From Anaerolineae bacterium (GTDB lineage Bacteria > Chloroflexota > Anaerolineae > Promineifilales > Promineifilaceae): 64,000 nucleotides of DNA. Location of the stretch: the NCBI GenBank assembly GCA_030425205.1, contig JAUIAP010000016.1, positions 55,956 through 119,955 of the forward strand, in the 5' to 3' direction. Below the pieces are notes generated by a model. The model was not told where the DNA came from, ran no database searches, and was given only the letters and a program-made list of their open reading frames with translations. The translations under genes and the position numbers were made by a program. This document shows positions 1-64,000 of the stretch, one piece after another (within the stretch, counting starts at the first letter, position 1; each line of letters opens with the position of its first letter).

Positions 1-31
1 CGTTCCACTCCTCTGGCTCGCGTTCGCGCTC

Positions 32-2185
32 ATGGTCGCCAGCGCATTACAGAAGAGTTCGACCGTTGACGAACAGAGTCATCTCTTTCGCGGCGCGGCC
101 TATCTCAAGGCAAACGCGACCCATTTCTTATTGGGGCATCCAATTGGCAACAGCGCACTCGCCGCGCTGCCCCTATTGACCGAGCCAGACCTGCAACTGC
201 CCACCGAAATTCCCGCATGGGAGACGGGAAATTGGTCGGTCGCTGGCGACTATTTTCTTTGGCGTATTGGCAACAATGCACAGCGGATCATCTTTTTGGG
301 TCGTTTGCCGATGATCTTTTGCACCTTGATTTTGGGCTGTTTTATCTTTCGCTGGGGGCGGCAACTTGGCAATATAGCGACGGGGTTGATTGCGGCCACA
401 TTGATCTTGTTCGACCCAAACATCCTCGCACATGGGCGGCTCATTTCGTCCGATGTGACGCTCACGCTGTTTTGGGCCGTGGCGGTCTATGGGTTTTGGC
501 GTTGGTCGCAGCATGGAAAGCGATCGGCCATTGTGTTGGCTGGGTTTGGCTTGGGCATGGCCAGTTTGATGAAATACAACGCGGCGTTTTTGTTGCCCAC
601 ACTAGCGATATTGGCGGGTTATGAGTGGTGGAAACGACGCACGCGCGCGCCCTTGCATGCGTTGACTGGCACAGTCGCGGTCGGCGGGTTGGTGATCTGG
701 GGGGTCAATCGCTTTGCGCTGACGCCCTTGCCCGGCGGCGCGTTTTGGGATGATCTGTTTTGGCAGATGCAGTATTTCGGCCGAAATACCGGCGGCTATC
801 TACTCGGAAACTACAATCCCGATGGCTCGCTGCTATACTTTCCGATCGCCTTCCTGATCAAAACCCCGATCCCGACCCTGCTCCTAATCGGCACGGCCAT
901 CTTATTCACCGTCAACCCATCATCCCGCGTCGCTCGTCCCCCATCCGTCGTTTATCTCCTCATCCCCGCCATGATCTTCTGCCTGACCGCCTTCACGGCT
1001 GGTTTCAACATCGGCATTCGGCACCTCTTGCCGCTCTATCCCTACCTGTATTTAGCACTTGCGCTAGCAATTTCACGTCTAAGATCGACGCAGTGGCGGA
1101 TTGCGACGACTAGCATGGTCGCGGGAACAGTATTGGTTGCTGTTTGGATCTTTCCCAACTACCTCGCCTACTTCAATCAATTGATTGGTGGACCAGAAAA
1201 TGGCTGGCGATACTTGGCCGATAGCAACGTCGATTGGGGGCAAGAGCTGCCCGCGTTGGCGCAATGGCAGCGCACACATGACGAGAAAACGCTCTATCTC
1301 AGCTACTTTGGCACAGCACACGCCGACGCATACGGCATTGAATTTGAGCCGATTCCCGCACCGATCATCACGCCCGACCCGCCGCCCACAGAACGGCAAG
1401 CGCACGACCCGCGACACCCACGACCGGGCTACTACGCCATCAGCATCAACAACTTGATCGGCTTTCCCATGCAAGATGGAGAGCGTGATATGTACGCCGC
1501 ATTTCGTGAGATGGAGCCAATCGCAAAAGTGGGCAACGCTATCTTTGTCTATGAGGTTGCGGCAACGGGTGCGCCCGTCTCTGTGGCGTTTGCTGGGACA
1601 CGGCCCGCGTTGTTGCCTGAGGCTGTCTACGCGCAATGGGGAACGAATGATGTGCGCGTGCGCTGGTTTGAAAATCCCGACGAGATGTTAGTCGTTCCGG
1701 CAGGGAATGCCGCCTACATTGTCTCCAGTCAGCCTGTTGGTGAAATCCTGCGTGAGTCTGTCGATTTGCGGGTGGAATTATCGGCCGAAAATTCCCACAT
1801 CTACGCAGTGACAGCCACACCATTCAATCAACAAACTACGCCAAAAGGGGAGACCGTTACATTCTTAGCCAGTCTACAAAACGACGCGCTTGGACACGAT
1901 CCTCTCACCGCATGGCGCGTTGAAGAGAGACTAGACGGGATGATCAAACATTTCGTACACGCGACCGACCCACAAACTGGCGAGATTCTTGCACAAGCGG
2001 ATGATGTGATGATCGATGCGTTTTCGACGCTTGAAGCGGGCGATCTCTATCTGCGACTGAGCAAGCTCAGTTTAGATGCCGATACATTCGCCGTGACAAC
2101 GGGGCTTTACGATGCGGCAACGGGCATCCGCCTTGCCGACCCTATTTTGCTCTACACAACCGAAACAATGCCGACAGAAGAGTAA
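32..2185 (+). CDS. GT-C superfamily glycosyltransferase (PMT/ArnT-like, GT39/GT83-type polyprenyl-phosphate-sugar dependent) with ~300-aa C-terminal soluble extension; may be 5'-truncated by window edge
   Basis: 717-aa ORF. N-terminal half is polytopic membrane protein with the loop pattern typical of ArnT/PMT family (..GHPIGNSALAALPLL.., multiple TM helices, RxxDxxLxxFW-like stretch); C-terminal 300 aa hydrophilic. Followed by hairpin terminator. Confidence 0.55.
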   Translation: MVASALQKSSTVDEQSHLFRGAAYLKANATHFLLGHPIGNSALAALPLLTEPDLQLPTEIPAWETGNWSVAGDYFLWRIGNNAQRIIFLGRLPMIFCTLILGCFIFRWGRQLGNIATGLIAATLILFDPNILAHGRLISSDVTLTLFWAVAVYGFWRWSQHGKRSAIVLAGFGLGMASLMKYNAAFLLPTLAILAGYEWWKRRTRAPLHALTGTVAVGGLVIWGVNRFALTPLPGGAFWDDLFWQMQYFGRNTGGYLLGNYNPDGSLLYFPIAFLIKTPIPTLLLIGTAILFTVNPSSRVARPPSVVYLLIPAMIFCLTAFTAGFNIGIRHLLPLYPYLYLALALAISRLRSTQWRIATTSMVAGTVLVAVWIFPNYLAYFNQLIGGPENGWRYLADSNVDWGQELPALAQWQRTHDEKTLYLSYFGTAHADAYGIEFEPIPAPIITPDPPPTERQAHDPRHPRPGYYAISINNLIGFPMQDGERDMYAAFREMEPIAKVGNAIFVYEVAATGAPVSVAFAGTRPALLPEAVYAQWGTNDVRVRWFENPDEMLVVPAGNAAYIVSSQPVGEILRESVDLRVELSAENSHIYAVTATPFNQQTTPKGETVTFLASLQNDALGHDPLTAWRVEERLDGMIKHFVHATDPQTGEILAQADDVMIDAFSTLEAGDLYLRLSKLSLDADTFAVTTGLYDAATGIRLADPILLYTTETMPTEE

Positions 2186-2287
2186 TAGTTTGCAAACAGT
2201 GGGCAATCGGCGGATGAGTTTCCCCTATACAATGTCGCCAACTTGCCGCGATCTGACTAAAATGTGAAGCGAAATTTCTACAAATAG

Positions 2288-2312
2288 AACTCCCGCAGGG
2301 GAGTTTATTTTT
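2288..2312 (+). terminator. Rho-independent terminator (GAACTCCC-GCAG-GGGAGTT + TATTTTT) downstream of GT-C gene
   Basis: Perfect 7-bp stem, 4-nt loop, immediately followed by T-run, placed between stop at 2185 and RBS (GAGGAAAGG) of next gene at 2327. Confidence 0.6.
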
Positions 2313-2326
2313 GCGAGGAAAGGTAA

Positions 2327-4075
2327 ATGCAACGAAGAACATTTCTGATCTTTGTGGGCATTCTGGTGTCCACACTCTCAGCTATCACGCTATTTCTCCA
2401 AACGCCTGTGTCGCAGGCCGAAAACGCCGTCTTTGCACTGGGCGCAAATGAGCGTATTAGCGTTGGGACAGACGGGATAGAAGCAAATAACGAATCGTAT
2501 CATCCATACGCATCGGCCGATGGTCGCTATATCGGCTTCATCTCGTTTGCCGACAACTTTGTGCCCGAAGCGGATGGCGTGACCAAGTGTTTGGAAGATT
2601 TTGTCTGCACTGACGTCTTTTTACGCGACCGCGTAGCCAACACGACGATTCGTCTGAGCAACAGCTTGGCGGGCAATCAAGCCAACAGCACCAGTTTCCC
2701 ACCCATTTTGACCGAAGATGGCAGCAAGGTGCTGTTTAACTCTGTCGCCGATAACATGGTGCCGGGCGACACGAACGATGACGGCGACTTCTACGGGAGC
2801 GATGGCTTTCTCTGGGAACCGGGCAAAAATCTTGTGCGCGTCACCCACAAGGCGAGCGGCGCACAGATCAAGGGTGACAGCTCTGCCTACATCACGGGCG
2901 ATGGCAATACGATGTATTTTCTCTCAAACGGCCAAGACATCGTGCCGAACGTGCTCGTCGATGCGAACGAGGTGTATAAACGCGATATAACGACGGGCGC
3001 CGTGACCCATGTGCCAATGTCATACAATGGCGAGCCAGTAGATGGCGCACATCTCGGCATTCAAACAGACCGCACGGGTCGCTACATCGTTTTCACGACT
3101 GAGGCAACAAATATCTTGCCAAACGACATCAATGGCAAAGAAGATGTCTACATCCACGACATTCAAACGGGGATTACCAAACTGGTTAGCCACACGCCAA
3201 CCGGCTTTGTCGGGAATAACCATAGCTCTGCTCCCGCTATCACGCTGGATGGCACGTTTGTTGCCTTCCGTTCCTCCGCGAGCGATCTCGTGCCAAACGA
3301 TACGAACGGTGTGGGGGACATCTTTCTCTACAACATTGCAACGGAAGAAGTGACGCGAGTTAGCGTTTCGGCCGATGGCGAACAAGGGAACGGCGAAAGC
3401 AAAGATGCGACGACTTGTGCGGGTGCAAAATTTGTCGCGTTCACATCAGAAGCGACCAATCTCACGCCCAACGCCCCCAACGGCATCCGTCAGGTCTACA
3501 TCAAACATCTCGCGTCAGGGGTCGTCGATGTCGTCTCACAAACGGAAACAGGCGTTTTGGGCAATGGAACATCGTACAAATCCTATTTCATGCCATATTG
3601 CGATGGGATTATGTTTGCGACCGACAGTAGCAATCTGATCAACAACGACGGGAATGGGGTGCGCGATCTCTACTTGCGCCCGATTATAATTTTGCCTGAT
3701 CTCTCGACATCGCAGCAGATGGGACGCGGATCGGCCGATGCGGGTGATCTTTTAACTTATACTATCCACATCGCCAATACGGGCGGTCAATCCGTCGGTT
3801 TTAACTACAGCGCGACGTTGCCTGTCAGCGTGACACACGTCAGCACAAGCGGCGCGGTCTACAATGGCACAACCAGCAGCGTCAGCGCAGCTGGCACGCT
3901 TGCGGCCGGTGGAACCCAGCAGATCACTATCGTCGTCCAGATCGACGCGGCCATCGTTGACCCGACAATCATCACGTTCAACGGACAGCTCAGCGGCGGT
4001 AGCCAACTGTTCAACTACAGCACCTCAACAATGGTGAATGGATTAGAGCTATTCTTACCCGTTATGCGACGATGA
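2327..4075 (+). CDS. secreted protein with TolB-like/WD40-like beta-propeller repeats and C-terminal DUF11-type repeat domain
   Basis: N-terminal signal peptide (MQRRTFLIFVGILVSTLSAITLFLQTPVSQA); repeated ...GxxxSxxPxISADGRYIAFxSxAxNLVPxDTN... blocks typical of TolB-like propeller blades (6-7 copies); C-terminal segment DLLTYTIHIANTGGQSVGFNYSATLP resembles DUF11 conserved repeat. Confidence 0.55.
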   Translation: MQRRTFLIFVGILVSTLSAITLFLQTPVSQAENAVFALGANERISVGTDGIEANNESYHPYASADGRYIGFISFADNFVPEADGVTKCLEDFVCTDVFLRDRVANTTIRLSNSLAGNQANSTSFPPILTEDGSKVLFNSVADNMVPGDTNDDGDFYGSDGFLWEPGKNLVRVTHKASGAQIKGDSSAYITGDGNTMYFLSNGQDIVPNVLVDANEVYKRDITTGAVTHVPMSYNGEPVDGAHLGIQTDRTGRYIVFTTEATNILPNDINGKEDVYIHDIQTGITKLVSHTPTGFVGNNHSSAPAITLDGTFVAFRSSASDLVPNDTNGVGDIFLYNIATEEVTRVSVSADGEQGNGESKDATTCAGAKFVAFTSEATNLTPNAPNGIRQVYIKHLASGVVDVVSQTETGVLGNGTSYKSYFMPYCDGIMFATDSSNLINNDGNGVRDLYLRPIIILPDLSTSQQMGRGSADAGDLLTYTIHIANTGGQSVGFNYSATLPVSVTHVSTSGAVYNGTTSSVSAAGTLAAGGTQQITIVVQIDAAIVDPTIITFNGQLSGGSQLFNYSTSTMVNGLELFLPVMRR

Positions 4076-4184
4076 CTCGACAACCCTCACTCCCCCTCAG
4101 CCAATGGCGCGAGGGGGAACGCTCATGCGCTATCATCCCAGAACGCAACAGTTCACTCTCAGAAAAAATTGTTGGCATGTAACG

Positions 4185-4290
4185 TGGAGACGTGGTGCGT
4201 GGTGCGTGGTGCGCGATGAGCACAGATCACGCATTACGCACCACGCACCACACCCTACAAACCACACAAATTCTCAAAGATTCACCCTTG
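4185..4290. repeat. intergenic hairpin repeat, copy 1 of (GTGGTGCGT)n family
   Basis: acgtggtgcgtggtgcgtggtgcgcgatg ... loop ... attacgcaccacgcaccacac, followed by conserved tail ..aaattctcaaagattcaccc; same architecture recurs at 24245, 26135, 52678, 54472. Confidence 0.7.
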
Positions 4291-4315
4291 TACACAGCGC
4301 ATCGGGGGTGCAGGT

Positions 4316-5584
4316 TTGCTAAACCGGATTGTCGCCCAACGTGATAGCCTTGCCTTCCTCATCGCCACGACATTGGCCTATGGATTGGACTATCTGTTTA
4401 ACGTCGTCAGCGGTCGCTGGCTGGGTAATGAACAGTTCGGCACGCTCGTCGCGTTGGCGGGGGTCGGACAGATTCTCGTCGTCGGCTCGCGCGTCATCCA
4501 GACTGTAACGACCCGCTACATCTCCCGTTTTCGCGCCGATACGCACGAGGAGAAGGTGCGCCCATTTATCACGGCGGCCCTGCGCGTGGGCATCTGGGGC
4601 GGGTTGGGGATCACCGTTTTATTGTGTCTGTTAGCCTTTCCATTGGCACGATTTTTGCGAATCGAGGATATGTGGGCTGTTTTTGCGCTGTTGGGCGGGG
4701 TGGGGCTGATGGTGGTTCGGCCGATTATCGGCGGAACGCTGCAAGGTCAGCAACGCTTTCTCCCGCTCGGCATCATTCAAATTATTCAGGCATCCATCCG
4801 TCTCCTAGCTGGCGCACTCTTAATTCTCGCGGGTTGGGGCGCATTTGGCGCGATGATCGCCCTGCCGATTGCCAGTCTGATTGCGCTCGTTTATGGCGCG
4901 TGGCTCCTGCGCGATCTGCTCGGCGGCACCAGCACTGTTTCCAATACCACCCCACTGCGCGAACTCGCCCACTACTCTGGCTACACGGCGGCGGGGCTGA
5001 TCGGATTCGCGCTGCTCATCAACATGGACGCCATTCTCGTCAAACGTTTCTTCGACGCGGACACGGCAGGCGTTTACGGTGCGGCCGTCACGTTGGGCAA
5101 AGTGGTGCAATTTTTTCCCGTTGCCATCATCATGGTCTTGTTTCCAAAAGCTGCCCATCGGCAGGCGACTAAACGCAACCCTGCCGCCGTTCTACCCCCT
5201 GCATTCGCCCTCATTACGGCAGTCTGTCTCGGTGTCTCGATTCTTTACTTCGCCTTTCCCGATCTACTGGTCGGCACAATCTTTGGCGACAAATTTGAGA
5301 TCAGCGGGCGGACACTTGGCACGCTTGGCCTTGCCATGTGGTTGCTTTCGCTCACAAACGTCTGGCTCAACTACTTTCTGTCGCTCAATCGCGTGCGTAT
5401 CGTCTATCTCATCTGGACGGGTGTCATCACGCAATACATCGCCTTCAACATCTGGCACGATCAGCTTTGGCATCTACCGACCGTCATGGCAATCAATGCG
5501 TTGTGGCTGACCGTTGCTGGTGCAATTCTATTTGTGCGATCAAGCAGGGAAGTCACTTCATTGCAAGAAACCCATGCACCCTAA
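4316..5584 (+). CDS. polysaccharide biosynthesis protein / oligosaccharide flippase (Wzx-like, MOP superfamily); TTG start
   Basis: 422 aa, ~12 predicted TM helices, N-terminal conserved stretch (..YGLDYLFNVVSGRWLGNEQFGTLVALAGVGQILVV..) characteristic of Wzx/PST family. ORF begins with TTG at 4316 preceded by GGGGG. Confidence 0.6.
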   Translation: MLNRIVAQRDSLAFLIATTLAYGLDYLFNVVSGRWLGNEQFGTLVALAGVGQILVVGSRVIQTVTTRYISRFRADTHEEKVRPFITAALRVGIWGGLGITVLLCLLAFPLARFLRIEDMWAVFALLGGVGLMVVRPIIGGTLQGQQRFLPLGIIQIIQASIRLLAGALLILAGWGAFGAMIALPIASLIALVYGAWLLRDLLGGTSTVSNTTPLRELAHYSGYTAAGLIGFALLINMDAILVKRFFDADTAGVYGAAVTLGKVVQFFPVAIIMVLFPKAAHRQATKRNPAAVLPPAFALITAVCLGVSILYFAFPDLLVGTIFGDKFEISGRTLGTLGLAMWLLSLTNVWLNYFLSLNRVRIVYLIWTGVITQYIAFNIWHDQLWHLPTVMAINALWLTVAGAILFVRSSREVTSLQETHAP

Positions 5585-6239
5585 ATTACTCTACTTCCGC
5601 CACAAACTGTTTCGCTATCGGCAAGTTGAACAAGACATTGCCCAACGACAGACATCGCTTTTGGACATTGGTTGCGGGGATGGCGAAAATATGCTGCGCT
5701 TTCAACAGGCGTCGCTTGAAAAAGTGGGGATTGAAGTGTCGTTTAGTCGGTTACAGACTGCCCAACGGCAGGGACTGGTCGTGCAGCAAGCGAGCGGAAC
5801 GGCGTTGCCATTTGCCGATGACAGCTTCGATATGCTCTACATCGCGCATGTGTTGCACCATGTTGCTGAATTCGACACGGTGCTGCGCGAAATTGAGCGC
5901 GTGGTTGTTGAGAATGGCGTGGTCTTCGTGGTGGAAACAGTGACCGATCACCCGCTGCTGCGTCTGGCGCGTTGGTTGCATCCCGTCTGGCAAGGGGATG
6001 AGGTCGAGGCAAATTGGCGTTACAGTCAGCTTTATGAGATGCTGACCGCACATAACTTTCGCGTCGAGCGCACAGAACGCTACAATGTACTCTTCTTTCT
6101 GTGGGAGATGTTACCGCTGGCATTTTGGCCGTTTGAAATTTTCACACCGCTGTTTGTTTATCTCGACCTATTCTTCGCTCGTTTCGCTCAGCGGTATTCA
6201 GCTCACTGCTATTTTGTTTTACGACGCACAAACACATGA
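5574..6239 (+). CDS. class I SAM-dependent methyltransferase (Methyltransf_11-like)
   Basis: Motif I LDIGCGDGENML, motif post-I, acidic motif (FADDSFDMLYIAHVLHHV). ORF track starts at 5514 but that overlaps flippase by 70 nt; internal ATG at 5574 (MHPKLLYF..) chosen. Stop TGA overlaps next start (ATGA at 6236-6239). Confidence 0.7.
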   Translation: MHPKLLYFRHKLFRYRQVEQDIAQRQTSLLDIGCGDGENMLRFQQASLEKVGIEVSFSRLQTAQRQGLVVQQASGTALPFADDSFDMLYIAHVLHHVAEFDTVLREIERVVVENGVVFVVETVTDHPLLRLARWLHPVWQGDEVEANWRYSQLYEMLTAHNFRVERTERYNVLFFLWEMLPLAFWPFEIFTPLFVYLDLFFARFAQRYSAHCYFVLRRTNT

Positions 6240-7915
6240 CCAAAATTGTACTCATTGCGCTGGATGGCGCGACATTGGATTTACTAAAACCGTGGATGGA
6301 CGCGGGTGAACTACCATTGCTGGCGCAAATCTTCGCAGAAGGTGCAGGCGGCACGCTCAACAGCACCATCCCATGGGCAACGCCAACCGCATTTGCATCG
6401 CTGGCAACCGGCACAAATCCGGGCAAACACGGCGTCTACGACTTTGGGACGCTGATTGGCGATGACTATACGGCGTTTGTGCCAACCAGTGGCGGAGATG
6501 TGCACGGTCGAACGTTGTGGGAACGGCTGTCCGACGCGGGGATCAGCTCGGCCGTCATCAACATGCCCATGACCTATCCCGCCCCAGCCATCGAAGGCAG
6601 TGTCATCGCGGGAATTCCCTACCCCAGCGGCAGCCCACAACTCTGTCATCCCCCTCATTTGCTAGATCGCCTTCAGCAAGAAGGCTGGGATTTGGCGCGC
6701 AATGCGTCTGATGATTTGGGCGGTAGTTATGCGGCGTATCTTGACGGACTGCTCGACCTTGTGCGCGTGCGGGGTGAGGCCACGGCGTGGTTGATCGCGC
6801 AAGATAATCCTGACTTTGTCGCCGTCCATTTTTTGGAAACAGATCAGGCACAACATCGCTTCTGGCAATTCATGGCGGGCGAGCCACGCTATGAACATGG
6901 CGGCGAATATACCGATGCGATTTTGCGCGTTTTCCAGCAAACGGAGTCGGCGATGCAGCAGATTATCAACGCAGCGGGGGAAGACGCGCTGATCTGTGTC
7001 ATGTCGGATCATGGATTTGGCGCCACCCGTCATCAAGTTTGGCTCAACAATTGGCTGTTGCAGAATGACTTTCTCGCGCTCAAGTCAAACATGGGCGTGC
7101 GTGTCAAACAACTGCTCTATCGGGCGGGATTGTCGCCAGCGGCGATTCGGGAGATGGCTCCCGAGCGACTCAAATTGGCGATCTTGCAGTTTTTTGAACA
7201 ACAAAAGGGGCGTGCGCTGGCGAGTCAGACGGAAGGGGGGGATGCGCCCGTCAAGCGCAAAGGGGTGATGGACTGGCTGACAGAACGCTTGGCAATCGAT
7301 TTTTATGATGTCGATTGGGCGCGGACAGTCGCATTTTCGACGGGGACAACGGCGGTGGGATATGTCTATTTGAACGTCGCTGGGCGCGATCCGCAGGGGG
7401 TGGTGAGCAGTCAGCAATATGCTGTGAAGAGGCAGCAGATTGCCGAAAAGTTGCGCGATTGGGAAGCGGTTGGGGAAGTGCTTTTGCGGGAAGAGGTGTG
7501 GAAGGGTTCGCAGTTGGAGCTTGCGCCCGATTTGGTGATTCGATGGGCAGCGGACACGACGGATGCACGTTATTTCCAGACGCGCTTTAGTAGTCATCAT
7601 CTGATGAAAGCGGTGCCAAATGATTATGCAAGCCATCGGCCGAATGGTCTGTTCGCCTTTTATGGCAACGGGGTCAAAACGGGAATGCTCAACGCTGAAC
7701 TGGTCGATTTGACGGCGACGCTGTTGTGGCTGTTCAAACAGCCTGTGCCGAGCGTGCTGGATGGACGGGTGTTGACCGACTGTTTTGTGGCCGAGCGCGC
7801 AGTTTTGGTTGTGGAAGAGGCGGAAGATTCGGCCGAAAAAAGCACAGGCGGATTTTCGGCCGATGATGACGCCTCTCTCAAAGAGGCGTTGCGGCGACTA
7901 GGCTATTTAGAGTAG
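6236..7915 (+). CDS. alkaline-phosphatase superfamily protein, type I phosphodiesterase / nucleotide pyrophosphatase (NPP) family
   Basis: N-terminal ..IVLIALDGATLDLL.. and ..IPWATPTAFASLATGTNPGKHGVYDF.. match the metal-binding/nucleophile region (TxPT..TG) of PF01663-type enzymes; C-terminal ..MSDHGFG.. His/Asp metal site. ATGA overlap with upstream methyltransferase indicates translational coupling. Confidence 0.65.
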   Translation: MTKIVLIALDGATLDLLKPWMDAGELPLLAQIFAEGAGGTLNSTIPWATPTAFASLATGTNPGKHGVYDFGTLIGDDYTAFVPTSGGDVHGRTLWERLSDAGISSAVINMPMTYPAPAIEGSVIAGIPYPSGSPQLCHPPHLLDRLQQEGWDLARNASDDLGGSYAAYLDGLLDLVRVRGEATAWLIAQDNPDFVAVHFLETDQAQHRFWQFMAGEPRYEHGGEYTDAILRVFQQTESAMQQIINAAGEDALICVMSDHGFGATRHQVWLNNWLLQNDFLALKSNMGVRVKQLLYRAGLSPAAIREMAPERLKLAILQFFEQQKGRALASQTEGGDAPVKRKGVMDWLTERLAIDFYDVDWARTVAFSTGTTAVGYVYLNVAGRDPQGVVSSQQYAVKRQQIAEKLRDWEAVGEVLLREEVWKGSQLELAPDLVIRWAADTTDARYFQTRFSSHHLMKAVPNDYASHRPNGLFAFYGNGVKTGMLNAELVDLTATLLWLFKQPVPSVLDGRVLTDCFVAERAVLVVEEAEDSAEKSTGGFSADDDASLKEALRRLGYLE

Positions 7916-7918
7916 ATA

Positions 7919-9868
7919 ATGCCCCAGCTCACCATTATCATCCCCACGATGAACGAAGCGGACAATATCGTGCCGCTCGTCACACGTTTGGCAGCCGCTG
8001 TTGCAGAGATCGACGCAGAGATTTTATTTGTCGATGATAGCAGCGATAAAACGCCCGACGTGATCGCAAGCGTGGCGGCAACGGCGGCGTTGCCTGTGCG
8101 CTGTATACATCGGCCGAAATCGCAACGGGACGGACTAAGTGGGGCGGTCGTTGTGGGGTTACGCGCCAGCACGGGTGATTATGTCTGCGTGATGGATGGG
8201 GATTTACAGCATCCGCCGAACGTCGTGCCGATTTTGCTGGAGCGAGCGGTGTTGAGTTCGGCCGATATTGTCGTCGCCAGCCGCCAGGCAAACCGCATTG
8301 GCCCCGTCGGGTTGCCACTGCCGCGCGCGCTCATCTCAAACACGCTCACCTTAATTGCGCGCTCCTGCTTCCCGCGCTCGCTCAAAGATGTTTCCGACCC
8401 GTTGACCGGCTTTTTCCTCGTGCGGCGGGCGGCCTTAGATATCGATCGCCTGCATCCCGACGGCTTCAAAATCCTGCTCGAAATTTTGGTGCGCCATCCC
8501 GATTTACGGGCGGGCGAACTGCTGTTTGACTTTGCGCTGCGTCATGCGGGCAGCAGCAAGGCAGATTTTCGCGAGGGGATGCGTTTCTTCCGCCATGTTT
8601 TGCGCCTGCGCACCACCGTTCACACCCGCCCGTTGTTGCGGTATGTGAGCGTCGTTTTTGCAGCCGCAATGGTCAAAGTGTTGGCGTTGTCGTTTTTGGC
8701 GCGGCGTAATTGGCGGCAAATCGTCGCTGTCTTTAGCGGTGCAATGGTTGGCGACTTTGTGGGTTGGGTTGGCAACCGAACCGTCGTTTTCCCCGATGAA
8801 AAATGGCGCACATTGCGGCGATTTTTGCGCGCCAGCACGCTCTTTAATGCGCTGGTATTTACCCCTGTCTTCGCCCTATTGCAGCGCATTCCCGCGCTGC
8901 GAACACGCCGACAAATCTCGGCGGCCCTGTCGATTGGCATCACGGGCTTTGTGCGCTATCTACTATCCGATCGCTGGATTGGCGCGAGTGGCTTGATGTC
9001 AGCCGAAGCGGTCAAAACGACCTATAGCATCCACGATAAGCTCGTCATTCAATCGCCTGTGCCGCTGCCCGATCTCGCCTACTTCCAGAGTGCGGCGCGC
9101 GAAATGACGGCCGACATCGTAATTCGCGTGGATCGGCATGGGACGCCGCGCAAGTTCGAGGATGGCGTTAGTTTTGATGACGGCATCGGCCGATTTGGGT
9201 TCGCATTCACCATCACCCCCGCAAAACAGATCGAAGTCGTTATTTCGCCCATTATCGCGCAGGCGCCACACGTTTTGTATGTCAACATCGTCGAGCCACT
9301 GTTGCGATACGCGGCGTTGCGCAAGGGGTTTGTCTTTGTTCAAGCTGGCGCGTACACGGATGGGCATGGTGCAGTTCTGGTGAGCAAGTCGGGGCGCAAC
9401 GCATCGGCGGCGGCGACGTTTGAGATATTGGGCAAGAATCCAGCAGCGCGTTATTTGGCCCATGATTCTGTGTTAATTGCGGCCGATGGGACGGTCTTTG
9501 CCTTTCCACATGCGCTGACAACGACGAAACTGCTCGAATCATCATGGCAGCGACGGCTGGGCGCATGGATGCGAAAACGACGCTCCTTGCCCGCGGCGAC
9601 GTTTAACGCCTATGTGCAGCGACTCTTTCCCCCGCTCCAGACGCCTGTCGAACAGGTCGCAACAATCGTTTCGTCCGCGCCACTCGTTGGGTATGCAGGG
9701 GCAGAAAACGACGCGGCCACCATTGCAAAAACAGTGCTACAAAATTCGGCCGATCCGCTCGGTTTCCCGCTCTTTTCGATGCTCGCCGACTACGAAGCCA
9801 CCGTGAACGATCACGACTTAGTTGCGGCAGAATGCGAACGATTAACACTTGCCTTGCAAAAGGCATAA
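7919..9868 (+). CDS. family 2 glycosyltransferase (Dpm1/polyprenyl-phosphate hexose synthase-like) fused to GtrA-like TM segment and ~300-aa C-terminal domain of unknown function
   Basis: N-terminus IIIPTMNEADNIVPLV..FVDDSSDKTPDV..VVASRQA.. = GT2 DXD/ED motifs typical of dolichyl/polyprenyl-phosphate mannose/glucose synthases; residues ~230-340 hydrophobic (4 TM); remaining 300 aa soluble, no recognisable motif. Start 4 nt after upstream stop. Confidence 0.6.
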   Translation: MPQLTIIIPTMNEADNIVPLVTRLAAAVAEIDAEILFVDDSSDKTPDVIASVAATAALPVRCIHRPKSQRDGLSGAVVVGLRASTGDYVCVMDGDLQHPPNVVPILLERAVLSSADIVVASRQANRIGPVGLPLPRALISNTLTLIARSCFPRSLKDVSDPLTGFFLVRRAALDIDRLHPDGFKILLEILVRHPDLRAGELLFDFALRHAGSSKADFREGMRFFRHVLRLRTTVHTRPLLRYVSVVFAAAMVKVLALSFLARRNWRQIVAVFSGAMVGDFVGWVGNRTVVFPDEKWRTLRRFLRASTLFNALVFTPVFALLQRIPALRTRRQISAALSIGITGFVRYLLSDRWIGASGLMSAEAVKTTYSIHDKLVIQSPVPLPDLAYFQSAAREMTADIVIRVDRHGTPRKFEDGVSFDDGIGRFGFAFTITPAKQIEVVISPIIAQAPHVLYVNIVEPLLRYAALRKGFVFVQAGAYTDGHGAVLVSKSGRNASAAATFEILGKNPAARYLAHDSVLIAADGTVFAFPHALTTTKLLESSWQRRLGAWMRKRRSLPAATFNAYVQRLFPPLQTPVEQVATIVSSAPLVGYAGAENDAATIAKTVLQNSADPLGFPLFSMLADYEATVNDHDLVAAECERLTLALQKA

Positions 9869-10002
9869 AAAAGTCACACCTTTTCACCCACCTTAAGCAA
9901 TCCTGTATACTGTAGTAGAATGTTGCTGTCTAGCACTTTGATCAGCCATAATATACGACAATGATTTAGGGTTTTTCCAGTACAAATAGAGGACATACGT
10001 GC

Positions 10003-10902
10003 ATGATGGATGGAAGGTTGCCGATTTCGATAGGAATCACGGCACACAATGAAGCGGGAAATATCGGCCGATTATTAGATCGCCTTACTTATCAACAGCT
10101 AGAAAACGTTTTAATCCGCGAAATCATCGTCGTCAGCAGCGGATCGACTGATGCAACGAACGACATCGTGCGTGAATGGGAAGCACGTAACCCATTGGTG
10201 CGCTTGGTTGTACAGGCTCAACGTGAGGGCAAAGCCTCCGCCATCAACCTTCTATTGACACAAACGCAAGAAAAGATTGTCGTGCTGTCGAGTGCAGACG
10301 TGTTGCCAGAACCGACGACAATTGAACGGTTGGTCACACCGCTGCACGATGCGACCGTTGGTATGGTTGGCGTGCGTCCTGTCCCCGTCAACAATCCGCA
10401 ACAGTTCATGGGCTACGCAGCCCACCTGCTTTGGGATTTACATCACGATATGAACATGGCAGGGACGCGCAAAGTGGGTGAGATGGTCGCTTTTCGACAC
10501 GTCTTTGAGCGCATTCCCAACCACACGGCCGTCGATGAGGCGAGTATTGAACCGCTAATTCGTGGGCAAGGTTACACCATCGCGTATGCACCAGATGCGA
10601 TTGTTTACAACAAGGGGCCTGAAACAGCTGGCGACTTTTTACGTCAACGGCGACGCATCTTCGCTGGTCATTTAGAGATGCAACGGGAATTGGGCTATGC
10701 TGTCGGCACGATGAGTGGCGGCGGAATTTTGCCCCACTTTATCAAGCGATTGGAACCACACCCCAAGAAGGTCGTTTGGGCTGGCATGGTGGCGGGGCTG
10801 GAGGTTTTCGGCCGAAAACTCGGTCAGTACGACTACCGCCGCCAACACAACCACACCGTTTGGGATGTGGCGACAACGACCAAGCAGTTGACAGAGACGT
10901 GA
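10003..10902 (+). CDS. family 2 glycosyltransferase
   Basis: ISIGITAHNEAGNIGRLLDRL...IIVVSSGSTDATNDIV...VVLSSADVLPEPTT: GT2 N-terminal Rossmann with DxD-like acidic motif; 299 aa. Confidence 0.6.
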   Translation: MMDGRLPISIGITAHNEAGNIGRLLDRLTYQQLENVLIREIIVVSSGSTDATNDIVREWEARNPLVRLVVQAQREGKASAINLLLTQTQEKIVVLSSADVLPEPTTIERLVTPLHDATVGMVGVRPVPVNNPQQFMGYAAHLLWDLHHDMNMAGTRKVGEMVAFRHVFERIPNHTAVDEASIEPLIRGQGYTIAYAPDAIVYNKGPETAGDFLRQRRRIFAGHLEMQRELGYAVGTMSGGGILPHFIKRLEPHPKKVVWAGMVAGLEVFGRKLGQYDYRRQHNHTVWDVATTTKQLTET

Positions 10903-10939
10903 CAGAGATTTAATCCATTCATTTCACAGGAGAGTCCGC

Positions 10940-11152
10940 ATGAGTAGCTCAAATTATGAGATTGTGATTTTTTACAGCGCAGAAGACCACGCCTATATTG
11001 CCGAAGCCCCCAAATTAACCGGCTGTGTCGCCGATGGCAAAACATGTGCCGAAGCATTGGCAAATGTCGATGTTGCGATCAAACAGTGGATGACCAGCGC
11101 AAAATCACAAGGCAAAAAACTTCCCAAACATCGACGGATAATGTTTGCCTAA
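10940..11152 (+). CDS. HicB-like (DUF1902/UPF0150-type) small protein, orphan antitoxin-fold protein
   Basis: 70 aa; YEIVIFYSAEDHAYIAEAPKLTGCVADGKTCAEALANVDVAIKQWM matches the HicB/UPF0150 antitoxin fold consensus; good RBS (AGGAGAG) 7 nt upstream of ATG; no HicA partner detected nearby. Confidence 0.5.
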   Translation: MSSSNYEIVIFYSAEDHAYIAEAPKLTGCVADGKTCAEALANVDVAIKQWMTSAKSQGKKLPKHRRIMFA

Positions 11153-11314
11153 AACGTGCGCCGTTCGTTTTTAGTGCCGCTCTATACGTTCCGAAATTCC
11201 AAGCTACCAAATGGAAAGAGTCGATCTAGCGTGATGTAACCTCGCCCTGTTCTGTAAAGAAAAAGTCAGTGGTGAGAATTCAGGTTTTATTTGAATAGAG
11301 TACGCTACAATTGA

Positions 11315-12448
11315 ATGAAAATAGAAGAACTCACACTGGTTGTGGGTTCTTTTTTATCTATGAAATCAATGCTCGGCGTGCTGGCGCGTATACCAGCGTT
11401 TCAACTTTATCGTGCAACGGGGTGGCCAAAAATGATGCCACTCAACATTACGCTTTCGCCCTCACCCAAATGTAATTCACGCTGTTTGACGTGTAACATT
11501 TGGATGAAACGCGAGAATGAGCTTACGCTTGAGGAATGGGATAAGGTGTTGGCCTCGCTCGGCCCCGCACCCTATTGGTTCACGATCAGCGGCGGCGAAC
11601 CCCTGATGTACCCCAAGATCGTCGAGCTGGCGATTTTGGCCTACAAACATTGCAAGCCGGGCATTATCAACATTCCGACCAATGGCATTTTGAAGAGTGG
11701 CCCTGAACGGGTCGAGCGGATTTTGCAGGAATGTCCCGATAGTCAGTTGATTATCAATTTATCACTTGACGGTGTAGGCGAAAAGCACGACTTTATTCGC
11801 GGCGTTGCCAATAATTTTGAGAAGTTTGAGGAGCGACTTGAGCAGTACCTCGAACTCAAGAAAAAGTACAAGAATTTGGCGGTGGGCATCCATTCGGTTG
11901 TGTCAACCTTTAACGTACATGATCTGGATGAGTTGATCGACTATGCAGATCGGTCGGCGGCCGACCAGTTTATCACCGAGATCGCAGAGCCACGTGTCGA
12001 ATTGGATACGGTTGGGTTGCCGATCACGCCAGACCCCGCCGCGTATGCTGAGGCGATTGATAAGCTGATCGCCTATGTTGAAAGCAAGCAATTTAAAGGC
12101 ATCAGCAAAATTACAGAGGCGTTTCGCATCGAGTATTACAAGTTGGTCAAGCGCATTTTAGATGAGCAAGATCAGGTGATCGCCTGTTATGCTGGTTGGG
12201 CAAGTGCACAAATTTACGCCGACGGAACGGTGTGGCCGTGCTGTGTGCGGGCGGATGATTTGGGGAATTTGCGGGATCATGATTATGATTTCGGCCGAAT
12301 TTGGCATGGTGACGCAATCAAAGAGGTGCGCCGCAGTATCCGCGATAAAGAGTGCCACTGTCCGTTGGCAAATGCCTCCTATACAAACCTGCTGCACGAC
12401 GTTCCGACCATGGGGCGCATCAGTCTAAAAGTTCTCAATGTCAAGTGA
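11315..12448 (+). CDS. radical SAM enzyme with C-terminal SPASM domain
   Basis: CNSRCLTCNIW = Cx3Cx2C radical-SAM cluster motif; GGEPLMYP SAM-binding glycine-rich motif; C-terminal CYAGWASAQIYADGTVWPCC...CHCP = SPASM auxiliary-cluster cysteine pattern. Confidence 0.75.
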   Translation: MKIEELTLVVGSFLSMKSMLGVLARIPAFQLYRATGWPKMMPLNITLSPSPKCNSRCLTCNIWMKRENELTLEEWDKVLASLGPAPYWFTISGGEPLMYPKIVELAILAYKHCKPGIINIPTNGILKSGPERVERILQECPDSQLIINLSLDGVGEKHDFIRGVANNFEKFEERLEQYLELKKKYKNLAVGIHSVVSTFNVHDLDELIDYADRSAADQFITEIAEPRVELDTVGLPITPDPAAYAEAIDKLIAYVESKQFKGISKITEAFRIEYYKLVKRILDEQDQVIACYAGWASAQIYADGTVWPCCVRADDLGNLRDHDYDFGRIWHGDAIKEVRRSIRDKECHCPLANASYTNLLHDVPTMGRISLKVLNVK

Positions 12449-12567
12449 GAGCTGTGTCGCTGGAACAGTATGTACAAACAGTTTGCAATAGCTTGGTAGC
12501 CAGCATGAGGCGACATTGGCAAAGTGGTGGCAACAATCTTTGCTGCCAACGCAATGATGAGGAAAAG

Positions 12568-12855
12568 ATGGCATTCGATTGGTTAAACAAATTTCAGAAA
12601 GCACAGACAAAGGCTCCCAACTACGCGGAGAAAACGCTGGCGGCCTACAAACTCGGGATGAAGGCAAAAGGATCAATTGCGGGGGTGAGGGTAGCTACTT
12701 CTCCCCAATCTTGTTCTGCCGCCCAAGCGATTGATGCGACAGAAATTTATCATCCCGACGAGGCGCCCCATCTCCCCCTCGCCGACTGTCCCCACGCGCA
12801 GACGTGCCAATGCGTCTACCGTCCCGTCATGAAGTACGAAGTCGAAGAGAAGTGA
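12568..12855 (+). CDS. small hypothetical protein (95 aa) with Cys-rich C-terminus, candidate substrate peptide/small metal-binding protein downstream of rSAM-SPASM gene
   Basis: ATG at 12568 with RBS AGGAAAAG; sequence MAFDWLNKFQKAQTKAPNYAEKTLAAYKLGMKAKG...SCSAAQAIDATEIYHPDEAPHLPLADCPHAQTCQCVYRPV. The ORF-track start (12352) overlaps rSAM gene, so internal start preferred. Confidence 0.35.
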   Translation: MAFDWLNKFQKAQTKAPNYAEKTLAAYKLGMKAKGSIAGVRVATSPQSCSAAQAIDATEIYHPDEAPHLPLADCPHAQTCQCVYRPVMKYEVEEK

Positions 12856-12940
12856 ACAGTTGACGGTGAACCGTGAATAGTTGACAGCACGCCTGTTTTC
12901 TGTTTACTGTCCACAGCCAACTGATCACTGTTTACTGATA

Positions 12941-14647
12941 ATGAAAGTAGCAGTTACAGGTGCAACAGGATTTTTAGGCGCGGCAATTTGTCACGCGCTC
13001 GTTGCGGCGGGGCATGAAGTCGTCGCCATTGTGCGCGGCACGTCAGATCGCTGGCGACTGGATGGGTTAGATGTGACCTATCGCATTGGGGACGTGACTG
13101 TTCCCACAACGCTGCCCGACGCGCTGGCGGGGTGCGATTGGCTGGTTCATGCAGCGGGTCGCTTGGGTGAATTTGGCATCAGTGAGGAAGCATACACGCG
13201 CCTGCATGTTGAGGGAACACGCAATGTTTTGGAGGCGGCACGTGGGTTGTCGCGTGTTTTGGTGGTGAGTAGTCCCGGCGTGCTGGGATCTGGGGAGATA
13301 CGCGGAGAATCGGCTGAATATGCCCCCACCAACCGCTATGAGCGCAGCAAAGCCGCCGCCGAAAAGGTCTCCCTTACCTACCCAAACGCCATCATCGTGC
13401 GGCCCGAATTTGTTTATGGAGAAGGGGATCTGCACGTATTGGGTCTCTTTAATGCGGTCAAATCGGGTCGGATTTTCTTGATTGACGGGGGCAGAAGCAC
13501 CTGCCACCCAACCCACATCGCGGACGCAGTGCGCGGCATGCTATTGGCTCTCGAAAAGGGCAAAACGGGTGAAATCTATCACATTACGGGGCAAGAGCCT
13601 GTCCCGATGCGCCAATTTTTGCGCGACATCGCCGCCGTTTTGGACGTGCCAGAGCCAACCGTTAGCCTGCCTCGTTTTGTCATGCAACCAGCCGCCAAGC
13701 TGCTCGAAATTGTTGGAGAAAAAACGGGTATTACGCCACCGCTGACAACCTCCGCCGTCGATTTTTTCAGCACAAGCTACCGCTTCTCTTCTGAAAAGGC
13801 GCAACGCGAATTGGGTTACACGCCGCAAGTCGATCTGCGTCAAGGATTACGCCGCACGGCCGCATGGTATCGCGCGCATGGCTATCTAGGAGCACAAGCG
13901 ACTTGGGCGCGTGCCATCAACGAACTGTATCCGCTCGCCTTAGCCGAAGGGGAAGGGGTCGGCACGGCTTATGAATATTTCGTCAAGCGGCGCGCATTGC
14001 AGAAGTTTCTGATCCACAAACAGCCCCAAAGCATGTTGATCGCGGGACTGCCGCAAGTTTACGGGCATAGCAGCGACTTCCTTTTGCTGGCGCAAGAGTT
14101 GGGGGCCACGTTAACCGTCGTTGATGAGCGTGCCGAGAAGTTGGAGGCGACCAAGGTGTTGCTGGCTCAACTGCAAGCCGACGGGCGACTGGTTGGCTTG
14201 CCCGTCACGTTTAAGCAGGTTGATTGGCGCGAGCCGTTGCCATTTGCGGAGGGCGAATTTGATTTGGTAGTCTCGTCAGAGGTGATTCAGCGCATGGACG
14301 CGCCAGAGCGTGAGTTGTTTGCACAAGAGGTTCAGCGTGTGGGACGGCATTTCGCGATCTTTTGTCCCAATCAGGACAACGCATCACACGTCGGCCGATC
14401 TGGACTCAACGGCCTCACCTTAGCTGCCTTGCGTGGTCATTTTCCACAAAGTGAGATGAGTGGACTGATCGATATGCCGCCGTTTCCACCGGGAATTGCG
14501 TTGTCTGAAGAACAGAGGGAATCGGCCGAATCTGGCATGATTCAACAGATTGGCATGTGGGGTCTACAGCAGTACAGTCGATTTGAAGCGTTATTGCCGA
14601 CAAATGTGCGCGCACAATACGCGCATATCGTCTACGTTTTCCGCTGA
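12941..14647 (+). CDS. NAD-dependent epimerase/dehydratase (SDR, extended) fused to C-terminal class-I methyltransferase-like domain
   Basis: MKVAVTGATGFLGAAICHALVAAGHEVV = Rossmann GxxGxxG; YxxxK (YERSKAAAE) catalytic motif; C-terminal 220 aa (..LIAGLPQVYGHSSDFLLLAQELGATLTVVDERAEKLE..DLVVSSEVIQRMD..) has MTase-like topology. Start moved to ATG at 12941 from ORF-track 12881. Confidence 0.6.
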   Translation: MKVAVTGATGFLGAAICHALVAAGHEVVAIVRGTSDRWRLDGLDVTYRIGDVTVPTTLPDALAGCDWLVHAAGRLGEFGISEEAYTRLHVEGTRNVLEAARGLSRVLVVSSPGVLGSGEIRGESAEYAPTNRYERSKAAAEKVSLTYPNAIIVRPEFVYGEGDLHVLGLFNAVKSGRIFLIDGGRSTCHPTHIADAVRGMLLALEKGKTGEIYHITGQEPVPMRQFLRDIAAVLDVPEPTVSLPRFVMQPAAKLLEIVGEKTGITPPLTTSAVDFFSTSYRFSSEKAQRELGYTPQVDLRQGLRRTAAWYRAHGYLGAQATWARAINELYPLALAEGEGVGTAYEYFVKRRALQKFLIHKQPQSMLIAGLPQVYGHSSDFLLLAQELGATLTVVDERAEKLEATKVLLAQLQADGRLVGLPVTFKQVDWREPLPFAEGEFDLVVSSEVIQRMDAPERELFAQEVQRVGRHFAIFCPNQDNASHVGRSGLNGLTLAALRGHFPQSEMSGLIDMPPFPPGIALSEEQRESAESGMIQQIGMWGLQQYSRFEALLPTNVRAQYAHIVYVFR

Positions 14648-14649
14648 GC

Positions 14650-15000
14650 TTAGCTCGGCCACTCTGCGCCATCGTAGTAGCGCGTGCCGCGATGCCCTTT
14701 TTTGGCGACGGGTGGATCAAGCTTCTCGCCGGGACACGCCACCATGATCAAGGTGCGTGGTTTGCCTGATGAGGGATTGACCGAGCCATTGGGGATGATT
14801 TCGGTGATCTTACATCGGCCGATTAATTCATCCCCATAGATCGTGTAGACATAATCCCCGACATGCAAGCGCGACGGCTTCCCCGCCATGTGAAATTCAA
14901 ACGCGCTCAGCGTGCCATCATATAAACCCTGCGCCGCTTCACCGTGTGCCTTCTGAATCGTCTTTGTAATTCCGTGCAAATTCTCGCTAGTCATCACCAA
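14650..15000 (-). CDS. hypothetical small protein (116 aa), co-transcribed downstream of lepA
   Basis: Overlaps lepA 3' end by 14 nt on the same strand (operon-like coupling). No confident domain assignment (possibly PUA/ASCH-like beta-barrel). Confidence 0.4.
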   Translation of the reverse strand: MVMTSENLHGITKTIQKAHGEAAQGLYDGTLSAFEFHMAGKPSRLHVGDYVYTIYGDELIGRCKITEIIPNGSVNPSSGKPRTLIMVACPGEKLDPPVAKKGHRGTRYYDGAEWPS

Positions 15001-16792
15001 TCCTCAATACGGACATAAACGCCTCTTGCGGCACTTCAACTGAGCCGATCATCTTCATGCGCTTCTTACCCTTTTTCTGCTTTTCAAGCAATTTTTTCTT
15101 GCGTGTAATGTCACCGCCATAACATTTAGCGGTCACATCCTTGCGCATCGCCCGAACATTGGCACGGCTGATAATCATTTTGCCAACGGCTGCCTGAATT
15201 GGAACTTCAAACATTTGGCGTGGAATTTTGTCCTTCAGCGCGGTGACCAGTCGCTGTCCGCGCCGATAGGCGTCGTCCTTGTGAACGATCATCGTCAGTG
15301 CATCCACCTCTTGCTTATTCACCAAAACTTCGAGCTTCACTAGATTGCTGGCGCGATAGCCGAGCAAATCGTAATCCATCGAGGCATAACCACGTGTAAC
15401 GCTTTTGAGCTTGTCATAGAAGTCGATAATCAGTTCACCCAGCGGAATGTCATAGTTGAATACAATGCGCCCCTCGGCCGGATACTCTTGACTGATCAAC
15501 TCGCCGCGTCGTCGCGTCGCCAAATCCATGATAACCCCATAATACTCGTCGGGGGTGAAAATCTGCACGCGCATCCATGGCTCGCGGATTTCGACATATT
15601 CACCTTCAGCAGGTAAATCGGCGGGGCTGCTCACCTCTTGCACATCCCCGTTGGGCGCGACGATTTCGTAGCGCACGCTGGGTGCAGTCGCCGTGATGTC
15701 GAGATCGTATTCGCGCTCAAGTCGTTCTTGCACGATTTCCATATGGAAGAGGCCGAGAAAACCGACGCGAAAGCCGAAGTTGAGTGCGTTAGAAACTTCG
15801 GGTTCATAGACGAGCGCGGCATCGTTAAGTTGCAGCTTTTCGAGCGCATCGCGCAAATCTTCAAAATCCTCGTTGTTGGTTGGGAAAAAGCCTGCATAGA
15901 CCATTGGCTTGGCGGGTTGATAGCCAGGCAAGGCTGCGGCCGATGGATTTTTCTTTAAGGTGATCGTGTCCCCAACGCGACATTCACGCACATCTTTCAG
16001 ACCCGTTGCGATGTAGCCGACTTCACCCGATGAGAGCGATTTTGTCGCCTTCATCACGGGTTCAAACACACCAATCTCAATCGGTTCAACCTCGACGTCG
16101 TTTGACATCATCCGCACAATCTCGCGGTCGTTAATGTGGCCCTCAAAGACACGCACATAGGCGATCACGCCCTTATAGCTATCATAATGGGAGTCGAAAA
16201 TGAGGGCGCGGAGCGGCTTGTCAACTGACCCCTCAGGCGGTGGAATGCGCTCCACAACCGCCTCTAAAATCGCCCCTACGTTTTCGCCCGTCTTGGCACT
16301 AACAGGAATACAGTCGAGTGCATCGATCCCCGTGATCGCCTCCACCTCTTCAGCCACATCGTCGGGCAGCGCGGCCGGCAGGTCGATTTTGTTGATGACG
16401 GGAATAATTTCAAGATCGGCGTCAACCGCCAAATATAGATTCGCCAGCGTCTGCGCTTCGACCCCTTGCGTGGCATCGACAACTAAAATTGCTCCCTCAC
16501 ACCCCTGCAATGCGCGGCTAACTTCATAGCCAAAATCGACGTGACCGGGTGTGTCGATCAGGTTCATAATGTACTGTTCGCCATCATTGGCGGTGTACTT
16601 CATGCGGACGGCGGATGCCTTAATGGTGACACCTTTTTCGCGTTCCAAATCCATGCTGTCGAGCAACTGCTCTTGCATGTCGCGGTCGGCGACGGTGTCG
16701 GTCATTTGAAGCAAGCGATCGGCAAGCGTTGACTTGCCGTGATCAATGTGGGCGATAATACAGAAATTGCGAATTTTAGACTGATCGAGCAT
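14987..16792 (-). CDS. lepA: elongation factor 4 (LepA), translational GTPase
   Basis: MLDQSKIRNFCIIAHIDHGKSTLADRLL (G1 P-loop AHIDHGKST), DTPGHVDF (G3), NKID (G4), LepA-specific C-terminal domain ..GGDITRKKKLLEKQKKGKKRMK..; start set to ATG at 16792 (MLDQ..) rather than upstream 16834. Confidence 0.95.
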   Translation of the reverse strand: MLDQSKIRNFCIIAHIDHGKSTLADRLLQMTDTVADRDMQEQLLDSMDLEREKGVTIKASAVRMKYTANDGEQYIMNLIDTPGHVDFGYEVSRALQGCEGAILVVDATQGVEAQTLANLYLAVDADLEIIPVINKIDLPAALPDDVAEEVEAITGIDALDCIPVSAKTGENVGAILEAVVERIPPPEGSVDKPLRALIFDSHYDSYKGVIAYVRVFEGHINDREIVRMMSNDVEVEPIEIGVFEPVMKATKSLSSGEVGYIATGLKDVRECRVGDTITLKKNPSAAALPGYQPAKPMVYAGFFPTNNEDFEDLRDALEKLQLNDAALVYEPEVSNALNFGFRVGFLGLFHMEIVQERLEREYDLDITATAPSVRYEIVAPNGDVQEVSSPADLPAEGEYVEIREPWMRVQIFTPDEYYGVIMDLATRRRGELISQEYPAEGRIVFNYDIPLGELIIDFYDKLKSVTRGYASMDYDLLGYRASNLVKLEVLVNKQEVDALTMIVHKDDAYRRGQRLVTALKDKIPRQMFEVPIQAAVGKMIISRANVRAMRKDVTAKCYGGDITRKKKLLEKQKKGKKRMKMIGSVEVPQEAFMSVLRIGDD

Positions 16793-16927
16793 AGGGAGAT
16801 TATAGCATACTGGAGGAGGTAAACAGTTTATCAACCATCCGCTAACCAGCGGCAGGCGAGTTCATACGGATTGCTGTTTACTGGTTCTATCCACTACTAA
16901 TAGATTTCTTTTACAAAAGACCATATA

Positions 16928-16949
16928 GTTACGTTACCGATAACGTGAC
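16928..16949. promoter_or_regulatory. candidate LacI-family operator palindrome (GTTACGTTA-CCGA-TAACGTGAC) 22 bp upstream of regulator start
   Basis: 9-bp inverted arms (8/9 match) around a 4-bp centre, the size/shape typical of LacI/GalR operators, immediately upstream of LacI-family gene. Confidence 0.4.
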
Positions 16950-16971
16950 GGTATGGAGCAGTAACAAGATC

Positions 16972-18021
16972 ATGAAGAAACGAATAACGATCGGTGACAT
17001 CGCAATAGCCGCTGGTGTTTCAAAGCAGACGGTATCACGAGCCATCAACGACAAAGATGAGATCAGTTTAGAGACAAAAGAGCGCATTATGCAACTGGTG
17101 CGTGAATTGGGCTATCGGCCGAATCGTCTCGCCCAAGCGATGAATAGCCAGCGCACGCGCATGGTTGGCCTAGTCGTTTCTGATATCACAAACGCCTTCT
17201 TCCCAGAAATAGCGCGTGGCGCACAAGACGCAGCGATGGCGCAAGATTACACGATTCTGATCGTTAACACCGATGAAAGTGCTGACCGAGAAATACAGAT
17301 GTTGGAACTGCTGGCGGCCCAGTCGGTTGATGGGATTATCTCCTTCACACACCAAATGACCGATCGACAGTTGCTCGATTTTGCGGATGGATTTCGGCCG
17401 ATTGTGATGATCAATCGCAACATCGAACATCCAAACATTAGCCGCATCATGGTTGACAACGGTCGGGGCGCGGAAATGGCCGTCGAACATCTCATCGAAC
17501 AAGGTCATCAACACATCGCCATGTTAAGCAACATAACGTTCGCACCCGGCCACGTGCGGCGCGTGCAAGGCTATTTGCGTGCCTTGAGCCGCCATCAGCT
17601 CCCCGACTATCTGCACAGCACAAACGCCTCAAGTGACGGTGGTTACAATGGCACCATCGCCTTGTTAGGCAACCATCCCCATGTGACCGCTATCTTTTGT
17701 TACAACGACATGATGGCAATTGGCGCATTGCGTGCGTGCCAAGCGACTGGCCGGCGCGTGCCAGAGGATATTGCCATCGTCGGGTTTGACGACATCCAGC
17801 TCATCTCAATGATCACCCCATCGCTCTCTTCGATTCACGTCGATAAGTATGAAATTGGCAAATTGGCATTCATGCGCGTGCTTGAACTGCTCGAAGATGA
17901 CACAAGAAAAGCAGGTGCCATCACATTAGAACCCTCAATCAAGGTGCGCGAATCATCCCAACGCCAATCGCAGCCTAAGATGCAGGTGCGTCAAGTCAAT
18001 TCTAGATCAACCTCTTCATAA
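16972..18021 (+). CDS. LacI-family transcriptional regulator
   Basis: N-terminal HTH ITIGDIAIAAGVSKQTVSRAINDKDEISLETKERIMQLVRELGYRPNRLAQAMNSQRT (classic LacI HTH + hinge), periplasmic-binding-fold sugar domain after. Start at ATG 16972 (MKKRITIGD). Confidence 0.85.
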   Translation: MKKRITIGDIAIAAGVSKQTVSRAINDKDEISLETKERIMQLVRELGYRPNRLAQAMNSQRTRMVGLVVSDITNAFFPEIARGAQDAAMAQDYTILIVNTDESADREIQMLELLAAQSVDGIISFTHQMTDRQLLDFADGFRPIVMINRNIEHPNISRIMVDNGRGAEMAVEHLIEQGHQHIAMLSNITFAPGHVRRVQGYLRALSRHQLPDYLHSTNASSDGGYNGTIALLGNHPHVTAIFCYNDMMAIGALRACQATGRRVPEDIAIVGFDDIQLISMITPSLSSIHVDKYEIGKLAFMRVLELLEDDTRKAGAITLEPSIKVRESSQRQSQPKMQVRQVNSRSTSS

Positions 18022-19241
18022 ACAGCATAGGCACGAAAGCCAAGCTGCAACGCCCGCGCACGGATGGCGGGGAATTTTGCGGTTGGTTGAGTCAACAGCA
18101 GCACGGGATTGTAACCAGCACGCACAAGTCGATGTAACGCGGCGGTCGTTGTGATGTCCCCATTGGGTGTGAGGATAAAGATGGTCGTTCCCCAGCCCAG
18201 TTTGAGTGTGGCGTGGGCGATAAATTGAAAGAGTGGTTGCGATGGGCAGCTTTCAACCCGCGCCAAAAGCTGCAAAATGTTCATTAAGTGGGGGTGACCC
18301 GTGCGGACAGGAATAGTGTTGCCGTGTTGCGTGGGGGAATCGGCCGAATTTGCCAATATCCGTCCTGTCCCCTCGTCAAAATTGACCGCATCGCCGCCCA
18401 ATGGATCAAACCCATTTGTCACCAGTCCAACCGCTTGCCGCCGCTCGCTACAGTGCGCGGCTAAAGAGGACGCTGCCGTAATCGCCCACTCAACGCGGTC
18501 GTGCAGACCGCGCCGTTCATAGTTATCATCGTTCAGATCGAGCAGGATAAAGGCCTGTAGCGAAATAGCGGGTTCGAGTGTTTTGACCATCAATCCCCCG
18601 CCCGCGCCAGCTTGCGATCGTGCGGACACCTTCCAGTTGATATGGCGCAAACTATCGCCAGCCCGATATTCACGCACGCCAATCGGCCGAGCTGGATCGG
18701 CATACAGCCGTTGATTGCTAACCAGCGTGCCAAACGGCAGACGCGAGGGTAGACGTAGCTGTTCGATTGGCACGATATGGGGATAAACGGTTAAGTATTG
18801 TGCGGGAAAGGTGGCCTCAATATTTTGAAAGCCAAAGATGTCGCCCGATTCGAGCTTGAGCGGCCCGATGCGATAGTAGCCGCGACGCATGGCACGCGCC
18901 GTATAGTGAAATTCGGCCGAATCCATCCCCCCCAATGCAACCGCCGTATTTAAATCTGTCCCGCTGCGCAGTTGCAACGGCGTCATTTCACGTAGCCGCA
19001 GCCACGTCAACGGCAAGCGGCTTTGATTTTCTACCGTCAACGTAATCGGGACTTCTTCTCCCAAAAAAGCGTTTGGGGCAAAAGCACGACTGATATGCAG
19101 TTTTGTAATTGAACGCGGAACTTGCCAGCGCGAATAAAGATAGAGTGCAGCGAGAACGTAGGCAACGTAGAAGATGAAGCTGACACGCAACAGGCCAGCA
19201 ATTAATAAGATAACGAGGATAAGCAGGGGAAGGCGTTTCAA
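17991..19241 (-). CDS. DUF58 domain protein (MoxR-associated vWA-like family) with N-terminal TM anchor
   Basis: N-terminal two TM helices then DUF58-type region (..YRAGDSLRHINWKVSARS..LMVKTLE..); no MoxR AAA+ partner visible in window. Confidence 0.55.
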   Translation of the reverse strand: MKRLPLLILVILLIAGLLRVSFIFYVAYVLAALYLYSRWQVPRSITKLHISRAFAPNAFLGEEVPITLTVENQSRLPLTWLRLREMTPLQLRSGTDLNTAVALGGMDSAEFHYTARAMRRGYYRIGPLKLESGDIFGFQNIEATFPAQYLTVYPHIVPIEQLRLPSRLPFGTLVSNQRLYADPARPIGVREYRAGDSLRHINWKVSARSQAGAGGGLMVKTLEPAISLQAFILLDLNDDNYERRGLHDRVEWAITAASSLAAHCSERRQAVGLVTNGFDPLGGDAVNFDEGTGRILANSADSPTQHGNTIPVRTGHPHLMNILQLLARVESCPSQPLFQFIAHATLKLGWGTTIFILTPNGDITTTAALHRLVRAGYNPVLLLTQPTAKFPAIRARALQLGFRAYAVYEEVDLELT

Positions 19242-19271
19242 AAGATAACCTTTTAACCAAAGCTAGATGCA

Positions 19272-19296
19272 AAAAAGCCGCTCAACTTGAGCGGCC
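19272..19296 (-). terminator. Rho-independent terminator downstream of tRNA-Met (minus strand)
   Basis: GCCGCTCAAGTTGAGCGGC hairpin followed by TTTTTT on the minus strand, 8 nt after tRNA 3' end. Confidence 0.6.
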
Positions 19297-19303
19297 ATTG
19301 CGA

Positions 19304-19375
19304 TTGCGGGGACAGGATTCGAACCTGCGACCTCCGGGTTATGAGCCCGACGAGCTGCCTCTGCTCTACCCCGCG
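19304..19375 (-). tRNA. tRNA-Met (CAT anticodon), initiator-like
   Basis: Reverse complement reads CGCGGGGTAGAGCAGAGGCAGCTCGTCGGGCTCATAACCCGGAGGTCGCAGGTTCGAATCCTGTCCCCGCAA: cloverleaf with CTCATAA anticodon loop, three consecutive G-C pairs in anticodon stem and C1 unpaired with A72 as in bacterial initiator tRNA; T-loop TTCGAAT; CCA not encoded. Ends approximate +/-2 nt. Confidence 0.85.
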
Positions 19376-19439
19376 TCACTTGAAAGAGAGTATAGCAACA
19401 GGTCGGGAGGAAGCCAAAAAGTCAAATACGAAACTTACA

Positions 19440-20492
19440 TCAGCAAACGAGCGACCGATCGACATCGGCAATTGTCGCACAGCCACAGAGGTAGAGCGCA
19501 TTCTCAATTTCAAAACGTAGCATTTCAAGCACGTGGGCAACCCCTGCCCCACCACCGACGGCCAGCCCCCAAAGCGGCGGTCGGCCGATCAAAACCGCCT
19601 GCGCGCCTAATGCGAGCGCCTTGACAACATCGACGCCACGCCGCACGCCGCCGTCCATCAAGATCTCGATTTGATCGCCCACCGCATCGGCGATGGCGGG
19701 GAGCGCATCAATTGTCGCTATCGCCGTATCCAACTGGCGGCCGCCGTGGTTGGAGACGATGATCCCCTGCACGCCAGCGTCCACTGCACGCCGCGCATCG
19801 TCATCGCGCAAGATCCCCTTGAGCCAAACGGGAAGTCGCGTCTGTTCTTGCAGCCAGCGCACATCATCCCACGATAGGTTGTGCTTTGTGTGATCGCGCA
19901 CAAAGACGCCCCAACCGCCACTCAGATCAATGCCAAACTCGTCAATGTGCGGGCGTGCCAGCACGTCGGGAAAGGTGAAGCCAACCCGATTGAGATTCTC
20001 GCGCAACCCGGCAACGGGGAGATCGACGGTAAGCACGATGGCGGAACAATCGGCCGATTCTGCCCTTTCCAACATGCGCTCGACAATCTCACGGTTATAC
20101 GCCATATAAAGCTGAAACCACGTGCGATGCCCTGCGGCAACAACGTCTTCAACGGCTGTCGTTGAAAATGTACTCAACACCTGTGTAATGCCCGCCCCCT
20201 GCGCCGCTCGTGCCACGCCAAGCTCTGCCTCTGGATGTGCCAGCCGATTGACCGCTGTCGGCGCAATCATCACGGGCATCGCCATCTGTTCACCTTGAAT
20301 CGTCGTCTCAAGCGAAACGGCATCGATCCCCATCAACATGCGCGGGCGCAACCGAATCCGCTCAAACGCGGCACGATTGTCGCGCAGCGTGATGTTGTCG
20401 GTCACACCGCCCGCATAGTAGGCATACGCACCCGCTGCCATCACTTCCTGCGCCGCCTGTTCATAGTCGAATAAGTTGAGTAGTTGAGTCAT
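19440..20492 (-). CDS. FMN-dependent alpha-hydroxy acid dehydrogenase/oxidase (L-lactate dehydrogenase / glycolate oxidase family)
   Basis: TIM-barrel FMN family motifs: ..MIAPTA.., ..IVLTVDLPV.., SNHGGRQLD, C-terminal ..GRPPLWGLA..; start chosen at ATG 20492 (MTQLLNLFDY) instead of 20570. Confidence 0.8.
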   Translation of the reverse strand: MTQLLNLFDYEQAAQEVMAAGAYAYYAGGVTDNITLRDNRAAFERIRLRPRMLMGIDAVSLETTIQGEQMAMPVMIAPTAVNRLAHPEAELGVARAAQGAGITQVLSTFSTTAVEDVVAAGHRTWFQLYMAYNREIVERMLERAESADCSAIVLTVDLPVAGLRENLNRVGFTFPDVLARPHIDEFGIDLSGGWGVFVRDHTKHNLSWDDVRWLQEQTRLPVWLKGILRDDDARRAVDAGVQGIIVSNHGGRQLDTAIATIDALPAIADAVGDQIEILMDGGVRRGVDVVKALALGAQAVLIGRPPLWGLAVGGGAGVAHVLEMLRFEIENALYLCGCATIADVDRSLVC

Positions 20493-20746
20493 GGCCGTTT
20501 TTATACCATATTCGGTCGGGGGAAAACGAGTGATTGTCACGTTGATATAGGTGTAAGCTGTGATGCGCAAGGATTCTATGGGATATGAGTAGGAGCGCGA
20601 CCAGCTTGGTCACCAATCAAACAAGCGACCAAGCTGATCGCGCTCCCAGAAACATATCTGCCTGCACGATTTTGCACCATTTCTCGATCACCTATTGACT
20701 TAGTGTATTTTCTACACTATAATAGTTAGTGTAATCGAGACACGAA

Positions 20747-21814
20747 ATGTTAAATCTATTCAACAACTACCTACTCAAGCTGCGACAGGCAGCACAACCA
20801 GAAGACGTGTTTGGCAGATTGTCCGCCCCGCAAGCAGAATGTTTGCGCGAGTTGTATAGGGACATGGTGATCGAACTGCATCCCGACCACAATCAACTGC
20901 GCGTCGCAGAGGCGACGGAAGCGTTTAAGCTGCTACAAGAGTGGCACGAGGCGGCCAAGATCAAGGTGGCGGCTGGGACGTATGGCACAGAGCCAACGCT
21001 TGAGGTTTCTTCACGCCGACATCACTATGTCAGCGCAAAACCAGCCATCGCAGGTGATTTGAGTGATGTTTTTACGGCGCGTGCGGATGGTAAGCGCAAG
21101 GTTGTTGTGAAGGTGGTGCGCCATCCAAAAAACAATGACCTACTGCTGGCGGAAGCGACTGCGCTACGTGAGCTGCATGAGCATCTCGACCGCACGCCGC
21201 TACGCGCACATTTCCCCGTCCTAATCGAGACATTTCGTCTCAAAGATGAAAGCGGTGCAGAACGCCAGACAAACGTGTTGCGCCATGAGGCGGAGGTGTT
21301 TTCACTGGCCGACGTGCGGAAAAAGTATCCAGACGGGATTGATCCGGCGGATGCGGCGTGGATGTTCAATCGCATGATTGCGGCATTGGGCAAGACACAT
21401 GAGGTCGGGTTGGTGCATGGGGCGATTGTGCCGGAGCATGTGTTGATTCGGCCGAAAGATCACAACGGCATCCTGATCGACTGGTGTTACAGCGTGCGTT
21501 CAGGTGAACAGATCAAGGCGATCAGCCCATCCCGCAAGGCGTTCTACCCGCCCGAAGTGTTGCAAAAGTTAGCGGCAACACCCGCTACAGACTTATTTAT
21601 GGCGGCGCAATGTATGATCGAGATTCTCGGCGGCGATGTGGCAACGGGGCAACTGCCATCCAGTGTGCCGAAGCCAATTGCAGCCCTGCTACGTGCGTGT
21701 TTGATTCCTGCGCCGAAGCGACGTTATCAAAACGCCTGGCATATTTTTGACGATTTCAAAGAGATTTTAGAACGGCTTTATGGTGAACCTACGTTCAGGT
21801 CGTTCACGATGTAG
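20747..21814 (+). CDS. J-domain (DnaJ-like, HPD motif) fused to protein-kinase-like domain lacking catalytic Asp (predicted pseudokinase)
   Basis: N-terminus ..FGRLSAPQAECLRELYRDMVIELHPDHN..EAFKLLQEWHEA = J-domain helices II/III with HPD; then kinase-like lobe: VVVKVVRHPK (beta3 Lys), LLAEATALRELHE (alphaC Glu), LVHGAIVPEHVLI (HRD replaced by HGA), LIDWCYS (DFG replaced by DWC). Confidence 0.55.
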   Translation: MLNLFNNYLLKLRQAAQPEDVFGRLSAPQAECLRELYRDMVIELHPDHNQLRVAEATEAFKLLQEWHEAAKIKVAAGTYGTEPTLEVSSRRHHYVSAKPAIAGDLSDVFTARADGKRKVVVKVVRHPKNNDLLLAEATALRELHEHLDRTPLRAHFPVLIETFRLKDESGAERQTNVLRHEAEVFSLADVRKKYPDGIDPADAAWMFNRMIAALGKTHEVGLVHGAIVPEHVLIRPKDHNGILIDWCYSVRSGEQIKAISPSRKAFYPPEVLQKLAATPATDLFMAAQCMIEILGGDVATGQLPSSVPKPIAALLRACLIPAPKRRYQNAWHIFDDFKEILERLYGEPTFRSFTM

Positions 21815-21857
21815 TGTGGCAATGGGCAAAAACCCATTCAACAATAAGGAGCATATC

Positions 21858-22850
21858 ATGGGTTATTCAAAATGGAGCAATGCAGCATTCGATTCACGCC
21901 AAACAGACCGTAAGCGCACTGGCACAACGGCGTTCAAGTATGACAAACACGTGCGCCAAACAGGGGTTGTCAAGATCCACCCCGACATGGATCCGTATGG
22001 CAAAACGCGGGAGAGTCGCGACAGCGACGACCATCCCGAATCAGTATCAATCGCCGTCCTGTTTGACGTGACGGGTTCGATGGGACAGGTTCCGCGCGTC
22101 ATGCAAACAAAACTCGGCGCACTGATGCGTGTGCTGATCCAAAAGGGGTATCTCGAACATCCACAAGTGCTGTTTGGCGGTATTGGCGATGCCTATTGCG
22201 ACCGTGTGCCATTGCAAATCGGGCAGTTTGAGTCAGGTCTTGAGATGGACGACGATCTCGGCAAAATTTTCATCGAAGGTGGCGGCGGCGGTCAGGTATA
22301 CGAGAGCTATGAGCTTGGCGTGTACTTTATGGCGAAGCACACGTCGATCGATTGCTGGGAAAAGCGCGGCAAGAAAGGATATCTGTTCACGATTGGGGAC
22401 GAAAAGCCGTATGACGTCGTGCGCAAGGAGCAGATTGAGAAGCACATTGGGGACAAGGTGCGTGGGAATGTCGATTCGGCCGAAATTTTCAACGAGGCCC
22501 AGAAAATGTACGAACATTTCCACATCATTCCAACCAACACCGCACACGGCAAAAACCCCGCCATCCATGAGCATTGGCGCAAATACATGGGTGAGCGCGT
22601 GCTGATCTTGGACGACGAAACGGCCGTCTGCGAAACGATTGCGCTCGCCATCGCCCTCTGTGAAGGCACCATCGACGATCTGTACAGTGGAGTCGATGAT
22701 CTGGTCAGCGCAGGCTATGACGCGACAGCGACAAAGGCGGCAACGTCTGCCCTCAAGCCATACGCTACACGGCGTGAAGGGTCTCTCGTCAAAGTAGTCG
22801 CAGGTAAATTGAAAGCGGCTGTCGCTGGCGGCGACGACGGACGACTTTAG
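21858..22850 (+). CDS. von Willebrand factor type A (vWA) domain protein with intact MIDAS motif
   Basis: ATG at 21858 preceded by AGGAG; VLFDVTGSMG (DxSxS MIDAS), downstream conserved Thr/Asp positions, ~330 aa; 44 nt after kinase-like gene stop. Confidence 0.6.
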   Translation: MGYSKWSNAAFDSRQTDRKRTGTTAFKYDKHVRQTGVVKIHPDMDPYGKTRESRDSDDHPESVSIAVLFDVTGSMGQVPRVMQTKLGALMRVLIQKGYLEHPQVLFGGIGDAYCDRVPLQIGQFESGLEMDDDLGKIFIEGGGGGQVYESYELGVYFMAKHTSIDCWEKRGKKGYLFTIGDEKPYDVVRKEQIEKHIGDKVRGNVDSAEIFNEAQKMYEHFHIIPTNTAHGKNPAIHEHWRKYMGERVLILDDETAVCETIALAIALCEGTIDDLYSGVDDLVSAGYDATATKAATSALKPYATRREGSLVKVVAGKLKAAVAGGDDGRL

Positions 22851-22914
22851 TTAGCAACAGTTTGCAGTGGACAGCCCCAAAACTGTTCACTGCAAGCTGA
22901 TCACTTGGTAAATC

Positions 22915-24243
22915 ATGCGACAAGCTATTCTAACCACCGATCTCGGCTTTGGTGACGCGGGTAAAGGGGCGATCACCGACTATCTGACACGCCAGCACAA
23001 CGCACACACTGTCGTGCGCTTCAACGGCGGCGCGCAGGCGGGGCATCGCGTTGTGACCGATAGCGGTGAACACGTCTTTTCCCAATTTGGCAGCGGCACG
23101 TTGGCAGGGGCGCGCACCCATCTTTCACGCTTTATGCTTGTCGAACCGTTGGCCATGCTAGCCGAAGCAGAACATTTACAGGAGCTAGGTATTCGTGATC
23201 CGTTTGGCATGACAACAATTGATGAACGCGCATTGGTGACAACACCGTTTCAGCGCGCGGTCAATCGGTTGAAAGAGCTGGCGCGCGGCGACGGGCGGCA
23301 CGGCAGCTGCGGGATGGGGATTGGCGAGACGATGGTCGATTGGCTGGCACATGGGGGGGATGTCCTCTATTGTGGCGACTTTTCCACCCCTACCCAACTC
23401 AAAGCCAAATTGCGCCATCTTCAGGCTGTCAACCAAGTCAAAGCGGCCACGCTGCGCGATCAACTCCCCGACACGCCACAGGCGCAACAGGAATGGGATT
23501 GTCTGCACGATCCCAACGCCGTAGACCGCATCATTGTGGCCTATGCCCCCTTTATTGAACTTGCGCATGTCGTTCCCAGCGACTACCTGCACCTTTTGCT
23601 TGGGCGTGATGGCACGATCATTTTTGAACCAGCCCAAGGAGTGCTGCTCGATGAGTGGTACGGGTTTCATCCGTATACGACGTGGAGCACAACCACATTG
23701 GCAAATGCAGAAACATTGCTACACGAAGCGGATTACAAGGGTAAAGTTGTGCGCATCGGCATCACGCGCGCCTACACCCCGCGACATGGCGCGGGCCCCT
23801 TGCCAACGGAAGGTGCCCAATTGACAGCACTACTGCCCGATGCACGCAATGGCTTTGATGCATGGCAGGAAGGGTTTCGAGTTGGCTGGCTCGATCTGGT
23901 GTTGTTGCGCTATGCGCTAAGCGTCGTCGGCAAGCTCGACGGGCTGGCCGTGACCTGTTTGGATCGCGTTGTGGGGTTGCCCGAGTTGAAGATTTGTACG
24001 AGTTATCGGGGGAGTGGCGAGATCGAAAAGTGGCAAGGGACAGTGGGAATTTCGGCCGAAAACGCCATTCTCGCCCATCAATCCCAATTAACCGCCGACC
24101 TCCTGCAAAGCCAACCCAACTTGCAGACGATCGATTCGGCCGAAACGCTATTAACAACTATCGAACGAGAGACAGGACTCGACGTGCTGATTGAAGGGTG
24201 GGGTGCGGCAGCGGATGCAAAGCGGAAAAGAGAAGGCGCGTAA
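22915..24243 (+). CDS. adenylosuccinate synthetase (PurA)-family ligase, divergent paralog
   Basis: 442 aa, PurA length; GFGDAGKGAITDYL (vs canonical GAQWGDEGKGKIVD: second Lys of GKGK lost), NGGAQAGHRVV (vs QGGHNAGHT), FSQFGSG (vs LIPSG), CGMGIGET (vs TGRGIGPAYEDK). Fold-level match to PurA but key signature deviations. Confidence 0.55.
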   Translation: MRQAILTTDLGFGDAGKGAITDYLTRQHNAHTVVRFNGGAQAGHRVVTDSGEHVFSQFGSGTLAGARTHLSRFMLVEPLAMLAEAEHLQELGIRDPFGMTTIDERALVTTPFQRAVNRLKELARGDGRHGSCGMGIGETMVDWLAHGGDVLYCGDFSTPTQLKAKLRHLQAVNQVKAATLRDQLPDTPQAQQEWDCLHDPNAVDRIIVAYAPFIELAHVVPSDYLHLLLGRDGTIIFEPAQGVLLDEWYGFHPYTTWSTTTLANAETLLHEADYKGKVVRIGITRAYTPRHGAGPLPTEGAQLTALLPDARNGFDAWQEGFRVGWLDLVLLRYALSVVGKLDGLAVTCLDRVVGLPELKICTSYRGSGEIEKWQGTVGISAENAILAHQSQLTADLLQSQPNLQTIDSAETLLTTIERETGLDVLIEGWGAAADAKRKREGA

Positions 24244-24244
24244 T

Positions 24245-24306
24245 ATTGCGTGTTGCGTATTGCGTATTGACCGCTGGATACGCACCACGCAATACGCAAT
24301 ACGTGT
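24245..24306. repeat. intergenic hairpin repeat, degenerate copy 2 (GCGTATTGCGTATTG ... TACGCACCACGCAATACGCAATACG)
   Basis: Inverted repeat between convergent PurA-like and recJ genes; contains the TACGCACCACGCA core of the family; likely bidirectional terminator. Confidence 0.5.
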
Positions 24307-24341
24307 GAGCTATCTCTGTAGAGCCAAACCCACTCTCCCCC

Positions 24342-26057
24342 TCACGCCGCTGGTCGAATATCCTTAATCATCAACTGCAACGTCCGTCGCCCGTTCCACT
24401 CATTGACGTTGACGCTATAAACAATATCGACGTATTGTGGCATTTGGGTAGCCCAAGAGGCTTGGCGGAAAGCGATCGTTTTGAACCCTGCGCGACCGTT
24501 GGTCACTTCCATTTGTAGATGGGTCTGATCTTTGCCGACGACGCGATGGCTGAGCACTTCGACACCTGAGGACATAAAGATCGGCCGATGATTCTCCATC
24601 CCACACGGCTCTAACTGTTGCAAATTTTCATACAACGCCCAGTCGATTTGATCGAGGTCGATTTCTGCGTCAATGTCGATGCTCGGCAGAAGTTCCTTGC
24701 CTTCAAGTGCGGTGCGGGCGATGTCGGTCATCTGCTCTTGGAAGAGTGGTAAATTTTTGTTTTCGACCGTAAAGCCAGCGGCAGCCGCATGTCCACCATG
24801 CCGCAAAAGCAGATGTGAAATTTCATCCAGCGCATCGGTGATGTGAAATTCATCAATCGAACGACAGGAGCCACGACTTTCCTCTTCCCCTTTCTCGATG
24901 ATGATGGCGGGGCGATAATGTTTGTCGGACAGGCGGCTGGCAACAAGACCCACGACCCCAGCCACAAAATTTTCACCCGCTGCGATCAAAATGGGGGCAT
25001 CTTCATCAATCATCCCTTCCGCCGCAATGCCCAAATCTTCAGTCAATTTTTGCCGCTTGCGGTTGAGCGATTCCAGTTCACGGGCGAGATTTAAGGCTGA
25101 GCGGCGGTCATGTGCGGCGAGCAGTTTGGCAGCGTCGTAGGCATGAGAAAGACGACCAGCCGCATTAATCCGCGGGCCGATGTTGAAGGCGATGGTTTCG
25201 GCCGAAATCGCCCCACCCTTGACGTTCGCCACTTCTCCCAACGCCGCAATCCCCGCACGCTTTGTGCCGTTCATCACGCGTAACCCATCGCGCACCAGCT
25301 TACGATTCTCGCCTAACAGCGGAGCCAAGTCGGCTACCGTCCCAATGGCGACGAGATCGAGCACGTTGTTGAGATCGAAGCGCACATAGTTTGGCATCGC
25401 CTGATAACAGGCCTGCGCCAATTTATAGGCAATCCCAACCCCTGCCAACATCTTTTCGGGATAGTCACAGGGTAGTTTGGGGTTGATGACGGCGAGTGCG
25501 GGGGGAATTTTTCGGCCGATGCTGTGATGATCGGTCACGATCATATCCAATCCGATGCTATTGGCGTGTTCAACCTCTTGCACTGAGCGAATACCGCAAT
25601 CAACCGAAATGACCAAATCTGCGCCGACCGTCTCCTTGATATGGGTGAGCGCATCGTTGTTCAAGCCATACCCCTCATCAACGCGATCGGGAATGTAGGG
25701 CTGTGCATTGCGGCGGGATATTCCCAAGCCACGCAACGCCTCTGTGAGCAACACGGTCGATGTCACACCATCCGCGTCAAAATCACCATAGACAACAATT
25801 CGTTCGTCCTGCTCAATCGCCTGTTGAATCCGCGCAACCGCCTTATCCATGTCGGGCAGCAGAAACGGATCTTCAGTTTCAAGATAATGCCCCTCAATAA
25901 ATCCTTGAATTTGAGCGGGGGTGGTCAATCCACGATTAAACAGCACCTGTACAAAGACAGGGTGCAGATTTGGCAACTGTGTTGCGAGTGTCGGTGCGAT
26001 TTTTGGTTGAACGTGCCAGCGTTTGGCGCGCAGGTCGAGCGGTCTTACAATTCCCAT
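24342..26057 (-). CDS. recJ: single-stranded-DNA-specific exonuclease RecJ
   Basis: DHH family motifs VVYGDFDADGVTSTVLL (motif I/II), MIVTDHHS (DHH motif III), DHHA1 region ..GGHAAAAGFTV.., OB-fold C-terminus; 571 aa. Confidence 0.9.
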   Translation of the reverse strand: MGIVRPLDLRAKRWHVQPKIAPTLATQLPNLHPVFVQVLFNRGLTTPAQIQGFIEGHYLETEDPFLLPDMDKAVARIQQAIEQDERIVVYGDFDADGVTSTVLLTEALRGLGISRRNAQPYIPDRVDEGYGLNNDALTHIKETVGADLVISVDCGIRSVQEVEHANSIGLDMIVTDHHSIGRKIPPALAVINPKLPCDYPEKMLAGVGIAYKLAQACYQAMPNYVRFDLNNVLDLVAIGTVADLAPLLGENRKLVRDGLRVMNGTKRAGIAALGEVANVKGGAISAETIAFNIGPRINAAGRLSHAYDAAKLLAAHDRRSALNLARELESLNRKRQKLTEDLGIAAEGMIDEDAPILIAAGENFVAGVVGLVASRLSDKHYRPAIIIEKGEEESRGSCRSIDEFHITDALDEISHLLLRHGGHAAAAGFTVENKNLPLFQEQMTDIARTALEGKELLPSIDIDAEIDLDQIDWALYENLQQLEPCGMENHRPIFMSSGVEVLSHRVVGKDQTHLQMEVTNGRAGFKTIAFRQASWATQMPQYVDIVYSVNVNEWNGRRTLQLMIKDIRPAA

Positions 26058-26134
26058 AGAACAGGGATTCTAACACATTCGTGGCGTGTATTGGATTAGC
26101 AAAATCATGGGGCGTTCTATCTAGTGTCACGAAG

Positions 26135-26250
26135 TTTTCGCAATAATGCAAAACGTGGTGCGTGGTACGTGGTGCGTATTCAGTTCACGCACCACGCACC
26201 ACGCACCACGCATAAGGGTAGCGAAAACCTAAAGACACATTCAAGTTCTC
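26135..26250. repeat. intergenic hairpin repeat, copy 3 with AAACCTAAAGAC flank
   Basis: ttttcgcaataatgcaaa-ACGTGGTGCGTGGTACGTGGTGCGT-attcagttc-ACGCACCACGCACCACGCA-taagggtaGCGAAAACCTAAAGACacattcaagttctcaaaatctcgc; in divergent promoter region between recJ and nitroreductase gene. Confidence 0.7.
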
Positions 26251-26287
26251 AAAATCTCGCAAGAATAACCTGAAACTGTTACAAATC

Positions 26288-27064
26288 TTGCACGAATTAC
26301 GTAGATTCCAGCACATGATAGAAAACTTTTCCACACTTGTAACAGAAGTTCAAAATAGACACGTCTCCGTACGCAGATTTAGCGACAAACCGCTTGAGGA
26401 TGGGATGCTTGACGCGATCCTCAACACGGCTCGTCGTTCACCCACTAGCAGCAATCGCCAAACATATAGCATCATCGTTGTGCGCGACCTTGAAACTCGC
26501 AAGAAGCTGGCTGTCCTTGCTGGCAATCAGCAACACATCGTTGACTGTCAGGCATTTGTCGCATTCTGTGCCGACACGACGCGCGTCGAGGCTGCGTGTG
26601 ACATGCATGGAATCACAATGGTCAAGGGGCTAGAGCTGACGCTTGTCTCTTCGATTGATGCCGCACTCGTTGGCATGTCAACACAGACGGCGGCCGAATC
26701 GTTCGGATTGGGCGCAGTGATGATCGGTGGCATGCGCAATCATCCAAAAGCAGCGGCTGAGCTACTTGGGCTGCCCAGTGGCGTTTATGTCGTCTTTGGC
26801 ATGAGTATTGGCTGGCCCGAGAAAGAGCCGCCGACAATCTTAAAGCCGCGTCTACCAGAAGAACTCGTCATCCACCGCGAAAAATATGACGCGACCGATC
26901 CACGTGAAAAGATGGCAGAATATGACCGTAAACTTGGCGAGTTTTACGGTGCGCGTAATAAGTCGGAGTCGGCCTGGACTGCTCCCATCGCGGGCCATTT
27001 ACAAAATCATCCCCGCCCCCATTTGCGTGGGGAGCTTGAAGACCTAGGATTTAGTTTTGAGTAA
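26288..27064 (+). CDS. nitroreductase-family NAD(P)H-dependent oxidoreductase
   Basis: ..RRSPTSSNRQTYSIIVVRD.. and ..GAVMIGGMRNHP.. are nitroreductase-fold FMN-binding signatures; start ambiguous (26288 or ATG 26315). Confidence 0.7.
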   Translation: MHELRRFQHMIENFSTLVTEVQNRHVSVRRFSDKPLEDGMLDAILNTARRSPTSSNRQTYSIIVVRDLETRKKLAVLAGNQQHIVDCQAFVAFCADTTRVEAACDMHGITMVKGLELTLVSSIDAALVGMSTQTAAESFGLGAVMIGGMRNHPKAAAELLGLPSGVYVVFGMSIGWPEKEPPTILKPRLPEELVIHREKYDATDPREKMAEYDRKLGEFYGARNKSESAWTAPIAGHLQNHPRPHLRGELEDLGFSFE

Positions 27065-27091
27065 TCTAGCAGGATAGGTTGCAGACCACGA

Positions 27092-27937
27092 TTATGGGGT
27101 GTCATCGCCAAACGCTAAAAAGTCGCGTTGCGCCCAGCCAACCGTGCCATCAACTGTCATGATCTCTTTGTAGATGACGCCGGTGTGGTTGGCGTTGCCC
27201 GATAGCAAGATGACGGTATCGCCGTCTTGCAGGAGAATGAGATTGTTGCCACCCGGTGTGCTTTTGACCCAGAGCGTGCTGCCCCCAGTGTTGACTCGTG
27301 CGGTTGGTTGATCAATCGGCGTTGGGGTCAATGTAGGGGTTGGGCTTTGGGTGGGAGTTGGTGTGTTTGTCGGCAGTGGCGTGGGCGTGCGGGTAGGTGT
27401 TGGGGTTTCTGTTGGAATTGCGGTGGCGGGGAGTGGTGTCGATGCAGGGGCATCGGCCGATATCTCAGGCTCATCATCAGCCGCAACGGCGGTATCGGCC
27501 TGTACGGGTTCAACAGAATCGACGCTCTCTTCAAATTGAGTCGCATCATCGGCCGATCCGCTGCCATCATTACCCGGCAGTGCAGCCCCCATCGCGCCCG
27601 TTACAGGCGTGCGGGAGACGACAAGACTTCCCTCAACCGTCACAACTTCTAAGGCAGCAACTTCGTCGCCGCCGTCTGCTACGGATTGCGGCTCTTCCGT
27701 TGTCGGGAGGGTCGCACCCAACGGCACGCCAGCGATATAAAAGCCAACGGTGAGCATTAAGAACGCGAACGCAATGGTTGTAAGCGCACGTACCCGTGCA
27801 TCTTTGCGATACGGTTCAATTTGAGAAGTTAGGTGTTGGCGATTTGGCGACTGCACATAAAGCGAATAGGCCACTGTGACCAATGCGCCGACAATCGAAA
27901 ATCCCATGCCTAAAATTGTCCATTGTGGAAAACCCAT
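27092..27937 (-). CDS. membrane-anchored protein with Pro/Thr-rich linker and C-terminal SH3b-like domain
   Basis: Start set at MGFPQWTILGMGFSIVGALV (27937) because longer ORF would run into lpdA promoter/CDS; two TM helices, PTPTRTPTPLPTNTPTPTQSPTPTLTPTP linker, C-terminal ..LWVKSTPGG..QDGDTVILL..VDGTVGWA.. resembles bacterial SH3. Confidence 0.5.
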   Translation of the reverse strand: MGFPQWTILGMGFSIVGALVTVAYSLYVQSPNRQHLTSQIEPYRKDARVRALTTIAFAFLMLTVGFYIAGVPLGATLPTTEEPQSVADGGDEVAALEVVTVEGSLVVSRTPVTGAMGAALPGNDGSGSADDATQFEESVDSVEPVQADTAVAADDEPEISADAPASTPLPATAIPTETPTPTRTPTPLPTNTPTPTQSPTPTLTPTPIDQPTARVNTGGSTLWVKSTPGGNNLILLQDGDTVILLSGNANHTGVIYKEIMTVDGTVGWAQRDFLAFGDDTP

Positions 27938-28104
27938 GTGAGCATTATAGCGATGGGCGTTAAATCTGTGTAATTGGGGTGAGTGGGAGGTGAGGGAAAT
28001 TCGGCCGAAAAGGTACAATCGCATGTTGAAATTTAGTGAACAGTTACCAGCAGACAGTGAATGGTTCATAAACGACGCGCTGTCAGTTGAAATGGAGTAG
28101 AAAG

Positions 28105-29499
28105 ATGGCTCAAGAATTTGATGTAGTCGTGATTGGTGCAGGCCCCGGCGGTTATGTGGCGGCGATTCGTGCAGCACAGTTGGGTTTGAAAACGGCAGTT
28201 GTGGAAAAAAAGTATTGGGGCGGTGTTTGCCTCAACATCGGCTGCATTCCAAGTAAGGCGTTGCTTTACAATGCAGAGTTGGCGAACATCTTCTCACAAC
28301 GGGCGAAAGAGTTTGGATTTTCCTATGATAACTTTTCGGCCGATTACAGTGTTGCCTTCAAACGCAGCCGCCAAACGTCCAACCGTCTCGTAAAAGGGAT
28401 CGGTCTCTTGATGCGTAAAAACAAGATTACCACCTTTGACGGTACGGCAACGTTAACGGGTAAAAACAGCGTTCAAGTCAGCCTCAACGACGGTGGTGAA
28501 GAGACGCTCAATGCCAAAAATATCATCATCTCAACGGGCGCACGCCCACGTGAGTTGCCCGGCATGGAGACAGATGGCGAGCGCGTCATCAGCTATATCC
28601 CGGCCATTATGAGCGAAAGCAATCCAGGAAAAGCGGTCATCGTGGGCGGTGGCGTGATCGGTGTTGAGTTCAGCTACATGTGGGCAAACTACGGCACAGA
28701 TGTCACCATCGTTGAGATGATGGATCGCATTCTGCCGCTGGAAGAACCGGAAGTCAGCAAGCTGCTCGCCAAAGAGTACAAGAAGATGGGCGTCAATCTC
28801 GAACTCGGCACAGTCGTCGAGAACATCGACAAGAGCGGTGAGAAAATGACGGTCACGCTCAAGAATGGCAAGGTGATCGAAGATGTCGATAAGGTGCTCG
28901 TCGCCGTCAGCTTCACGCCAAATGTCGAGAACATCGGATTAGATGCGGCAGGTGTTGAACTCAACGAACGCGGCATGGTCGGTGTCAACGACATGATGCA
29001 GACAAACGTAGACAACATCTACGCCATAGGTGACGTGACGGGTAAGTTGATGTTGGCGCATGTCGCCAGCGCGATGGGTCTCTTGGCGGCCGAGCATATC
29101 GCTGGTCATGAGGTGCAACCACTCGACCTCGACATGATGCCACGCGCCATCTACTGCCAGCCGCAAGTCGCCTCCTTCGGCTACACCGAAGCACAGGCAA
29201 AAGAGAAAGGGTATGAGATCAACGTCGGTCAATTCCCCTTTATCGCCAACGGCAAGGCACTCGGCACGGGTGACAAAGATGGTTTCGCCAAAATCATTTC
29301 GGATGCCAAGTATGGCGAAATTTTGGGCGCACACATCATCGGTCATAATGTGACAGAGCTGTTGCCTGAGCTGACGCTGGCACGCATGAATGAGTTAACG
29401 GCCGAAGAGATAGCCCGCAACGTCCACGCCCATCCAACGATGAGCGAGGCCATTATGGAAGCCGCACATGCCGTTGAAGGCGAAGCGATCCACATTTAG
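28105..29499 (+). CDS. lpdA: dihydrolipoyl dehydrogenase (E3 component)
   Basis: [31 protein letters not shown] (FAD GxGxxG), [16 protein letters not shown] (redox-active CxxxxC disulfide), NAD-binding and C-terminal HAHPT interface motif; start at ATG 28105 with GGAG RBS. Confidence 0.92.
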
Positions 29500-29595
29500 T
29501 GGCTGTTTTCGCCAAGTTGCAACGCTTTGACTAGCGGGCAACGCCCTCGAAAGATAACGACTCTTTGAGGAATGGTATGGTTGTGCGCGATGGTA

Positions 29596-29654
29596 TCGGG
29601 AAATCCAATTCCCGATACATGCCCACTCTGTGGTTCGGGAATTGGATTTCCCGA
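29596..29654. repeat. inverted pair of 20-bp palindromic motif TCGGGAAATCCAATTCCCGA / TCGGGAATTGGATTTCCCGA separated by 19 bp
   Basis: Second copy is exact reverse complement of first; each copy is itself a near-palindrome; related motif (TTTCGGGATTTGGAAATCCCGAAA) at 57739. Confidence 0.6.
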
Positions 29655-29943
29655 ACCTTTACCCCATGAATGCTCAGAGAGCCAAGATAACTTGCCGACT
29701 TGGCAACAGAACGGTTGACAGCAAAAAATGAACAGACTGTCAACCGTTCCCACTTTTACTCCTCCGTTTGCCTTGCAGCGGGGGAGTTTGTTATTATGGC
29801 ACTCACACATTGAGTGGCAGTGACGTATCGCAATGCGACATAGGCAGCAATCCTGTGTCGCTAAGAAACATTTGCGAAGATTGACAGCGCCCCCAGCGAT
29901 TAATAAATCGGCCGTTCCCGCAGCGGGTTATTCACGCAACCGC

Positions 29944-31242
29944 ATGCCCTACGTGGTCACATTTTTTGTGATCGGTAGTTATCTGCTCGGTCGCAACTTT
30001 TTGGCAAATCCCGCAATCACAACCCCCGTCGCCATCGGACAAACGCTCGCCATCATGCTGGTAGCGTCATTGGCGATGCTATTCTCACGTACCCTGTTGT
30101 TTCTCATTGGGTTGGCGATGCTGGGGGCATTGCTGAATGGGCAGAGCGGTTTTGCGCTGGGTAGCTTGGGAGCGGTGTTGTGGCTGCTGGGTGGCAGCGT
30201 CGCCTTTTTGGTGACGTTGAGCTACTATGCCCGCTTTATTGCGCCTCCCCTCAACAGCGATCAAAACAGAACGACGTGGCTGGGATTCTTGTTGCTCATT
30301 CAACATGCGTTGCGCGAGTGGTATATCGAACTTCGGCCGATTCGCCATGTCCCCCCAAACGTCCCACAGAGCTTTAATGCGGTAAAGGCGGGTGAAATTC
30401 CCACCCATCAGGCGTATGCCATCTATCAAGGGCAGAATTTTCATGCGGCGGCTGGGCCGGGCTACACGATGTTGCAACGCAAAGACCGAATTCAGGCAAT
30501 CGTTGATGTCCGAACGCAAAGCCGCGCCGAAAAGTTCAGCGCAACAACCCGCGACGGCATCCCTATCGAAACAACGGTGCGGGTCAATTTTCACGTCTTC
30601 CGCAGCCAACAGGAGGCGGAGGCCGCTAGCGGCGCGGTGCCGGTCGAACCAAGCGATGAAGAAGATCGACGTGCCTTCCCTTATTGGTCTGTAGCAATCG
30701 GAAAAGTGCAGTATGGTATTGCCGTGCAGCAATTGCACAAAGAGGTGACCGTTCACCCATTTACACAGGTGTTGCCACGTGCGATCATCTATGCGACGGA
30801 GCTGTTTTCTGAGAAAAAGCTGGATGATCTGCTCGACTTAGATGTTGAAACACCTGCGCTCACCATCATTACGGAACAGATTCATCTGCGCCTACAAGCC
30901 TACTTCGTGGAGCGGGGCTTGAAAATTGCGTCGGTCACGTTGCTGCCCTTAATTCTGCCCGATAAGGTGCAGGAGGCGCGGCTCAATGCGTGGCGCGGCA
31001 GTTGGAAGCGTCCCCTCGATGAGCGGGGTCTTGGCACGGGCATTCGGCCGCTTTCACCAGAAATGGCGGCTGACCAAATAGAGGTGATCCAAGAGTTGAT
31101 GAACAATCTCGAAACGCTCAACGAGATGGGCGAGAATTTACCGATGCGCGACGAGATCATGGCGCGTGTGCGGGCGGTCATCACAGACGCGGCAACCGAG
31201 GGGTTGATCGAATCTCTGTTGCCCCCCGCCAAGAAGAAATAA
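29944..31242 (+). CDS. SPFH/band-7 (flotillin/stomatin-like) domain membrane protein
   Basis: 4 N-terminal TM helices, then SPFH-like region (..YTMLQRKDRIQAIVDVRTQSRAEKFSATTRDGIPIETTVRVNFHVF..), coiled-coil C-terminus. Start chosen at MPYVV (29944); stop overlaps next start (TAATG). Confidence 0.5.
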   Translation: MPYVVTFFVIGSYLLGRNFLANPAITTPVAIGQTLAIMLVASLAMLFSRTLLFLIGLAMLGALLNGQSGFALGSLGAVLWLLGGSVAFLVTLSYYARFIAPPLNSDQNRTTWLGFLLLIQHALREWYIELRPIRHVPPNVPQSFNAVKAGEIPTHQAYAIYQGQNFHAAAGPGYTMLQRKDRIQAIVDVRTQSRAEKFSATTRDGIPIETTVRVNFHVFRSQQEAEAASGAVPVEPSDEEDRRAFPYWSVAIGKVQYGIAVQQLHKEVTVHPFTQVLPRAIIYATELFSEKKLDDLLDLDVETPALTIITEQIHLRLQAYFVERGLKIASVTLLPLILPDKVQEARLNAWRGSWKRPLDERGLGTGIRPLSPEMAADQIEVIQELMNNLETLNEMGENLPMRDEIMARVRAVITDAATEGLIESLLPPAKKK

Positions 31243-32759
31243 TGCGCGAGCGAACGATTTTTCGGCCGAAATCAATTCGCGGCATCACGCTGGCACTGTT
31301 GGTGGTTGCATTGCTGCTCTACTGGCTGGCTGCGCGTGCCGTGCAGGGGATCAACCTCAGCCTCAATCCACCCCAATGGCTCGATACCGTTCGCAACGCC
31401 TTCCCCCTTTTCGACACATTTTTTCCCGTTATCTATTTCGTTTCTGAGCTGTTGCATTGGTCTGTCATTCGCCACTTCATTCCGCTTGCGATTGGGGTGA
31501 GATTGGCCCACAACATCGCGCTCGATCTCGTCCATCAGCTCTATGATCTCCCTGATCGCAAAGATGCGCGTCATCTCCTGAGCCGTTTACACGGTCGGAT
31601 GCCTCCGTTTCAAAAACCACTGGCTATCAATAGACTCAAGTTTTCCGAACAGCGCGTCGAAGAAGAGTTGTTACGTGTCGGTGGTCCGGGACTCGTCACC
31701 CTGTCAGAAAGTGATGCCGCAGTGACCGAAATAAACGGCCGATTTGAGCGCGTCATACCGCCTGGTCGACAGAAACTACGCCGTTTTGAGAAGATCGTCG
31801 CCGTGATCGATCTGCGCGAACAGGAGCGATTTGAGCGTAACGTCACGCTCGTCACAAAAGAGGGATTAGAGCTGACAACCGATGTGTATGTCAACTTTCG
31901 TATCCAAGGGCGTTCTGAACATGCAGGACGTATCGGATACTCCGTGAACGACGAAGCGGTGCGCAAGGCGGCCTATAACACGACCAACTCTGAATTTGGG
32001 GCATCTCGCTGGGACAACGCACCACTGCCCATCGCGTCGGGCGTGTTGCGCGGCATCGTTGGGAGAATGAAGTTGCAAGATTTGATCGATCCCAATCTGG
32101 CATTGGAAGGTGCGCCCCAACCCGGCGTACAGCGCGATATGGAACGCACGTTGCGGGGTATCCTGCGCAGCATGGGGATTGAGCTGCTCGACGCACGCAT
32201 CACGGCATTCAAAATGGGTGACGTAATGCGCGATACGTTGGTCGATTATTATAAGGGCTTTACACGCCATAGCAATCTGAGCCCGCACGATCCCAATGCG
32301 GATAGTACGACCGCACGGCGCAAGCGGATGCGCGATAAGATGATCAACAGCATCGCAGCGGGGATGGAGAACCTGCGTGAAGATCGCACCGTGATGCCGC
32401 GTACAACGATGCGCCATCTCTCCCAACGTGAGACACTGGGGCAGAACAATCAACTGACGATGGTGCAGATGATGGGCCTGATGCAGCAGATGTTGCAACA
32501 GCTTCCACAATCCAAATGGGCGAACGATCCATCTCTCATGTCCGAACTCACCCAGCGGTTTAGCGTGTTACAAGACAAAGTTGATGAGCCAAAACGACTC
32601 GACTCTCCGCACTTGCAGATCACGAAAAACGAGGATAACACGTCTCCCGCGCATGAAACGGTTTTCGACGAATCTTTGTCACTCGATGATGAAGTACAGC
32701 GGTTACGTGCGGAAAATCAGCGTCTACGCGATGAATTGGATTCGCTAAACGAGTTTTAA
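31242..32759 (+). CDS. SPFH/band-7 (flotillin-like) domain protein with C-terminal coiled coil
   Basis: N-terminal TM, SPFH core ..GPGLVTLSESDAAVTEINGRFERVIPPGRQKLRRFEKIVAVIDLREQERFERNVTLVTKEGLELTTDVYVNFRI.., C-terminal heptad region (..EVQRLRAENQRLRDELDSLNEF). Confidence 0.55.
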   Translation: MRERTIFRPKSIRGITLALLVVALLLYWLAARAVQGINLSLNPPQWLDTVRNAFPLFDTFFPVIYFVSELLHWSVIRHFIPLAIGVRLAHNIALDLVHQLYDLPDRKDARHLLSRLHGRMPPFQKPLAINRLKFSEQRVEEELLRVGGPGLVTLSESDAAVTEINGRFERVIPPGRQKLRRFEKIVAVIDLREQERFERNVTLVTKEGLELTTDVYVNFRIQGRSEHAGRIGYSVNDEAVRKAAYNTTNSEFGASRWDNAPLPIASGVLRGIVGRMKLQDLIDPNLALEGAPQPGVQRDMERTLRGILRSMGIELLDARITAFKMGDVMRDTLVDYYKGFTRHSNLSPHDPNADSTTARRKRMRDKMINSIAAGMENLREDRTVMPRTTMRHLSQRETLGQNNQLTMVQMMGLMQQMLQQLPQSKWANDPSLMSELTQRFSVLQDKVDEPKRLDSPHLQITKNEDNTSPAHETVFDESLSLDDEVQRLRAENQRLRDELDSLNEF

Positions 32760-32761
32760 CT

Positions 32762-33691
32762 ATGGATGAACATGTGCTTGTCATCGGGGCGATGCTGCTC
32801 GACACAAAGGGAACCCCAACACAGGGCTTGGAGCCAAACGTCTCAAATTCGGCCGAAATTCGCAACGCACGTGGCGGAACTGCCCGTAATGTCGCTGAAA
32901 ATCTCGCGCTGCTCGGCACAGAAGTCTGCCTCATTTCGGCGGTTGGCGATGACATCAGTGGTCGTCGTCTGCTCGCGCAAACGGCTGCCGCCAACGTCAA
33001 CACCGAACACGTGCGCGTCATCCCAAATGCCAACACAGGCTCCTATCTCGCCATTCTCGCACCCGATGGCACGCTCTCCGTCGCCCTGACAGATACTCGT
33101 GTGATGGAACACGTCACGCCCGACTATCTCTATCGCAACCGCCAGCTTTTCCGCAATGCCTCACTGATCTTCTTTGATGGCAGCCTGCACGAACACGCCA
33201 TCGCCGTCATTCTCTATCTGGCCGAACTCTATGGCGTGCCTGTTTGCGCCGACCCATCTTCTCGACGACTTGTGCATAAGCTCAAGCCACATCTCGCCCA
33301 TTTTGCGCTGGCTGTGCCGAGTGAAGGGGAAGCGGCCGAGCTATGTGGGAATCAATTCGAAGGGTATAACGTCGAAACGAGTTTGGAAATGGCGCAAAAA
33401 CTCAACAAGTTAGGCGTTCGCATTGCCGTGGTCACGCTCTCGGATTTTGGATTTGTCTATGCGAGCGAGTGGGAGAGCGGCCATTTTCCCGCCAAAAACA
33501 GCACAATTGTCGATTCAACAGGCACGGGGGATGCGATTGCGGCGGCGATTATGTATGGATTTTTGGAGCAGTTGCCGCTGACGGAGTGTATGCGTTTGGG
33601 GGCGGCGGCGGCGGGGTTGACGCTGCAATCGGCCGAATCGGTCGTCCCCAACCTGACGCTTGATCTGCTGTACGACTATCTTTACGTTTAA
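32762..33691 (+). CDS. PfkB-family carbohydrate/nucleoside kinase (ribokinase-like)
   Basis: N-terminal GG dipeptide region (..NARGGTARNVAENLALLG..), C-terminal DSTGTGDAIAAAIMYGF (PfkB anion-hole / catalytic Asp motif). Confidence 0.8.
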   Translation: MDEHVLVIGAMLLDTKGTPTQGLEPNVSNSAEIRNARGGTARNVAENLALLGTEVCLISAVGDDISGRRLLAQTAAANVNTEHVRVIPNANTGSYLAILAPDGTLSVALTDTRVMEHVTPDYLYRNRQLFRNASLIFFDGSLHEHAIAVILYLAELYGVPVCADPSSRRLVHKLKPHLAHFALAVPSEGEAAELCGNQFEGYNVETSLEMAQKLNKLGVRIAVVTLSDFGFVYASEWESGHFPAKNSTIVDSTGTGDAIAAAIMYGFLEQLPLTECMRLGAAAAGLTLQSAESVVPNLTLDLLYDYLYV

Positions 33692-33720
33692 GAATCTTCA
33701 CCCTTAGGGGGTGTGGCTAC

Positions 33721-35058
33721 TTACGGAACAGCCTCCAACGTTCGTCCTCCCTCTAAACCCGTCAGCGCATTCAAAAACGCCAGCAAATCATTAAACTCTG
33801 CGCCCGTCAGCGAAGGCGGATTCGCGGCATAGTCGCTCAGCGTGCGCGCCATCAGGCGATAGGTGTAGCTGTCCGTATTGAGCGTATTGGCAAGGCCGTT
33901 GGGGAGATGGCTGGGGTCATAGCTGTTGAGCATATCCTGTGCATCGAGGTGATGGCGCACAGCTTCGGTGAGCGTTGGATAGGTTCCATTGTGCATGTAG
34001 GGCGCGGTCATGGCCACATTGCGCAAGGGGGGCGTGCGGAAGCGGAAGTAGTCACGGGGATCTTCGGTGATGTTATATCGGCCGAAATTGACCTCCTCAC
34101 CAATCTGCGGCACGGCAATGTTATGGAACGCACCATCGCTAAACGACGCGCCCGCATGACAGGATGCACAGCCGGCATCGCCAAAAAAGAGCAGCGCACC
34201 CCGTTTTTCCGCATCGGAGAGCGCGTCCCGCTCGCCAGCCACAAAGCGATCCCAATCTGAGTTGACGGTGGCAAAGGACGCAACTTGATAGGCCGCCAGC
34301 GCGTTGCCGATATGTGCGGCAGAAATGGCTGGATCGGCGGGATAGGCGGCGGCGAACTGTTCTTGATAGGTCGGCATGGCCGCCAGCCGGGTGACGATGC
34401 CCGCCCAGATTGCTGTGTAATCACTGTCGTCAATTGGGGCAAGTTCGCTGTTGTTGCCACGCATCACATTGCGTTCCGCGAGGTGAATCAGCGCTTGCGC
34501 GGCGAGCAGATTGTCGATTGTCGTGGGGAGTTGCCCATTGGCGGAGGTGCTGAAACCGTCGGTAAATGAGATTGCGCCGTCCCAGTGCAGGGTTTCGGCC
34601 GAATCTAACCCAAACAGCGGCGGCACATTGACATCAAGATACCCATTTGTGCCAATCGCCAACGGCGTGCTATCCGTCGTGTTAAGCAGCGGATGGTGGC
34701 ATGTGGCACAGGACAAGTTGCGATTTCCGCTTAGCTCAGTTTCAAAAAAGAGTGACCTGCCCAGTCTGATCTCGGCTTCATTGGGCGTGGTGGGGGACAC
34801 GAGCGGCGCAATCCCCTCTTCATCCAAGATCCCATAGAGGGCGGCGGTCAGCTCTGTTGACGGGGTGCGTGGAACGGTCAGCGTTTGTAAGCGACTTGGC
34901 ACGCCATGCGTTGCGATTAGAAGACCAGCGATGAACAAGACGAAAAATCCCGCGATGATGATGAGTAGGCCGACGCGCTGCAAAAAGTCGAGGGTGCGAA
35001 ACAGTTTGACGCGCGTCTGGGGTTCAAGACGGCGGGATGGTTGGGCAGATAGACTCAT
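33721..35058 (-). CDS. di-heme cytochrome c peroxidase (CCP/MauG family)
   Basis: Two CxxCH heme-binding motifs (CATCHHP, CASCHAG), N-terminal TM anchor; conserved ..FFGDAGCASCHAG..F(H)N.. typical of bacterial CCP. Confidence 0.8.
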   Translation of the reverse strand: MSLSAQPSRRLEPQTRVKLFRTLDFLQRVGLLIIIAGFFVLFIAGLLIATHGVPSRLQTLTVPRTPSTELTAALYGILDEEGIAPLVSPTTPNEAEIRLGRSLFFETELSGNRNLSCATCHHPLLNTTDSTPLAIGTNGYLDVNVPPLFGLDSAETLHWDGAISFTDGFSTSANGQLPTTIDNLLAAQALIHLAERNVMRGNNSELAPIDDSDYTAIWAGIVTRLAAMPTYQEQFAAAYPADPAISAAHIGNALAAYQVASFATVNSDWDRFVAGERDALSDAEKRGALLFFGDAGCASCHAGASFSDGAFHNIAVPQIGEEVNFGRYNITEDPRDYFRFRTPPLRNVAMTAPYMHNGTYPTLTEAVRHHLDAQDMLNSYDPSHLPNGLANTLNTDSYTYRLMARTLSDYAANPPSLTGAEFNDLLAFLNALTGLEGGRTLEAVP

Positions 35059-35244
35059 ACAGTAAACCTCTAGTACTACGGTACTAATACAACAGCTAAA
35101 GGCTAGGTGTGCAATCTTGCGGCCTTTCTTACGATGGCGTGAATAGTACAGGGGGAAACAGAAGCTGAGCGATGCGATTGTTATAATAAGCGCGGAAAGA
35201 GAATTTCTATTTGCAGTACGAACAATTTATTTCGGAGGTTTTGT

Positions 35245-36882
35245 ATGACCGACTCTGTACAGGTGCGTGGTGAACCGCTGCGTTCGGCCGAATTGCCCGC
35301 AACCCTGCCGCATGATGCACCATTAACCCGCCGCATGGCTCCCCCGCCCATCCCCATTATCGCCCTCAATCGTATGGCGTATGGCATCACCGAAGCTGAC
35401 CTTGCCCACTTCAACAGCTTGGGCAATAGTGATGAAGAACGGCTTGCCGCCTATGTCGATGAACAACTCGACCCGGCCAACATCGATGACAGCGATTACG
35501 AAAATCGTCTCGTCAACACCAATTGGATCACCCACAACTTAACGACCGAGCAACTTTGGATCGACTATCGGCGCGACTTTGCGGGGGAAACCAATTCAGC
35601 ATTGCCGCTCGATGAGCTACGACGGTTGGCACTGCTCCGTGCTGTTTACAGCAAACGCCAACTGCAAGCGGTCATGGTCGATTTCTGGCACAACCATTTT
35701 AACGTGCATGGCCCACAATTTATTATTCGTTCGATGATTATGGCGTATGACCGCGACGTGATGGTTCCCAATGCGTTTGGCAACTTCCGCACATTTCTTG
35801 AGGCGGTCGGCACAAATGTGTCAATGCTTTACTATCTCGACAACTACACCAATTCATCAGGTGGCCCCAATGAAAATTACGCTCGCGAGCTGTTTGAGCT
35901 ACATGGATTGGGTGAAGAAAACTATCTCGGCGCAGGCATTCGCCAACATGAGGTGGCCGGTTATCCCGACAACCCCGTTGGTTATGTCGATGATGATGTC
36001 TACGAGGCGACCCGCTGCTTTACAGGCTGGACGCTCAGCAACAGCACGAATAATCCGACAATTGGCGATACGGGTGAATTTTACTATCGTGACGATTGGC
36101 ATGATCGTTTCCAAAAGCAGGTGTTGGGTGAGTATATTCCTGCCAATCAAGCACCGCTGGCAGACGGCAAAAAGGTTTACGATTTGCTCGCCGGCCATCC
36201 GGGAACGGCGCGCTATATCTGTCGCAAGTTGTGTCGGCGGTTCATTTCGGATGATCCTGACGAGAGTTTGGTGCAGGCGGCGGCCGATGTTTTTCTGGCG
36301 CAAAAGGATGCCCCCGACCAGATTGCACAGGTGTTGCGCTATATTTTGAATTCGGCCGAATTTCGCACCACCTTCGGCACAAAGGTTAAGCGTCCATTTG
36401 AAGGCTTGGCCGCCCAACTGCGTGCGACCAATGCCAACATCAATCTCGACATTGGCGATAGCGACGGCAACACCATCATCTATCGCCTTGACGATGCGGG
36501 ACATCAACTGTTCGATTGGCCTGCTCCCAATGGCTACCCCGATGTGGCAGGCTATTGGCTCAACACGACTTCGATCTACAAACGCTGGCGGCTGTTCAAC
36601 TGGTTGATGAGTGACCGCGATCAAGACGACAACTTCCACATGGACATCGTTGGGGAAACACCCACAGATTCCACGAGTGCGGAAGGGTTGACCGATTATT
36701 GGATCGGCCGAATTTTTGGCTACACGCTCCCAGATGCGGAGCGTCAAGAGTTCATCGACTTCATGGCGGCTGGCTACAACCCAACCTACAACCTGCCCAT
36801 CGCTACAAACGAAGAAACGGCCGAACGGCTACGCGCCCTCGTTGGTCTCATGTTTATGTCGCCGAGCTTTCTATTGCGCTAA
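35245..36882 (+). CDS. DUF1800 domain protein
   Basis: Conserved DUF1800 blocks (..RAVYSKRQLQAVMVDFWHNHFNV.., ..YLDNYTNSSGGPNENYARELFELHGLG..); forms the usual pair with following DUF1501 gene. Confidence 0.7.
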   Translation: MTDSVQVRGEPLRSAELPATLPHDAPLTRRMAPPPIPIIALNRMAYGITEADLAHFNSLGNSDEERLAAYVDEQLDPANIDDSDYENRLVNTNWITHNLTTEQLWIDYRRDFAGETNSALPLDELRRLALLRAVYSKRQLQAVMVDFWHNHFNVHGPQFIIRSMIMAYDRDVMVPNAFGNFRTFLEAVGTNVSMLYYLDNYTNSSGGPNENYARELFELHGLGEENYLGAGIRQHEVAGYPDNPVGYVDDDVYEATRCFTGWTLSNSTNNPTIGDTGEFYYRDDWHDRFQKQVLGEYIPANQAPLADGKKVYDLLAGHPGTARYICRKLCRRFISDDPDESLVQAAADVFLAQKDAPDQIAQVLRYILNSAEFRTTFGTKVKRPFEGLAAQLRATNANINLDIGDSDGNTIIYRLDDAGHQLFDWPAPNGYPDVAGYWLNTTSIYKRWRLFNWLMSDRDQDDNFHMDIVGETPTDSTSAEGLTDYWIGRIFGYTLPDAERQEFIDFMAAGYNPTYNLPIATNEETAERLRALVGLMFMSPSFLLR

Positions 36883-36926
36883 ATCGGATCGAGGTTCCAA
36901 ATTGAAACCTCGTTTGTGGAGAACTC

Positions 36927-38351
36927 ATGTCACAACTATCACGACGCGGATTCCTCAAGGGATGTTCCGCAGCTATTGCCGCCATGAGCGGCGCAACCTT
37001 TCAGGGAGCCGTTTTTGGCAACCCTGAAGACGAACCAAATCAAGACATCTTAATCACTGTTTTCCTGCGTGGGGGCGCAGATGTCCTCAACATCATTCCA
37101 CCCATCGGCGGCGATGATCGCGGGCTTTACGAGCTGGCGCGTGAAGATATTGCCATCCCAACGACAGGCGATCTGGCCGCGCTGCAACTCGGCAGCAGCG
37201 CATTTGGCTTGCACAACAGCATGGGCGCACTGCACGAACTGTATGGCGATGGCAAACTCGCCATCGTCCAAGCGACAGGCATGCACCAAGACACGCGCAG
37301 CCATTTTGAAGCGATGTCGATGATCGAACTCGGGACACCGGGTGCAAAAAGCACCGTTAGCGGCTGGATGGCACGCCATTTTGAGAGCGCAACAAATCTT
37401 CCATCCACCATTCTCATGCCCGCTCTTGCCATGGGCAGCAGCGCACCGACCGCCTTTGCAACGAGCAACGAGGTGGTCGCCATGGATACGACCGACAGCT
37501 TTAGTCTCGACGGCCATTGGCGTTGGCGCGATGCTCAGCGGGCCGCCTTGCGTCGTCTCTACGCCATGGACAGTGGGCAAATCCACAGCGCAGGCCTTCA
37601 GGCGATGAATGGGGCTGACTTGATCAATCTCAACGCGCAAGGCGGCTACACGCCAGAAGCGGGGGTCGTTTATCCAGATAACTCGTTCGGCCGACATTTG
37701 CAAACCATCGCTCAAATGGTCAAGCTGCAACTGGGGCTGCGGATGGCGACTGTCGATCTCGGCGGGTGGGACACGCACGACGGACAAGGCAGCGACGGCG
37801 GGGGCTACTTCTATGATCTGCTGGCGACGCTTTCAGCGGGCTTGTCCGCCTTCTACAACGATCTCAACGTCTCGGGGCGTGCCAACTATACAGATCGGGT
37901 GACGGTGGTGGTGATGAGCGAATTCGGCCGAAGATTGCGCCAAAACGCAGATGAGGGAACCGACCACGGCCACGGTGGTGCGATGTTTGTGTTGGGTGGG
38001 CAGGTCAACGGCGGTCTCTATGGCACATGGCCGGGCTTGGCGACCGAGAACCTCTATGACAACGCCGATCTCGCCGTCACGACCGACTATCGTCAAGTGC
38101 TCAGCGAACTGCTGATCCGTCGCCTCGAAAATCCCAATCTCGGCTATGTCTTCCCTGACTACACCGACTATTCACCGCTGGGGATTGTGCAAGGGGCGGA
38201 TATGGAGCCAGTTTATAGTTCTGTTCCCACAGCGGTTGATTTGCGGGCGGTGCAATCATCAGCAGGGGCGGCTGGCAAAGTGGCGACGGTGGCGGGGGTT
38301 GGATTGGCGGCAACGGCGGGGCTGGTTGCGTTGCGCGAGCGGGGGGCGTAA
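36927..38351 (+). CDS. DUF1501 domain protein with Tat signal peptide
   Basis: MSQLSRRGFLKGCSAAIAAMSG = twin-arginine signal; DUF1501/sulfatase-like fold blocks (..VVVMSEFGRRL..GTDHGHGG..). Confidence 0.75.
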   Translation: MSQLSRRGFLKGCSAAIAAMSGATFQGAVFGNPEDEPNQDILITVFLRGGADVLNIIPPIGGDDRGLYELAREDIAIPTTGDLAALQLGSSAFGLHNSMGALHELYGDGKLAIVQATGMHQDTRSHFEAMSMIELGTPGAKSTVSGWMARHFESATNLPSTILMPALAMGSSAPTAFATSNEVVAMDTTDSFSLDGHWRWRDAQRAALRRLYAMDSGQIHSAGLQAMNGADLINLNAQGGYTPEAGVVYPDNSFGRHLQTIAQMVKLQLGLRMATVDLGGWDTHDGQGSDGGGYFYDLLATLSAGLSAFYNDLNVSGRANYTDRVTVVVMSEFGRRLRQNADEGTDHGHGGAMFVLGGQVNGGLYGTWPGLATENLYDNADLAVTTDYRQVLSELLIRRLENPNLGYVFPDYTDYSPLGIVQGADMEPVYSSVPTAVDLRAVQSSAGAAGKVATVAGVGLAATAGLVALRERGA

Positions 38352-38404
38352 ATAAAAACGAGGCGCCAGTGGAAATTTCCCACAGGCGCCTCGTTTCTAA
38401 ACTA

Positions 38405-41400
38405 TTACGGCGATTCGACGATCACAATTTCGGAAGCAGATCGGCCGAAAACCTCTGGCGAATACATCTCTTCTGCCTTTGCTGGGGGAACAACAAACAC
38501 ACCCGGCGTTGTCGCACGTGCCACAAATTCATATTCATGGACACCCGCGTAGAGCAGCGTCGTAAACGCTTCGGCGCGTTCGTCGCGCAGGTTGACGTGG
38601 TCATACCAACGCCACCACCACCAGTAGTTTGGTTCATCCTCATCGTTGGGTGCGTCTGGGACAGCGACCGTATTTGCCAACCCCTCGTTGATGATTTCCA
38701 AGCCAGCGGGGAGTGGCGAAACCAGTGCCACGTGCGTGCGGCGGCTGTCTGCCACCATCGTCAGCTTGACGCGCACTTTCGCGCCAGCCTTGATGTGCCA
38801 GTTACCATCTTCATCTTGCGTCACGTCGGCTGGGTCATCGACCGCCTCATATTCGCGCAGCACGATGAAGCCACGATCGAGCGGATCGAGTGCCAAATCA
38901 CTCGGCGCATAGCGTAAGCCCAAGCGATAGTACAGTCGTCCGGCACCCTCTTTGCTGATGATGACGTTTTGTGCATCGGCCGAATCAGCGAGGAAGGTCA
39001 ACGGCACATCCGTCGCGTGGCGGTCTGTCGTGCGACCTTCGTAGACGTGTTCGGCCGCATACGTCTCACCTAGCCATACTCGCGCCACAAAATCGGGGGT
39101 CTGTGCCTCAAACGTCTCGAAGTAGCGATCCATCGCCAGCAGAATAAAGACGTTTTCCTGCGTGTTGTGCCAGCGTCCGCGCGTTTTGTCGGCGAGCAAG
39201 CCGTTGACCACCTTCACGATTAGGTCGCTATCGGGGTCGTTGGCGATCAGCGCATCGAGGATCACGCCATCGGTACGGCGATTGCTGTGCATGATGACAT
39301 AGGCATCATCGCTGTATTCGGTCGTGAAGGTGGCTGCATTGGCCGTTTCGACGGCACGGTTCTCGAAGTAGCGGCTGATTTCGGCCGATTCCGTTCCCTC
39401 ACTGCCAATCACCTGCCAAACCCATGCCAACGCCTCTGGGGCCAGCCCATCTGCACCGTTACGGTTGTAAAGTGCAAGTGCTTCGTCGCGGTCATTGTCG
39501 CCGCTCAAATCACGTACATACAGCGCATAGGCGCGAATCGTGTTCTTAATGTCTTCACTGTACCAGCTTGGGAAGTGGCTATCGACGTTCTCCAAATAGT
39601 TGAGCGCACGACTGAGCATATCGGCCGGCACGTCGTAGCCGTTCATCTGGGCGCGCACAAGTGCGTGGGTGACGTGTGCCGTCAGGAACGGATAGGAGGT
39701 GCGATTGCTCGACCACCAGCGGAAACCGCCGTCACTCGTTTGCAGTCGCGCAATCCCTTCGATGTCAGCCCGTACTTGCGCTTCGATCTCTGCTTGTTCG
39801 GGCATCCCGTCCGCATCAAACGCGCTCAACACGTCTTGCAACGCGGCGATGGCGAGAATGCGCGAGCCACGTGCTTCGCTGCTCTCATAGGGATAATCGA
39901 CCAAGTAGAGAACGGCATCGGTCAACGCTTGCAGCGCGGTCGACGAGGTGTCAATTTCTAAGCCGCCAAACTGTGTATACACGCCCTCTGGCACGGCAAC
40001 CGTTTGGGCAATTGCGCCCTCATCGATCACGCCATAGGTGGCGAACGCTTCCGTCGTTGCGGGCGTGTAGACGGGCAAATCGATATTGGCTGCATCCGCA
40101 TAGTCGCCAGAAACGGCGGCAAATTGGAAGCGGGCCAAGCCCGGCTGGTCGGTGGTCGTTGGGAAGCGCACCTCGATGCGGTCATTGGCGGGAACGGTGA
40201 CACGTTGGCCGTTGCCTTCTGTCAGCGCAACGTTTGTTGCCGTGACGACGACATCGACGACCATATCTTCGTCAGTCTGGTTTTGCAGAACGACGGGCAG
40301 TTCAAAGCTATCCCCAAAGTTGAGGAAGCGCGGTGCAGATGGGCGCACCATCAGCGGTAGACGGGCCGTGAGATTGCTTTCGGCCGATCCAAACAGCTTC
40401 TCGCCGCTGACAGCAACCGCCATAATCCGATAGCGTGTCAAGTTGTCAGGCAACGTCACCTCAACGCTGGCGTTGCCGTTGCCATCGGTCGTGACCGTCG
40501 GCGCAAACAACGCGAGGGCATCAAAGTTAGTGCGAACCTGAATCGGGTCTTGATTATTACCGCTTGTGGCCTCATCGGCGGCCACTTGAGTTGCCATTGG
40601 CGCAGGTGCACTGTTCAAATTAGCACCATCATCAGCACTATCAAACGCCATAGACTCTTCCATCACCTCCCCTTCAGTGGCCCCACCAACCGCACTGCGA
40701 GCAACATCTTGGACGGCGTTCCCCGCCAATTGGGTCGGGTCGACCAAGACGAGTTGGGCGCGGCTGTGCGACCCTTGCAGGTAGGTGTAGCGATTTTGAT
40801 AGATGGCGTTGAGTGGATTGACGAGCTGATAGTTTGTCAATGCCAGCACCGCTTCATCGACAACGACAAGCGCGATTTCTGAGTTGGTGACAGGATTGCC
40901 ATTGGCATCGGTCACGGTCAAATCAATCGTGGTGCTGCCGCCGGGTTCAAGCCCTGTCTCTTGCGGCTTGAGTTCGATGTCGAGCTCACGGCTGCGCGTC
41001 GAGATGGGCAGTTCGATGCTGCCGACCGCATAGGCGGGGCGAGCTGGTGCGTCGGGCAAGGGTGTGCCGTCGTCCAGCGTGCGCGGCTGTGCGCCCACAA
41101 GATCGATCTGCACGTTGATATTGGGCAAATACACCTCTTCGATAGGGATTTCGATGATGGTCGTGTCTCCTTCCATCGTGAAGCGTTCGGTTGAAACGAT
41201 GCCCTGTCGCGTCAGCGTGAGCAGCCCTTCCGCGTTTGGAATCGGTGACTGCACCAAAATTTCAGCGACATCGCCGGGTGCAAATGTCTCTTGGCTAGGA
41301 ATCAACGTGACTTGTTCTTGTTCGACGTTGCGATTCGGCCGATTGTCGCCACCACTGACCCAGCGTGTAATTTCGCTTTCATTACCACGCCCTTGCGCGT

Positions 41401-44400
41401 CGGTGATGGTCGCCGTGATGCGATATTGTCCGCCTTCTTCCGTCGTGAAGGTGCAGATGACCGCTTCAGCACCAGAGGTCACGTTGCAAGTTTGCACGTC
41501 GGCCTCTGTCTGTTGCCAGCGTCCACTGCTAAACGTCCATTCGAGCCGTGCCGCTTGCAGCGTAATCGGCGTGTTTGCAACGGCATTGCCGTCGATGTCT
41601 GTGACAATCGCCTCAATGTCGAGCGGTGTGCCTTGGCGGACAAAGTAGCGGTCGCTGCGTAAGCCCACATAAAGATCGGCGGGATGGACGAGCAGACTGG
41701 TGCTTGCACCCCAGCCTTGTCGGTTTACATCGATCACTTCGGCCGATGCTTCTACGCTATATGGTCGATTGGCTTCAAATTCGTCAAAGTCGATTCGCAA
41801 ATAGTGGTCGCCACTCGCGTCGGTGCGTCCTTCAAAGCTCTCATAGCTGCTCTCATTGCCTTCATAGTAGAAAGAATCATCATACCAGCCCCACCATGGC
41901 GTCCATTTGCCGAAGCTGAAATCGCTCCAGTTGGGTGGTGAGTAGGTGGTTGGATTGCTGTAGACGTTCCAGTAGACTTCGGCGTTGGGCAGTGCGCCGC
42001 CCGCGAAGTATTCGGCCGTAACACCCACAACCGCATGACCACCAATAAAGTGTGGCGATGGGGTCTCATTGCGTGCCGTTACCTCAAACTCTGGACGACG
42101 GAACTCTTGGATTTGGAATTGATGATAGTAGCTGCCATTTGGCATCCGAAATTCGATGTTGGCATAGCCGAGATTGACATCTTCGGGCAGATCAATGGTT
42201 AAATCGAAGCCGCCGAGAGTGGATAGTTCAACTGAACCAGTCGATAACTCATTCCCTTGTGACCCACGCACAGTATAGTTGATCGTCTGTGCGTCATCCC
42301 ACAGCGCAATGTCACCCAATGCGCCCGGTTCAACTCTGCGAACAAACCCCTTAACGCTCATTGTCTCGCCGGGACGATACATGGCGCGGTCATCAAAGAT
42401 GACCCAGCGCACCTCGCCGACATTGCGTTCGTTGTACCATTCCCCATACCCATATTCATTGGCAGGTAGCAGGGCGATGTCGTCGCCACTTTGAACGGTC
42501 AGATAGTTCACGCCGTCGGGGAAGTCAGAGATGCGAATTGTGCCATCGGCCGATGTTGTCGCCGATTGACCCTGAAACTGTACGGTCGCATCCGCTATCG
42601 ATGCGCCATCGCTCAACTGATTCGCCCAAACGATCATCTCCCCATTGCCCAATAGTGCATCCACGCCGATGTCCGTCACTTGCACCCAATGGGTGACAAC
42701 CGGGCGATAGCGATTGGTAAAGCGATCGATCAATCCTTCCGTTGGGGTAACGCGGATGATCGCGTGTCCATGCTCGCCATTGAGGGCTGCGCTCAGGTCG
42801 ATTGGTGTGACGGTTAGTTTGTCGTCTTCGCCGTCAACGCTGACGGTTTCATCAAAGACAAGTTCACCGGGTGGCGAGGGTGGATTATCGCGGTATGCAT
42901 TTTGCTGATACCTTAAGAACGCTTCCCAATCAGCGAGCGAAACCTTGTAAACCTGCACGTCAATATTTGGCACATTGATCGAATAGACGCTAATGGCTGG
43001 ATTGGGAGCGGCGGGATCGAGCGTGACAAGCGGCTTGTTCGCGCCGAAAAGGGTGGGTTCGGCCGAATCAATATCCTGCTCAAACTCATAATCGGCGCCC
43101 ATCGTCTGCCCAAAAATGTCCTGAATTTCGCCACTGAGACGAACCGTATAGGTTGAACGAGGCTGCCATGCGCCGCGAATGCTCATATAGTTGCCATAAA
43201 CACCGACAATTGCGTTCGGGATTTCTGGCTCAATCGTCACCCAATTGATGTCAAACAGTTGTGGATCGAGTGGGTTGGTAAATTCGATGCTGACTTCGCC
43301 ATAGGGGGGGCAGTTCCCGCCGTAGCCACAGCGTGTCTCGCGGACGGCCAGTGGTGGATAGGTTTGGGTTGAATAGGAAAATGTCTGGTCGCTTGTGCGT
43401 GCGCCTTCCAACGATGGCACGTTGGGGCCGATCTGGATGCTAATTGAAGTATCTGGTTGGAAGGGGTCAACGGCGCGGAATGCCACCCAACGATTATCGG
43501 GATGATTTTCTGCCAGTCCGTTGATGCGCTCATCGGCCGAAATTTCTTCCGCTGTTGCCAAGCGCAGCGCAACCTCGTTGCCACCTGCCGTCACCGTCGT
43601 CACGTCCAAAATAGCGGCCGGGTCAACGCGCTGGTCAAAGCCTGCAAAGAAGATCGGTTCCAGCGGTTGCGAACCGTCTTGTGGATAAAATGTTTGGATT
43701 TGTGGGGTCGGCGTGCGGAAAGAGAATGAAACCGTCTCTTGCAATGTCCCACCCGTTTCAGAGGTTGTTCCCGCAGGAATCTCGATTGTCACTTCGGTGG
43801 ACATCGGCAGGCGGTCGATTTGATCGGAAGCAAACTCGAAGCGTGCCGTCTGGGTTCCTAACCAAATCCACTCACCGGGCAGGTTGGGGGTCATGACCAT
43901 CGGCACATCCATTGCGGCAAGCTGATCTTGCGTCGCAATTGGCACCATCGGCTGATTAAATGTGACGGCAATAAACGGCGCAATCGTCACATCTCCCTCT
44001 GGAGCAAAACGAATCACTTCGAGATCACCGTCATTGTTGACCACTTCAACGGGTGGCGGCGCGAGTTCACCGGGGGCAGGGAACTGCTCATTGATCGTCT
44101 CACCCGTCAGTGGGGGTGGAATCAGCTGGGTTGGCAAATTAAGCTCAACTTGATCACTCGCCTCGCGCTGCAATTGGGGTAGGCGGGCGAGGATTTGGGC
44201 GATCACTTCAGATGGCAGACCTTCCCCTTGCACGACCTGATTTAGGATTGGCGCACTGTCCGCTTCGGGATTTCCCGCGCTCAGGCGCATACCAAAACGC
44301 GGCTGATTGCCTAGCTCGGCCGCCGCAAATGGATCGACCTGTAAAATCATGCCACTCTCTCCTGTTTGACTGGTTGTGTTGCCGCCATCTGGAACAGGCG

Positions 44401-44509
44401 TCGTTACGCCGTCAGGGGTCGGCGTGGGATCATCAGGCTGCTGGTCGCGGCAGTTGACAAGCGCGAACGTTAACAGCAAGAACAAGGTAATCAATAGGTT
44501 TCTTCTCAT
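38405..44509 (-). CDS. giant secreted alpha-2-macroglobulin-family protein (2034 aa), thioester motif absent
   Basis: Signal peptide MRRNLLITLFLLLTFALVNC (possible lipobox Cys) with GGAG RBS; multiple MG/Ig-like domains; A2M TED-like region ..ALQALTDAVLYLVDYPYESSEARGSRILAIAALQDV.. where canonical YPYGCxEQ thioester is YPYESSEA (no Cys/Gln); receptor-binding-like C-terminus. Confidence 0.7.
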   Translation of the reverse strand: MRRNLLITLFLLLTFALVNCRDQQPDDPTPTPDGVTTPVPDGGNTTSQTGESGMILQVDPFAAAELGNQPRFGMRLSAGNPEADSAPILNQVVQGEGLPSEVIAQILARLPQLQREASDQVELNLPTQLIPPPLTGETINEQFPAPGELAPPPVEVVNNDGDLEVIRFAPEGDVTIAPFIAVTFNQPMVPIATQDQLAAMDVPMVMTPNLPGEWIWLGTQTARFEFASDQIDRLPMSTEVTIEIPAGTTSETGGTLQETVSFSFRTPTPQIQTFYPQDGSQPLEPIFFAGFDQRVDPAAILDVTTVTAGGNEVALRLATAEEISADERINGLAENHPDNRWVAFRAVDPFQPDTSISIQIGPNVPSLEGARTSDQTFSYSTQTYPPLAVRETRCGYGGNCPPYGEVSIEFTNPLDPQLFDINWVTIEPEIPNAIVGVYGNYMSIRGAWQPRSTYTVRLSGEIQDIFGQTMGADYEFEQDIDSAEPTLFGANKPLVTLDPAAPNPAISVYSINVPNIDVQVYKVSLADWEAFLRYQQNAYRDNPPSPPGELVFDETVSVDGEDDKLTVTPIDLSAALNGEHGHAIIRVTPTEGLIDRFTNRYRPVVTHWVQVTDIGVDALLGNGEMIVWANQLSDGASIADATVQFQGQSATTSADGTIRISDFPDGVNYLTVQSGDDIALLPANEYGYGEWYNERNVGEVRWVIFDDRAMYRPGETMSVKGFVRRVEPGALGDIALWDDAQTINYTVRGSQGNELSTGSVELSTLGGFDLTIDLPEDVNLGYANIEFRMPNGSYYHQFQIQEFRRPEFEVTARNETPSPHFIGGHAVVGVTAEYFAGGALPNAEVYWNVYSNPTTYSPPNWSDFSFGKWTPWWGWYDDSFYYEGNESSYESFEGRTDASGDHYLRIDFDEFEANRPYSVEASAEVIDVNRQGWGASTSLLVHPADLYVGLRSDRYFVRQGTPLDIEAIVTDIDGNAVANTPITLQAARLEWTFSSGRWQQTEADVQTCNVTSGAEAVICTFTTEEGGQYRITATITDAQGRGNESEITRWVSGGDNRPNRNVEQEQVTLIPSQETFAPGDVAEILVQSPIPNAEGLLTLTRQGIVSTERFTMEGDTTIIEIPIEEVYLPNINVQIDLVGAQPRTLDDGTPLPDAPARPAYAVGSIELPISTRSRELDIELKPQETGLEPGGSTTIDLTVTDANGNPVTNSEIALVVVDEAVLALTNYQLVNPLNAIYQNRYTYLQGSHSRAQLVLVDPTQLAGNAVQDVARSAVGGATEGEVMEESMAFDSADDGANLNSAPAPMATQVAADEATSGNNQDPIQVRTNFDALALFAPTVTTDGNGNASVEVTLPDNLTRYRIMAVAVSGEKLFGSAESNLTARLPLMVRPSAPRFLNFGDSFELPVVLQNQTDEDMVVDVVVTATNVALTEGNGQRVTVPANDRIEVRFPTTTDQPGLARFQFAAVSGDYADAANIDLPVYTPATTEAFATYGVIDEGAIAQTVAVPEGVYTQFGGLEIDTSSTALQALTDAVLYLVDYPYESSEARGSRILAIAALQDVLSAFDADGMPEQAEIEAQVRADIEGIARLQTSDGGFRWWSSNRTSYPFLTAHVTHALVRAQMNGYDVPADMLSRALNYLENVDSHFPSWYSEDIKNTIRAYALYVRDLSGDNDRDEALALYNRNGADGLAPEALAWVWQVIGSEGTESAEISRYFENRAVETANAATFTTEYSDDAYVIMHSNRRTDGVILDALIANDPDSDLIVKVVNGLLADKTRGRWHNTQENVFILLAMDRYFETFEAQTPDFVARVWLGETYAAEHVYEGRTTDRHATDVPLTFLADSADAQNVIISKEGAGRLYYRLGLRYAPSDLALDPLDRGFIVLREYEAVDDPADVTQDEDGNWHIKAGAKVRVKLTMVADSRRTHVALVSPLPAGLEIINEGLANTVAVPDAPNDEDEPNYWWWWRWYDHVNLRDERAEAFTTLLYAGVHEYEFVARATTPGVFVVPPAKAEEMYSPEVFGRSASEIVIVESP

Positions 44510-44888
44510 TTCGTCTCCGTTAGTATGAATGGACATTCGTCCACTCAACATTTGATAATTATACAGGCGCGACGATCAAAATAAGACCGCCGCGCCACCC
44601 TGAAGGGTCTGGCTTTAGATATAACGGAGGCGGCGTGCGATTTGTTCCACAATTGATGGGATTGGTTTTGGCGCGTTTGGCATCATGCGGTGCAGTCGAC
44701 CTGTGTCTTACCCATTTGCCCTTGATCTGTGGATAAGGTGTGGATTTTTTGTGAGTAAGCTGTTGAAGGCGACTCATAATTCATTAAGGTTTTACTTTGG
44801 TGCGTGTGGTGCAAACAAAATGGGCGCGTCTCCGTTGCGGAAACGCGCCCATTCGTCATTTAATCATGCCCCAACTCAGGACGTTCGA

Positions 44889-47800
44889 TTATTCTGGCAA
44901 TAGTCCAATCCAATAGTCGTTGCCACCCCAATAGTAGCTGCCCGACCAGTAGTAGCTGCCGTTCCAGTAGTAGCTGGCCAAGTCAAAGAGGCTGTTACCC
45001 GCCCAGTAGTAACTGCCACCCCAATAGTAGGTGCCACTCCAATAGTACGTCCCGCTCCAGTAGTAACTGCCTGACCAGTAGTAGGTTCCGCTCCAGTAGT
45101 AGGTTCCAGCCCAATAGTAGGTTCCGTTCCAGAGATAGCCGTCAGAATCGGCCGATAATGCACTCTCCGCCGTCACATGCACGATGGGTTCAATTCCGGC
45201 ATCTAGCACAACATTTGTACAGCGATACTGATTGCCTTCCTGATGTTTGGCAACGACCCACCTGTGATTGCGATAGGTTTGACGCGATACTGTCTGACCG
45301 GGATGAATCGTCGCTTTTAATTGCGGACTGCCACTATAGCTGAGCCAGAACAAATACATCGTTTCGTTGCTTGAATTCTCCACCGTCAGCGTTGTGGAAT
45401 TGAGACCGTCTAACGACGAGCGAATGTCGCTCAACTCTTCACAGCGGGGATCACGCCCATGGACACGATAGCCGCCTGCATCCTCGTCGTAGTAGGCAGG
45501 TCCCACATAACGACCACCAGCGTGCATGTTTTGCGAAACATTGCCGCTATAGCTTCCATAAATCGCATCATACGGCTTCAAACGCCCTGCACCTTGCTGG
45601 AAGATGCTAAACGTCGTCTGTTGACCCGAAGAGTCACGCACGAGCGGTTGTGCCGATGCTTGCAGGCGGAACTTCACCTGATCAGGCGTCAACTCTGGAT
45701 TTTCTTGCAACATGAGGGCGACCACGCCAGATGTAACGGCGGTGGCGGCCGATGTGCCAGACCCTAAATAGTAGCCGCTATTCGTTTTCCGCACGCGTCG
45801 GTTGTTGGCATAACGACTGTTTGATTGCTGTGGTTGGGCGATGTGTGCGCCGGGTGCAACGATGTCGGGTTTAACAAAACCCATCTCGGTTGGTCCGGCC
45901 GCGCTAAATGGCGGAATATAGTCATCACTCGCATAGCCCGGCGTATACGCATCGGTGTAGGCACCGACCGTCACGACCATTGGGTCGTTGCCCGGTGTCG
46001 TGATCGAACCCGCGTATGGGCCCGTGTTGCCCGCCGCAACAATCACGACAACACCAGCATCCCACAGCAGTTCAACCGCCGTGTTAATTGGATTCTCCCA
46101 ATACGGCCCCGTCACAGGCCCCATCAGTGACAAGTTGACGACGCGGATATTCAACGCTTCATGGTGATCGTAGATGACCTCAAGACCACGTAGTACGTCT
46201 GCGTAGGTCGATTTTCCATCAGGGTCTAGCACGCGGATATCGTAGATGTTTGCGTCTGGTGCAACGCTGACAAAACGTCCTCTATGCCTATCGTTGCCGG
46301 CAATGATGCTGGCCATAAATGAGCCATGTCCATTTTCGTCGATGTCGGTATCGGGTAGTGCATTGTAGCGCATCACTACATTATTTTTTAGAACGGCTGG
46401 ATTGATTCCCGTATCCACAACGGCAACGCCAATGCCTGCACCACTAAGGCCTGCCTGATGGAGAGCGGGAATGCCGATTTCATCTAAATAGTCAGTTGGA
46501 GAGACCTCGGACGCTGTCGTCTTTTGTGTTTCATAAGGGGCAAGATAGCTGCCGGAGATGACTTCACGACGACCGTTGGGGATTTGCCACGCGACAGAGA
46601 GATGGTCGGCTCCCGTATGTTCTTTTTGAATCGCCTCAATATAGTAACGTTGCCCAGCTTCGAGATAAATTTTGCGCGACTTCTGTGATGCAAGCCAATT
46701 CCATTCGTGATAGTAGGTCCACTCGGTCACTGAGGCGATTTGTTGCGCTTCGTCGGGTCGCTCTGTTGCGCTGAGATAGAGGCGTGCATAGTTGTTGCCA
46801 GCCAACCAGAAGGTATATTCGCCCGTCACGGGTGGGTATAGATAGCCGCGTACGCGAGTCCCATAATGATCATCCATGTTGACGGGGGTTTCAAATTCGT
46901 TGATGTGACTCGTTCCCGTTGGATTGTTTGGATAGTTAGGATGGTTTAGTAGTGCGTTCAGGCTATCGCCGTTGACGTTGAGCCAGTATTCGCGCAGGAT
47001 TGTCCCACGACTATCATCAGGGCGAGAGCGGAAGAGAACTTCGTCTTGAATCGGCCGTTTTGAGAAGTTCGCGCTTTGATATGAGACGACGAGTCTATCG
47101 ACATAGCCATAGCCACCAAAATACTCGACTGTAATTGGATGATACCCTTGCTTGAGGAAGATGGTGCCGCTGCGTTCGCGTAGACCATGCAGGCCGTCAT
47201 TATCGACGACGAGTTGCCCATTGATGTGTACTTGGCTGCCGCCATTTGATTCGCTATAAAATGTGTAGGTTTCATCACGGTCAATGTAAATAAAACCGGT
47301 GTAACGGAAACCAAAGTAATCAATGCGTCCACGCACAGATAGATCGATGTTGTCGACCGTACCATGAAATGTCGGTACTAGATTTTCAAAATTAGGCAAA
47401 CGCGACCACCAGCCTTGATAGTACTGATAGAAAAGACCGTTGTCGCTGCCGCGCGCTGTGCCACCGTTCTGCTGGTTGAGCGTAATGTTGTCGAGATAGA
47501 AGGTCGGTTGGGGAGATTCGGTCAAACTTTGCCAAATGATGCCGTGAATGGGTGTATCGGCCGAAATAATCTCATCAAGCGCAATTTCATACTGCATCCA
47601 CGCGCCCTTTTCGGCCGTGACGGTCGTCTGCGACTTGCCCCAGTCGATTCCATCGGCCGTCACTAGCTGCAACCAGAGCGTTTGCCCGCCGGATTCGCCA
47701 CCATGCAACCAAAAACTCAGCGTGTCAACTTCATCGACCGTGAATGGCTTGTTCGTTTTGAGATAGAACGCCGAATGTGCCGCATCAAGTGAGACGGCAA

Positions 47801-48371
47801 CGCTACTCAGATTATCGGTTTGTGTTGGTTCTGGGTTTGCAGCGGTCGTTTCGGCCGATCCCCATGGCACGATCTCCCAATCAGTTCCTAGCCGATCTGC
47901 ATACAACATCTGCGATGACGTGCTGGCTAGTTCGACTGGTGCAACCTCGCGGCCACCTTGCGACTGCTGCGGCGTGCTCTCATGCATCAGCGTCGGCAAA
48001 AATACGGTGTGGAGGGGGGAATCCTCAGTTGGATAACGCTCCGTGTGGGTGATAATCGGGGTTGCTGAGATCGCGTTGTTGAGCGTGTGGAGTGGGGCAT
48101 CGAGCGCCACGTTTTCAATCCCTTCGACCGCCTCTAACGCCGTCATTTGGAGCGGCGGGAGCGACACCACATAGCTGTCGATAAATGGTACTGGCTCAAC
48201 AATCGAACCACCAACAGCACTCACCGCTTCTGCAACACCTTCAAACCCCTCTGCCGCTCGCACAACAACGCGCACTGCTGGCAGATCGGCCGATTGATCG
48301 GCTTTCACTTGGGCGGGGGTTGCCCAAACACAAAAAAGGCCAATACACACCGACCAAAAAATCAGACGCAT
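44889..48371 (-). CDS. secreted subtilisin-like serine protease (S8) with two PA14 domains and C-terminal YYW hexapeptide repeat array
   Basis: Signal peptide MRLIFWSVCIGLFCVWATPAQVKA; S8 triad motifs VAVVDTGIN (Asp), HGSFMASIIAG (His), GTSAATAVTSGVVAL (Ser); PA14-like blocks (GLFYQYYQGWW..YTGFIYIDRDETYTFYSESNGGSQVHINGQLVVDN and ..VRGYLYPPVTGEYTFWLAGNNYARLYL..). Confidence 0.75.
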   Translation of the reverse strand: MRLIFWSVCIGLFCVWATPAQVKADQSADLPAVRVVVRAAEGFEGVAEAVSAVGGSIVEPVPFIDSYVVSLPPLQMTALEAVEGIENVALDAPLHTLNNAISATPIITHTERYPTEDSPLHTVFLPTLMHESTPQQSQGGREVAPVELASTSSQMLYADRLGTDWEIVPWGSAETTAANPEPTQTDNLSSVAVSLDAAHSAFYLKTNKPFTVDEVDTLSFWLHGGESGGQTLWLQLVTADGIDWGKSQTTVTAEKGAWMQYEIALDEIISADTPIHGIIWQSLTESPQPTFYLDNITLNQQNGGTARGSDNGLFYQYYQGWWSRLPNFENLVPTFHGTVDNIDLSVRGRIDYFGFRYTGFIYIDRDETYTFYSESNGGSQVHINGQLVVDNDGLHGLRERSGTIFLKQGYHPITVEYFGGYGYVDRLVVSYQSANFSKRPIQDEVLFRSRPDDSRGTILREYWLNVNGDSLNALLNHPNYPNNPTGTSHINEFETPVNMDDHYGTRVRGYLYPPVTGEYTFWLAGNNYARLYLSATERPDEAQQIASVTEWTYYHEWNWLASQKSRKIYLEAGQRYYIEAIQKEHTGADHLSVAWQIPNGRREVISGSYLAPYETQKTTASEVSPTDYLDEIGIPALHQAGLSGAGIGVAVVDTGINPAVLKNNVVMRYNALPDTDIDENGHGSFMASIIAGNDRHRGRFVSVAPDANIYDIRVLDPDGKSTYADVLRGLEVIYDHHEALNIRVVNLSLMGPVTGPYWENPINTAVELLWDAGVVVIVAAGNTGPYAGSITTPGNDPMVVTVGAYTDAYTPGYASDDYIPPFSAAGPTEMGFVKPDIVAPGAHIAQPQQSNSRYANNRRVRKTNSGYYLGSGTSAATAVTSGVVALMLQENPELTPDQVKFRLQASAQPLVRDSSGQQTTFSIFQQGAGRLKPYDAIYGSYSGNVSQNMHAGGRYVGPAYYDEDAGGYRVHGRDPRCEELSDIRSSLDGLNSTTLTVENSSNETMYLFWLSYSGSPQLKATIHPGQTVSRQTYRNHRWVVAKHQEGNQYRCTNVVLDAGIEPIVHVTAESALSADSDGYLWNGTYYWAGTYYWSGTYYWSGSYYWSGTYYWSGTYYWGGSYYWAGNSLFDLASYYWNGSYYWSGSYYWGGNDYWIGLLPE
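44892..45160. repeat. 18-bp tandem DNA repeat (~14 units) encoding (G/S)xYYW(S/A) hexapeptide array at C-terminus of S8/PA14 protease
   Basis: ccagtagtagctgcc.. units repeated head-to-tail; translates (minus strand) to GTYYWAGTYYWSGTYYWSGSYYWSGTYYWSGTYYWGGSYYWAG...SYYWNGSYYWSGSYYWGGNDYWIGLLPE. Confidence 0.8.
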
Positions 48372-48525
48372 GGGGGAGTTCCCATTGGAAAATTTACCAA
48401 TACCTGCAAACATCTATCACTCCTACGCTCTGATAGCGCATGAAATCTGTTCTGTTGTTTGGGGTGTAATTTGAAGCGTTCACACCACCGATTACTGTAA
48501 CGAATGCTAGTGTAGTACTCTGATC

Positions 48526-49194
48526 TTACAAGGTGACTTGCAAACTGTAGAGATGTGCCTGTTTGTGTTTGCCAATTCTATGCACAAGCGCAAGTTTATG
48601 CAGGCAGTACATCATCTGCTGGGCGCGGCGGCGTGGGATGTTGGCATGATCGGCGAGATCAGCGGTCGTGAAGGGGGTTGGGAGCGTTTTTGGGAGGAGC
48701 AAGAGGAGATCGGCCGAATTCTCAATGCGCACCCAATCTTTAACTTTTAAGAGGCGACGCGCCGTGATCATCCAGCCGCGTCGCCGTCCATATTTGCGCT
48801 TGGGGTCATATTCGCGCTCAATTTCATCTTGCACTAGGAGCAGTTCGATCGAAAGATTGGGGTCATCGAGCGACGTGGGCAGCGCGACCAGTTGTTCAAA
48901 AATATCGTGCAGCGTGCCACGTTTGGGGGATTTGCGCCGCTTGCCCTGTTTGATGATCCAACGTTCGGCCGAAATTGGATAGACAATCGTGACGGCATGG
49001 GTGGGGAGAAAGTGGGAGAGTTTGGCCCTTAATCGGCCGAAGCTGCCTGTTTGAACTTCGATCAAGCGTTCCCCACGCACAATGTCAATCACAAACCGAT
49101 CGATTGGCACCTCAAACTGATCGCCGGGCTGCGCCAGCCACGACTTTACCTGTGCATGTAATTCCCGTTCGTTCAATGTGCCAATGTCGGACAT
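48526..49194 (-). CDS. hypothetical protein with PD-(D/E)xK nuclease-like motif arrangement
   Basis: N-terminal ..ELHAQVKSWL..(E)..PIDRFVIDIV(D)..RLIEVQT (E-x-Q/K) spacing reminiscent of restriction-endonuclease-like fold; basic C-terminal half. Abuts IS element left end. Confidence 0.35.
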   Translation of the reverse strand: MSDIGTLNERELHAQVKSWLAQPGDQFEVPIDRFVIDIVRGERLIEVQTGSFGRLRAKLSHFLPTHAVTIVYPISAERWIIKQGKRRKSPKRGTLHDIFEQLVALPTSLDDPNLSIELLLVQDEIEREYDPKRKYGRRRGWMITARRLLKVKDWVRIENSADLLLLLPKTLPTPFTTADLADHANIPRRRAQQMMYCLHKLALVHRIGKHKQAHLYSLQVTL

Positions 49195-49199
49195 GCCCT

Positions 49200-50525
49200 A
49201 AGGATCGCGAATTAAATAACTGTCGTAAATGATAGTTGCGGCATGGCACGATAATTCCACTTGGGCAGATAGGCATCAAAAATAATCGGCATCGTTTCCC
49301 TGAATGTGTCTGAAACCTTGCGACCAGTCTGGTAGAGTTTGTCGAAAACGGCGACAGAGACAGAAAGCCCAGTAGCCGTTTTGGTGCGTGCAATCAGGTC
49401 ACGAACGATGGCAACAGATTTGAAGACAACTCCTTGACAGGCAAGGGTGACATGGGGGAATAAGCGATGCTCAATCGGATTGTATTTGGAACAGTAAGGC
49501 GGATAATGGGCAATACGAATCTCGATGCCGATGTCATTGACCAATTTCTGTAATTCTTCCTTGAAAATATAATAGTGTGAACTGTTGCTGCCGCCACCAT
49601 CGCAAAGCAGCAGAATAGAGGTTGCATTGGGATAGTGATGTTGACCCGCACTCATCCACCAGTGCCGAATACTATCGCAGGCAAATTGACTGGTATCTTT
49701 ACTGGTTCCGATATGGATATACCCGTGATTGAGGGCTAAATCATAGAGCGCATGAGGAATCACAATGCCATCTGCGCTACTGGTAAAATCATGGTCATTG
49801 GTCTGGATAACCTGTTGGGTATACAGGCGACCGTCACGGTAAAAATTGCCCAGATACTCCTTCTTTTTCGTGTCCATACTCACGACAGGGTTGCCACTTT
49901 CCATGTACACTTTGCGTAGTTGTTCAATGTTCTTGAACTGTTCATCCCGATTAGCCACCTGACCCATTGTCACACTCTTCTGTGCTTTACGACGCCGAAA
50001 ACGATGTTGATTCAGTAACTTTTTGACCGTTGTCACACTCGTTTTTAATTGGTGTTCTTCCAGCATCATCTCGCTGATCTCTCTTGGTTTTAGATGTGTC
50101 CAGCGTATTCCCTCATCCATCGGGTCTCCCGCCGTATACGTCTCAATCACCTTAAGAAATGCTGCATTCAACCGTTCTTTTTTTGTCAAATGGTTTGCGC
50201 CCACCCCCTGGTCGGCGAATTCGTCCTGCTGGGATTTCATTCTTATTGCTCGCCAATTCAGCTTGCCCTCGTTGAATGGTTCTCGCTGAGCAACCCAACA
50301 CACTTTCCATATACAACTGTCCGCCATACCCCACCTTTTTGGCTTCTAGTGCTGCATAATGCCGCTTATCTCGCTCCGAGAGCGTTTCAAAAAACTTGCG
50401 CATTTGTTGTTCTATTTCTACGTCGTATTTTTTCATTTTTAGCTCCATTCTGTCAAAATATGATTGTAGTCCTTTCTCTTTCCCTTTGGCTACAATTACG
50501 ACATCTATTTAATTCGCGATCCTAA
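49200..50525 (-). mobile_element. ISAzo13-family insertion sequence (~1.3 kb) with ~19-26 bp terminal inverted repeats
   Basis: Left end ctAAGGATCGCGAATTAAATAactgtcg (49199-) vs reverse complement of right end ..cgacatcTATTTAATTCGCGATCCTtag (..50525): 18-bp perfect IR plus imperfect extension; internal DDE_Tnp_ISAZ013-type transposase; element lacks the TCGGCCGA palindrome that saturates flanking DNA. Confidence 0.75.
49212..50448 (-). pseudogene. ISAzo13-family transposase split by frameshift (N-terminal HTH ORF 50152..50448; DDE C-terminal ORF 49212..50327)
   Basis: N-terminal ORF (..MESVLGCSARTIQRGQAELASN..GGRKPF) is the HTH part; C-terminal ORF has ..TAGDPM.., ..VVSMDTKKKEYLGNFYRDG.., ..LLLCDGGGSNS.. 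(DDE). Two overlapping frames of ~175 nt suggest frameshift (inactivating or programmed). Confidence 0.6.
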
Positions 50526-50640
50526 GTGTAACGAAAATAAGCGGCGTGCATGACCCAGACAGCACAAACTTACGCGAAATATTGATGGAGATGGTATGAT
50601 CAACTCTCTAAGAACTGTTACGCGATACACGAGGAAAAAG

Positions 50641-52641
50641 ATGCCCAACCGCCTTGCACAAGAAAGCAGCCCCTACCTACTACAACACGCCAACAACCCC
50701 GTCAACTGGTTCCCGTGGGGCGAAGATGCCCTTGCCCTTGCAAAATCAGAAGATAAACCGATCCTGATCAGCGTCGGCTATGCGGCGTGCCACTGGTGTC
50801 ACGTCATGGAACATGAGTCATTTGAAGATGAGCGTATCGCCGCGTTCATGAACGAAAACTTCGTCAACATCAAAGTTGATCGCGAAGAGCGTCCCGATCT
50901 CGATCAAATTTACATGAGCGCAGTACAGGCGATGACGGGTCAGGGGGGCTGGCCGATGAACGTCTTTTTGACCCCGGCTGGCGAACCATTCTATGGTGGC
51001 ACCTACTACCCGCCGACCCCACGCTACGGCATGGCGAGTTGGGGGCAAGTGCTGTCGGGGGTCGCCAATGCGTGGCAGACGCGCCGCGCTGATCTCACCA
51101 AGCAGGCGGGTGAAATGGCGGGACACATTCAGCAGGAATTTGCGCTCAAGAATCAGAACTATGTGCTTGACCCGCTGCTTTTCGAGCGGGCGGAAAAACA
51201 GTTCGACACCCAGTTTGACCGTTCACGCGGTGGCTTTGGTGGCGCACCTAAATTCCCGCCGTCGATGTCGCTTGAATTTCTGCTACGCATCGACTCGCTA
51301 GAGATGGTGACAACGACGTTCGATCAGATGGCATGGGGCGGCATCTATGACCATGTCGGCGGCGGCTTTGCGCGTTATTCGGTCGATGCCAACTGGCTGG
51401 TTCCCCATTTTGAGAAGATGCTCTACGACAATGCCCTGCTCGCCCGTGTCTACTTACACGCCTATCAGGTGACGGGGAATGCCCACTATCGCCAAGTGGT
51501 CGAGGAGACGCTCGACTGGACGTTACGCGAGATGACAGAGGATGGCGGTGGGTTTTACAGCAGTCTCGATGCGGATAGCGAGGGGGTCGAAGGCAAGTTC
51601 TATGTCTGGTCGCAAGCTGAGATAGAACAGATTCTCGGCGACGACGCACCACTGTTCATGGCACGCTATGACGTGACCGCACGCGGCAATTGGGAAGGCC
51701 ACAACATTCTCAACACCACCCACAGCAACTTAGCTGACGTCGCGGCACAATTTGATCTATCAATTGCGGCGGCTCAAAAGACGCTGGCCGCAGCACGACA
51801 AAAGCTGTTTGCCGTGCGAGCGCAACGGATTTGGCCGGGTCTCGATGACAAAATATTGACGGCGTGGAATGGGCTGATGTTGGCAGCGTTTGCGGAGGCG
51901 GGGCGCGTCTTAAAACGTGACGACTATTTGGCAGCAGCGGTCAAAAACGCCGATTTTCTTCATGCCACGATGCGAACTGATGCGGGTCGGTTATTGCGAA
52001 CATGGAAGGCGGGCAACGCGGCGAAATATAACGCCTATTTGGAAGATTACGCCTACCTAGCGGATGGGCTGTTGGCACTTTATCAGGCGACGTTCGACGT
52101 GCGCTGGTTTGAATGGGCGCAAGAGCTGACTGACATGATGATGACGCACTTTCAAGATAGTGAAAATGGGGGTTTTTATGACACGTCAGACGATCATGAA
52201 ACGTTGCTCTATCGACCGAAATCCCTACAAGACAATGCCACCCCCTCCGCCAACGCGATGGCGTGTAAGGTTTTGATTTTGATGAATCTTTTGACAGGTG
52301 ACGGCGCACTGGTCGATTATGCTGAAGAGATGGTCGCCGCGCTCTATCCCGCGCTTGCGCAATACCCAAACGGGTTCGCCCACTGGTTAGGGTGCGCGTG
52401 GTTACTGTTGAGCGAGCCAAAACAGGTGGCGCTGGTTGGCACCGATGTGAGCGAGTTGGCGGATGTGGTCTGGGGAGAATTTCGGCCGAATCTTGTCATC
52501 GCCGCTGGCACAGGTGACACACCACCCCTCTTGGCAAATCGCACACAAATCGGGGATCGGCCGACGGCCTACGTCTGCCAAAATTTCGTTTGTCAACTAC
52601 CCGTTACAGACCCAGAGAAGCTACGCGAACAGTTAAGTTAA
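50641..52641 (+). CDS. thioredoxin-domain protein YyaL/DUF255 family (thioredoxin-like N-terminus + six-hairpin glycosidase-like domain)
   Basis: [59 protein letters not shown] = hallmark DUF255/YyaL N-terminus (CHWCH); start ATG 50641 with GAGGA RBS. Confidence 0.85.
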
Positions 52642-52677
52642 CGTGGGGTGTGGCGTTCTTTTAGAAAAGGGGTTGGT

Positions 52678-52775
52678 GTCTTTAGATTTTCGCCACTAAG
52701 GTGCGTGGTGCGTGTCCAGAATACGTACCACGCACCACGCACCACGAATGATAATGTGGCTAAAACTTCATTGAT
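52678..52775. repeat. intergenic hairpin repeat, copy 4 (inverted orientation), GTCTTTAGATTTTCGCC flank
   Basis: GTCTTTAGATTTTCGCCACTAAGG-TGCGTGGTGCGTG-tccagaata-CGTACCACGCACCACGCACCACG-aatgataatgtggctaaaactt; near-identical (reverse-complement) to copy 5. Confidence 0.7.
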
Positions 52776-52794
52776 ACGAACAAAAAACGAATTA

Positions 52795-54336
52795 TCAATA
52801 CGTCGGCAACCCAAGATCAACCATCTCTTGCCCTGCCAAAAACGCCTTTAACGCCGCCTTTGTCGCATCCCGATCGTCCCAATCATATTCTGTTGTGCCA
52901 AAACACATCGACTGTTCATGCCCTTTGCCACAGACGAGGACGAGGTCGTGTGCGCCCGCGCAGGTGAGCGCGTGATAGATGGCGCGACCGCGATCAGGGA
53001 TGCGCCAAAATGTCACCCCTTCTTTGCCGCCGTGTTTGCGACACCCTTCGGCCATCATCCCAAGAATATCATCCAGTGGCTCTTGTCGCGGGTCTTCGGC
53101 AGTAAGCACCGTCAGGTTGGCGTGCTGTTCAGAGATTTCGGCCATCATACGCCGCTTTTCGACATCGCGCCGACCTGCACTACCAAACACGGTGATAATT
53201 TTGCCAGTCGTCATACTGCGGGCTGCTTCGATGGCGCGTTTGAGCGCGTTCGGCGTGTGGGCAAAATCAACGATGACGGGGAACGGCTGCCCCATCACGA
53301 TCCGTTCCATGCGACCACTAATCAGCGTCACATTTTCGATCCCGCGTTTGATATGTTTATTTTCGATTTCGAGTGAGTGGGCAGCGGCGGCGGCGGCGAG
53401 CATGTTGTAGATGTTAAATCGGCCGACCAGCGGGGTTGCAATTTCGATGCCGAGCGGTTCTATGTTGAAGGTGGTTTTTTCGGCCGAAAAGCGCACCCCA
53501 TTTGCCCATATATCCCAGCGGTTGTCCATCCCATAGCTAATTTGCAGCGGCTTCTCAAATTGAGAGAGATATTCGGCCGAAACATCGTCCCCATTGATCA
53601 CGGTCGCCCGTTCCGCCAGTTCAAACAACCGCCCCTTTGCGTGTAGATAGTTCTCCCATGAGCCATGATAATCTAAATGCTCGTGGGTGACATTTGTCAT
53701 CACGGCGACATCGTAAAATGCAGTGTCGGCGCGATACTCCGCCAAGCCATAGCTGGTCGATTCCAGAACACAGTGTGTACAGCCATCATCGACCATTTTG
53801 CGCAGGAAAGCCTGCGTCTCAGGCGCTTGCGGCGTGCTGACGTGTAGCCCTGTCGGCTCCTCTCGATTGCCGATCACCGCCTTGATGGTGCTGATCATGC
53901 CCGTTTTGTGTCCAGCCGCGATCAGAATTTCATAGACAAGATTGGTCACCGACGTTTTGCCATCTGTCCCCGTTACACCCACAACGGTCAAATGTTGGCC
54001 GGGAAAATCGTGCCATGCGGCCGCCAGCCATGTCTCGACCATTGCCGTATCTGGCACAGTCCAGACACGGGCATGGTTCTCTGGAACGCCCGCCTGCCCC
54101 GCCTGCGCGATGACCAACGCCGCACCTTTTTCCAATGCCTGCAAGACAAAGGGGTGTCCGTTGCTGTAGGGGCGCACGCGCGCAATGAAGCAGTCGCCCA
54201 CTTCAACAAGCCGACTGTCTTCAACGATGCGATTGAATGTAATGGGGGAACCCGTGTGCGGGGGTGGCAGCACATAGTCGTGCTGAACTGCAAAGGCGTG
54301 CCATGTTGCGAGAAGATCGGTGATCGTTTTGCTCAT
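52795..54336 (-). CDS. Mur ligase family protein (MurE-like UDP-MurNAc-tripeptide synthetase)
   Basis: VGVTGTDGKTSVTNLVYEIL (Mur ligase P-loop GTxGKT), middle-domain ..TFNIEPLG.., C-terminal ..DFAHTPNAL.. and ..VFGSAGRRD.. motifs; 513 aa. Not in a dcw cluster, so exact specificity uncertain. Confidence 0.7.
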   Translation of the reverse strand: MSKTITDLLATWHAFAVQHDYVLPPPHTGSPITFNRIVEDSRLVEVGDCFIARVRPYSNGHPFVLQALEKGAALVIAQAGQAGVPENHARVWTVPDTAMVETWLAAAWHDFPGQHLTVVGVTGTDGKTSVTNLVYEILIAAGHKTGMISTIKAVIGNREEPTGLHVSTPQAPETQAFLRKMVDDGCTHCVLESTSYGLAEYRADTAFYDVAVMTNVTHEHLDYHGSWENYLHAKGRLFELAERATVINGDDVSAEYLSQFEKPLQISYGMDNRWDIWANGVRFSAEKTTFNIEPLGIEIATPLVGRFNIYNMLAAAAAAHSLEIENKHIKRGIENVTLISGRMERIVMGQPFPVIVDFAHTPNALKRAIEAARSMTTGKIITVFGSAGRRDVEKRRMMAEISEQHANLTVLTAEDPRQEPLDDILGMMAEGCRKHGGKEGVTFWRIPDRGRAIYHALTCAGAHDLVLVCGKGHEQSMCFGTTEYDWDDRDATKAALKAFLAGQEMVDLGLPTY

Positions 54337-54471
54337 GCCGCAATGATACTACAATGGATTTAGGAAATAAATAACGGGCGAAACGGTTGGCGCAAGTTGC
54401 AAGTGGCAAGGTAGGATGAGTCTCATACTTGCAACTTCTTACCCACGCAATGGATATTCGTTCATGTCACG

Positions 54472-54592
54472 TAGTTTTCGCCACTTGATAAGTCGTGGTG
54501 CGTGGTGCGTACTCTGGACACGCACTACGCACCACGTACCACTCACCTAAGTGGCGCAAACCTAAAGACCCTGCCCATATTCTTAAAATTCG
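54472..54592. repeat. intergenic hairpin repeat, copy 5 with GGCGCAAACCTAAAGAC flank
   Basis: agttttCGCCACTTgataa-GTCGTGGTGCGTGGTGCGTAC-tctggacac-GCACTACGCACCACGTACCAC-tcaccTAAGTGGCGcaAACCTAAAGACcctgcccatattcttaaaattcgcg; nested outer stem CGCCACTT/AAGTGGCG. Confidence 0.7.
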
Positions 54593-54594
54593 CG

Positions 54595-55851
54595 CTATAA
54601 AACCGTACCATCGGGGATTATCGCCCCTTTTGGAATCACAATAATGCCACCGCTCGCCGTCCAATTTTGTGCCTGCTCATCGGGACGGTCAGGGATGTAG
54701 CGAATGACGACATTTTTGCCGATGCGAACATCTTTGTCGATGATCGCATAGTTGATCATCGAACCCATGCCGATGCCAATATCGGGGCGCTTGAGCCGCA
54801 CATTTTCGCGCTTCTGATCCGCTGTCTCATACAAATCAGACCCCATCATGACCACATGGTTGAGGGTTGTCTCCTTGCCGACAATACTGCGCAGACCGAT
54901 CACCGAGTCGCGCACGGTTGCATGGTAGAGTCGGCACCCATCACCAAGCATGACGTTTTGCAGACTGCTATCATGCACAATGGTGCCGGGTAGGAAACGG
55001 GGGCGGGTGTAAATCGGCCGATTTGCATCATAGAAATTAAAGGCGGGTGCTTCTTGCGTCAGTTCAATGTTGATGTCAAAAAAGCTCTTAATCGTTCCAA
55101 TGTCGGCCCAAAAACCATCATATTGGAAACCCATCACGCGATGTGTCTCCATTGCTGCTGGAATAATCTCCTTTCCGAAGTCATCCCCCTTCGTTTCCAA
55201 CAGTTCAAACAGCGTCTCGGTGCGGAAAACATAAATTCCCATCGACGCCATGTAAGGCTTTTTCGGATCGGTACCACTCGTCAAACCATCTAAAACGGCA
55301 GGGTCTTTTGGTTTTTCTTGAAATTCGACAATTTGATGATTCTCATCGAGCTTCAAAATTCCGAACCCAGTCGCCTCTTTGCGGGTGACGGGCTGGACGG
55401 CAATCGTCACATCTGCGCCGCTATCCTTATGAAACTCGCAAAACGCACGATAATCCATTCGATAGAGATGATCGCCAGAGAGAATGAGCGTGTATTCGGC
55501 CTTCGCCTCACGAATTTCGACCATCTGCTTGCGAACCGCATCGGCCGTTCCCTGATACCAATTTTCACTGTTCGGGGTTTGCTCCGCCGCTAAAATTTGC
55601 ACCCAGCCCTTTGTAAACATGTCGCGACCATAGGTGCGGTAGATGTGGCGATGGAGTGAGGCGGAGTTGAATTGAGTCAGAATGGCAATTTTGTCAATGC
55701 CCGCGTGAAAACAGTTGCTCATCGGAATGTCGATCAAGCGATACTTGCCAGCCAACGGCACAGCGGGTTTAGAACGTTCGTGTGTGAGTGGAAAAAGGCG
55801 CGTCCCACGACCCCCTCCGAGAATAAGACCCAAAACATTTGACATATCCAT
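54595..55851 (-). CDS. glgC: glucose-1-phosphate adenylyltransferase
   Basis: LGLILGGGRGTRLFPLTHERSKPAVPLAGKYRLIDIPMSNCFHAGI (GlgC N-terminal signature), left-handed beta-helix C-terminus; 418 aa. Confidence 0.9.
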   Translation of the reverse strand: MDMSNVLGLILGGGRGTRLFPLTHERSKPAVPLAGKYRLIDIPMSNCFHAGIDKIAILTQFNSASLHRHIYRTYGRDMFTKGWVQILAAEQTPNSENWYQGTADAVRKQMVEIREAKAEYTLILSGDHLYRMDYRAFCEFHKDSGADVTIAVQPVTRKEATGFGILKLDENHQIVEFQEKPKDPAVLDGLTSGTDPKKPYMASMGIYVFRTETLFELLETKGDDFGKEIIPAAMETHRVMGFQYDGFWADIGTIKSFFDINIELTQEAPAFNFYDANRPIYTRPRFLPGTIVHDSSLQNVMLGDGCRLYHATVRDSVIGLRSIVGKETTLNHVVMMGSDLYETADQKRENVRLKRPDIGIGMGSMINYAIIDKDVRIGKNVVIRYIPDRPDEQAQNWTASGGIIVIPKGAIIPDGTVL

Positions 55852-56026
55852 TTTAAACTCTCCTTTATCGTGCTGAATTTTCGGCCGATTATAACACGAT
55901 CTTCTACATCCTCCCCCACCTTAACATAGCCAAAACAAACCATTGAAAAATCGATAACATGCCCAATCGTGGCACGATTGGGCGGGTTAAACATGCTGCG
56001 AGAACGCATCAAAATGTGCGTTTTCC

Positions 56027-56554
56027 ATGTGCCAAGTTGCCAATTATGAAGCCCCGCTCGCTCAACTGATGAACGCCCTAAAGATGTCTATGCGCTCTGA
56101 ACAAGCTACAATCCCCTCCATGAGTCGAGTTATCAACACGAACAACCCTAACAAATTACGCAACAAAAATCGCCGTCTGATCGCTGAACTGCTGCGCCGA
56201 ATGAGCAGCAAACCAGAGGTCGACGCGGAAGTACGCGACATGGCTGCCGCCGTTGTGCTGGCATTGCGCGAGATTGACGATGGACTAACCGTCACGATGG
56301 CCGCTTGGGAAAAGCGCGGCTATTGGATGAAAGCGGAGAAGTTTTATCAGGAATGGTCATGGACAAAAGAGTCCGCCGCTAATTTAGATGATGTGATTCG
56401 GCACGAGGCATGGGATTTACTGCCCAATCTACTGCTTGACCTATTCCCGCGCTTTGCCGACGTACAGATTGCCAAATACACACGTAAAGAAGATGCGTGG
56501 AAAGGCAAGCACGCCGAATTGATGGAGATGGAGCCGATGGCGTTGCCCTATTGA
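56027..56554 (+). CDS. hypothetical protein (175 aa)
   Basis: Intact ORF with no overlapping better ORF; no recognisable motif. Confidence 0.3.
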   Translation: MCQVANYEAPLAQLMNALKMSMRSEQATIPSMSRVINTNNPNKLRNKNRRLIAELLRRMSSKPEVDAEVRDMAAAVVLALREIDDGLTVTMAAWEKRGYWMKAEKFYQEWSWTKESAANLDDVIRHEAWDLLPNLLLDLFPRFADVQIAKYTRKEDAWKGKHAELMEMEPMALPY

Positions 56555-56611
56555 CGAGGCGCACTGCGCACTACGGAAAGATCGCTCGAAATCGCAACGC
56601 AGATAATAACG

Positions 56612-57634
56612 TTGTCTTCTAATTCAAGATACAGACCATATTGGCTCATGCTGCTTGTCGCCCTGCATTGGGGCTGGCTAATTGGATGCAATTCAGCACC
56701 GCTGCCAACCCCAACAGCAACAGTGGTCAAGCCGCCACCCGCGACGATGAAGCCCACTGTGACCGCTGTCATTTCGGCACCATTACCCAGCGAGCATCCC
56801 AGTTTGTCATCGCTCATTCCCACACCACAACCAAGCGCGACGCCAACCAGCACGCCTGATCCATTCACAAAAATCGTCACTGCGCTGCCGCCCACGCCCA
56901 CACAGTCCCCCTGTGCAACAACTGGCACAACGACAGCAGCCAGCTATACCAGCACCATTGAAGGCCCCACCCGCACCTATCGCATCTATCTACCCCCATG
57001 CTATGCAGCAGAAACGCGCACATACCCAACGCTCTACATGCTACATGGCAATCTCTATGGCGAGGAAGAGTGGGACAACATTGGCATCGACGATGAGGCG
57101 GATGCGCTAACATTGGCTGGGGAGGTTGCGCCAATGATTATCGTCATGCCAGAGGGTCGTCGCGTTAGTGACAACACGAGTGGTGGTGATTTTTCATATG
57201 AGGCGGTGCTGGTCAACGAGCTTATTCCGCATGTCGATGCGCTCTATCGTACCAATGGCGAGCGGGCGATTGGCGGACTGTCACGTGGCGGATACTGGGC
57301 AGCGGAGGTTGCCTTTCGCCATCCAGATCTATTTAGCGCGGTTGGATTACACGCGCCGGTCTTTTTGGACACAGGCGATGATCGGGCGATCAATCCATTG
57401 TGGACGGTCGAATCGGCCGAAATCAACACCCTCTGCATCGCCTTCGACTTTGGTTCAGAAGATTTCTATATCAGCACCGCACAACCGATCCGTGACGCGC
57501 TGCTCACCCGCCAAATTCCCCATAACTGGACGATCTACCCCGACGGCAGCCACGCCTACCCATACTGGTCAGAACATCGTGCCGACTATGTCCGTTGGTA
57601 TGCGCAACGATGGCAGCGGCAAAGGTGCGACTAA
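56612..57634 (+). CDS. secreted/membrane-anchored esterase-family alpha/beta hydrolase (putative esterase, PF00756-like)
   Basis: N-terminal hydrophobic anchor, Pro/Thr-rich linker, then YRIYLPPCY..YPTLYMLHG (esterase family signature), GLSRGGYWAAEVAFRHPDLF (GxSxG nucleophile elbow). Confidence 0.7.
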   Translation: MSSNSRYRPYWLMLLVALHWGWLIGCNSAPLPTPTATVVKPPPATMKPTVTAVISAPLPSEHPSLSSLIPTPQPSATPTSTPDPFTKIVTALPPTPTQSPCATTGTTTAASYTSTIEGPTRTYRIYLPPCYAAETRTYPTLYMLHGNLYGEEEWDNIGIDDEADALTLAGEVAPMIIVMPEGRRVSDNTSGGDFSYEAVLVNELIPHVDALYRTNGERAIGGLSRGGYWAAEVAFRHPDLFSAVGLHAPVFLDTGDDRAINPLWTVESAEINTLCIAFDFGSEDFYISTAQPIRDALLTRQIPHNWTIYPDGSHAYPYWSEHRADYVRWYAQRWQRQRCD

Positions 57635-57738
57635 TCTACTACAGCGTCTTTCCACACTTTCGGCATCCCAAAGCGCGCTCGCCATTGACACCACACGTAG
57701 ACAAATCCATAGACCGCCAGAAATTGAATAGATGTGAT

Positions 57739-57775
57739 GTTTCGGGATTTGGAAATCCCGAAACACCATGTTTTC
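57739..57775 (+). terminator. 28-bp near-perfect palindrome GTTTCGGGATTTGGAAATCCCGAAAC followed by T-rich tract; candidate terminator of esterase gene
   Basis: 11-12 bp stem hairpin then caccatgTTTTct; shares TTCGGGA..TCCCGAA core with 29596..29654 repeat. Confidence 0.45.
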
Positions 57776-57833
57776 TGGCTCTCGATATCTAAAGAGCTTG
57801 CAGGTGTATATCTACCTGCAAGCCTTCCATAAG

Positions 57834-60800
57834 TCAGGCGACTTTCGAGCGCAACCGACGAACCAAGAGCCCAATCGTGGATACGCAGAACAATAACATG
57901 AGCAGACTCAGGCTGTTGGGCGCGATGACGGTTACCGTGCGCAACATGACGGCGGTGGGAAGCGTTCCCGTGCGCTCGAATGCGCCCATGTCATACAAGC
58001 CAGCGCGGGCGGCATCTTGGGGGCGTATCGCGTTGTCGAGATCGTTCGGCAAGCCTGTCGCGCACTGGTCAACGGCTGGCGAGGCGGCGGCAAGGCGATA
58101 GTTACCCCGTCCCGTCACCTCAAACTGTGGATCGACACTGATGTTGTCCGTCCCAGCAAGCGGGCTGCCCTGCGTCAAGTTGCAGTTGGCGTTAAGCACT
58201 GCGCTCCCGTGCAAGCCAATGTTGATCGAGTTGCCCCAGACGATGTTGTTGCTTAAATTGACGGTCGTATTGTTATTGGCGTAAAGTGGCTGACCATTGG
58301 GGTTGTCGGCAATCGTCGCATGTTTACCGGTGAAGGTGCCATTATCAACCTCAACGACCGAACGGTTATGTGTGCCCGTGAGCAGTGCATTGTACAGTTC
58401 AATGTCGGCCGCATTGGTTTGATAGAGTGCGCTGCCAAAGCTGGCGTTGCCCGCCGTATTGTCGCGCAAGGCGACACCACGCAACTGGGCGGCACTGTCG
58501 TTAAAGTAGAACGCCCCGCCGTGTGAATCGGCCGAATTTCCCACCAACTCATTGCAATACTGATTCGCATTGAGCGCAAGCACATTGCACGCCAACCCGC
58601 CACCGCCGTAGAGCGGTTCGAGCGTCAAATCGCTGCTCGCAAACAATGCGGCAAATCCACCCTCCCCATCGGCATGATTCGACTCACCGATCACGTTGAC
58701 CAAACTCACGGTCGACGAATTAGCGGCAAAGATTGCGCCGCCGTCCCCATCCGTCTCGTTTTCTGTGATGCGCGTCCCCGTCAGTGCAACGGTCGCATTG
58801 ACCGTAGCGTAGACACCTCCGCCCGCTGAATCGGCCGAATTGTCGAGCAGCACACCCCCGTTGGCGCGCAGCGAACTATTCGGCCCAGAGACAAATGCAC
58901 CGCCACCAAACGCCGCGCTGTTGGCTGGGCAAACGATGAAATCACACTGGTTGCCCAGCGTTGCACTGTCGTTTAGTTCGGCAACCGCGCCGTTGGTCAG
59001 ATAGATGCCGCCGCCATTGTCGTTGGCGTGACTATTGGCGATGCGGCTATTGCCAAACAGCGCGATCCGACCGCCATCCACATACGCCCCGCCACCGCTC
59101 GTCGCGCTCTGGTTATCGCCAAAGAGAATTGCCGAGCCGACATAGCTATCGGTGAGCGTTACGGTGCCAGCGGGGGCAATGGCGATGCCGGCACCCCCAT
59201 CACCTACGTCTGTCCCTGTGGTGCTGCTGCCATAAATGGTGCTACCGTTGCGCAATTCGGCCGATCCCGCAAAGACGCGCAAGCCACCACCGTTATCACT
59301 CGCAACCCCGTCGATTAGGGCCACATTGTCGAGAATCAACGTGCTGTTTCCACTCACGTAGGCGATCCCGCCCCAACGCGCGCGCGCATTTTGCAGGCGC
59401 ATATTTTGCAACGTGACCGTCGCCCCATTGCTGACTTCAACCACGCCGCCCTGCGTCGCAAACGCATTGTCGCGATCAATTTCTGCATAGTCGATGGCGC
59501 GATTAGCCGCAGCCGTGCAGTCGCCGTTGCCACTGGTTAGCGTCAAATCTTTTTCAATGTCGCCCATGTGCTCGTTGTAATAGCCTGTCTGAATGTAGAT
59601 GGTGTCACCAGCAGATGCAGCCGTAATCGCGTCCACGATGGTGCCATAGGCACACGTTGCACCGTTGATGCCGACAAAGTGATGGAGTTCATCTGCACCC
59701 GCGTCATAGTCGCCCGCGTTGACCTCTTCGCAGTTATAGCAAACAAAGCTGAAATGTTGATCGGTCGTATCGCCGTTGTAGTAGTAGGCATCGCCGCCCA
59801 GCGTGGGGGCATAGATGCGGATGGCATATTCGCCTGCCACGGGGTTTTCAATCCAAACGTTTTCAACGGGATTATGAATGTCGTTGAAATTATCCCCAAC
59901 CGCGCTCCAGCCATCGTTGCCAAACTTATTGCCAACCCAGATATTGCCGTTCGGGTCGGTCACGCGCAATTTGAGATCGTTTACGAGCGGGTTGAGCGCG
60001 CCCGGTGCGCCCGGTGCGTCGGACCATGCCAGCGACAGGCGCAGCGGTTCGCCCGTGTCGCTGACCGTCACAACGAGGTCATAGAACTGCCCAATATCAG
60101 TCAGCAGAACCGGGTTTTCATAAAATAGGATGGGCACGGGCGGGTTGAGTAGACGGTCGATGTTGACACGCCCCCAGCCTTGATGCGGATTCGGCCGATT
60201 GCCCATCACGTTGTTCCAGCCATCCAATCCACCGCCGAGATCATCGGTCGTTGCGATCAACGCCGCCTTGACCGTTGCGGGTTCAGGATTGGCATTGTTG
60301 CCATTCCGCACATACCACTGTTGCGTAAACAATGCGGCCGCGCCAGCAACGTGGGGCGAAGCCATGCTCGTGCCGTTGCAAAAGGCGTGCTGCGTTGTGC
60401 CAGCAGGGGATGTGGCACACGATTCGTTGATCGCGCCATCGCGGTTCTCAGTGCTGACGATGCGGTTGCCCGGCGCAACGACATCAGGTTGAATCAGACT
60501 CGACACGGCCAAGTTGACGGCTGGGCCACGACTGCTAAAAAAGGTGATGTCGTTGGGACTATCGTTTGTGCCACCAAACGTGTCGGAGCGTTCACTGTCG
60601 TGGCTGCCGACGTTGACGATATTTTTTGCCTCTTTCGGTTCTGTGATGGAGTCGAGACAGGGGCCGGGACCACAATCATCGCCCGCATTGCCGGCCGCAA
60701 AGATGGTCAGGAACGGATTACGTCCGCCGCCCGTCAATGCATCGAGGGTCGCGTCATCTTGATTGGCCGCGAGCTGTGTATAACCCGCTCCCGCTGGCCC

Positions 60801-63800
60801 TGCGTTCCATGAATTGTTGCTCAAATCGGCATTTGCGGCGGCACTGGCAACCCGTTCCGCCATCGTCACGCGCATCTGCACCCACGCGGACGAGATGAGT
60901 AGACCCTGATCTGTGCCGTTGGCGTTTGAGCTGAATGTGAAACGGATGCGGAAGTTATTGACGTAGTAAGTCGTTGGAATTGACCAGCTGCGCAGTTGAT
61001 ACTGTCCGCCACTGTTTCCACCACAAACAGTGCGCGCGGTTGCCCAACTCGTGCCGCCATTGTTGCTGACCTGCACAGAAAAACAGTCGTTCGCATCGGC
61101 AAGGCTGAAAAACTCTCCCCAAAATAGCTGTGGCGTGACGGGGCTGGCCGCCGTGTAACTGCTCATGTCGATCAGTGGGGACGTGATACGACTCGACTCA
61201 TTGTTGTTATAGTTGCCAAAGCCGCCCGTTCCCCACGCGCCGTCACCCCCGCCTGACACATTCCATGACCACGAGCTGTTTGTGCCAGCCGCAACGTAGC
61301 CACCATTGTTGTTGGTTAAATCATCCAAATAAGGATAGGTCGCATCAGAAGAGATTGCGTCCATCGCGTGCAGGCCAGCACCGGGAGCCATGCCTTGACC
61401 GTAGAGGAAGCCATCAGAATCGGTCGAGCCGCTCCCCCCATTCCCCGCGACAATGCCCGCCACGTGCGTGCCATGTCCAGAGCCGTTCACTTGTGGATTG
61501 CTGCCGCCGTCCGTACCGGGTTCATTCGGCTCTGTGTAGGCGCCATACTCCGTGCCTGAGACGACATTGAGTTCAGGATGATCCCAGTCGACACCCGTGT
61601 CAACAATAGCGACCGTTACACCCGTGCCGTCGTAACCTGTGTCGTCGAGCCAATCTTGATACCCTGTGACGACGTTGCCGCTCCCGTCAAAGTTGCTGGC
61701 GACGATTTGATTGGTGCGTTCGTCCGCCAACGTGTCGGGATAGAGTCGGTCGAGGTTGATCAGTTGTGGTATGGCTTGCAGTTGGGCAAGTTGCGCGGGT
61801 GTGGTCCACAGCTCCCAGACGACCATGCGCCCGCGCTCCCCCATCACGTGCCGCTCAGTGGTGCTGATGCGTCCCGTCATTGCGGGCAGGTTGCCGTCAT
61901 CCCAAAGCAGGGCTGTGACCATCAGTGGCGTTGCGGCCGAACTGCGCCCAGCTTCACTTGTCAGGCGTTGGGTTGTGCGGAAATCGGCCGAAAATGGCGC
62001 AATCACACGCACGTGCGCCGATTGTTCGCGTCGCGCCAACCGCTCCGCATCTGCCCATACGAGATAGGTGTGATTTTGATAGTATTGAATCGGCGTGCCA
62101 ATCTTTTGGACCTCTTCAAATAGCTGTTCCGTCAGCGGAGAGCGCATTTGAACGAGATAGAGTCCCTCACCCGCCTTTGTCAATGCCTCATGACTACGCG
62201 AACTGTCCTGCAAGTCTAGCGTCATGTCATCGAGTCCGAACAACCCATAACCCAACTCTTGCGTAAACGGAATCCCGCTCATTTGCAATTGGGCAAACTG
62301 GGTGCTGGTCAGCTCAAGCCAGAGAAAGCTGCCATAGTCGAGCGCGCGCACGCTGTTGTCAAGCAGCGGTTGGACATCCTCAATCGCCGACCACGCAACC
62401 CGTGCAGCATGGGTGGCGCGATCCAACATAGCGCGGCTAGCTGGGTCAGATTGATCGAGGTTGCGGCGTGTGTCGAGGGGGCGCAATTGATAGTCGATGT
62501 CGCGGGCGAAGCCACTGTTGCAGTGGTCGCGGGCGGGAGATTGACGGGTGATGTGGTAGTTGCCGTTGCCCACAAAAAGTGGGTCTGCGACGATGTTACC
62601 ACCGCCCACATACGGCTCTGACAAGACCGAGCAGCTAATCATCACCTCGCCATCATCTGTGACAAGTGCGCCAGCATTGCCCCAGACAATGCTGGACGTC
62701 ATCTCTAGCGCAGCTCGCGCTGCAACAGAAAATGCGGCAGTGCTGTTACCCGTGTTGCCTGCAATGGTGACATTGTTCAGCGTCGCCTTTGCGCCATACC
62801 CATCGCTGCCCGAGTTAAGGATACTTATGGTGGAGAAACTGCCGTCATTGTCAGCGATAATGACACTGTCGAGATTGATGTAGGTATTGGCGCGTGCAGC
62901 AAAAATTGCCGCGCCCGACCCAGCCGACTGGTTATTCTCAACATAGACGCTTTCTAAATCGAGATCCGCCCCCAACCATGCGTAGACAGCCCCGCCTGCA
63001 CCAGCCGTTGTCACATTGTCGCTAATTTGAGCACATTTGACGGTACTGCATGGGAAAAGTGTCGTGTGGTCAAAATCGACAAGCGTCCCATCACCGACAG
63101 CGTAAACGCCTGCGCCGCCAATCGCCGCCCGATTGCGCAGGAGAGAGGCGTTATCACCATAAACGTCGGCGCCAGAACTCAAATAGAGTCCCCCACCGTA
63201 CTCCTCGGCCACATTATCATAGACATTCACACCGCTGCCTTGTAGTTCAATTCGGCTGTCGTTTGTGGCATAGATACCTGCGCCAGTGCGGGCGGTGTTG
63301 TAGGCGATGCTGTTGTATTCACCCGCCCCTGAGACGAGGGTTAAGTCGCAGTTGTCGAGATAGAAGCCGCCACCGCTACCAACATTGGAGTTATCGTTGT
63401 CGGCCACATTTGGGCGCGGATCGATAATGCCAGCAAACAAAACGGCTAAGCCGACCCCACTACCCGTATCGAGATCAATCGTGCCATCGACACAAAAAAT
63501 GCCGCCGCCGTGTGTATCGGCCGTATTACTTTGCACAAAACTATTGTCTGAGAGGGTCAACGTGCCGCCGTCAAGATGGATGCCACCGCCATAGCTCGAA
63601 TCGTTGTCAGTAACAATCACGCTTTCGAGCGTGACGGATGCATCGGCGTTAATTTCAATCCCACCACCATAGTCGGCATCATCTTGTCCTCCTGTAATGA
63701 CGAGTTTGTTCAGCAAAACGGTCGTGCCGCTTTCATAAATTTCTAGGACAGAATCGGCCGAATTTCCCGCCAGCGTCGTTGTGGAGCCACCAAACGAAAC

Positions 63801-63980
63801 GAGACAGGTCGAATTATAGCCACCATAAATATTGAGTGATTTATTCAGATTGTAGTTACCGTTAAACGTCTTGCCTTCGAGCAAAATGGTGTCCCCGTCA
63901 TTGGCGACGGCCAGTGCCTCAGTGAGTGTTTTATAGGTACAAGATGTCCCGACGGTTAGCGTCGCGGCTGTTTGACGCAT
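57834..63980 (-). CDS. giant (2048 aa) subtilisin-like protease (S8) with extensive parallel beta-helix (PbH1) repeats and C-terminal hydrophobic anchor + basic tail
   Basis: Perfect SD (GGAGGTGATCC) before ATG at 63980; S8 motifs VAIVDTGVDWDHPEL (Asp), HGTHVAGIVAGNGG (His), GTSMASPHVAGAAAL (Ser); many GGG(I/V)Y..N..A. beta-helix turns; C-terminus ..VTVIAPNSLSLLMLLFCVSTIGLLVRRLRSKVA. Confidence 0.75.
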   Translation of the reverse strand: MRQTAATLTVGTSCTYKTLTEALAVANDGDTILLEGKTFNGNYNLNKSLNIYGGYNSTCLVSFGGSTTTLAGNSADSVLEIYESGTTVLLNKLVITGGQDDADYGGGIEINADASVTLESVIVTDNDSSYGGGIHLDGGTLTLSDNSFVQSNTADTHGGGIFCVDGTIDLDTGSGVGLAVLFAGIIDPRPNVADNDNSNVGSGGGFYLDNCDLTLVSGAGEYNSIAYNTARTGAGIYATNDSRIELQGSGVNVYDNVAEEYGGGLYLSSGADVYGDNASLLRNRAAIGGAGVYAVGDGTLVDFDHTTLFPCSTVKCAQISDNVTTAGAGGAVYAWLGADLDLESVYVENNQSAGSGAAIFAARANTYINLDSVIIADNDGSFSTISILNSGSDGYGAKATLNNVTIAGNTGNSTAAFSVAARAALEMTSSIVWGNAGALVTDDGEVMISCSVLSEPYVGGGNIVADPLFVGNGNYHITRQSPARDHCNSGFARDIDYQLRPLDTRRNLDQSDPASRAMLDRATHAARVAWSAIEDVQPLLDNSVRALDYGSFLWLELTSTQFAQLQMSGIPFTQELGYGLFGLDDMTLDLQDSSRSHEALTKAGEGLYLVQMRSPLTEQLFEEVQKIGTPIQYYQNHTYLVWADAERLARREQSAHVRVIAPFSADFRTTQRLTSEAGRSSAATPLMVTALLWDDGNLPAMTGRISTTERHVMGERGRMVVWELWTTPAQLAQLQAIPQLINLDRLYPDTLADERTNQIVASNFDGSGNVVTGYQDWLDDTGYDGTGVTVAIVDTGVDWDHPELNVVSGTEYGAYTEPNEPGTDGGSNPQVNGSGHGTHVAGIVAGNGGSGSTDSDGFLYGQGMAPGAGLHAMDAISSDATYPYLDDLTNNNGGYVAAGTNSSWSWNVSGGGDGAWGTGGFGNYNNNESSRITSPLIDMSSYTAASPVTPQLFWGEFFSLADANDCFSVQVSNNGGTSWATARTVCGGNSGGQYQLRSWSIPTTYYVNNFRIRFTFSSNANGTDQGLLISSAWVQMRVTMAERVASAAANADLSNNSWNAGPAGAGYTQLAANQDDATLDALTGGGRNPFLTIFAAGNAGDDCGPGPCLDSITEPKEAKNIVNVGSHDSERSDTFGGTNDSPNDITFFSSRGPAVNLAVSSLIQPDVVAPGNRIVSTENRDGAINESCATSPAGTTQHAFCNGTSMASPHVAGAAALFTQQWYVRNGNNANPEPATVKAALIATTDDLGGGLDGWNNVMGNRPNPHQGWGRVNIDRLLNPPVPILFYENPVLLTDIGQFYDLVVTVSDTGEPLRLSLAWSDAPGAPGALNPLVNDLKLRVTDPNGNIWVGNKFGNDGWSAVGDNFNDIHNPVENVWIENPVAGEYAIRIYAPTLGGDAYYYNGDTTDQHFSFVCYNCEEVNAGDYDAGADELHHFVGINGATCAYGTIVDAITAASAGDTIYIQTGYYNEHMGDIEKDLTLTSGNGDCTAAANRAIDYAEIDRDNAFATQGGVVEVSNGATVTLQNMRLQNARARWGGIAYVSGNSTLILDNVALIDGVASDNGGGLRVFAGSAELRNGSTIYGSSTTGTDVGDGGAGIAIAPAGTVTLTDSYVGSAILFGDNQSATSGGGAYVDGGRIALFGNSRIANSHANDNGGGIYLTNGAVAELNDSATLGNQCDFIVCPANSAAFGGGAFVSGPNSSLRANGGVLLDNSADSAGGGVYATVNATVALTGTRITENETDGDGGAIFAANSSTVSLVNVIGESNHADGEGGFAALFASSDLTLEPLYGGGGLACNVLALNANQYCNELVGNSADSHGGAFYFNDSAAQLRGVALRDNTAGNASFGSALYQTNAADIELYNALLTGTHNRSVVEVDNGTFTGKHATIADNPNGQPLYANNNTTVNLSNNIVWGNSINIGLHGSAVLNANCNLTQGSPLAGTDNISVDPQFEVTGRGNYRLAAASPAVDQCATGLPNDLDNAIRPQDAARAGLYDMGAFERTGTLPTAVMLRTVTVIAPNSLSLLMLLFCVSTIGLLVRRLRSKVA

Positions 63981-64000
63981 TGGATCACCTCCGGCGGGTT

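Follow-up and report, generated by a model that had tools for sequence, protein, structure and literature searches.

Does the palindrome TCGGCCGA, which recurs throughout a 64,000-base stretch of DNA (the window) from an uncultured Ardenticatenaceae/Promineifilaceae bacterium (Chloroflexota, Anaerolineae), represent a highly iterated palindrome (HIP) of the kind known as HIP1 in cyanobacteria, and what might maintain it? An exact count gave 78 copies, close to the approximately 75 of the original prediction, or 1.2 per kb (1,219 per Mb). Dinucleotide shuffles of the window yielded 1.63 ± 1.29 copies (maximum 6) and a third-order Markov model 2.9; the runner-up among 8-mer palindromes occurs only five times. 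When five loci of the window's subclade were pooled, 135 copies were observed vs 2.0 expected. The same word appeared in Logan contigs from two runs, in an NCBI MAG and in a JGI contig, all of them assembled independently, and an assembly artefact was therefore rejected as its origin. Each of the 62 coordinates listed originally falls no more than 16 nt from a real site, and 10 are exact. Sixteen real sites had been omitted from that list.

It had been proposed that the sites fall in all frames, on both strands and in intergenic DNA. Each of these was observed, with sites on both gene strands, but the distribution is uneven: 76 of the 78 are intragenic, with 45 in frame 0, 16 in frame 1 and 15 in frame 2, and only two are intergenic. 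Frame 0, which reads TCG GCC GAW (Ser-Ala-Asp/Glu), accounts for 59 % of the coding sites. Because the 78 copies have unrelated flanks and 32 different genes are hit, a dispersed repeat element was rejected, in line with the original prediction.

The sites themselves are assigned no strand; (-) denotes the strand of the gene. The peptides S-A-D and S-A-E correspond to frame 0, F-G-R, I-G-R and V-G-R to frame 1, and R-P-N, R-P-I, R-P-K and R-P-T to frame 2. Sites are situated in the PMT_2 glycosyltransferase gene at 777–784 (F-G-R) and 1781–1788 (S-A-E); in the DUF11/PD40 gene at 2513–2520, 3368–3375 and 3731–3738 (all S-A-D); in the polysaccharide flippase gene at 4717–4724 (R-P-I); in the phosphodiesterase gene at 7636–7643 (R-P-N), 7829–7836 (S-A-E) and 7856–7863 (S-A-D); in the GT2+GtrA gene at 8110–8117 (R-P-K), 8258–8265 (S-A-D), 9186–9193 (I-G-R) and 9746–9753 (S-A-D); in the GT2 gene at 10064–10071 (I-G-R) and 10808–10815 (F-G-R); in the radical SAM/SPASM gene at 12291–12298 (F-G-R); and in the epimerase-methyltransferase gene at 14391–14398 (V-G-R) and 14522–14529 (S-A-E). 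An intergenic site (14815–14822) lies between the epimerase gene and lepA. The LacI-family gene contains sites at 17115–17122 (R-P-N) and 17394–17401 (R-P-I), the DUF58 gene (-) at 18340–18347 (S-A-D), 18683–18690 (R-P-I) and 18913–18920 (S-A-E), the FMN dehydrogenase gene (-) at 19581–19588 (I-G-R) and 20050–20057 (S-A-D), a kinase-like gene at 21448–21455 (R-P-K), a hypothetical gene at 22476–22483 (S-A-E) and purA at 24052–24059 and 24136–24143 (both S-A-E).

Beyond recJ, whose three sites are described below, hypothetical-gene (-) sites occur at 27453–27460 and 27549–27556 (both S-A-D) and 28001–28008 (F-G-R). These are followed by sites in lpd at 28336–28343 (S-A-D), the Band7 gene at 30333–30340 (R-P-I), a second Band7 gene at 31262–31269 (R-P-K), the PfkB kinase gene at 32849–32856 and 33629–33636 (both S-A-E), the cytochrome c peroxidase gene (-) at 34078–34085 (F-G-R) and 34595–34602 (S-A-E), the DUF1800 gene at 35284–35291 and 36352–36359 (both S-A-E) and 36704–36711 (I-G-R), and the DUF1501 gene at 37687–37694 and 37924–37931 (both F-G-R). 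The alpha-2-macroglobulin (A2M) gene (-) carries nine, at 38441–38448 (F-G-R), 38976–38983 (S-A-D), 39381–39388 and 40380–40387 (both S-A-E), 41335–41342 (R-P-N; half-sites TCGGCCGC / TCGGCCGT in relatives), 41739–41746 (S-A-E), 42546–42553 (S-A-D), 43059–43066 (S-A-E) and 43533–43540 (S-A-D). The S8 peptidase+PA14 gene (-) has sites at 45148–45155, 47557–47564 and 48286–48293 (all S-A-D) and 47851–47858 (S-A-E), and a hypothetical gene at 48526–49194 (-) has sites at 48710–48717 (S-A-D), 48965–48972 (S-A-E) and 49033–49040 (F-G-R). The remainder are in the DUF255 gene at 52482–52489 (R-P-N) and 52557–52564 (R-P-T), the Mur ligase gene (-) at 53419–53426 (V-G-R), 53480–53487 and 53573–53580 (both S-A-E), glgC (-) at 55014–55021 (R-P-I), the divergent intergenic region upstream of glgC (55881–55888), the esterase gene at 57413–57420 (S-A-E), and the large S8 peptidase gene (-) at 58528–58535, 58831–58838, 61984–61991 and 63754–63761 (all S-A-D), 59257–59264 (S-A-E) and 60191–60198 (R-P-N).

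The Ser-Ala-Asp/Glu tripeptide is over-represented 4-fold (52 seen vs 12.8 expected), and 45 of the 52 are spelled TCGGCCGA(A/T), vs 6.5 % expected from codon usage. At all three sites in recJ (-), the window peptide leaves the consensus of 120 homologues toward what the word requires: H-R-P-I for P-T-P-V at 24581–24588 (frame 2; kept in L151, lost in L152), S-A-E for T-A-E at 25198–25205 (frame 0) and I-G-R for L-G-P at 25512–25519 (frame 1), the latter two kept in both L151 and L152. The earlier view that the signal is not codon-driven was borne out, in that TCGGCCGA overrides codon usage and even alters protein sequence. The pressure acts on DNA, where synonymous positions are fixed and amino-acid replacements are forced.

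The true repeat unit is the 10-base palindrome-like word WTCGGCCGAW. W is present on both sides in 72 of the 78 sites, and the two flanking positions vary independently of each other; the extended form originally described, TTCGGCCGAA, is found in only 22 of the 78. For the frame 0 sites, the flanking synonymous third codon positions are A/T in 45 of 45 on each side, vs a background of 39.5 %. One-base variants of TCGGCCGA have observed/expected (O/E) values of 4.6–9.3 at the outer positions and 0.3–1.5 at the inner positions, and the functional core of the repeat is the hexamer CGGCCG (the EagI site). The top over-represented transition product of this hexamer in all three locus groups is TGGCCG/CGGCCA (Markov-3 O/E 1.5–1.7), the C-to-T product at its CpG cytosine, which we regard as a weak hint.

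It was of interest to compare the sites with orthologous positions in relatives. Window sites were kept in 7 of 11, 10 of 14 and 3 of 3 cases in relatives of approximately 79–82 % nucleotide identity, vs 18–22 % for all 8-mers, and sites of a related word, ACGGCCGT, were kept at 74–90 % vs a background of 26–34 %; retention is 3–4 times that of background 8-mers. In approximately 40 % of lost sites (10 of 24 listings), the CGGCCG core was intact and the outer base alone had changed.

The longest HIP-free gap in the window (49041–52481; 3.4 kb) holds an ISAzo13-family transposase gene (49212–50327, (-)). The length of this gap alone is not significant, but similar gaps in L273 and L151 cover mobile or defence genes. 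No HIP sites were present in the window transposase, the Transposase_31 island of L273 or the island of L151 comprising a Dam-like methyltransferase and an ORF, and each of these sits in the longest stretch without HIP sites at its locus.

Clade relations of the loci were read off a LepA tree. Relative to base composition, CGGCCG is enriched 4- to 11-fold in most of one clade, of which GCA_964389925.1 is a HIP-bearing member; the exceptions are L006 (1.5-fold) and L019, together at 1.5- to 2.0-fold. The subclades embed the hexamer in TCGGCCGA, ACGGCCGT (250 copies in 162 kb), GCGGCCGC (46 copies in 19 kb) or, in L007, mixed flanks (118 CGGCCG in 21.8 kb). The outer bases constitute a lineage-specific dialect, T..A in the window and A..T or G..C in sister subclades. 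In 13 loci of the sister clade, CGGCCG is absent from 174.7 kb, vs 75–83 copies expected, and GGCC is only mildly low. Such an absence is the classic signature that a CGGCCG-specific restriction enzyme would leave, and CGGCCG-recognising proteins therefore appear to be entrenched in the class.

Our favoured reading, to which we give about even odds, is of a HIP analogue kept up by CGGCCG-specific methylation together with biased repair or selection. The clade would harbour a solitary, CGGCCG-specific DNA cytosine methyltransferase. This enzyme would probably have been domesticated from restriction-modification systems of the EagI type, to whose presence the complete lack of CGGCCG in sister Anaerolineae points. 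The cognate word would then be favoured over a one-base-off sequence in a mismatch or heteroduplex by a DNA transaction linked to methylation. Candidates are mismatch correction, either very-short-patch (VSP)-like or methyl-directed, and recombination of incoming self DNA that depends on methylation, a process recently reported for HIP1; the two might also act together. With long residence, biased conversion would fill all tolerant positions in resident genes and keep the sites formed, possibly reinforced by selection for marked sites; newly arrived DNA would stay bare of the word, and the outer bases would come to differ between lineages as the enzyme(s) drifted in extended contact preference. 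CGGCCG methylated at its fourth base, with 4mC and 5mC calls, has been recorded in environmental bins without stated taxonomy (Nanomotif supplement), and such enzymes therefore exist in nature. Searches by regex and phmmer detected no candidate methyltransferase or Vsr-like endonuclease in the window or in approximately 0.5 Mb of clade loci, a sample far too small to speak for genomes; the phmmer query was an M.HhaI sequence, and a positive control was recovered in L092.

Several observations weigh against this reading. The Dcm/Vsr system of Escherichia coli exerts a VSP-type drive that gives only about 1.3- to 2-fold enrichment, vs 30- to 60-fold here. The inner one-base variants show only mild depletion, and so give no obvious sign of a strong conversion sink still in operation. 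Selection for a function of the sites, instead of drive, fits the high orthologous conservation equally well. The outer bases T, A and G fail to fit Elhai's specific G-m5C model. Finally, L019 uses TGCCGGCA instead, whose core, GCCGGC, is unrelated, and the acting agent is therefore not tied to CGGCCG in every clade member.

No description of the word WTCGGCCGAW, or of any HIP in Chloroflexota, was found in the searchable literature, in keeping with the original prediction. Taken together, the data demonstrate a lineage-wide HIP, WTCGGCCGAW, written independently at approximately 1.2 per kb into unrelated chromosomal genes. Its likeness to HIP1, as first suggested from the EagI-containing word, holds in each respect compared. 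HIP1 occurs in cyanobacteria at 300–2,700 per Mb, has the methylated core CGATCG and has one-base variants that gather at the outer positions (Elhai 2015, PMC4390886); the density of TCGGCCGA falls within that range, one-base deviants of WTCGGCCGAW are likewise concentrated at the outer positions, and its sites are likewise conserved among relatives well above background. HIP1 is itself an unexplained repeat, and the signal presented here is of the same kind, in a different word and a different phylum.

The window of 64,000 bases (G+C content 54 %) contains exactly 78 copies of the octamer palindrome TCGGCCGA, which carries the EagI site CGGCCG as its core; this is a density of 1,219 per Mb. 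Dinucleotide-preserving shuffles of the window gave an expectation of 1.63±1.29 copies, with a maximum of 6, and Markov models of orders 1 to 3 an expectation of 1.7–2.9 per strand. [quoted passage not shown] The runner-up among the 8-mer palindromes of the window has 5 copies. CGGCCG itself is present 117 times, and 78 of these hexamers lie inside TCGGCCGA. It is apparent that the palindrome noticed by eye is real; all 62 of the positions then listed are no more than 16 nt away from a true site, and the list lacked 16 of the true sites.

The 78 copies were aligned with 12 nt on each side. Outside the word, the copies resemble one another only at positions –1 and +8, where A or T is found in 76 and 74 of the 78 copies, respectively; a mild A/T richness continues 2–3 bases farther out, and the information content is approximately zero beyond ±3 nt. 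The bases on the two sides are independent of each other (A..A 20, A..T 13, T..A 22, T..T 17). Because –1 and +8 are nearly always A/T and the two sides are independent, the unit is best written as WTCGGCCGAW. The extension suggested originally, TTCGGCCGAA, did not hold, being present in only 22 of the 78 copies. As TCGGCCGA is its own reverse complement, orientation skew is impossible, and Chi-like or skewed octamers were rejected as a class for the same self-complementarity and for the lack of strand skew. Inter-site spacing is near random, with a mean of 818 bp and a coefficient of variation of 0.85 versus 0.99 in simulations (P=0.08), and is slightly over-dispersed in the other loci; regular spacing was rejected, since spacing at the kilobase scale is Poisson-like in the window.

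Many other 6 bp palindromes are nearly missing from the window (observed/expected): CTGCAG 0/14, CTCGAG 0/8.8 and CCCGGG 0/4.4. Further depleted palindromes are AGCGCT (1/22.7), CCGCGG (2/29.5), ACGCGT (2/21.6), GGATCC (1/11) and GGCGCC (9/51). These deficits indicate heavy restriction-site avoidance beside one hyper-abundant site.

Annotation by ORFs plus Pfam yielded 36 genes, covering ~93 % of the window. The gene content is unexceptional for a chromosome (lepA, purA, recJ, lpd, glgC, a Mur ligase and glycosyltransferases), and the window also encodes two secreted proteins of 2,048 residues and one ISAzo13 transposase. The palindromes are situated almost entirely within these genes: 76 of the 78 (97 %) are intragenic, in 32 genes, with 37 in plus-strand and 39 in minus-strand genes, and 2 are intergenic, with no terminator pairs observed. 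Frame 0 (TCG GCC GAW, Ser-Ala-Asp/Glu) accounts for 45 sites, frame 1 (xTC GGC CGA, Phe/Ile/Val-Gly-Arg) for 16 and frame 2 (xxT CGG CCG Axx, x-Arg-Pro-x) for 15. The mapping thus bears out what had been read from the sequence, namely that sites fall in all three frames, on both gene strands and in intergenic DNA.

In the window proteins, Ser-Ala-[Asp/Glu] is spelled TCGGCCGA(A/T) in 45 of 52 tripeptides, versus 6.5 % predicted from codon usage, and the tripeptide is itself in excess, with 52 occurrences against 12.8 expected from amino acid frequencies. The word also spells 16 of the 23 [FLIV]-Gly-Arg and 16 of the 53 x-Arg-Pro peptides. In frame 0, the flanking bases, both of them third codon positions, are A/T in 45 of 45 cases against a background of 39.5 % (p about 7e-19); GAG or GAC is never found after the word, though these make up 43–44 % of the Glu and Asp codons. 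An origin in codon or amino acid usage was rejected on these grounds, since the word prevails over codon usage and sets the flanking bases even at synonymous positions, in agreement with the claim in the original prediction that the signal is not codon-driven. Effects on protein sequence are seen in recJ, where the window peptides SIGRK, ISAET and NHRPIF correspond to SLGP[KEV], LTAES and NP[TQ]PVF in the consensus of 120 homologues; all 3 sites carry 1–3 amino acid replacements each, every one of them toward the word’s requirement. The lepA gene has no site in the window copy, which contains half-sites only, at constrained positions, and one site in the copy at L001, a locus of a related genome; as a source of orthologous sites it was uninformative. 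These results show that the pressure acts on DNA, overriding codon usage and altering protein sequence.

Some other features of the window were recorded in the course of annotation. The two ORFs of exactly 2,048 residues are unrelated, one encoding a bacterial alpha-2-macroglobulin (38405–44551, minus strand) and the other a giant S8 subtilase (57834–63980, minus strand), and a third secreted protease, of the S8+PA14 type, lies at 44889–48413. Four intergenic hairpins (4190–4252, 26154–26210, 52700–52745 and 54492–54537) have stems of tandem heptads, (GTGGTGC)n opposite (GCACCAC)n, with predicted RNA folds of –31 to –54 kcal/mol and z-scores of –5.5 to –8.2. These hairpins constitute a family of REP-like elements that has no relation to the highly iterated palindrome (HIP); none of them contains a HIP site.

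Relatives were found with LepA as probe. The closest genomes by LepA are MAGs of uncultured Ardenticatenaceae and Candidatus Promineifilaceae, in the Anaerolineae (Chloroflexota), with the top match, at 94 % identity, in MAG SRP334346_co1_90 (GCA_964389925.1). Three loci of that MAG contain TCGGCCGA 15 times in 21 kb (L001), 28 times in 21.7 kb (L151) and 26 times in 26 kb (L273). There are 7 copies in 9 kb of a Promineifilaceae MAG (L002) and 7 in 6 kb of a JGI contig (L152), and the word is present as well in Logan contigs of other runs (L081/L082, L274 and L275). Because the same density recurs across MAGs, JGI and Logan contigs, the word is a property of the lineage and not of one assembly. 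A scan of JGI metagenome contigs with PurA returned full-length matches of at most 57 % identity, and none of these contigs, which served as negative controls from unrelated bacteria, has an iterated palindrome.

The window PurA (22915–24243, plus strand) has no JGI relative above 57 % identity, whereas LepA and RecJ have relatives at 92–94 % in NCBI/JGI; the window’s own PurA was recovered on two 4.9 kb Logan contigs only. Gene order near recJ is wholly different from that of the closest MAG, which indicates rapid rearrangement.

All 8-mer palindromes were counted in 80 LepA loci and mapped on a LepA neighbour-joining tree. CGGCCG is 4–11 times more frequent than base composition predicts in one clade of that tree, two members of which, L006 (1.5-fold) and L019 (2.0-fold), fall below this range. 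The outer bases differ among the subclades. The TCGGCCGA dialect comprises the window, L001 and L002. In a large subclade (L003–L005, L008–L011, L013 and L014) the word is ACGGCCGT; 250 copies were counted in 162 kb, versus an expectation of 3.3, and 28 % of the copies lie within the longer AACGGCCGTT. In L012 it is GCGGCCGC, with 46 copies in 19.4 kb, versus an expectation of 1.0, and 35 % of the copies lie within the longer CGCGGCCGCG. The locus L007 (positions 1–21833), from the Ca. Hadersleviella danica MAG, contains CGGCCG 118 times in 21.8 kb (O/E about 10), and the bases outside the hexamer are mixed (A..A 24, A..T 19, G..A 15, A..C 14, G..T 13); this is iteration at the level of the hexamer, without a fixed octamer. 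Mixed flanks resembling those of L007 were also observed in L015, L016 and L026. One member of the clade, L019 (1–5671; a Candidatus Promineifilaceae MAG, G+C content 68 %), has changed to another core. Its word is TGCCGGCA, built on the NaeI/NgoMIV site GCCGGC, and 9 copies are dispersed over 5.7 kb where 0.34 would be expected.

Pooling the TCGGCCGA loci (122 kb) gave 135 sites, versus an expectation of 2.0. One-base variants of the word in these loci are abundant when the change is at an outer position (O/E 4.6–9.3) and not when it is at an inner position (O/E 0.3–1.5), a trend likewise seen in the ACGGCCGT genomes, and an outer-position bias of deviants has been reported for HIP1, the iterated octamer GCGATCGC of cyanobacteria, and its methylated core (Elhai 2015, PMC4390886). 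A weak excess of TGGCCG/CGGCCA (O/E 1.5–1.7 in 3 of 3 locus groups) is compatible with a hypermutable CpG cytosine, while not being decisive. In a sister Anaerolineae clade the core is absent: 13 loci totalling 174.7 kb (L018, L020, L022, L025, L029, L031–L035, L038, L039 and L043) contain no CGGCCG, versus 75–83 expected, with GGCC only mildly low (615 versus 894). As judged from these sequences, such an absence suggests a long-resident EagI-type restriction system in the sister lineages.

Persistence of the sites was examined between orthologues at about 79–82 % nucleotide identity. Window sites are kept at the orthologous position in 7 of 11 cases in L273, versus 18 % of aligned 8-mers (p=0.001), and in 10 of 14 cases in L275, versus 22 % (p=1e-4); reciprocal comparisons agree. 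A comparison of orthologous genes, which the original prediction had proposed in order to see how sites are gained, shows conservation above background in both relatives. Among the non-conserved cases, 10 of the 24 listed (about 40 %) retain CGGCCG and change at an outer base only. The recJ sites are kept in 3 of 3 cases in L151 and 2 of 3 in L152, and in the ACGGCCGT trio L009/L010/L011 74–90 % of sites are kept, versus 26–34 % of all 8-mers. The longest HIP-free gap of the window (49041–52481, 3.4 kb) surrounds the ISAzo13-family transposase at 49212–50327 (minus strand), that of L273 (4.2 kb) a Transposase_31 island at 16239–17422, and that of L151 (3.5 kb) a Dam-like (D12) methyltransferase and an adjacent ORF of 277 aa at 17605–19571. 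Each gap is unremarkable singly; the joint chance of finding zero sites in three gene sets designated a priori as mobile or defence-related is about 0.006 by our own Poisson estimate, which covers three cases only. The gaps around the transposases and the D12 methyltransferase fit recent acquisition of these genes.

Taken together, these data show that a sequence-specific force on DNA reads the symmetric CGGCCG plus lineage-specific outer bases, and that it works on resident DNA over long times, alters proteins, and preserves or regenerates its sites. The most economical agent would be a solitary CGGCCG-specific cytosine methyltransferase together with a methylation-linked DNA transaction, to which we would assign an even chance. 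The transaction might consist of mismatch correction, very-short-patch-like or methyl-directed, that favours the cognate word, and/or of recombination of self DNA that depends on methylation. A methyltransferase is favoured because symmetric recognition of 6–8 bp is typical of type II enzymes, because an orphan m5C methyltransferase acts on the HIP1 core (PMC4390886, PMC6105098), and because sister lineages purge exactly CGGCCG, a signature of EagI-type restriction. [quoted passage not shown] CGGCCG methylation exists in environmental bins according to the Nanomotif supplement, in which the extended HIP word and Chloroflexota names are absent. Searches with regular expressions for C5 and N4/N6 motifs and with phmmer, using an M.HhaI query, recovered a positive control in L092 but no cytosine methyltransferase in either the window or some 0.5 Mb of loci from the clade; the methyltransferase of L151 is Dam-like (D12) only and cannot act on CGGCCG.

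Methylation would be unneeded if the word were a DNA-uptake or self-recognition sequence, bound by a competence or recombination protein and spread by biased uptake and recombination. The occurrence of about one site per kb, the intragenic location and the distortion of peptides do resemble the Haemophilus USS, and outer-base variants on a constant core resemble the ‘dialects’ of the Neisseriaceae DUS; the word is also missing from the few mobile gene sets compared and strongly kept between orthologues. Known uptake sequences are, however, non-palindromic, occur in two orientations and often form inverted terminator pairs, whereas a palindrome that is 97 % intragenic is observed here, and the purge of CGGCCG in the sister lineages, which points to recognition of the restriction–modification type, would be a coincidence under an uptake model. 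We consider this explanation unlikely as a separate one. Two preprints tie HIP1 to transformation efficiency and the DNA-uptake machinery (10.1101/2024.09.10.611283; 10.64898/2026.06.24.733823), but the HIP1 effect is methylation-dependent, so uptake may merge with the methyltransferase explanation. A 10 bp word of two-fold symmetry would suit a homodimeric nucleoid-associated or chromosome-organizing protein; some 5,000 sites per genome would then be maintained by selection on chromosome structure. Conservation of sites beyond background agrees with this, and selection on HIP1 with a role in nucleoid structure has been argued (Xu et al. 2018, PMC5861425). Spacing at the kilobase scale that cannot be told from random, the lack of a known candidate protein, and the CGGCCG purge in sister lineages, which would be left unexplained, make it rather improbable.

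The random spacing has the opposite bearing on the proposal that the sites are functionless by-products of a methylation-free, context-dependent bias of mutation or repair and are merely tolerated. That proposal would also accommodate the apparent lack of sites in newly acquired DNA, and the placement of sites at variable protein positions, with few or none in constrained genes such as lepA. It nonetheless seems as improbable as the chromosome-structure explanation, in view of a symmetric 10 bp specificity and a 30- to 60-fold enrichment that require a sequence-specific protein, of persistence at 3–4 times background at about 80 % identity, and of replacements at moderately conserved recJ positions that imply a strong force. 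It is hardly conceivable that the word belongs to a dispersed or tandem repeat or to a mobile element, or that it is an artefact of assembly. Nothing in the window speaks for any of these, and the sites lie in 32 unrelated genes in all frames, with flanks almost free of information beyond ±3 nt, and recur in independent assemblies and relatives; a dispersed repeat, which would have counted against the original prediction, or a MITE was rejected on the unrelated flanks of the 78 copies. Such cases do exist elsewhere. An IMG/VR contig (L272, 1–1240), the only HIP-dense locus among the matches listed in a scan of viral contigs for paired sites, has 11 copies of TCGGCCGA spaced at multiples of 33 nt in one ORF. 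These copies belong to a tandem repeat in coding sequence and not to a HIP, although their density resembles that of one, and they call for caution in pattern searches.

HIP1 has been known since the 1990s. Its function is still called unresolved in papers of 2018 and 2026 (PMC5861425; 10.64898/2026.06.24.733823). Full-text searches for the present word, for over-representation of CGGCCG, and for HIPs in Chloroflexi, Ardenticatena or Promineifilum returned nothing relevant, and the HIP literature found concerns cyanobacteria only. The present case looks like a second, independent instance of a HIP, in another phylum, on a different restriction-site core and with evolving dialects. A fuller scenario can be put forward tentatively, and is on balance doubtful: the HIP of Ardenticatenaceae/Promineifilaceae would have evolved independently on CGGCCG, from a restriction–modification methyltransferase with which the sister lineages still restrict; the domesticated enzyme would mark self DNA for a pathway of repair, recombination or uptake; and shifts in the specificity of this pathway would have produced the dialects TCGGCCGA, ACGGCCGT and GCGGCCGC and the switch to TGCCGGCA. 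The zero count of CGGCCG in the sisters would then follow from continued use of the same methyltransferase system for restriction. If this scenario is true, the dialects could be barriers to genetic exchange between lineages, and a comparison of dialects with enzyme variants could identify machinery that 30 years of HIP1 work missed. Outer-base dialects, one core switch and a purge of the core in sister lineages constitute a natural comparative experiment, and setting dialect against methyltransferase, Vsr-like and competence genes and target-recognition domains across MAGs could reveal the machinery that writes the word. For these Chloroflexota the word is also a strong binning marker, and DNA acquired horizontally could be recognized by the lack of it. 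The proteomes are visibly distorted, with Ser-Ala-Asp/Glu enriched 4-fold, and the density of EagI and NotI sites in these genomes is extreme.

Among known systems, the uptake sequences of Neisseria and Pasteurellaceae (DUS/USS) are similar in their density of ~1 per kb, intragenic location, influence on peptides and lineage dialects around a conserved core. Their function requires a known competence receptor. They lack symmetry, are found in both orientations and frequently pair up in terminators, in contrast to the symmetric, 97 % intragenic word described here; assignment to this class was rejected on the perfect palindrome, the 2 of 78 intergenic sites and the lack of any terminator pair. 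In Escherichia coli, CCWGG is over-represented through Dcm/Vsr mismatch correction biased to the methyltransferase site, which is a precedent for site enrichment driven by repair. The enrichment there is less than 2-fold, versus 30- to 60-fold here, and involves no 8–10 bp word or dialects. REP/BIME elements are likewise short palindromic words in many genomic copies, but they are imperfect intergenic hairpins of 20–40 nt, whereas the present unit of 8–10 bp is hairpin-free and 97 % intragenic; the REP/BIME/MITE class was rejected on unit length, intragenic position and unrelated flanks.

The closest parallels are with the cyanobacterial HIPs. HIP1 proper was rejected, since the word of the window is not GCGATCGC, which is not among its frequent palindromes, and CGATCG is below expectation (18 versus 46). 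Alternate cyanobacterial HIPs (TCGATCGA, GGCGCC, GCSGC and RCCGGY) each co-occur with a cognate methyltransferase, and CGGCCG is in none of them (0 occurrences; Elhai 2015, PMC4390886). They take one another’s place within a clade, and every one has a core of its own; in the present clade, TGCCGGCA is found in L019 and GCGGCCGC in L012. The differences from HIP1 are that the core is CGATCG (PvuI) there and CGGCCG (EagI) here; that the core here lacks an internal GATC, so that no Dam-type component is possible; that the hosts are cyanobacteria there and Chloroflexota here; that core methylation is demonstrated there and only proposed here; and that here the outer pair switches among sister subclades (T..A, A..T, G..C) and sisters purge the core. 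HIP1 has a density of 300–2,700 per Mb (PMC4390886, PMC5861425, PMC3497702) and a long-range periodicity of 10–90 kb along the chromosome (Xu et al. 2018, PMC5861425). Both words are GC-rich palindromic octamers present about once per kb, tens-fold over expectation, dispersed through coding and non-coding DNA outside any longer repeat. Both have a 6 bp core that is a type II recognition site, one-base deviants mostly at positions 1 and 8, lineage-specific 10 bp extensions, and conservation between orthologues above background. HIP1 is also scarce in recently acquired DNA, and the three HIP-free gene sets may reflect a similar scarcity here. In its abundance and dispersion, the protection of its core, its conservation between orthologues and its lineage-specific extensions, the word thus belongs in the HIP1-like class to which the original prediction had assigned it.

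Follow-up and report, generated by a model that had tools for sequence, protein, structure and literature searches.

Intergenic palindromes resembling REPs, built on inverted heptamer arrays whose core recurs in genomes that carry the labels of seven or more bacterial phyla

The STRR repeats of cyanobacteria are built on the units CCCCAGT, TTGGTCA and CAACAGT, and Nezha is another cyanobacterial element, a structured small repeat. REP-like elements have been studied mainly in Proteobacteria, where every lineage has a distinct sequence together with a RAYT dedicated to it, a Y1 HUH transposase whose gene is typically flanked by the repeats. The 28 REP families that have been described have stems of 6-13 bp and carry as their tag an unpaired conserved GTAG or GT[AG]G (or CGTC) at one end of the short stem; a GT[AG]G head has been reported for the REPs of Opitutus (PMC3733652). 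Heptanucleotide arrays of two to five intergenic units, variable in number, lie near start or stop codons, and their patchy spread across phyla suggests horizontal transfer, the vehicle of which is not evident (PMC4679880; PMC4692102). Of these, the TAACTGA repeats occur in Beggiatoaceae, Cyanobacteria and Bacteroidetes and the GGGNATC repeats in Xanthomonas and Nostoc (PMC4679880; PMC4692102). The TAACTGA heptamer is common to several phyla and has been proposed to be a binding site (PMC4679880).

The window, the whole 64-kb stretch of DNA that was analysed, contains five dispersed copies of an extragenic imperfect palindrome. All five loci are present at the positions assigned to them by a first-pass annotation made from the sequence; its account of the copies is sustained, but several of the architectural details that it gave are not. 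The copies are genuine and greatly exceed what chance would give. The 16-mer GTGGTGCGTGGTGCGT has 18 matches in the window at up to 3 mismatches, compared with 1.15 expected, and all 18 are located within the five loci; a 12-mer has 15 matches at up to 1 mismatch, compared with 0.94 expected. Each copy is intergenic between ORFs supported by Pfam, and the varied contexts claimed for the copies are seen: two are tandem, two convergent and one divergent.

The core of the element consists of two short tandem arrays of heptamers in inverted orientation, GGTGCGT in the 5' arm and ACGCACC in the 3' arm. The repeat unit had been given as a 9-mer, but it is a heptamer: the matches of the 16-mer step by 7, and TRF reports a period of 7 in both arms at all five loci, with 2.1-4.1 units per arm. 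The number of units differs between copies in steps of about 7 nt, and neither arm holds a stop codon in any frame. The two arms form a near-perfect hairpin or cruciform stem of 15-39 bp. The long hairpin claimed for each locus is indeed predicted at all of them, with folding energies of -39.6 to -58.3 kcal/mol and z-scores of -4.2 to -8.1, and none of 200 shuffled sequences was as stable.

The core occurs in the window in three grades: bare, within an asymmetric shell, and within a shell that has an additional outer stem. The bare hairpin is copy 2 (24244..24303, no strand assigned), which follows immediately on the stop codon of purA (24241-24243), includes this codon in its predicted stem and ends about 38 nt short of the stop codon of the convergent recJ. 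This copy had been called degenerate. It lacks the shell, and its arms consist mostly of variant heptamers, ATTGCGT and GTTGCGT paired with ACGCAAT, in which the change of GG to AT is compensated on the other arm. Copy 1 (4178..4283, plus strand) has the asymmetric shell around a heptamer hairpin at 4192-4251 with a 26-bp stem and an 8-nt loop. It is located between a gene for a DUF11/PD40 protein and a polysaccharide biosynthesis gene, both on the plus strand. Its shell is partial and the flanks are diverged, with TGTAACG on the left and containing CCTACAAACC and ATTCTCAAAGATTC on the right, and the outer stem is absent.

The full composite is represented by copies 3, 4 and 5, which are about 125 nt long with an internal inverted repeat. 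Copy 3 (26125..26260, plus strand) takes up the greater part of a 230-bp spacer from which recJ (minus) and a nitroreductase gene (plus) diverge. Its parts are, in order, TGTCACGAAG, the outer stem TTTTCGC/GCGAAAA, the heptamer hairpin (26154-26210, with a 24-bp stem and a 9-nt loop), CCTAAAGACAC and TTCTCAAAATCTCGC. Copy 4 (52652..52773, minus strand, hairpin core at 52700-52743) lies in the opposite orientation between a convergent DUF255/thioredoxin-like gene (plus) and a Mur ligase gene (minus), and its outer stem is TTTTAGCCAC/GTGGCGAAAA. Copy 5 (54465..54595, plus strand, hairpin core at 54494-54536) has the outer stem TTTTCGCCAC/GTGGCGCAAA and lies in antisense orientation between glgC and this Mur ligase gene, which are both on the minus strand; its tail abuts the glgC stop codon. 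The outer stem TTTTCGCCAC/GTGGCGAAAA, previously ascribed to every copy, is confined to these three. The flank GCG(A/C)AAA(C/T)CTAAAGAC, which had been described as their common feature, is likewise found in these three copies only, and when up to 3 mismatches are allowed, the left flank TGTCACGWAGTTTTCGCC is seen in copies 3 and 5 alone. The composite copies are 81-84% identical, with indels inside the heptamer arrays. Copies 4 and 5 are in opposite orientation, as had been noted, but are not near-identical: the reverse complement of copy 4 is 83% identical to copy 5 over 113 aligned columns, with indels. A conserved single-stranded tail is located beside the hairpin in copies 3-5; the shared tail TTCTCAAAAT is a weak signature when taken alone (12 matches at up to 1 mismatch, compared with 4.7 expected). 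In the tandem contexts the shell of copy 1 runs in the sense direction of the genes on either side, and that of copy 5 runs antisense to its neighbours; the orientation of the element is independent of transcription.

The same core is found outside the window. An exact 28-base hairpin pattern occurs in more than 101 loci in contigs of other genomes, where about 5e-4 are estimated to be expected by chance. These loci belong to MAGs labelled Chloroflexota, Gemmatimonadota, Verrucomicrobiota, Planctomycetota, Acidimicrobiia, Blastocatellia (Acidobacteriota) and Patescibacteria, so that the labels cover seven phyla or more. Often there are several loci per genome, and the loops and shells are lineage-specific. 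The arrays in these loci are always inverted and paired around a loop; 106 measured hairpins have a median stem of 25 bp and loops of 3-35 nt. By crude gene calls, 41 of the loci are tandem, 14 convergent and 14 divergent, the last making up about 20%. Among 128 flank measurements the densest distance bin is that in which the hairpin begins 0-5 nt past the stop codon of a long ORF (31/128). An Ardenticatenaceae MAG carries the core within its own shell of about 130 nt with inverted ends. The shell of the window type had no match elsewhere in the contigs searched. The viral contigs searched lack the core, as do 550 kb of sequence surrounding recJ in the closest relatives available, and no report of a cross-phylum heptamer hairpin was found in the searchable literature.

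These elements are like REPs and REPINs in being short, non-coding, dispersed imperfect palindromes that are present in many copies in intergenic spacers, often just past stop codons, and that occur singly or within larger palindromic structures. Every heptamer contains GTGG, which is a variant of the head GT[AG]G of the Opitutus REPs. Unlike REPs, they have stems of tandem heptamers well beyond 6-13 bp, lack a single unpaired tetranucleotide or terminal tag (no unpaired head of the GTAG type was found) and do not avoid divergent contexts; moreover, one exact heptamer hairpin spans uncultured members of seven phyla, in contrast to REP sequences, which are usually lineage-specific. With the STRR, TAACTGA and GGGNATC repeats they share a 7-nt unit in short intergenic arrays with a variable number of units, a position near start or stop codons and a patchy occurrence across phyla that suggests horizontal spread. 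Those repeats, however, are direct arrays on one strand, some of which have been proposed to be G-quadruplexes or binding sites of regulators, whereas the present arrays are inverted and mutually base-paired, and their unit GGTGCGT differs from all of the described ones.

Comparison of the arms revealed 117 compensated double changes, whereas about 5 would be expected if the arms varied independently. Compensatory changes had been suggested as support for an RNA; they are present, but are not specific to RNA because a perfect palindrome folds alike on both strands. At three orthologous pairs of loci the hairpin persists across species, with a change in unit number, turnover of the loop or decay. 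In two of the three pairs the arms are near-perfect and the loop and neighbouring spacer have diverged, a pattern that would also fit selection for function; one orthologous copy is clearly decayed.

We consider the elements to be a dispersed family of non-coding, REP-like, non-autonomous extragenic palindromes of a selfish or structural kind, built on inverted heptamer arrays, a reading to which we assign a probability of about 0.5. The first-pass annotation had listed a REP/BIME-like element, a non-autonomous mobile element and a small structured RNA as candidates. Either of the former fits best because the copies are dispersed, intergenic and palindromic, occur in all gene contexts and are oriented without relation to transcription; the last is unsupported. 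Such an element would act and be maintained at the DNA level. Its arrays may lengthen and shorten through replication slippage, and the complementarity of the arms would be kept by selection for the hairpin or by correction within the palindrome. By analogy with RAYT and REP, copies might be dispersed in trans by a putative enzyme, such as an HUH/Y1 transposase, that recognizes the heptamer hairpin, and horizontal transfer would account for the spread among phyla. Transcribed stems, like those of REPs, probably have an incidental effect at gene ends, either blocking 3' exonucleases or offering sites to RNase III. In the loci examined, the hairpins have no recurrent neighbour that is a transposase of any kind. 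The E. coli RayT gave no phmmer match at E<=10 in six-frame ORFs of the window and of 101 hairpin loci, a weak negative obtained with a single-sequence query. A more far-reaching proposal, which is put forward tentatively, is that (GGTGCGT)n-loop-(ACGCACC)n represents a class of extragenic palindromes that is new to the literature, has spread horizontally and is present in at least seven phyla. The exact heptamer would be kept as the recognition or substrate sequence of a putative trans-acting partner, which might be a binding protein, a host factor or an enzyme such as a new hairpin-specific transposase or nuclease, and the elements of the window would be one lineage's elaboration of the core. 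Alternatively, a sequence-specific host function could be the reason that one exact heptamer is conserved across phyla.

The hairpins might instead have been selected as RNA stem-loops that punctuate mRNA at gene ends, where they would terminate transcription without a U-tract, block 3' exonucleases or be processed by RNase III and so determine how stable neighbouring cistrons are relative to one another. We regard this as possible but rather improbable. Four of the five window copies lie 3' of one or more genes, with copy 2 starting at the stop codon of purA, the bin nearest to stop codons is the densest one at the other loci, and the arms remain paired at orthologous sites; stems of 15-39 bp would be substrates of RNase III. 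Copy 3, however, lies within a divergent promoter region, about a fifth of the loci are in divergent contexts, no bias of G·U over A·C is seen on the sense strand (16 and 21, respectively, p=0.51, with crude gene calls), and a generic hairpin role leaves the use of one heptamer across phyla unexplained. The likeness to classical Rho-independent terminators is limited to a GC-rich stem-loop 3' of genes, copies 2 and 4 being located between convergent genes. Unlike terminators, the elements lack a U-tract, have stems several times longer and also occur in divergent spacers and immediately 5' of start codons. At least 5 T in 10 nt are present in only 26 of 210 hairpin tails (12%) and no window copy is terminator-like; with copy 3 in a divergent spacer, the classical intrinsic terminator is unsupported. 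It is unlikely that the arms are arrays of iteron-like heptamer sites for a putative conserved protein that binds DNA or RNA and acts in the nucleoid, in regulation or in recombination, the sites being arranged in inverted order for dimeric or bidirectional binding. This explanation is favoured by the retention in seven phyla of the heptamer itself, beyond the hairpin shape, with different loops and flanks, by the conservation of the arms above that of adjacent non-coding DNA in two of the three orthologous pairs, and by the precedent of TAACTGA, a cross-phylum heptamer for which a role as a binding site has been proposed (PMC4679880). The neighbourhoods of the hairpins, however, contain no recurrent candidate protein, one orthologous copy has decayed, and variant heptamers, as in copy 2, are tolerated when they are compensated on the other arm, so that structure is favoured over sequence read-out.

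It is very improbable that the elements form a family of small structured RNAs, or of cis-regulatory RNA motifs, with transcription from a single strand. The strong predicted folds, the compensatory changes between the arms and the conserved tail of copies 3-5 are what such a family would show, but the shell takes either orientation to the genes, consensus promoters or terminators were not found within the elements, and the co-variation of a palindrome is not specific to RNA. Rfam 15 at the gathering score found tRNA-Met alone in the window and matched none of the elements; when copies 3 and 5 were scanned leniently, the only hits were to miRNA precursors, generic hairpin similarities that fell far short of the threshold. 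With no Rfam match, no fixed orientation and no G·U bias, a strand-specific structured RNA is unsupported. Least probable of all is a classical MITE mobilized by a DDE transposase, for instance that of the intact ISAzo13-family IS at 49198-50526, the only IS in the window, which has 34-bp terminal inverted repeats. Like MITEs and the Correia, NEMIS, ERIC and Nezha elements, the present ones are about 100-130 nt long and intergenic, have long hairpin potential with the inverted repeat inside the composite copies, and carry lineage-specific shells around the core, the version in the Ardenticatenaceae MAG having inverted ends. Unlike in those elements, the conserved part is the centre and not the ends. 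The ends of the window elements are asymmetric, TGTCACGWAG on one side and TTCTCAAAAT-CGC on the other, without terminal inverted repeats; no direct repeats indicative of a target-site duplication bound copies 3, 4 and 5 by inspection and in alignments; the terminal repeats of the IS, CTAAGGATCGCGAATT..., are unrelated to the element ends, no matching autonomous IS being present in the window; and bare hairpins without a shell also occur, as copy 2 and at many other loci.

If the sharing of the core across phyla reflects a common trans-acting partner, phylogenetic profiling could reveal a new system of mobilization or recognition. The hairpins mark short intercistronic spacers and may affect mRNA processing there. 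They can be read as extensions of ORFs because the arms are free of stop codons in every frame, and such read-through results in inflated gene calls. Short-read assemblies in these phyla break at gene boundaries owing to the hairpins. Genes flanking the copies are covered by the independent Logan assemblies ERR3428545 and SRR24874946. ERR3428545 is 100% identical to the window at 24275-26197, and its contigs stop within the copy 2 and copy 3 hairpins; the purA contig of SRR24874946 stops 29 nt past the purA stop codon, within copy 2. Such breaks are expected because the repeat is multi-copy, and they suggest that the genome contains more copies.

The window holds five intergenic hairpins built on inverted heptamer arrays, at 4178-4283 (copy 1), 24244-24303 (copy 2), 26125-26260 (copy 3), 52652-52773 (copy 4) and 54465-54595 (copy 5). 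The five elements of the first-pass annotation are visible on reading all five loci. A repeat-derived 16-mer, GTGGTGCGTGGTGCGT, has 18 matches with at most 3 mismatches where 1.15 are expected from shuffles, all 18 in the five loci, and a 12-mer with at most 1 mismatch is likewise confined to them (15 matches, 0.94 expected). The 16-mer matches are spaced 7 bases apart from one to the next, and Tandem Repeats Finder assigns a period of 7 and 2.1-4.1 units to each arm of all five copies. The repeat unit is therefore the heptamer GGTGCGT, with its complement ACGCACC; the 9-mer unit proposed earlier is wrong. A long hairpin is predicted at every locus (-39.6 to -58.3 kcal/mol, z -4.2 to -8.1), and no shuffle equals these values.

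Alignment and motif searches divide the copies into three structural grades. The full composites, about 125-135 nt long, are copies 3, 5 and, on the reverse strand, 4; in them TGTCACGWAG is followed by the outer stem TTTTCGCCAC, a spacer, (CGTGGTG)n and a loop of 9-14 nt, and then by (CACCACG)n, a spacer, GTGGCGAAAA, CCTAAAGACAC, about 8-12 nt, TTCTCAAAAT and CGC. In copy 1 the outer flanks have diverged and neither half of the outer stem is present. Copy 2 consists of the hairpin alone, its arms made mainly of ATTGCGT or GTTGCGT pairing with ACGCAAT, so that the GG to AT change is compensated on the opposite arm. The outer stem, earlier drawn around every copy, thus belongs to copies 3-5. The composite copies are 81-84% identical, with the indels falling inside the heptamer arrays; to call copies 4 and 5 near-identical was an overstatement, since they agree at 83% over 113 columns. 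The tail motif by itself is weakly above chance (12 matches, 4.7 expected). The shell of the window type, the asymmetric sequence ACGCACCAC...GCGNAAAYCTAAAGAC that flanks the hairpin core, is absent from every locus fetched from other genomes and from metagenome contigs.

Short contigs from independent assemblies end at the same elements. Exact-protein look-ups found Logan contigs of ERR3428545 and SRR24874946 that encode exactly the RecJ or PurA of the window, and returned only short contigs terminating in the hairpins. The recJ contig, 100% identical to window 24275-26197, runs from the loop of copy 2 to the 3' arm of copy 3, and the purA contigs stop 29 nt past the stop codon, within copy 2. 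Assembly breaks exactly at the hairpins are the pattern produced by a multi-copy repeat. The same organism's public short-read assemblies (ERR3428545, SRR24874946) break inside the hairpins when loci L001, L185 and L186 are compared with window 24244-24303 and 26154-26210; the elements thus fragment assemblies at gene boundaries.

The core, unlike the shell, is found far outside the window. The pattern GGTGCGTGGTGCGT-N5-35-ACGCACCACGCACC, searched for without mismatches in one genome per GTDB species, occurs at no fewer than 101 loci, against an estimated chance expectation of about 5e-4 (28 fixed bases, 31 gap sizes, 1.2e12 positions). Among the matches listed, the record titles include Caldilineaceae, Ardenticatenaceae, Anaerolineae, Thermoflexales, Gemmatimonadota, Verrucomicrobiota/Limisphaerales, Gemmataceae, Acidimicrobiia, Blastocatellia and Patescibacteria/Uhrbacteria, and several genomes contribute many loci each. 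In 106 hairpins, window copies included, the stems have a median length of 25 bp and very few mismatches; the loops measure 3-35 nt. Loops and flanks differ by lineage among the matches listed: the hairpins of one Caldilineaceae chromosome are centred on a perfect GTGTACCGGTACAC, the loops of the Verrucomicrobia-type MAGs are 24-28 nt long and contain a loose CCCGGAC motif, and GACTGC is present in Gemmatimonadales loops. The Ardenticatenaceae MAG JACKCD01 carries a separate composite family of about 130 nt around the same core (L003, L009, L033, L036, L076, L084), in which inverted ends GGYTCTTT..GGGGTTGAC (GGYTCTTTSGGA..GGGGTTGAC) enclose the heptamer hairpin and its conserved 24-nt loop. 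It is a second lineage with a self-built shell around the core, parallel to the composite of the window. A looser scan added 11 hairpins in 724 kb of hairpin loci; the same criterion gives 4 (5 counting copy 2) in the 64 kb of the window, which is therefore hairpin-dense. No heptamer hairpin was found in viral contigs or in 80 recJ loci (550 kb) of the nearest relatives found, whose best RecJ is 66% identical, and plasmid blastn gave no match, with a low-complexity filter that may have masked the query.

The hairpin is kept between species in three orthologous locus pairs. The arms of L023/L090 and L006/L007 are still near-perfect, while unit number, loop and adjoining spacer have altered; one of the two copies of L004/L050 has decayed. 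In the Gemmatimonadales pair (L006 5124-5186, L007 3939-4001) the arms are nearly identical and the loop GACTGC is reversed relative to the flanks, as if flipped through recombination between the arms.

By Pfam-identified flanking ORFs, copy 1 lies between genes for a DUF11/PD40 protein (+) and polysaccharide synthesis (+), copy 2 between purA (+) and recJ (-), copy 3 between recJ (-) and a nitroreductase gene (+), copy 4 between genes for a DUF255 thioredoxin-like protein (+) and a Mur ligase (-), and copy 5 between the latter (-) and glgC (-). The varied contexts noted in the first-pass annotation are thus confirmed as two convergent (copies 2 and 4), one divergent (copy 3) and two tandem (copies 1 and 5). 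Relative to its neighbouring genes the shell is sense in copy 1 and antisense in copy 5, and in copies 4 and 5 it is directed into the genes' 3' ends; the way an element faces therefore bears no relation to transcription. Around copies 2-5, scans for sigma-70 promoters and for terminators found no consensus promoter or U-tract terminator inside the elements. The TTCTCAAAAT tail was dropped as a -10 box, because an acceptable -35 is missing and because copies 4 and 5 face the genes' 3' ends. Among the fetched loci listed, crude ORF calls give 41 tandem, 14 convergent and 14 divergent contexts. In 31 of 128 flank measurements, the most populated bin, a long ORF stops 0-5 nt before the hairpin base. 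Just 12% of 210 hairpin tails are T-rich, with 5 or more T in 10 nt. A terminator fails on the missing U-tract and the unsuitable contexts. Compensatory changes, named in the first-pass annotation as support for a small structured RNA, are present: against a phase-matched heptamer consensus, pairing is restored by changes in both arms at 117 pair cells (about 5 expected with independent arms), and 122 cells are changed on one side only, in stems selected for pairing and in copies that within one genome are non-independent events. The strand bias of an RNA is not seen. Under symmetric scoring, mispairs on an arbitrary top strand are balanced (G·T 54, A·C 47), as they are on the transcribed strand of 42 tandem-gene contexts (G·U 16, A·C 21, p=0.51), which gives no sign of selection specifically on an mRNA fold. 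With the shell in either orientation, no matching Rfam family at the gathering score or a lenient E-value, and no G·U bias, a strand-specific RNA is not borne out.

The elements fit a REP-like, non-autonomous palindromic DNA repeat on inverted heptamer arrays. This reading rests on their dispersal into any type of intergenic spacer, independence of orientation, slippage-type length variation, maintained palindromy, and persistence with occasional decay. The REP/BIME-like proposal fits these dispersed, intergenic, orientation-independent palindromes best; strict REP/REPIN membership fails, as the stem length is off and the terminal tag is missing (criteria of PMC3733652). A MITE fails too, since neither terminal inverted repeats nor target-site duplications are visible at the window copies. 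The sole transposase of the window (DDE_Tnp_ISAZ013, E 1e-104), apparently split into two overlapping minus-strand ORFs (50152-50448 and 49212-50327), is that of an apparently intact ISAzo13-family IS at 49198-50526; the 34-bp terminal inverted repeats of this IS (88% complementary) bear no relation to the ends of the hairpin element. A phmmer search with E. coli RayT, a REP-associated tyrosine transposase (RAYT), found no match in the window or the fetched hairpin loci. All-against-all clustering of 3,556 ORFs of hairpin loci recovered just generic families (ABC ATPases, histidine kinases, SDRs, sulfatases), and genes between two nearby hairpins, inspected by eye, are seemingly ordinary (SDR, pseudopilins, TruA-like, SpoU-like), with no evident transposase.

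For the same exact heptamer across phyla, the most economical idea would be horizontal spread of the element with a putative sequence-specific partner. Cross-phylum TAACTGA heptamer repeats, likewise without a known vehicle, are a precedent (PMC4679880), and heptamers are reported as the commonest class of long simple-sequence repeats in prokaryotes (Mrazek et al. 2007). The sequence strings were found in no paper in open-access text, and inverted heptamer arrays are not described in the text of the REP survey or heptamer-repeat papers compared. The family would extend two known kinds, heptanucleotide repeats and extragenic palindromes; the window family is of moderate interest, the core shared across phyla more so.

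In three loci of Verrucomicrobia-type MAGs (L053, 4228-5379; L026; L069) a heptamer hairpin precedes each of three consecutive pseudopilin-like genes with an AFTLIE prepilin motif. The reading frame of the 3' arm continues into the motif (...THHAPRTT-LAFTLIEV), with no start codon between hairpin and motif, so the translation start or leader may contain the hairpin or be sequestered by it. ORF callers read through heptamer hairpins because the arms lack a stop codon in every frame. The MAGs CAZCBE01 and CAZOCL01, titled 'uncultured Klebsiella sp.' (L004, L013, L018, L023, L026, L037, L043, L047, L050, L053, L068, L069, L080), are probably mislabelled: they have 65% G+C, and both their genes and their subtype of hairpin match those of Limisphaerales MAGs.

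Across its 64 kb the window has 78 occurrences of the octamer palindrome TCGGCCGA (1.6 expected), mainly within coding regions and along the whole length (777, 1781, 2513 ... 63754). The octamer resembles HIP1 as a highly iterated palindrome, though with a different sequence; GCGATCGC itself has 0 occurrences in the window. The G+C content of the window is 54.0%, and among the fetched loci a similar enrichment is seen in one Ardenticatenaceae MAG only (L049, L065, L075), also of 54.0% G+C. A related Chloroflexota lineage, of which the collections searched contain no close relative, is the probable origin of the window. On the minus strand at 44905-45138, a coding repeat with an 18-nt period encodes about 13 tandem G(T/S)YYW(S/A/G) hexapeptides.

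Follow-up and report, generated by a model that had tools for sequence, protein, structure and literature searches.

A vWA protein and PurA-family ligase operon core with an optional J-domain pseudokinase, shared by bacteria and phages, and its possible link to N-terminal glycine modification

The window analysed here, a 64-kb stretch of DNA, carries three co-directional open reading frames on the plus strand, in the order and at the coordinates given in an earlier note: g1 (20747..21814), encoding a 355 aa protein in which a J-domain is fused to a Hanks-type pseudokinase; g2 (21858..22850), encoding a 330 aa vWA-fold protein with a MIDAS-like motif; and g3 (22915..24243), encoding a 442 aa neofunctionalised PurA-family (adenylosuccinate-synthetase fold) NTP-dependent ligase. 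The intergenic gaps are 43 nt (g1-g2) and 64 nt (g2-g3), the earlier values of 44 and 65 nt each being off by one. The mechanical open reading frame of g2 opens at 21780, with the real start (MGYSKW..., 330 aa) placed at 21858 because homologues fix it. The flanking genes are oppositely oriented, as had been described, with an FMN_dh gene (19440-20570) upstream and recJ (24342-26057), convergent with g3, downstream, both on the minus strand. The reported 3' hairpin is likewise real, with a long imperfect hairpin containing TTGCGTA repeats at 24244..24301, between the convergent g3 and recJ, folding at -34.3 kcal/mol (z = -4.7), a value equalled by 0/200 shuffles. This hairpin has no T-tract, and an intrinsic-terminator scan gives no call there; transcription of the unit likely ends there. 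Bounded by a near-consensus promoter at the 5' end and the strong hairpin at the 3' end, g1, g2, and g3 form one self-contained operon.

The promoter is of the sigma-70 type (TTGACT-17-TATAAT, 20695..20723, plus strand; 11/12 matches) and ends 24 nt before the g1 start codon, with the TTGAC...TAnnnT frame found upstream of the module in ~20 Chloroflexota loci. A perfect 19-bp palindrome, TAGTGT-N7-ACACTA (operator 1, 20701..20719), lies between the -35 and -10 elements, and a second copy with one mismatch, TAGTGT-N7-ACACGA (operator 2, 20727..20745), spans the transcription start and 5' UTR, these being the only two operator matches in the 64-kb window. The operator is kept upstream of the module in ~30 Chloroflexota loci, overlapping the promoter, with tandem operators ~25–26 bp apart recurring in other Chloroflexota loci, and in loci lacking g1 the operators lie upstream of g2 instead. 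Both palindromes contain the GT-N7-AC core of the motif bound by NrtR, a regulator that responds to ADP-ribose (PMC2330246). In 44 Actinomycetota-type loci and several phage loci, the module is immediately preceded by an nrtR-like gene (NUDIX + NrtR_WHD); the Actinomycetota operators are of the TCTCA-N3/4-TGAGA type, without the GT-N7-AC core. No nrtR gene was found in the 64-kb window or in the Chloroflexota flanks examined, so that it is the motif by itself which points to NrtR as the regulator here. Palindromic operators over the promoter and an adjoining nrtR-like gene are features shared with NrtR regulons, however the genes controlled here do not belong to the NAD biosynthesis, salvage, or pentose categories. 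In their account of NrtR regulons, Rodionov et al. name 'nrtX-nrtY' among the unknown targets.

The proposal that these genes form a module is borne out by their distribution, with the trio keeping its adjacency and order well beyond this lineage, amongst unrelated flanking genes. The trio occurs in Chloroflexota, Actinomycetota, Planctomycetota, and one Terriglobales MAG, and the trio or its g2-g3 core is also present in cluster C mycobacteriophages and many IMG/VR phage contigs. Most of 80 GTDB species loci have all three genes in collinear arrangement, and g2 and g3 are adjacent in 78/80 IMG/VR phage loci sampled, as well as in Bixzunavirus, Vibrio phage Va1, and Rhizobium phage RHph_TM61; three loci carry g2 without a nearby g3 (L016, L022, and L052). 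The proteins of phage Ewok align with g1, g2, and g3 nearly end to end (37–45% identity). In Va1 the pair lies among nucleotide-metabolism genes (RNR), and in RHph_TM61 near NadV-like and NMNAT/Nudix genes. The core of the operon, g2 (vWA) plus g3 (PurA family), is obligate, and g1 is optional. A full-text literature search found no account of this gene combination, in agreement with the earlier note, and the module is apparently undescribed.

The J-domain of g1 spans approximately residues 18–75 (HPD, 45–47) and the kinase fold residues 85–345, with K122, E136, H224-G-A (224–226), H231, and D245-W-C (245–247). The HPD, HGA, and DWC motifs are all present as first read, and together with K122, E136, and H231 are conserved, the phage copy included. 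The description of g1 as a J-domain pseudokinase holds, with the catalytic Asp absent from the Hanks-type fold; the DWC sequence was also read correctly, however it is not a wholly dead motif, as the metal-binding Asp is kept (cf. the DWG of CK2). A kinase fold and J-domain in one polypeptide, directing Hsp70 to a specific client, is reminiscent of eukaryotic GAK/auxilin, although the domain order of g1 is reversed, the kinase is degenerate, g1 has neither a PTEN nor a clathrin-binding region, and nothing points to common descent. A vWA gene adjoining a Hanks-type kinase fold also recalls the TerY-P triad (vWA + PP2C phosphatase + Ser/Thr kinase), with which the module had been compared, and which would imply a vWA protein controlled by Ser/Thr phosphorylation. 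Such phospho-signalling is highly improbable here, with both the catalytic Asp and Asn replaced (HGA, H231) in every g1 homologue examined, no PP2C phosphatase gene in the operon, a PurA-like obligate partner, and a degenerate, J-domain-bearing kinase that, unlike g3, many loci do without. Furthermore, g2 has no PADLOC match and therefore no TerY match, provided that PADLOC holds a TerY model. The analogy fails because the phosphatase and an active kinase are both absent.

The vWA fold previously assigned to g2 stands, whilst the motif described as a DxSxS MIDAS is literally DxTxS (D70-x-T-x-S74, here D70-V-T-G-S74), accompanied by G180-D-E. The protein matches no Pfam family, and carries a conserved insert at residues 112–148 (GDxxCDxxPLQIGQFE...EGGGGGQ). 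It is ~65% identical across Chloroflexota classes; overall identity is 33%, yet the Met-Gly start is invariant, forming part of the N-terminal motif M-G-[GSY]-[GST]-x-[WYF]-[SDN] (21858..21878, plus strand) defined by homologue comparison. Met-Gly opens 162/165 homologues and 133/150 independent representatives, the other 17 being fragments or mis-called starts, and HMM matches begin at residue 1 in query and target alike. Residues 1–7 have pLDDT values below 50, with Met removal predicted to expose the invariant glycine on a flexible, disordered tail. At the other end of g2, the presence of a C-terminal '-Arg-Leu' tail (22842..22847, plus strand) follows that of g1, with the tail found in 61/64 loci with g1 and 1/17 without (Fisher test, p = 5e-13, not corrected for phylogeny).

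The altered signatures noted earlier in g3, GDAGKGA and AQAGH, are present (the latter as GGAQAGH). The protein matches PF00709 (Adenylsucc_synt) over its full length (E = 1.7e-63), and source databases label its homologues adenylosuccinate synthetase, as would be expected of an ordinary housekeeping purA beside two unrelated genes. This is nonetheless very unlikely, consistent with the earlier view of g3 as a divergent PurA. Against the NCBIfam purA equivalog g3 scores 169 bits (cut-off 402), with all purA equivalogs far under their cut-offs, and it shares 45% identity with the phage copy, against only ~32% with E. coli PurA. The g2-g3 order is kept in ~150 loci, some of them in phages that infect hosts with a purA of their own. 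Like PurA (EC 6.3.4.4), g3 retains the P-loop (GD-GKG), the catalytic residues D13, K16, H41, and Q224, and the guanine-binding D333, with D13, K16, H41, Q224, T239, and D333 invariant or nearly so in 77 family members. In contrast to PurA, it is always encoded beside g2, and the L-Asp ligands T300, T301, R303, R305, and V273 and the IMP 5'-phosphate ligands N38, T129, and R143 are replaced throughout the family. T300W, T301Q, loss of R303, R305F, V273H, S240W, N38Q, and T129C are fixed, and R143 is His in most bacterial members and otherwise variable. In g3 the machinery for NTP activation of a purine 6-oxo group is kept and the L-aspartate pocket lost, the former pocket now being aromatic/hydrophobic (W, F, H). 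The IMP 5'-phosphate site is only partly changed overall, however its alteration means that IMP is not secure as the nucleotide substrate. As a phage-borne, neofunctionalised PurA homologue, g3 also resembles PurZ of the 2-aminoadenine pathway, and PHROG 1211 groups it with proteins annotated as PurZ-type. The NCBIfam PurZ model, however, gives g3 only 27 bits (cut-off 300), over the P-loop region, the g3-type proteins are ~440 aa in length with a vWA partner, and no DatZ, MazZ, or DpoZ context was found among the loci examined.

The constant pairing of a nucleoside-biosynthesis enzyme with one partner protein is also seen in the N-terminal 'deazaguanylation' systems Cap9-CdnD of type IV CBASS and QatC-QatB. 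Once CdnD has lost its Met, Cap9 attaches a nucleobase to Gly2 (10.1101/2025.04.06.647259), and the N-terminal glycine motif of QatB is essential (PMC13279940). Like CdnD and QatB, g2 has a conserved, flexible glycine motif exposed by Met removal, with its MG[GS][GS]x[WYF] start resembling the GGSGGSF of CdnD. By analogy with these systems, in which QueC-like Cap9 and QatC are co-opted and a protein N-terminal amine replaces the small amine nucleophile normally used by the enzyme, we tentatively favour, at somewhat less than even confidence, an ADP-ribose/NrtR-controlled system in which g3 conjugates a nucleotide to g2 Gly2 and g1 recruits DnaK to g2. The alpha-amine of Gly2 would replace that of aspartate, with g3 joining an IMP-like purine nucleotide through C6 to the g2 N-terminus to give a nucleotide-protein conjugate. 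The differences from CBASS and Qat are considerable, with g3 being a PurA (P-loop, GTP-type ligase, purine 6-oxo group) and not a QueC-type ATP-pyrophosphatase, and g2 a vWA protein and not a CD-NTase or QatB. The module lacks a TGT-like Cap10, QatA, QatD, or effector, adds the J-domain pseudokinase and NrtR control, and its conjugate is hypothetical. The invariant Met-Gly could also have a different purpose, for instance in protein stability, in binding a metal or partner, or as the site of some other modification.

A further possibility, which we consider only slightly less likely, is that g3 ligates or aminates a free nucleotide with a non-aspartate amine to make or repair a metabolite or signal, for example from a hypoxanthine- or guanine-containing mono- or dinucleotide tied to NAD/ADP-ribose turnover. 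Here g2 and g1 would be regulatory only, assembling, activating, or switching off g3 with DnaK, in the manner of the MIDAS-bearing vWA adaptors through which MoxR-type ATP-driven remodelling machines act on specific enzymes (CbbQO, NorQD, and RavA-ViaA), although the module has no AAA+ gene and the remodeller would be Hsp70/DnaK, reached via the J-domain. The full catalytic set and guanine-specifying Asp of g3 favour such an enzyme, as do the phage pairs among nucleotide-metabolism genes (Va1, RHph_TM61) and the NrtR-type control and adjacent nrtR-like gene, which assign the operon to an NAD/ADP-ribose regulon. Additionally, the conserved R306 could coordinate a carboxylate, so that g3 might accept some other small carboxylate or amine in place of a protein. 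However, this reading leaves unexplained both the obligate presence of g2 next to g3, even where phages carry a minimal version, and the invariant Met-Gly of g2 at 33% overall identity, and the aromatic/hydrophobic g3 pocket is unlike a small polar amine site.

Either mechanism, conjugation to g2 or small-molecule chemistry, is compatible with a biological role in conflict, in which the bacterial module would be anti-phage (abortive-infection-like), depleting or altering purine nucleotides on a trigger, and the phage module a counter-defence or takeover version. The sharing of the module between large phages and bacteria, the weak similarity of g1 to the defence-associated kinases MkoA (2e-15), PD-T4-6, and MAD6, and the immune function of both the Cap9 and QatC precedents are in keeping with this, as is the fact that ADP-ribose, the NrtR effector, is a product of NADase defences, which phages counter. 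We nevertheless regard such a role as unlikely. Neither g2 nor g3 matches any PADLOC model, with nothing found to support the abortive-infection role suggested earlier, the flanks are housekeeping and not defence genes, and the module has no obvious nuclease, pore, or NADase effector. The high, largely vertical-looking conservation of g2, and of the operator, is also unlike that of fast-turnover defence islands.

Under the favoured conjugation model, the two NrtR-type operators would repress transcription, with relief by ADP-ribose, that is during NAD+ cleavage, by analogy with NrtR. As an optional regulator, g1 may read the -RL tail of g2 through its pseudokinase domain, or the tail may be read by DnaK itself, with the J-domain bringing in the Hsp70/DnaK of the host so that the g2-g3 complex is remodelled or released, and the MIDAS face and conserved insert of g2 presumably binding a downstream target. 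Hundreds of filamentous bacteria and many large phages carry the module, making it a phage module at least as much as a bacterial one, with NAD/ADP-ribose stress, phage-host conflict, and nucleotide homeostasis as candidate physiological outputs.

The three genes run in the same direction on the forward strand, with g1, encoding the J-domain pseudokinase (20747-21814, 355 aa), g2, encoding the vWA protein (21858-22850, 330 aa), and g3, encoding the PurA-like enzyme (22915-24243, 442 aa), separated by spacers of 43 nt and 64 nt in which a scan found no terminator-like site. The mechanical open reading frame of g2 opens at 21780, and the start adopted here is the Met-Gly at 21858, fixed by the homologues, every one of which begins there. 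A promoter close to consensus (TTGACT-17-TATAAT) stops 24 nt short of g1, the flanking genes for an FMN-dependent dehydrogenase (upstream, 19440-20570) and RecJ (downstream, 24342-26057) both lie on the reverse strand, and a long hairpin without a T-run (24244-24301; -34.3 kcal/mol, z = -4.7 against shuffles) occupies the interval between g3 and recJ. Taken together, these features bear out the earlier note's description of a self-contained transcription unit. The arms of the hairpin consist of direct TTGCGTA heptamer repeats, making the element a tandem and an inverted repeat at once. Further upstream, a tRNA-Met (CAT) gene (19304-19375, reverse strand) sits between the dehydrogenase gene and that of a DUF58 protein (17991-19241, reverse strand), the latter being a vWA-associated gene close to the module and apparently unrelated to it. 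DUF58 proteins are usually found in the company of MoxR AAA+ and vWA "Bat"-type operons; a MoxR-vWA system was rejected for the module itself, which contains no AAA+ gene. Beyond recJ, a reverse-strand open reading frame (27092-28177) contains a long low-complexity linker rich in Pro and Thr (TPTPTRTPTPLPTNTPTPTQSPTPTLTPTP).

Searching a single genome for each GTDB species with the g2 alignment detected g2 in no fewer than 496 representative species of bacteria, and an exhaustive HMM search recovers 2,031 g2 clusters at 50% identity. The best 80 of the at least 496 bacterial loci were fetched, with neighbouring g1, g3, and nrtR-like genes called by targeted tblastn, and among them g3 lies directly downstream of g2 in 71, six being cut by contig ends and three (L016, L022, and L052) lacking g3, with unrelated downstream genes and no alternative enzyme partner found at these three. 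In most of the 80, g1 lies directly upstream of g2. Within the Chloroflexota the carriers include Ardenticatenaceae (at 91%), Caldilineae, Chloroflexia, and Ktedonobacteria, and the co-occurrence of the trio extends, in line with the module proposed in the earlier note, to many filamentous Actinomycetota, to Planctomycetota, to one Terriglobales MAG, and to phages. Complete genomes that carry the trio include NZ_CP041244.1, NZ_CP192077.1, CP191849.1, and that of Oscillochloris trichoides DG6. At the loci of three distant g3 homologues, g1 and g3 homologues stand side by side amid unrelated flanks, with the g2 reading frame called whole at one of these loci, split at another, and missed at the last, tblastn recovering it at all three. 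In two Chloroflexota genomes unrelated to each other, the gene directly upstream of the module encodes a STAS-domain protein (TPR+STAS and PAS+STAS; L003:2108-3655, reverse strand; L005:2809-3669, forward strand).

The gene order in approximately 200 cluster C mycobacteriophages (Bixzunavirus) is kinase, g2, a small reading frame, and "PurA-like adenylosuccinate synthetase", and in Vibrio phage Va1 and Rhizobium phage RHph_TM61 g2 is followed by PurA. The small Bixzunavirus reading frame (88 aa; L001:6017-6283, Ewok gp262) has no counterpart in the bacterial loci. In IMG/VR, g2 is encoded on 189 contigs, and in the 80 of these 189 loci that were fetched g3 adjoins g2 in 78 and a g1-like gene is present in 45; GC contents range from 26% to 70%, and many contigs are 100-440 kb long. 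As g3 adjoins g2 nearly always and g1 does so often, g2 and g3 form the obligate core of the module, with g1 a frequent accessory. The gene order is not absolutely fixed, since in a few phage contigs (L092, L105, and L106) the g1-like gene follows g3 rather than preceding g2.

In the reaction of canonical PurA, the alpha-amine of aspartate displaces the 6-phosphate of activated IMP. g3 matches Adenylsucc_synt (PF00709) over its full length (E = 1.7e-63, residues 11-432) and PDB PurA chains at 1e-32, whereas its best score against the NCBIfam purA equivalogs is 169 bits for a cut-off of 402 (NF002223), with 135 bits against TIGR00184 (cut-off 395.6). Its identity to the mycobacteriophage copy (45%) exceeds that to E. 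coli PurA (~32%). An alignment of 77 bacterial and phage family members, with E. coli PurA as the numbering reference, shows the catalytic residues D13, K16, H41, and Q224 to be invariant in 76-77 of the 77, with T239 and D333 also conserved. In contrast to these residues and the fold, which g3 shares with canonical PurA, the substrate ligands have been replaced. V273, T300, T301, R303, and R305, which form the L-aspartate pocket of the E. coli enzyme, are changed family-wide, with V273 to His, T300 to Trp, T301 to Gln, R303 deleted, and R305 to Phe. The site of the IMP 5'-phosphate, whose ligands are N38, T129, and R143, is mostly altered as well (N38 to Gln, T129 to Cys, and S240 to Trp, with T239 kept), R143 being His or Tyr in most bacterial members and variable, with other residues, in phage copies; these residue roles reportedly stem from the work of Fromm and Honzatko on E. 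coli PurA.

The low equivalog scores and the family-wide ligand replacement uphold the view that gene 3 is most probably not the housekeeping purA, and no second PurA was found within the 64-kb window. Assignment as PurZ was rejected likewise, with NF038379 scoring 27 bits against a cut-off of 300 and matching residues 8-56 only. From the pattern of retained and replaced residues we infer that g3 still activates the 6-oxo group of a purine with a nucleoside triphosphate, probably GTP, and that its amine acceptor would be something other than L-aspartate, with the ribose-phosphate end of the nucleotide site also predicted to differ.

A candidate for that acceptor is offered by the neighbouring gene. 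g2 has no match in Pfam, NCBIfam, or PADLOC, and matches the phage family phrog_2971 (function not annotated) at 2e-67. Its first residues follow the pattern M-G-[GSY]-[GST]-x-[WYF] in 162 of 165 homologues; of the three sequences that depart from Met-Gly, one carries MGG in frame a short way downstream, and the remaining two probably reflect the choice of start codon. The same start is found in 133 of 150 independent cluster representatives with their own gene calls, the remaining 17 being fragments or mis-called starts, and HMM matches open with the first residue of the profile as well as of the protein. Residues 1-7 are disordered in the structure model; the peptide that carries Gly2 is GYSKWSNAAFDSR. 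Because the initiator Met is removed ahead of Gly, mature g2 would begin with a flexible tail bearing a free, invariant glycine amine. All loci with g3 retain the N-terminal motif, irrespective of g1.

The body of g2 adopts a vWA (Rossmann-like) fold in a structure model of medium confidence, which agrees with the earlier assignment to the vWA proteins; the complete DxSxS MIDAS claimed with it does not stand literally, the residues here being D70-x-T72-x-S74 after beta-1, invariant together with G180-D181-E182 after beta-4. The most conserved stretch is the insert 112-148 (GDxxCDxxPLQIGQFE...EGGGGGQ), which is modelled with low confidence and within which the middle Thr of the MIDAS is located. 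In some Bixzunaviruses (L169:265-2085, Mycobacterium phage Rabinovish gp254) and in one metagenomic homologue (P0385) the vWA gene is interrupted by an intein, with junctions of the form ...RKGY/CNTPDAP...GFASSN/CIFIGDE... (slashes marking the splice points), always directly before the invariant IGDE strand that bears the MIDAS Asp. This constant placement suggests that the IGDE site is functionally critical.

Both domains of g1 fall below the Pfam thresholds (DnaJ E = 7e-5, Pkinase E = 2e-6), with DnaJ (PF00226) scoring 23.3 bits against a gathering threshold of 27.8, although many homologues carry a precomputed PF00226 match, and g1 matches the phage family phrog_3043 (annotated "kinase") at 5e-54. 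The H45-P-D47 motif is at least 95% conserved among the homologues aligned, and in the structure model (pLDDT 93) it is flanked by helices 29-44 and 50-75 in the arrangement of a J-domain. The remainder of the protein has a bilobal ePK fold with the VAIK Lys, alpha-C Glu, and DFG Asp, and across 61 homologues little or no variation is seen in the HPD, K122 (the VAIK Lys), E136, H224-G-A, H231, and D245-W-C. The HRD Asp and Asn (PKA D166 and N171) are absent, with H224-G-A and H231 invariant even in the phage copy, so none of the homologues examined has either catalytic residue; the metal-binding Asp is retained, DWC being comparable to the DWG of CK2. As judged from these substitutions the kinase domain of g1 is catalytically degenerate, and the pseudokinase with a retained HPD described in the earlier note is confirmed. 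The presence of g1 is also reflected in g2, which ends in -Arg-Leu at 61 of 64 loci with g1 compared with 1 of 17 without it (Fisher p = 5e-13, a test that ignores phylogeny); the -RL tail, in other words, follows g1.

An analogy with the TerY-P triad fails, with no phosphatase gene in the module, no catalytic residues in the kinase, and no PADLOC match for g2. A closer resemblance is to the QueC-based systems. In the first, the QueC-like Cap9 attaches 7-amido-7-deazaguanine to CdnD, whose Gly2 amine stands in for ammonia (10.1101/2025.04.06.647259), and in the second QatC-QatB requires the N-terminal glycine motif of QatB (PMC13279940). g2 is likewise a partner with a conserved N-terminal glycine motif on a flexible tail, whereas g3 belongs to PF00709 and not to the QueC family, and no QueC-like gene was found within the module. 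By analogy, the module may work like the QueC-based conjugation systems, but it is not a member of them, the enzyme family being different.

With the carboxylate pocket of g3 turned aromatic, a glycine amine offered by its neighbour, and the precedents of Cap9 and QatC, we propose that g3 conjugates Gly2 of g2 with a purine nucleotide. Recognition of g2 by g1 would probably depend on the -RL tail, the J-domain of g1 would bring DnaK to remodel or release the complex, and the MIDAS face and conserved insert of g2 would engage a target. We regard this scheme, drawn from conserved residues and from analogy, as a serious possibility that falls somewhat short of probable. Across 146 g2-g3 pairs, one from the window and 145 from the loci, APC-corrected mutual information did not clearly connect the g2 N-terminus with the g3 active site.

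Two 19-bp palindromes of the TAGTGT-N7-ACACTA type, starting at 20701 and 20727, overlap the g1 promoter and are the only two matches across the 64-kb window. Upstream of the module, ~30 Chloroflexota loci have the same tandem operators, placed in the same register to the -35 and -10 boxes, and at Chloroflexota loci without g1 they are placed in front of g2. NrtR operators are ~21-bp palindromes with a GT-N7-AC core, from which ADP-ribose frees the repressor, and the "nrtX-nrtY" genes described with them, possible counterparts of g2-g3, are divergently arranged (Rodionov et al. 2008, PMC2330246). An nrtR gene is absent from the window and from the Chloroflexota flanks examined; the gene directly upstream of the module, on the same strand, encodes NUDIX and NrtR_WHD domains at 44 Actinomycetota-type loci, and nrtR-like genes also occur in several phage loci, with TTGTGT-N7-ACACAA palindromes at some. 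These sites and neighbours lead us to infer an NrtR-type regulon that includes the module, probably one responsive to ADP-ribose.

In the Actinomycetota-type loci the promoter of the nrtR-like gene itself bears arrays of TCTCA-N3/4-TGAGA-type repeats, which differ from the GT-N7-AC type of the Chloroflexota. At L040-L087, two to four imperfect TTCTCA-N3/4-TGAGA palindromes, spaced by ~15 bp and overlapping a TAnGTT -10-like box, are found ~100 nt ahead of the nrtR-like gene and are probably autoregulatory operators of the linked NrtR-like protein. Additionally, the spacer between the nrtR-like gene and g1 in three Actinomadura/Spirillospora loci (L061, L070, and L071) contains 2-3 tandem copies of a GC-rich repeat of ~53 nt (GAGCGAAGCGAACCGGGGGGCGTGGGGGGTCGCCCCCC...ACAGAAAT) that includes a hairpin.

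A link to ADP-ribose would suit the main rival, in which g3 acts on a small molecule as part of nucleotide metabolism tied to NAD/ADP-ribose and is regulated by g2 and g1; this reading leaves the invariant Met-Gly start of g2 unexplained, and we consider it only slightly less likely than the conjugation scheme. A role in defence or counter-defence, compatible with either conjugation or a small-molecule mechanism, appears unlikely. The QueC-type systems that the module resembles are immune, and phages carry the module too; however, g2 and g3 have no PADLOC matches and g1 gives generic kinase matches and nothing more, so that all PADLOC systems were rejected, the flanks of the module are housekeeping genes, and its conservation is high and apparently vertical. 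Returning to conjugation, its fullest form, in which a C6-linked purine nucleotide is placed on the glycine of a vWA protein, gated by an Hsp70-recruiting pseudokinase and switched by ADP-ribose through NrtR, in filamentous bacteria and large phages, is put forward more tentatively than the scheme itself.

The combination of g1, g2, and g3 was thought to be undescribed, and a search of the full-text literature, whose coverage leaves most subscription journals outside, likewise found no description of it; the NAR 2026 Z-genome paper uses PurA homologues only as an outgroup, and phage annotation of the module's parts is generic ("serine/threonine kinase", "hypothetical protein", "PurA-like adenylosuccinate synthetase"). 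The module is not rare, yet its marker protein, g2, lies outside every Pfam family. Even if the proposed chemistry is wrong, a PurA subfamily whose substrate site has been remodelled still stands, as does a new set of putatively NrtR-controlled genes. If it is correct, a purine nucleotide on an N-terminal glycine would be a previously unknown protein modification and, after QueC-based deazaguanylation, the second and chemically independent case of N-terminal nucleobase or nucleotide conjugation, so that the recycling of nucleotide-biosynthesis enzymes to tag protein N-termini would reach beyond QueC. It would furthermore give a function to the "PurA-like" genes of ~200 sequenced mycobacteriophages and many jumbo phages, and would join purine chemistry, Hsp70, and NAD+/ADP-ribose sensing in one system.
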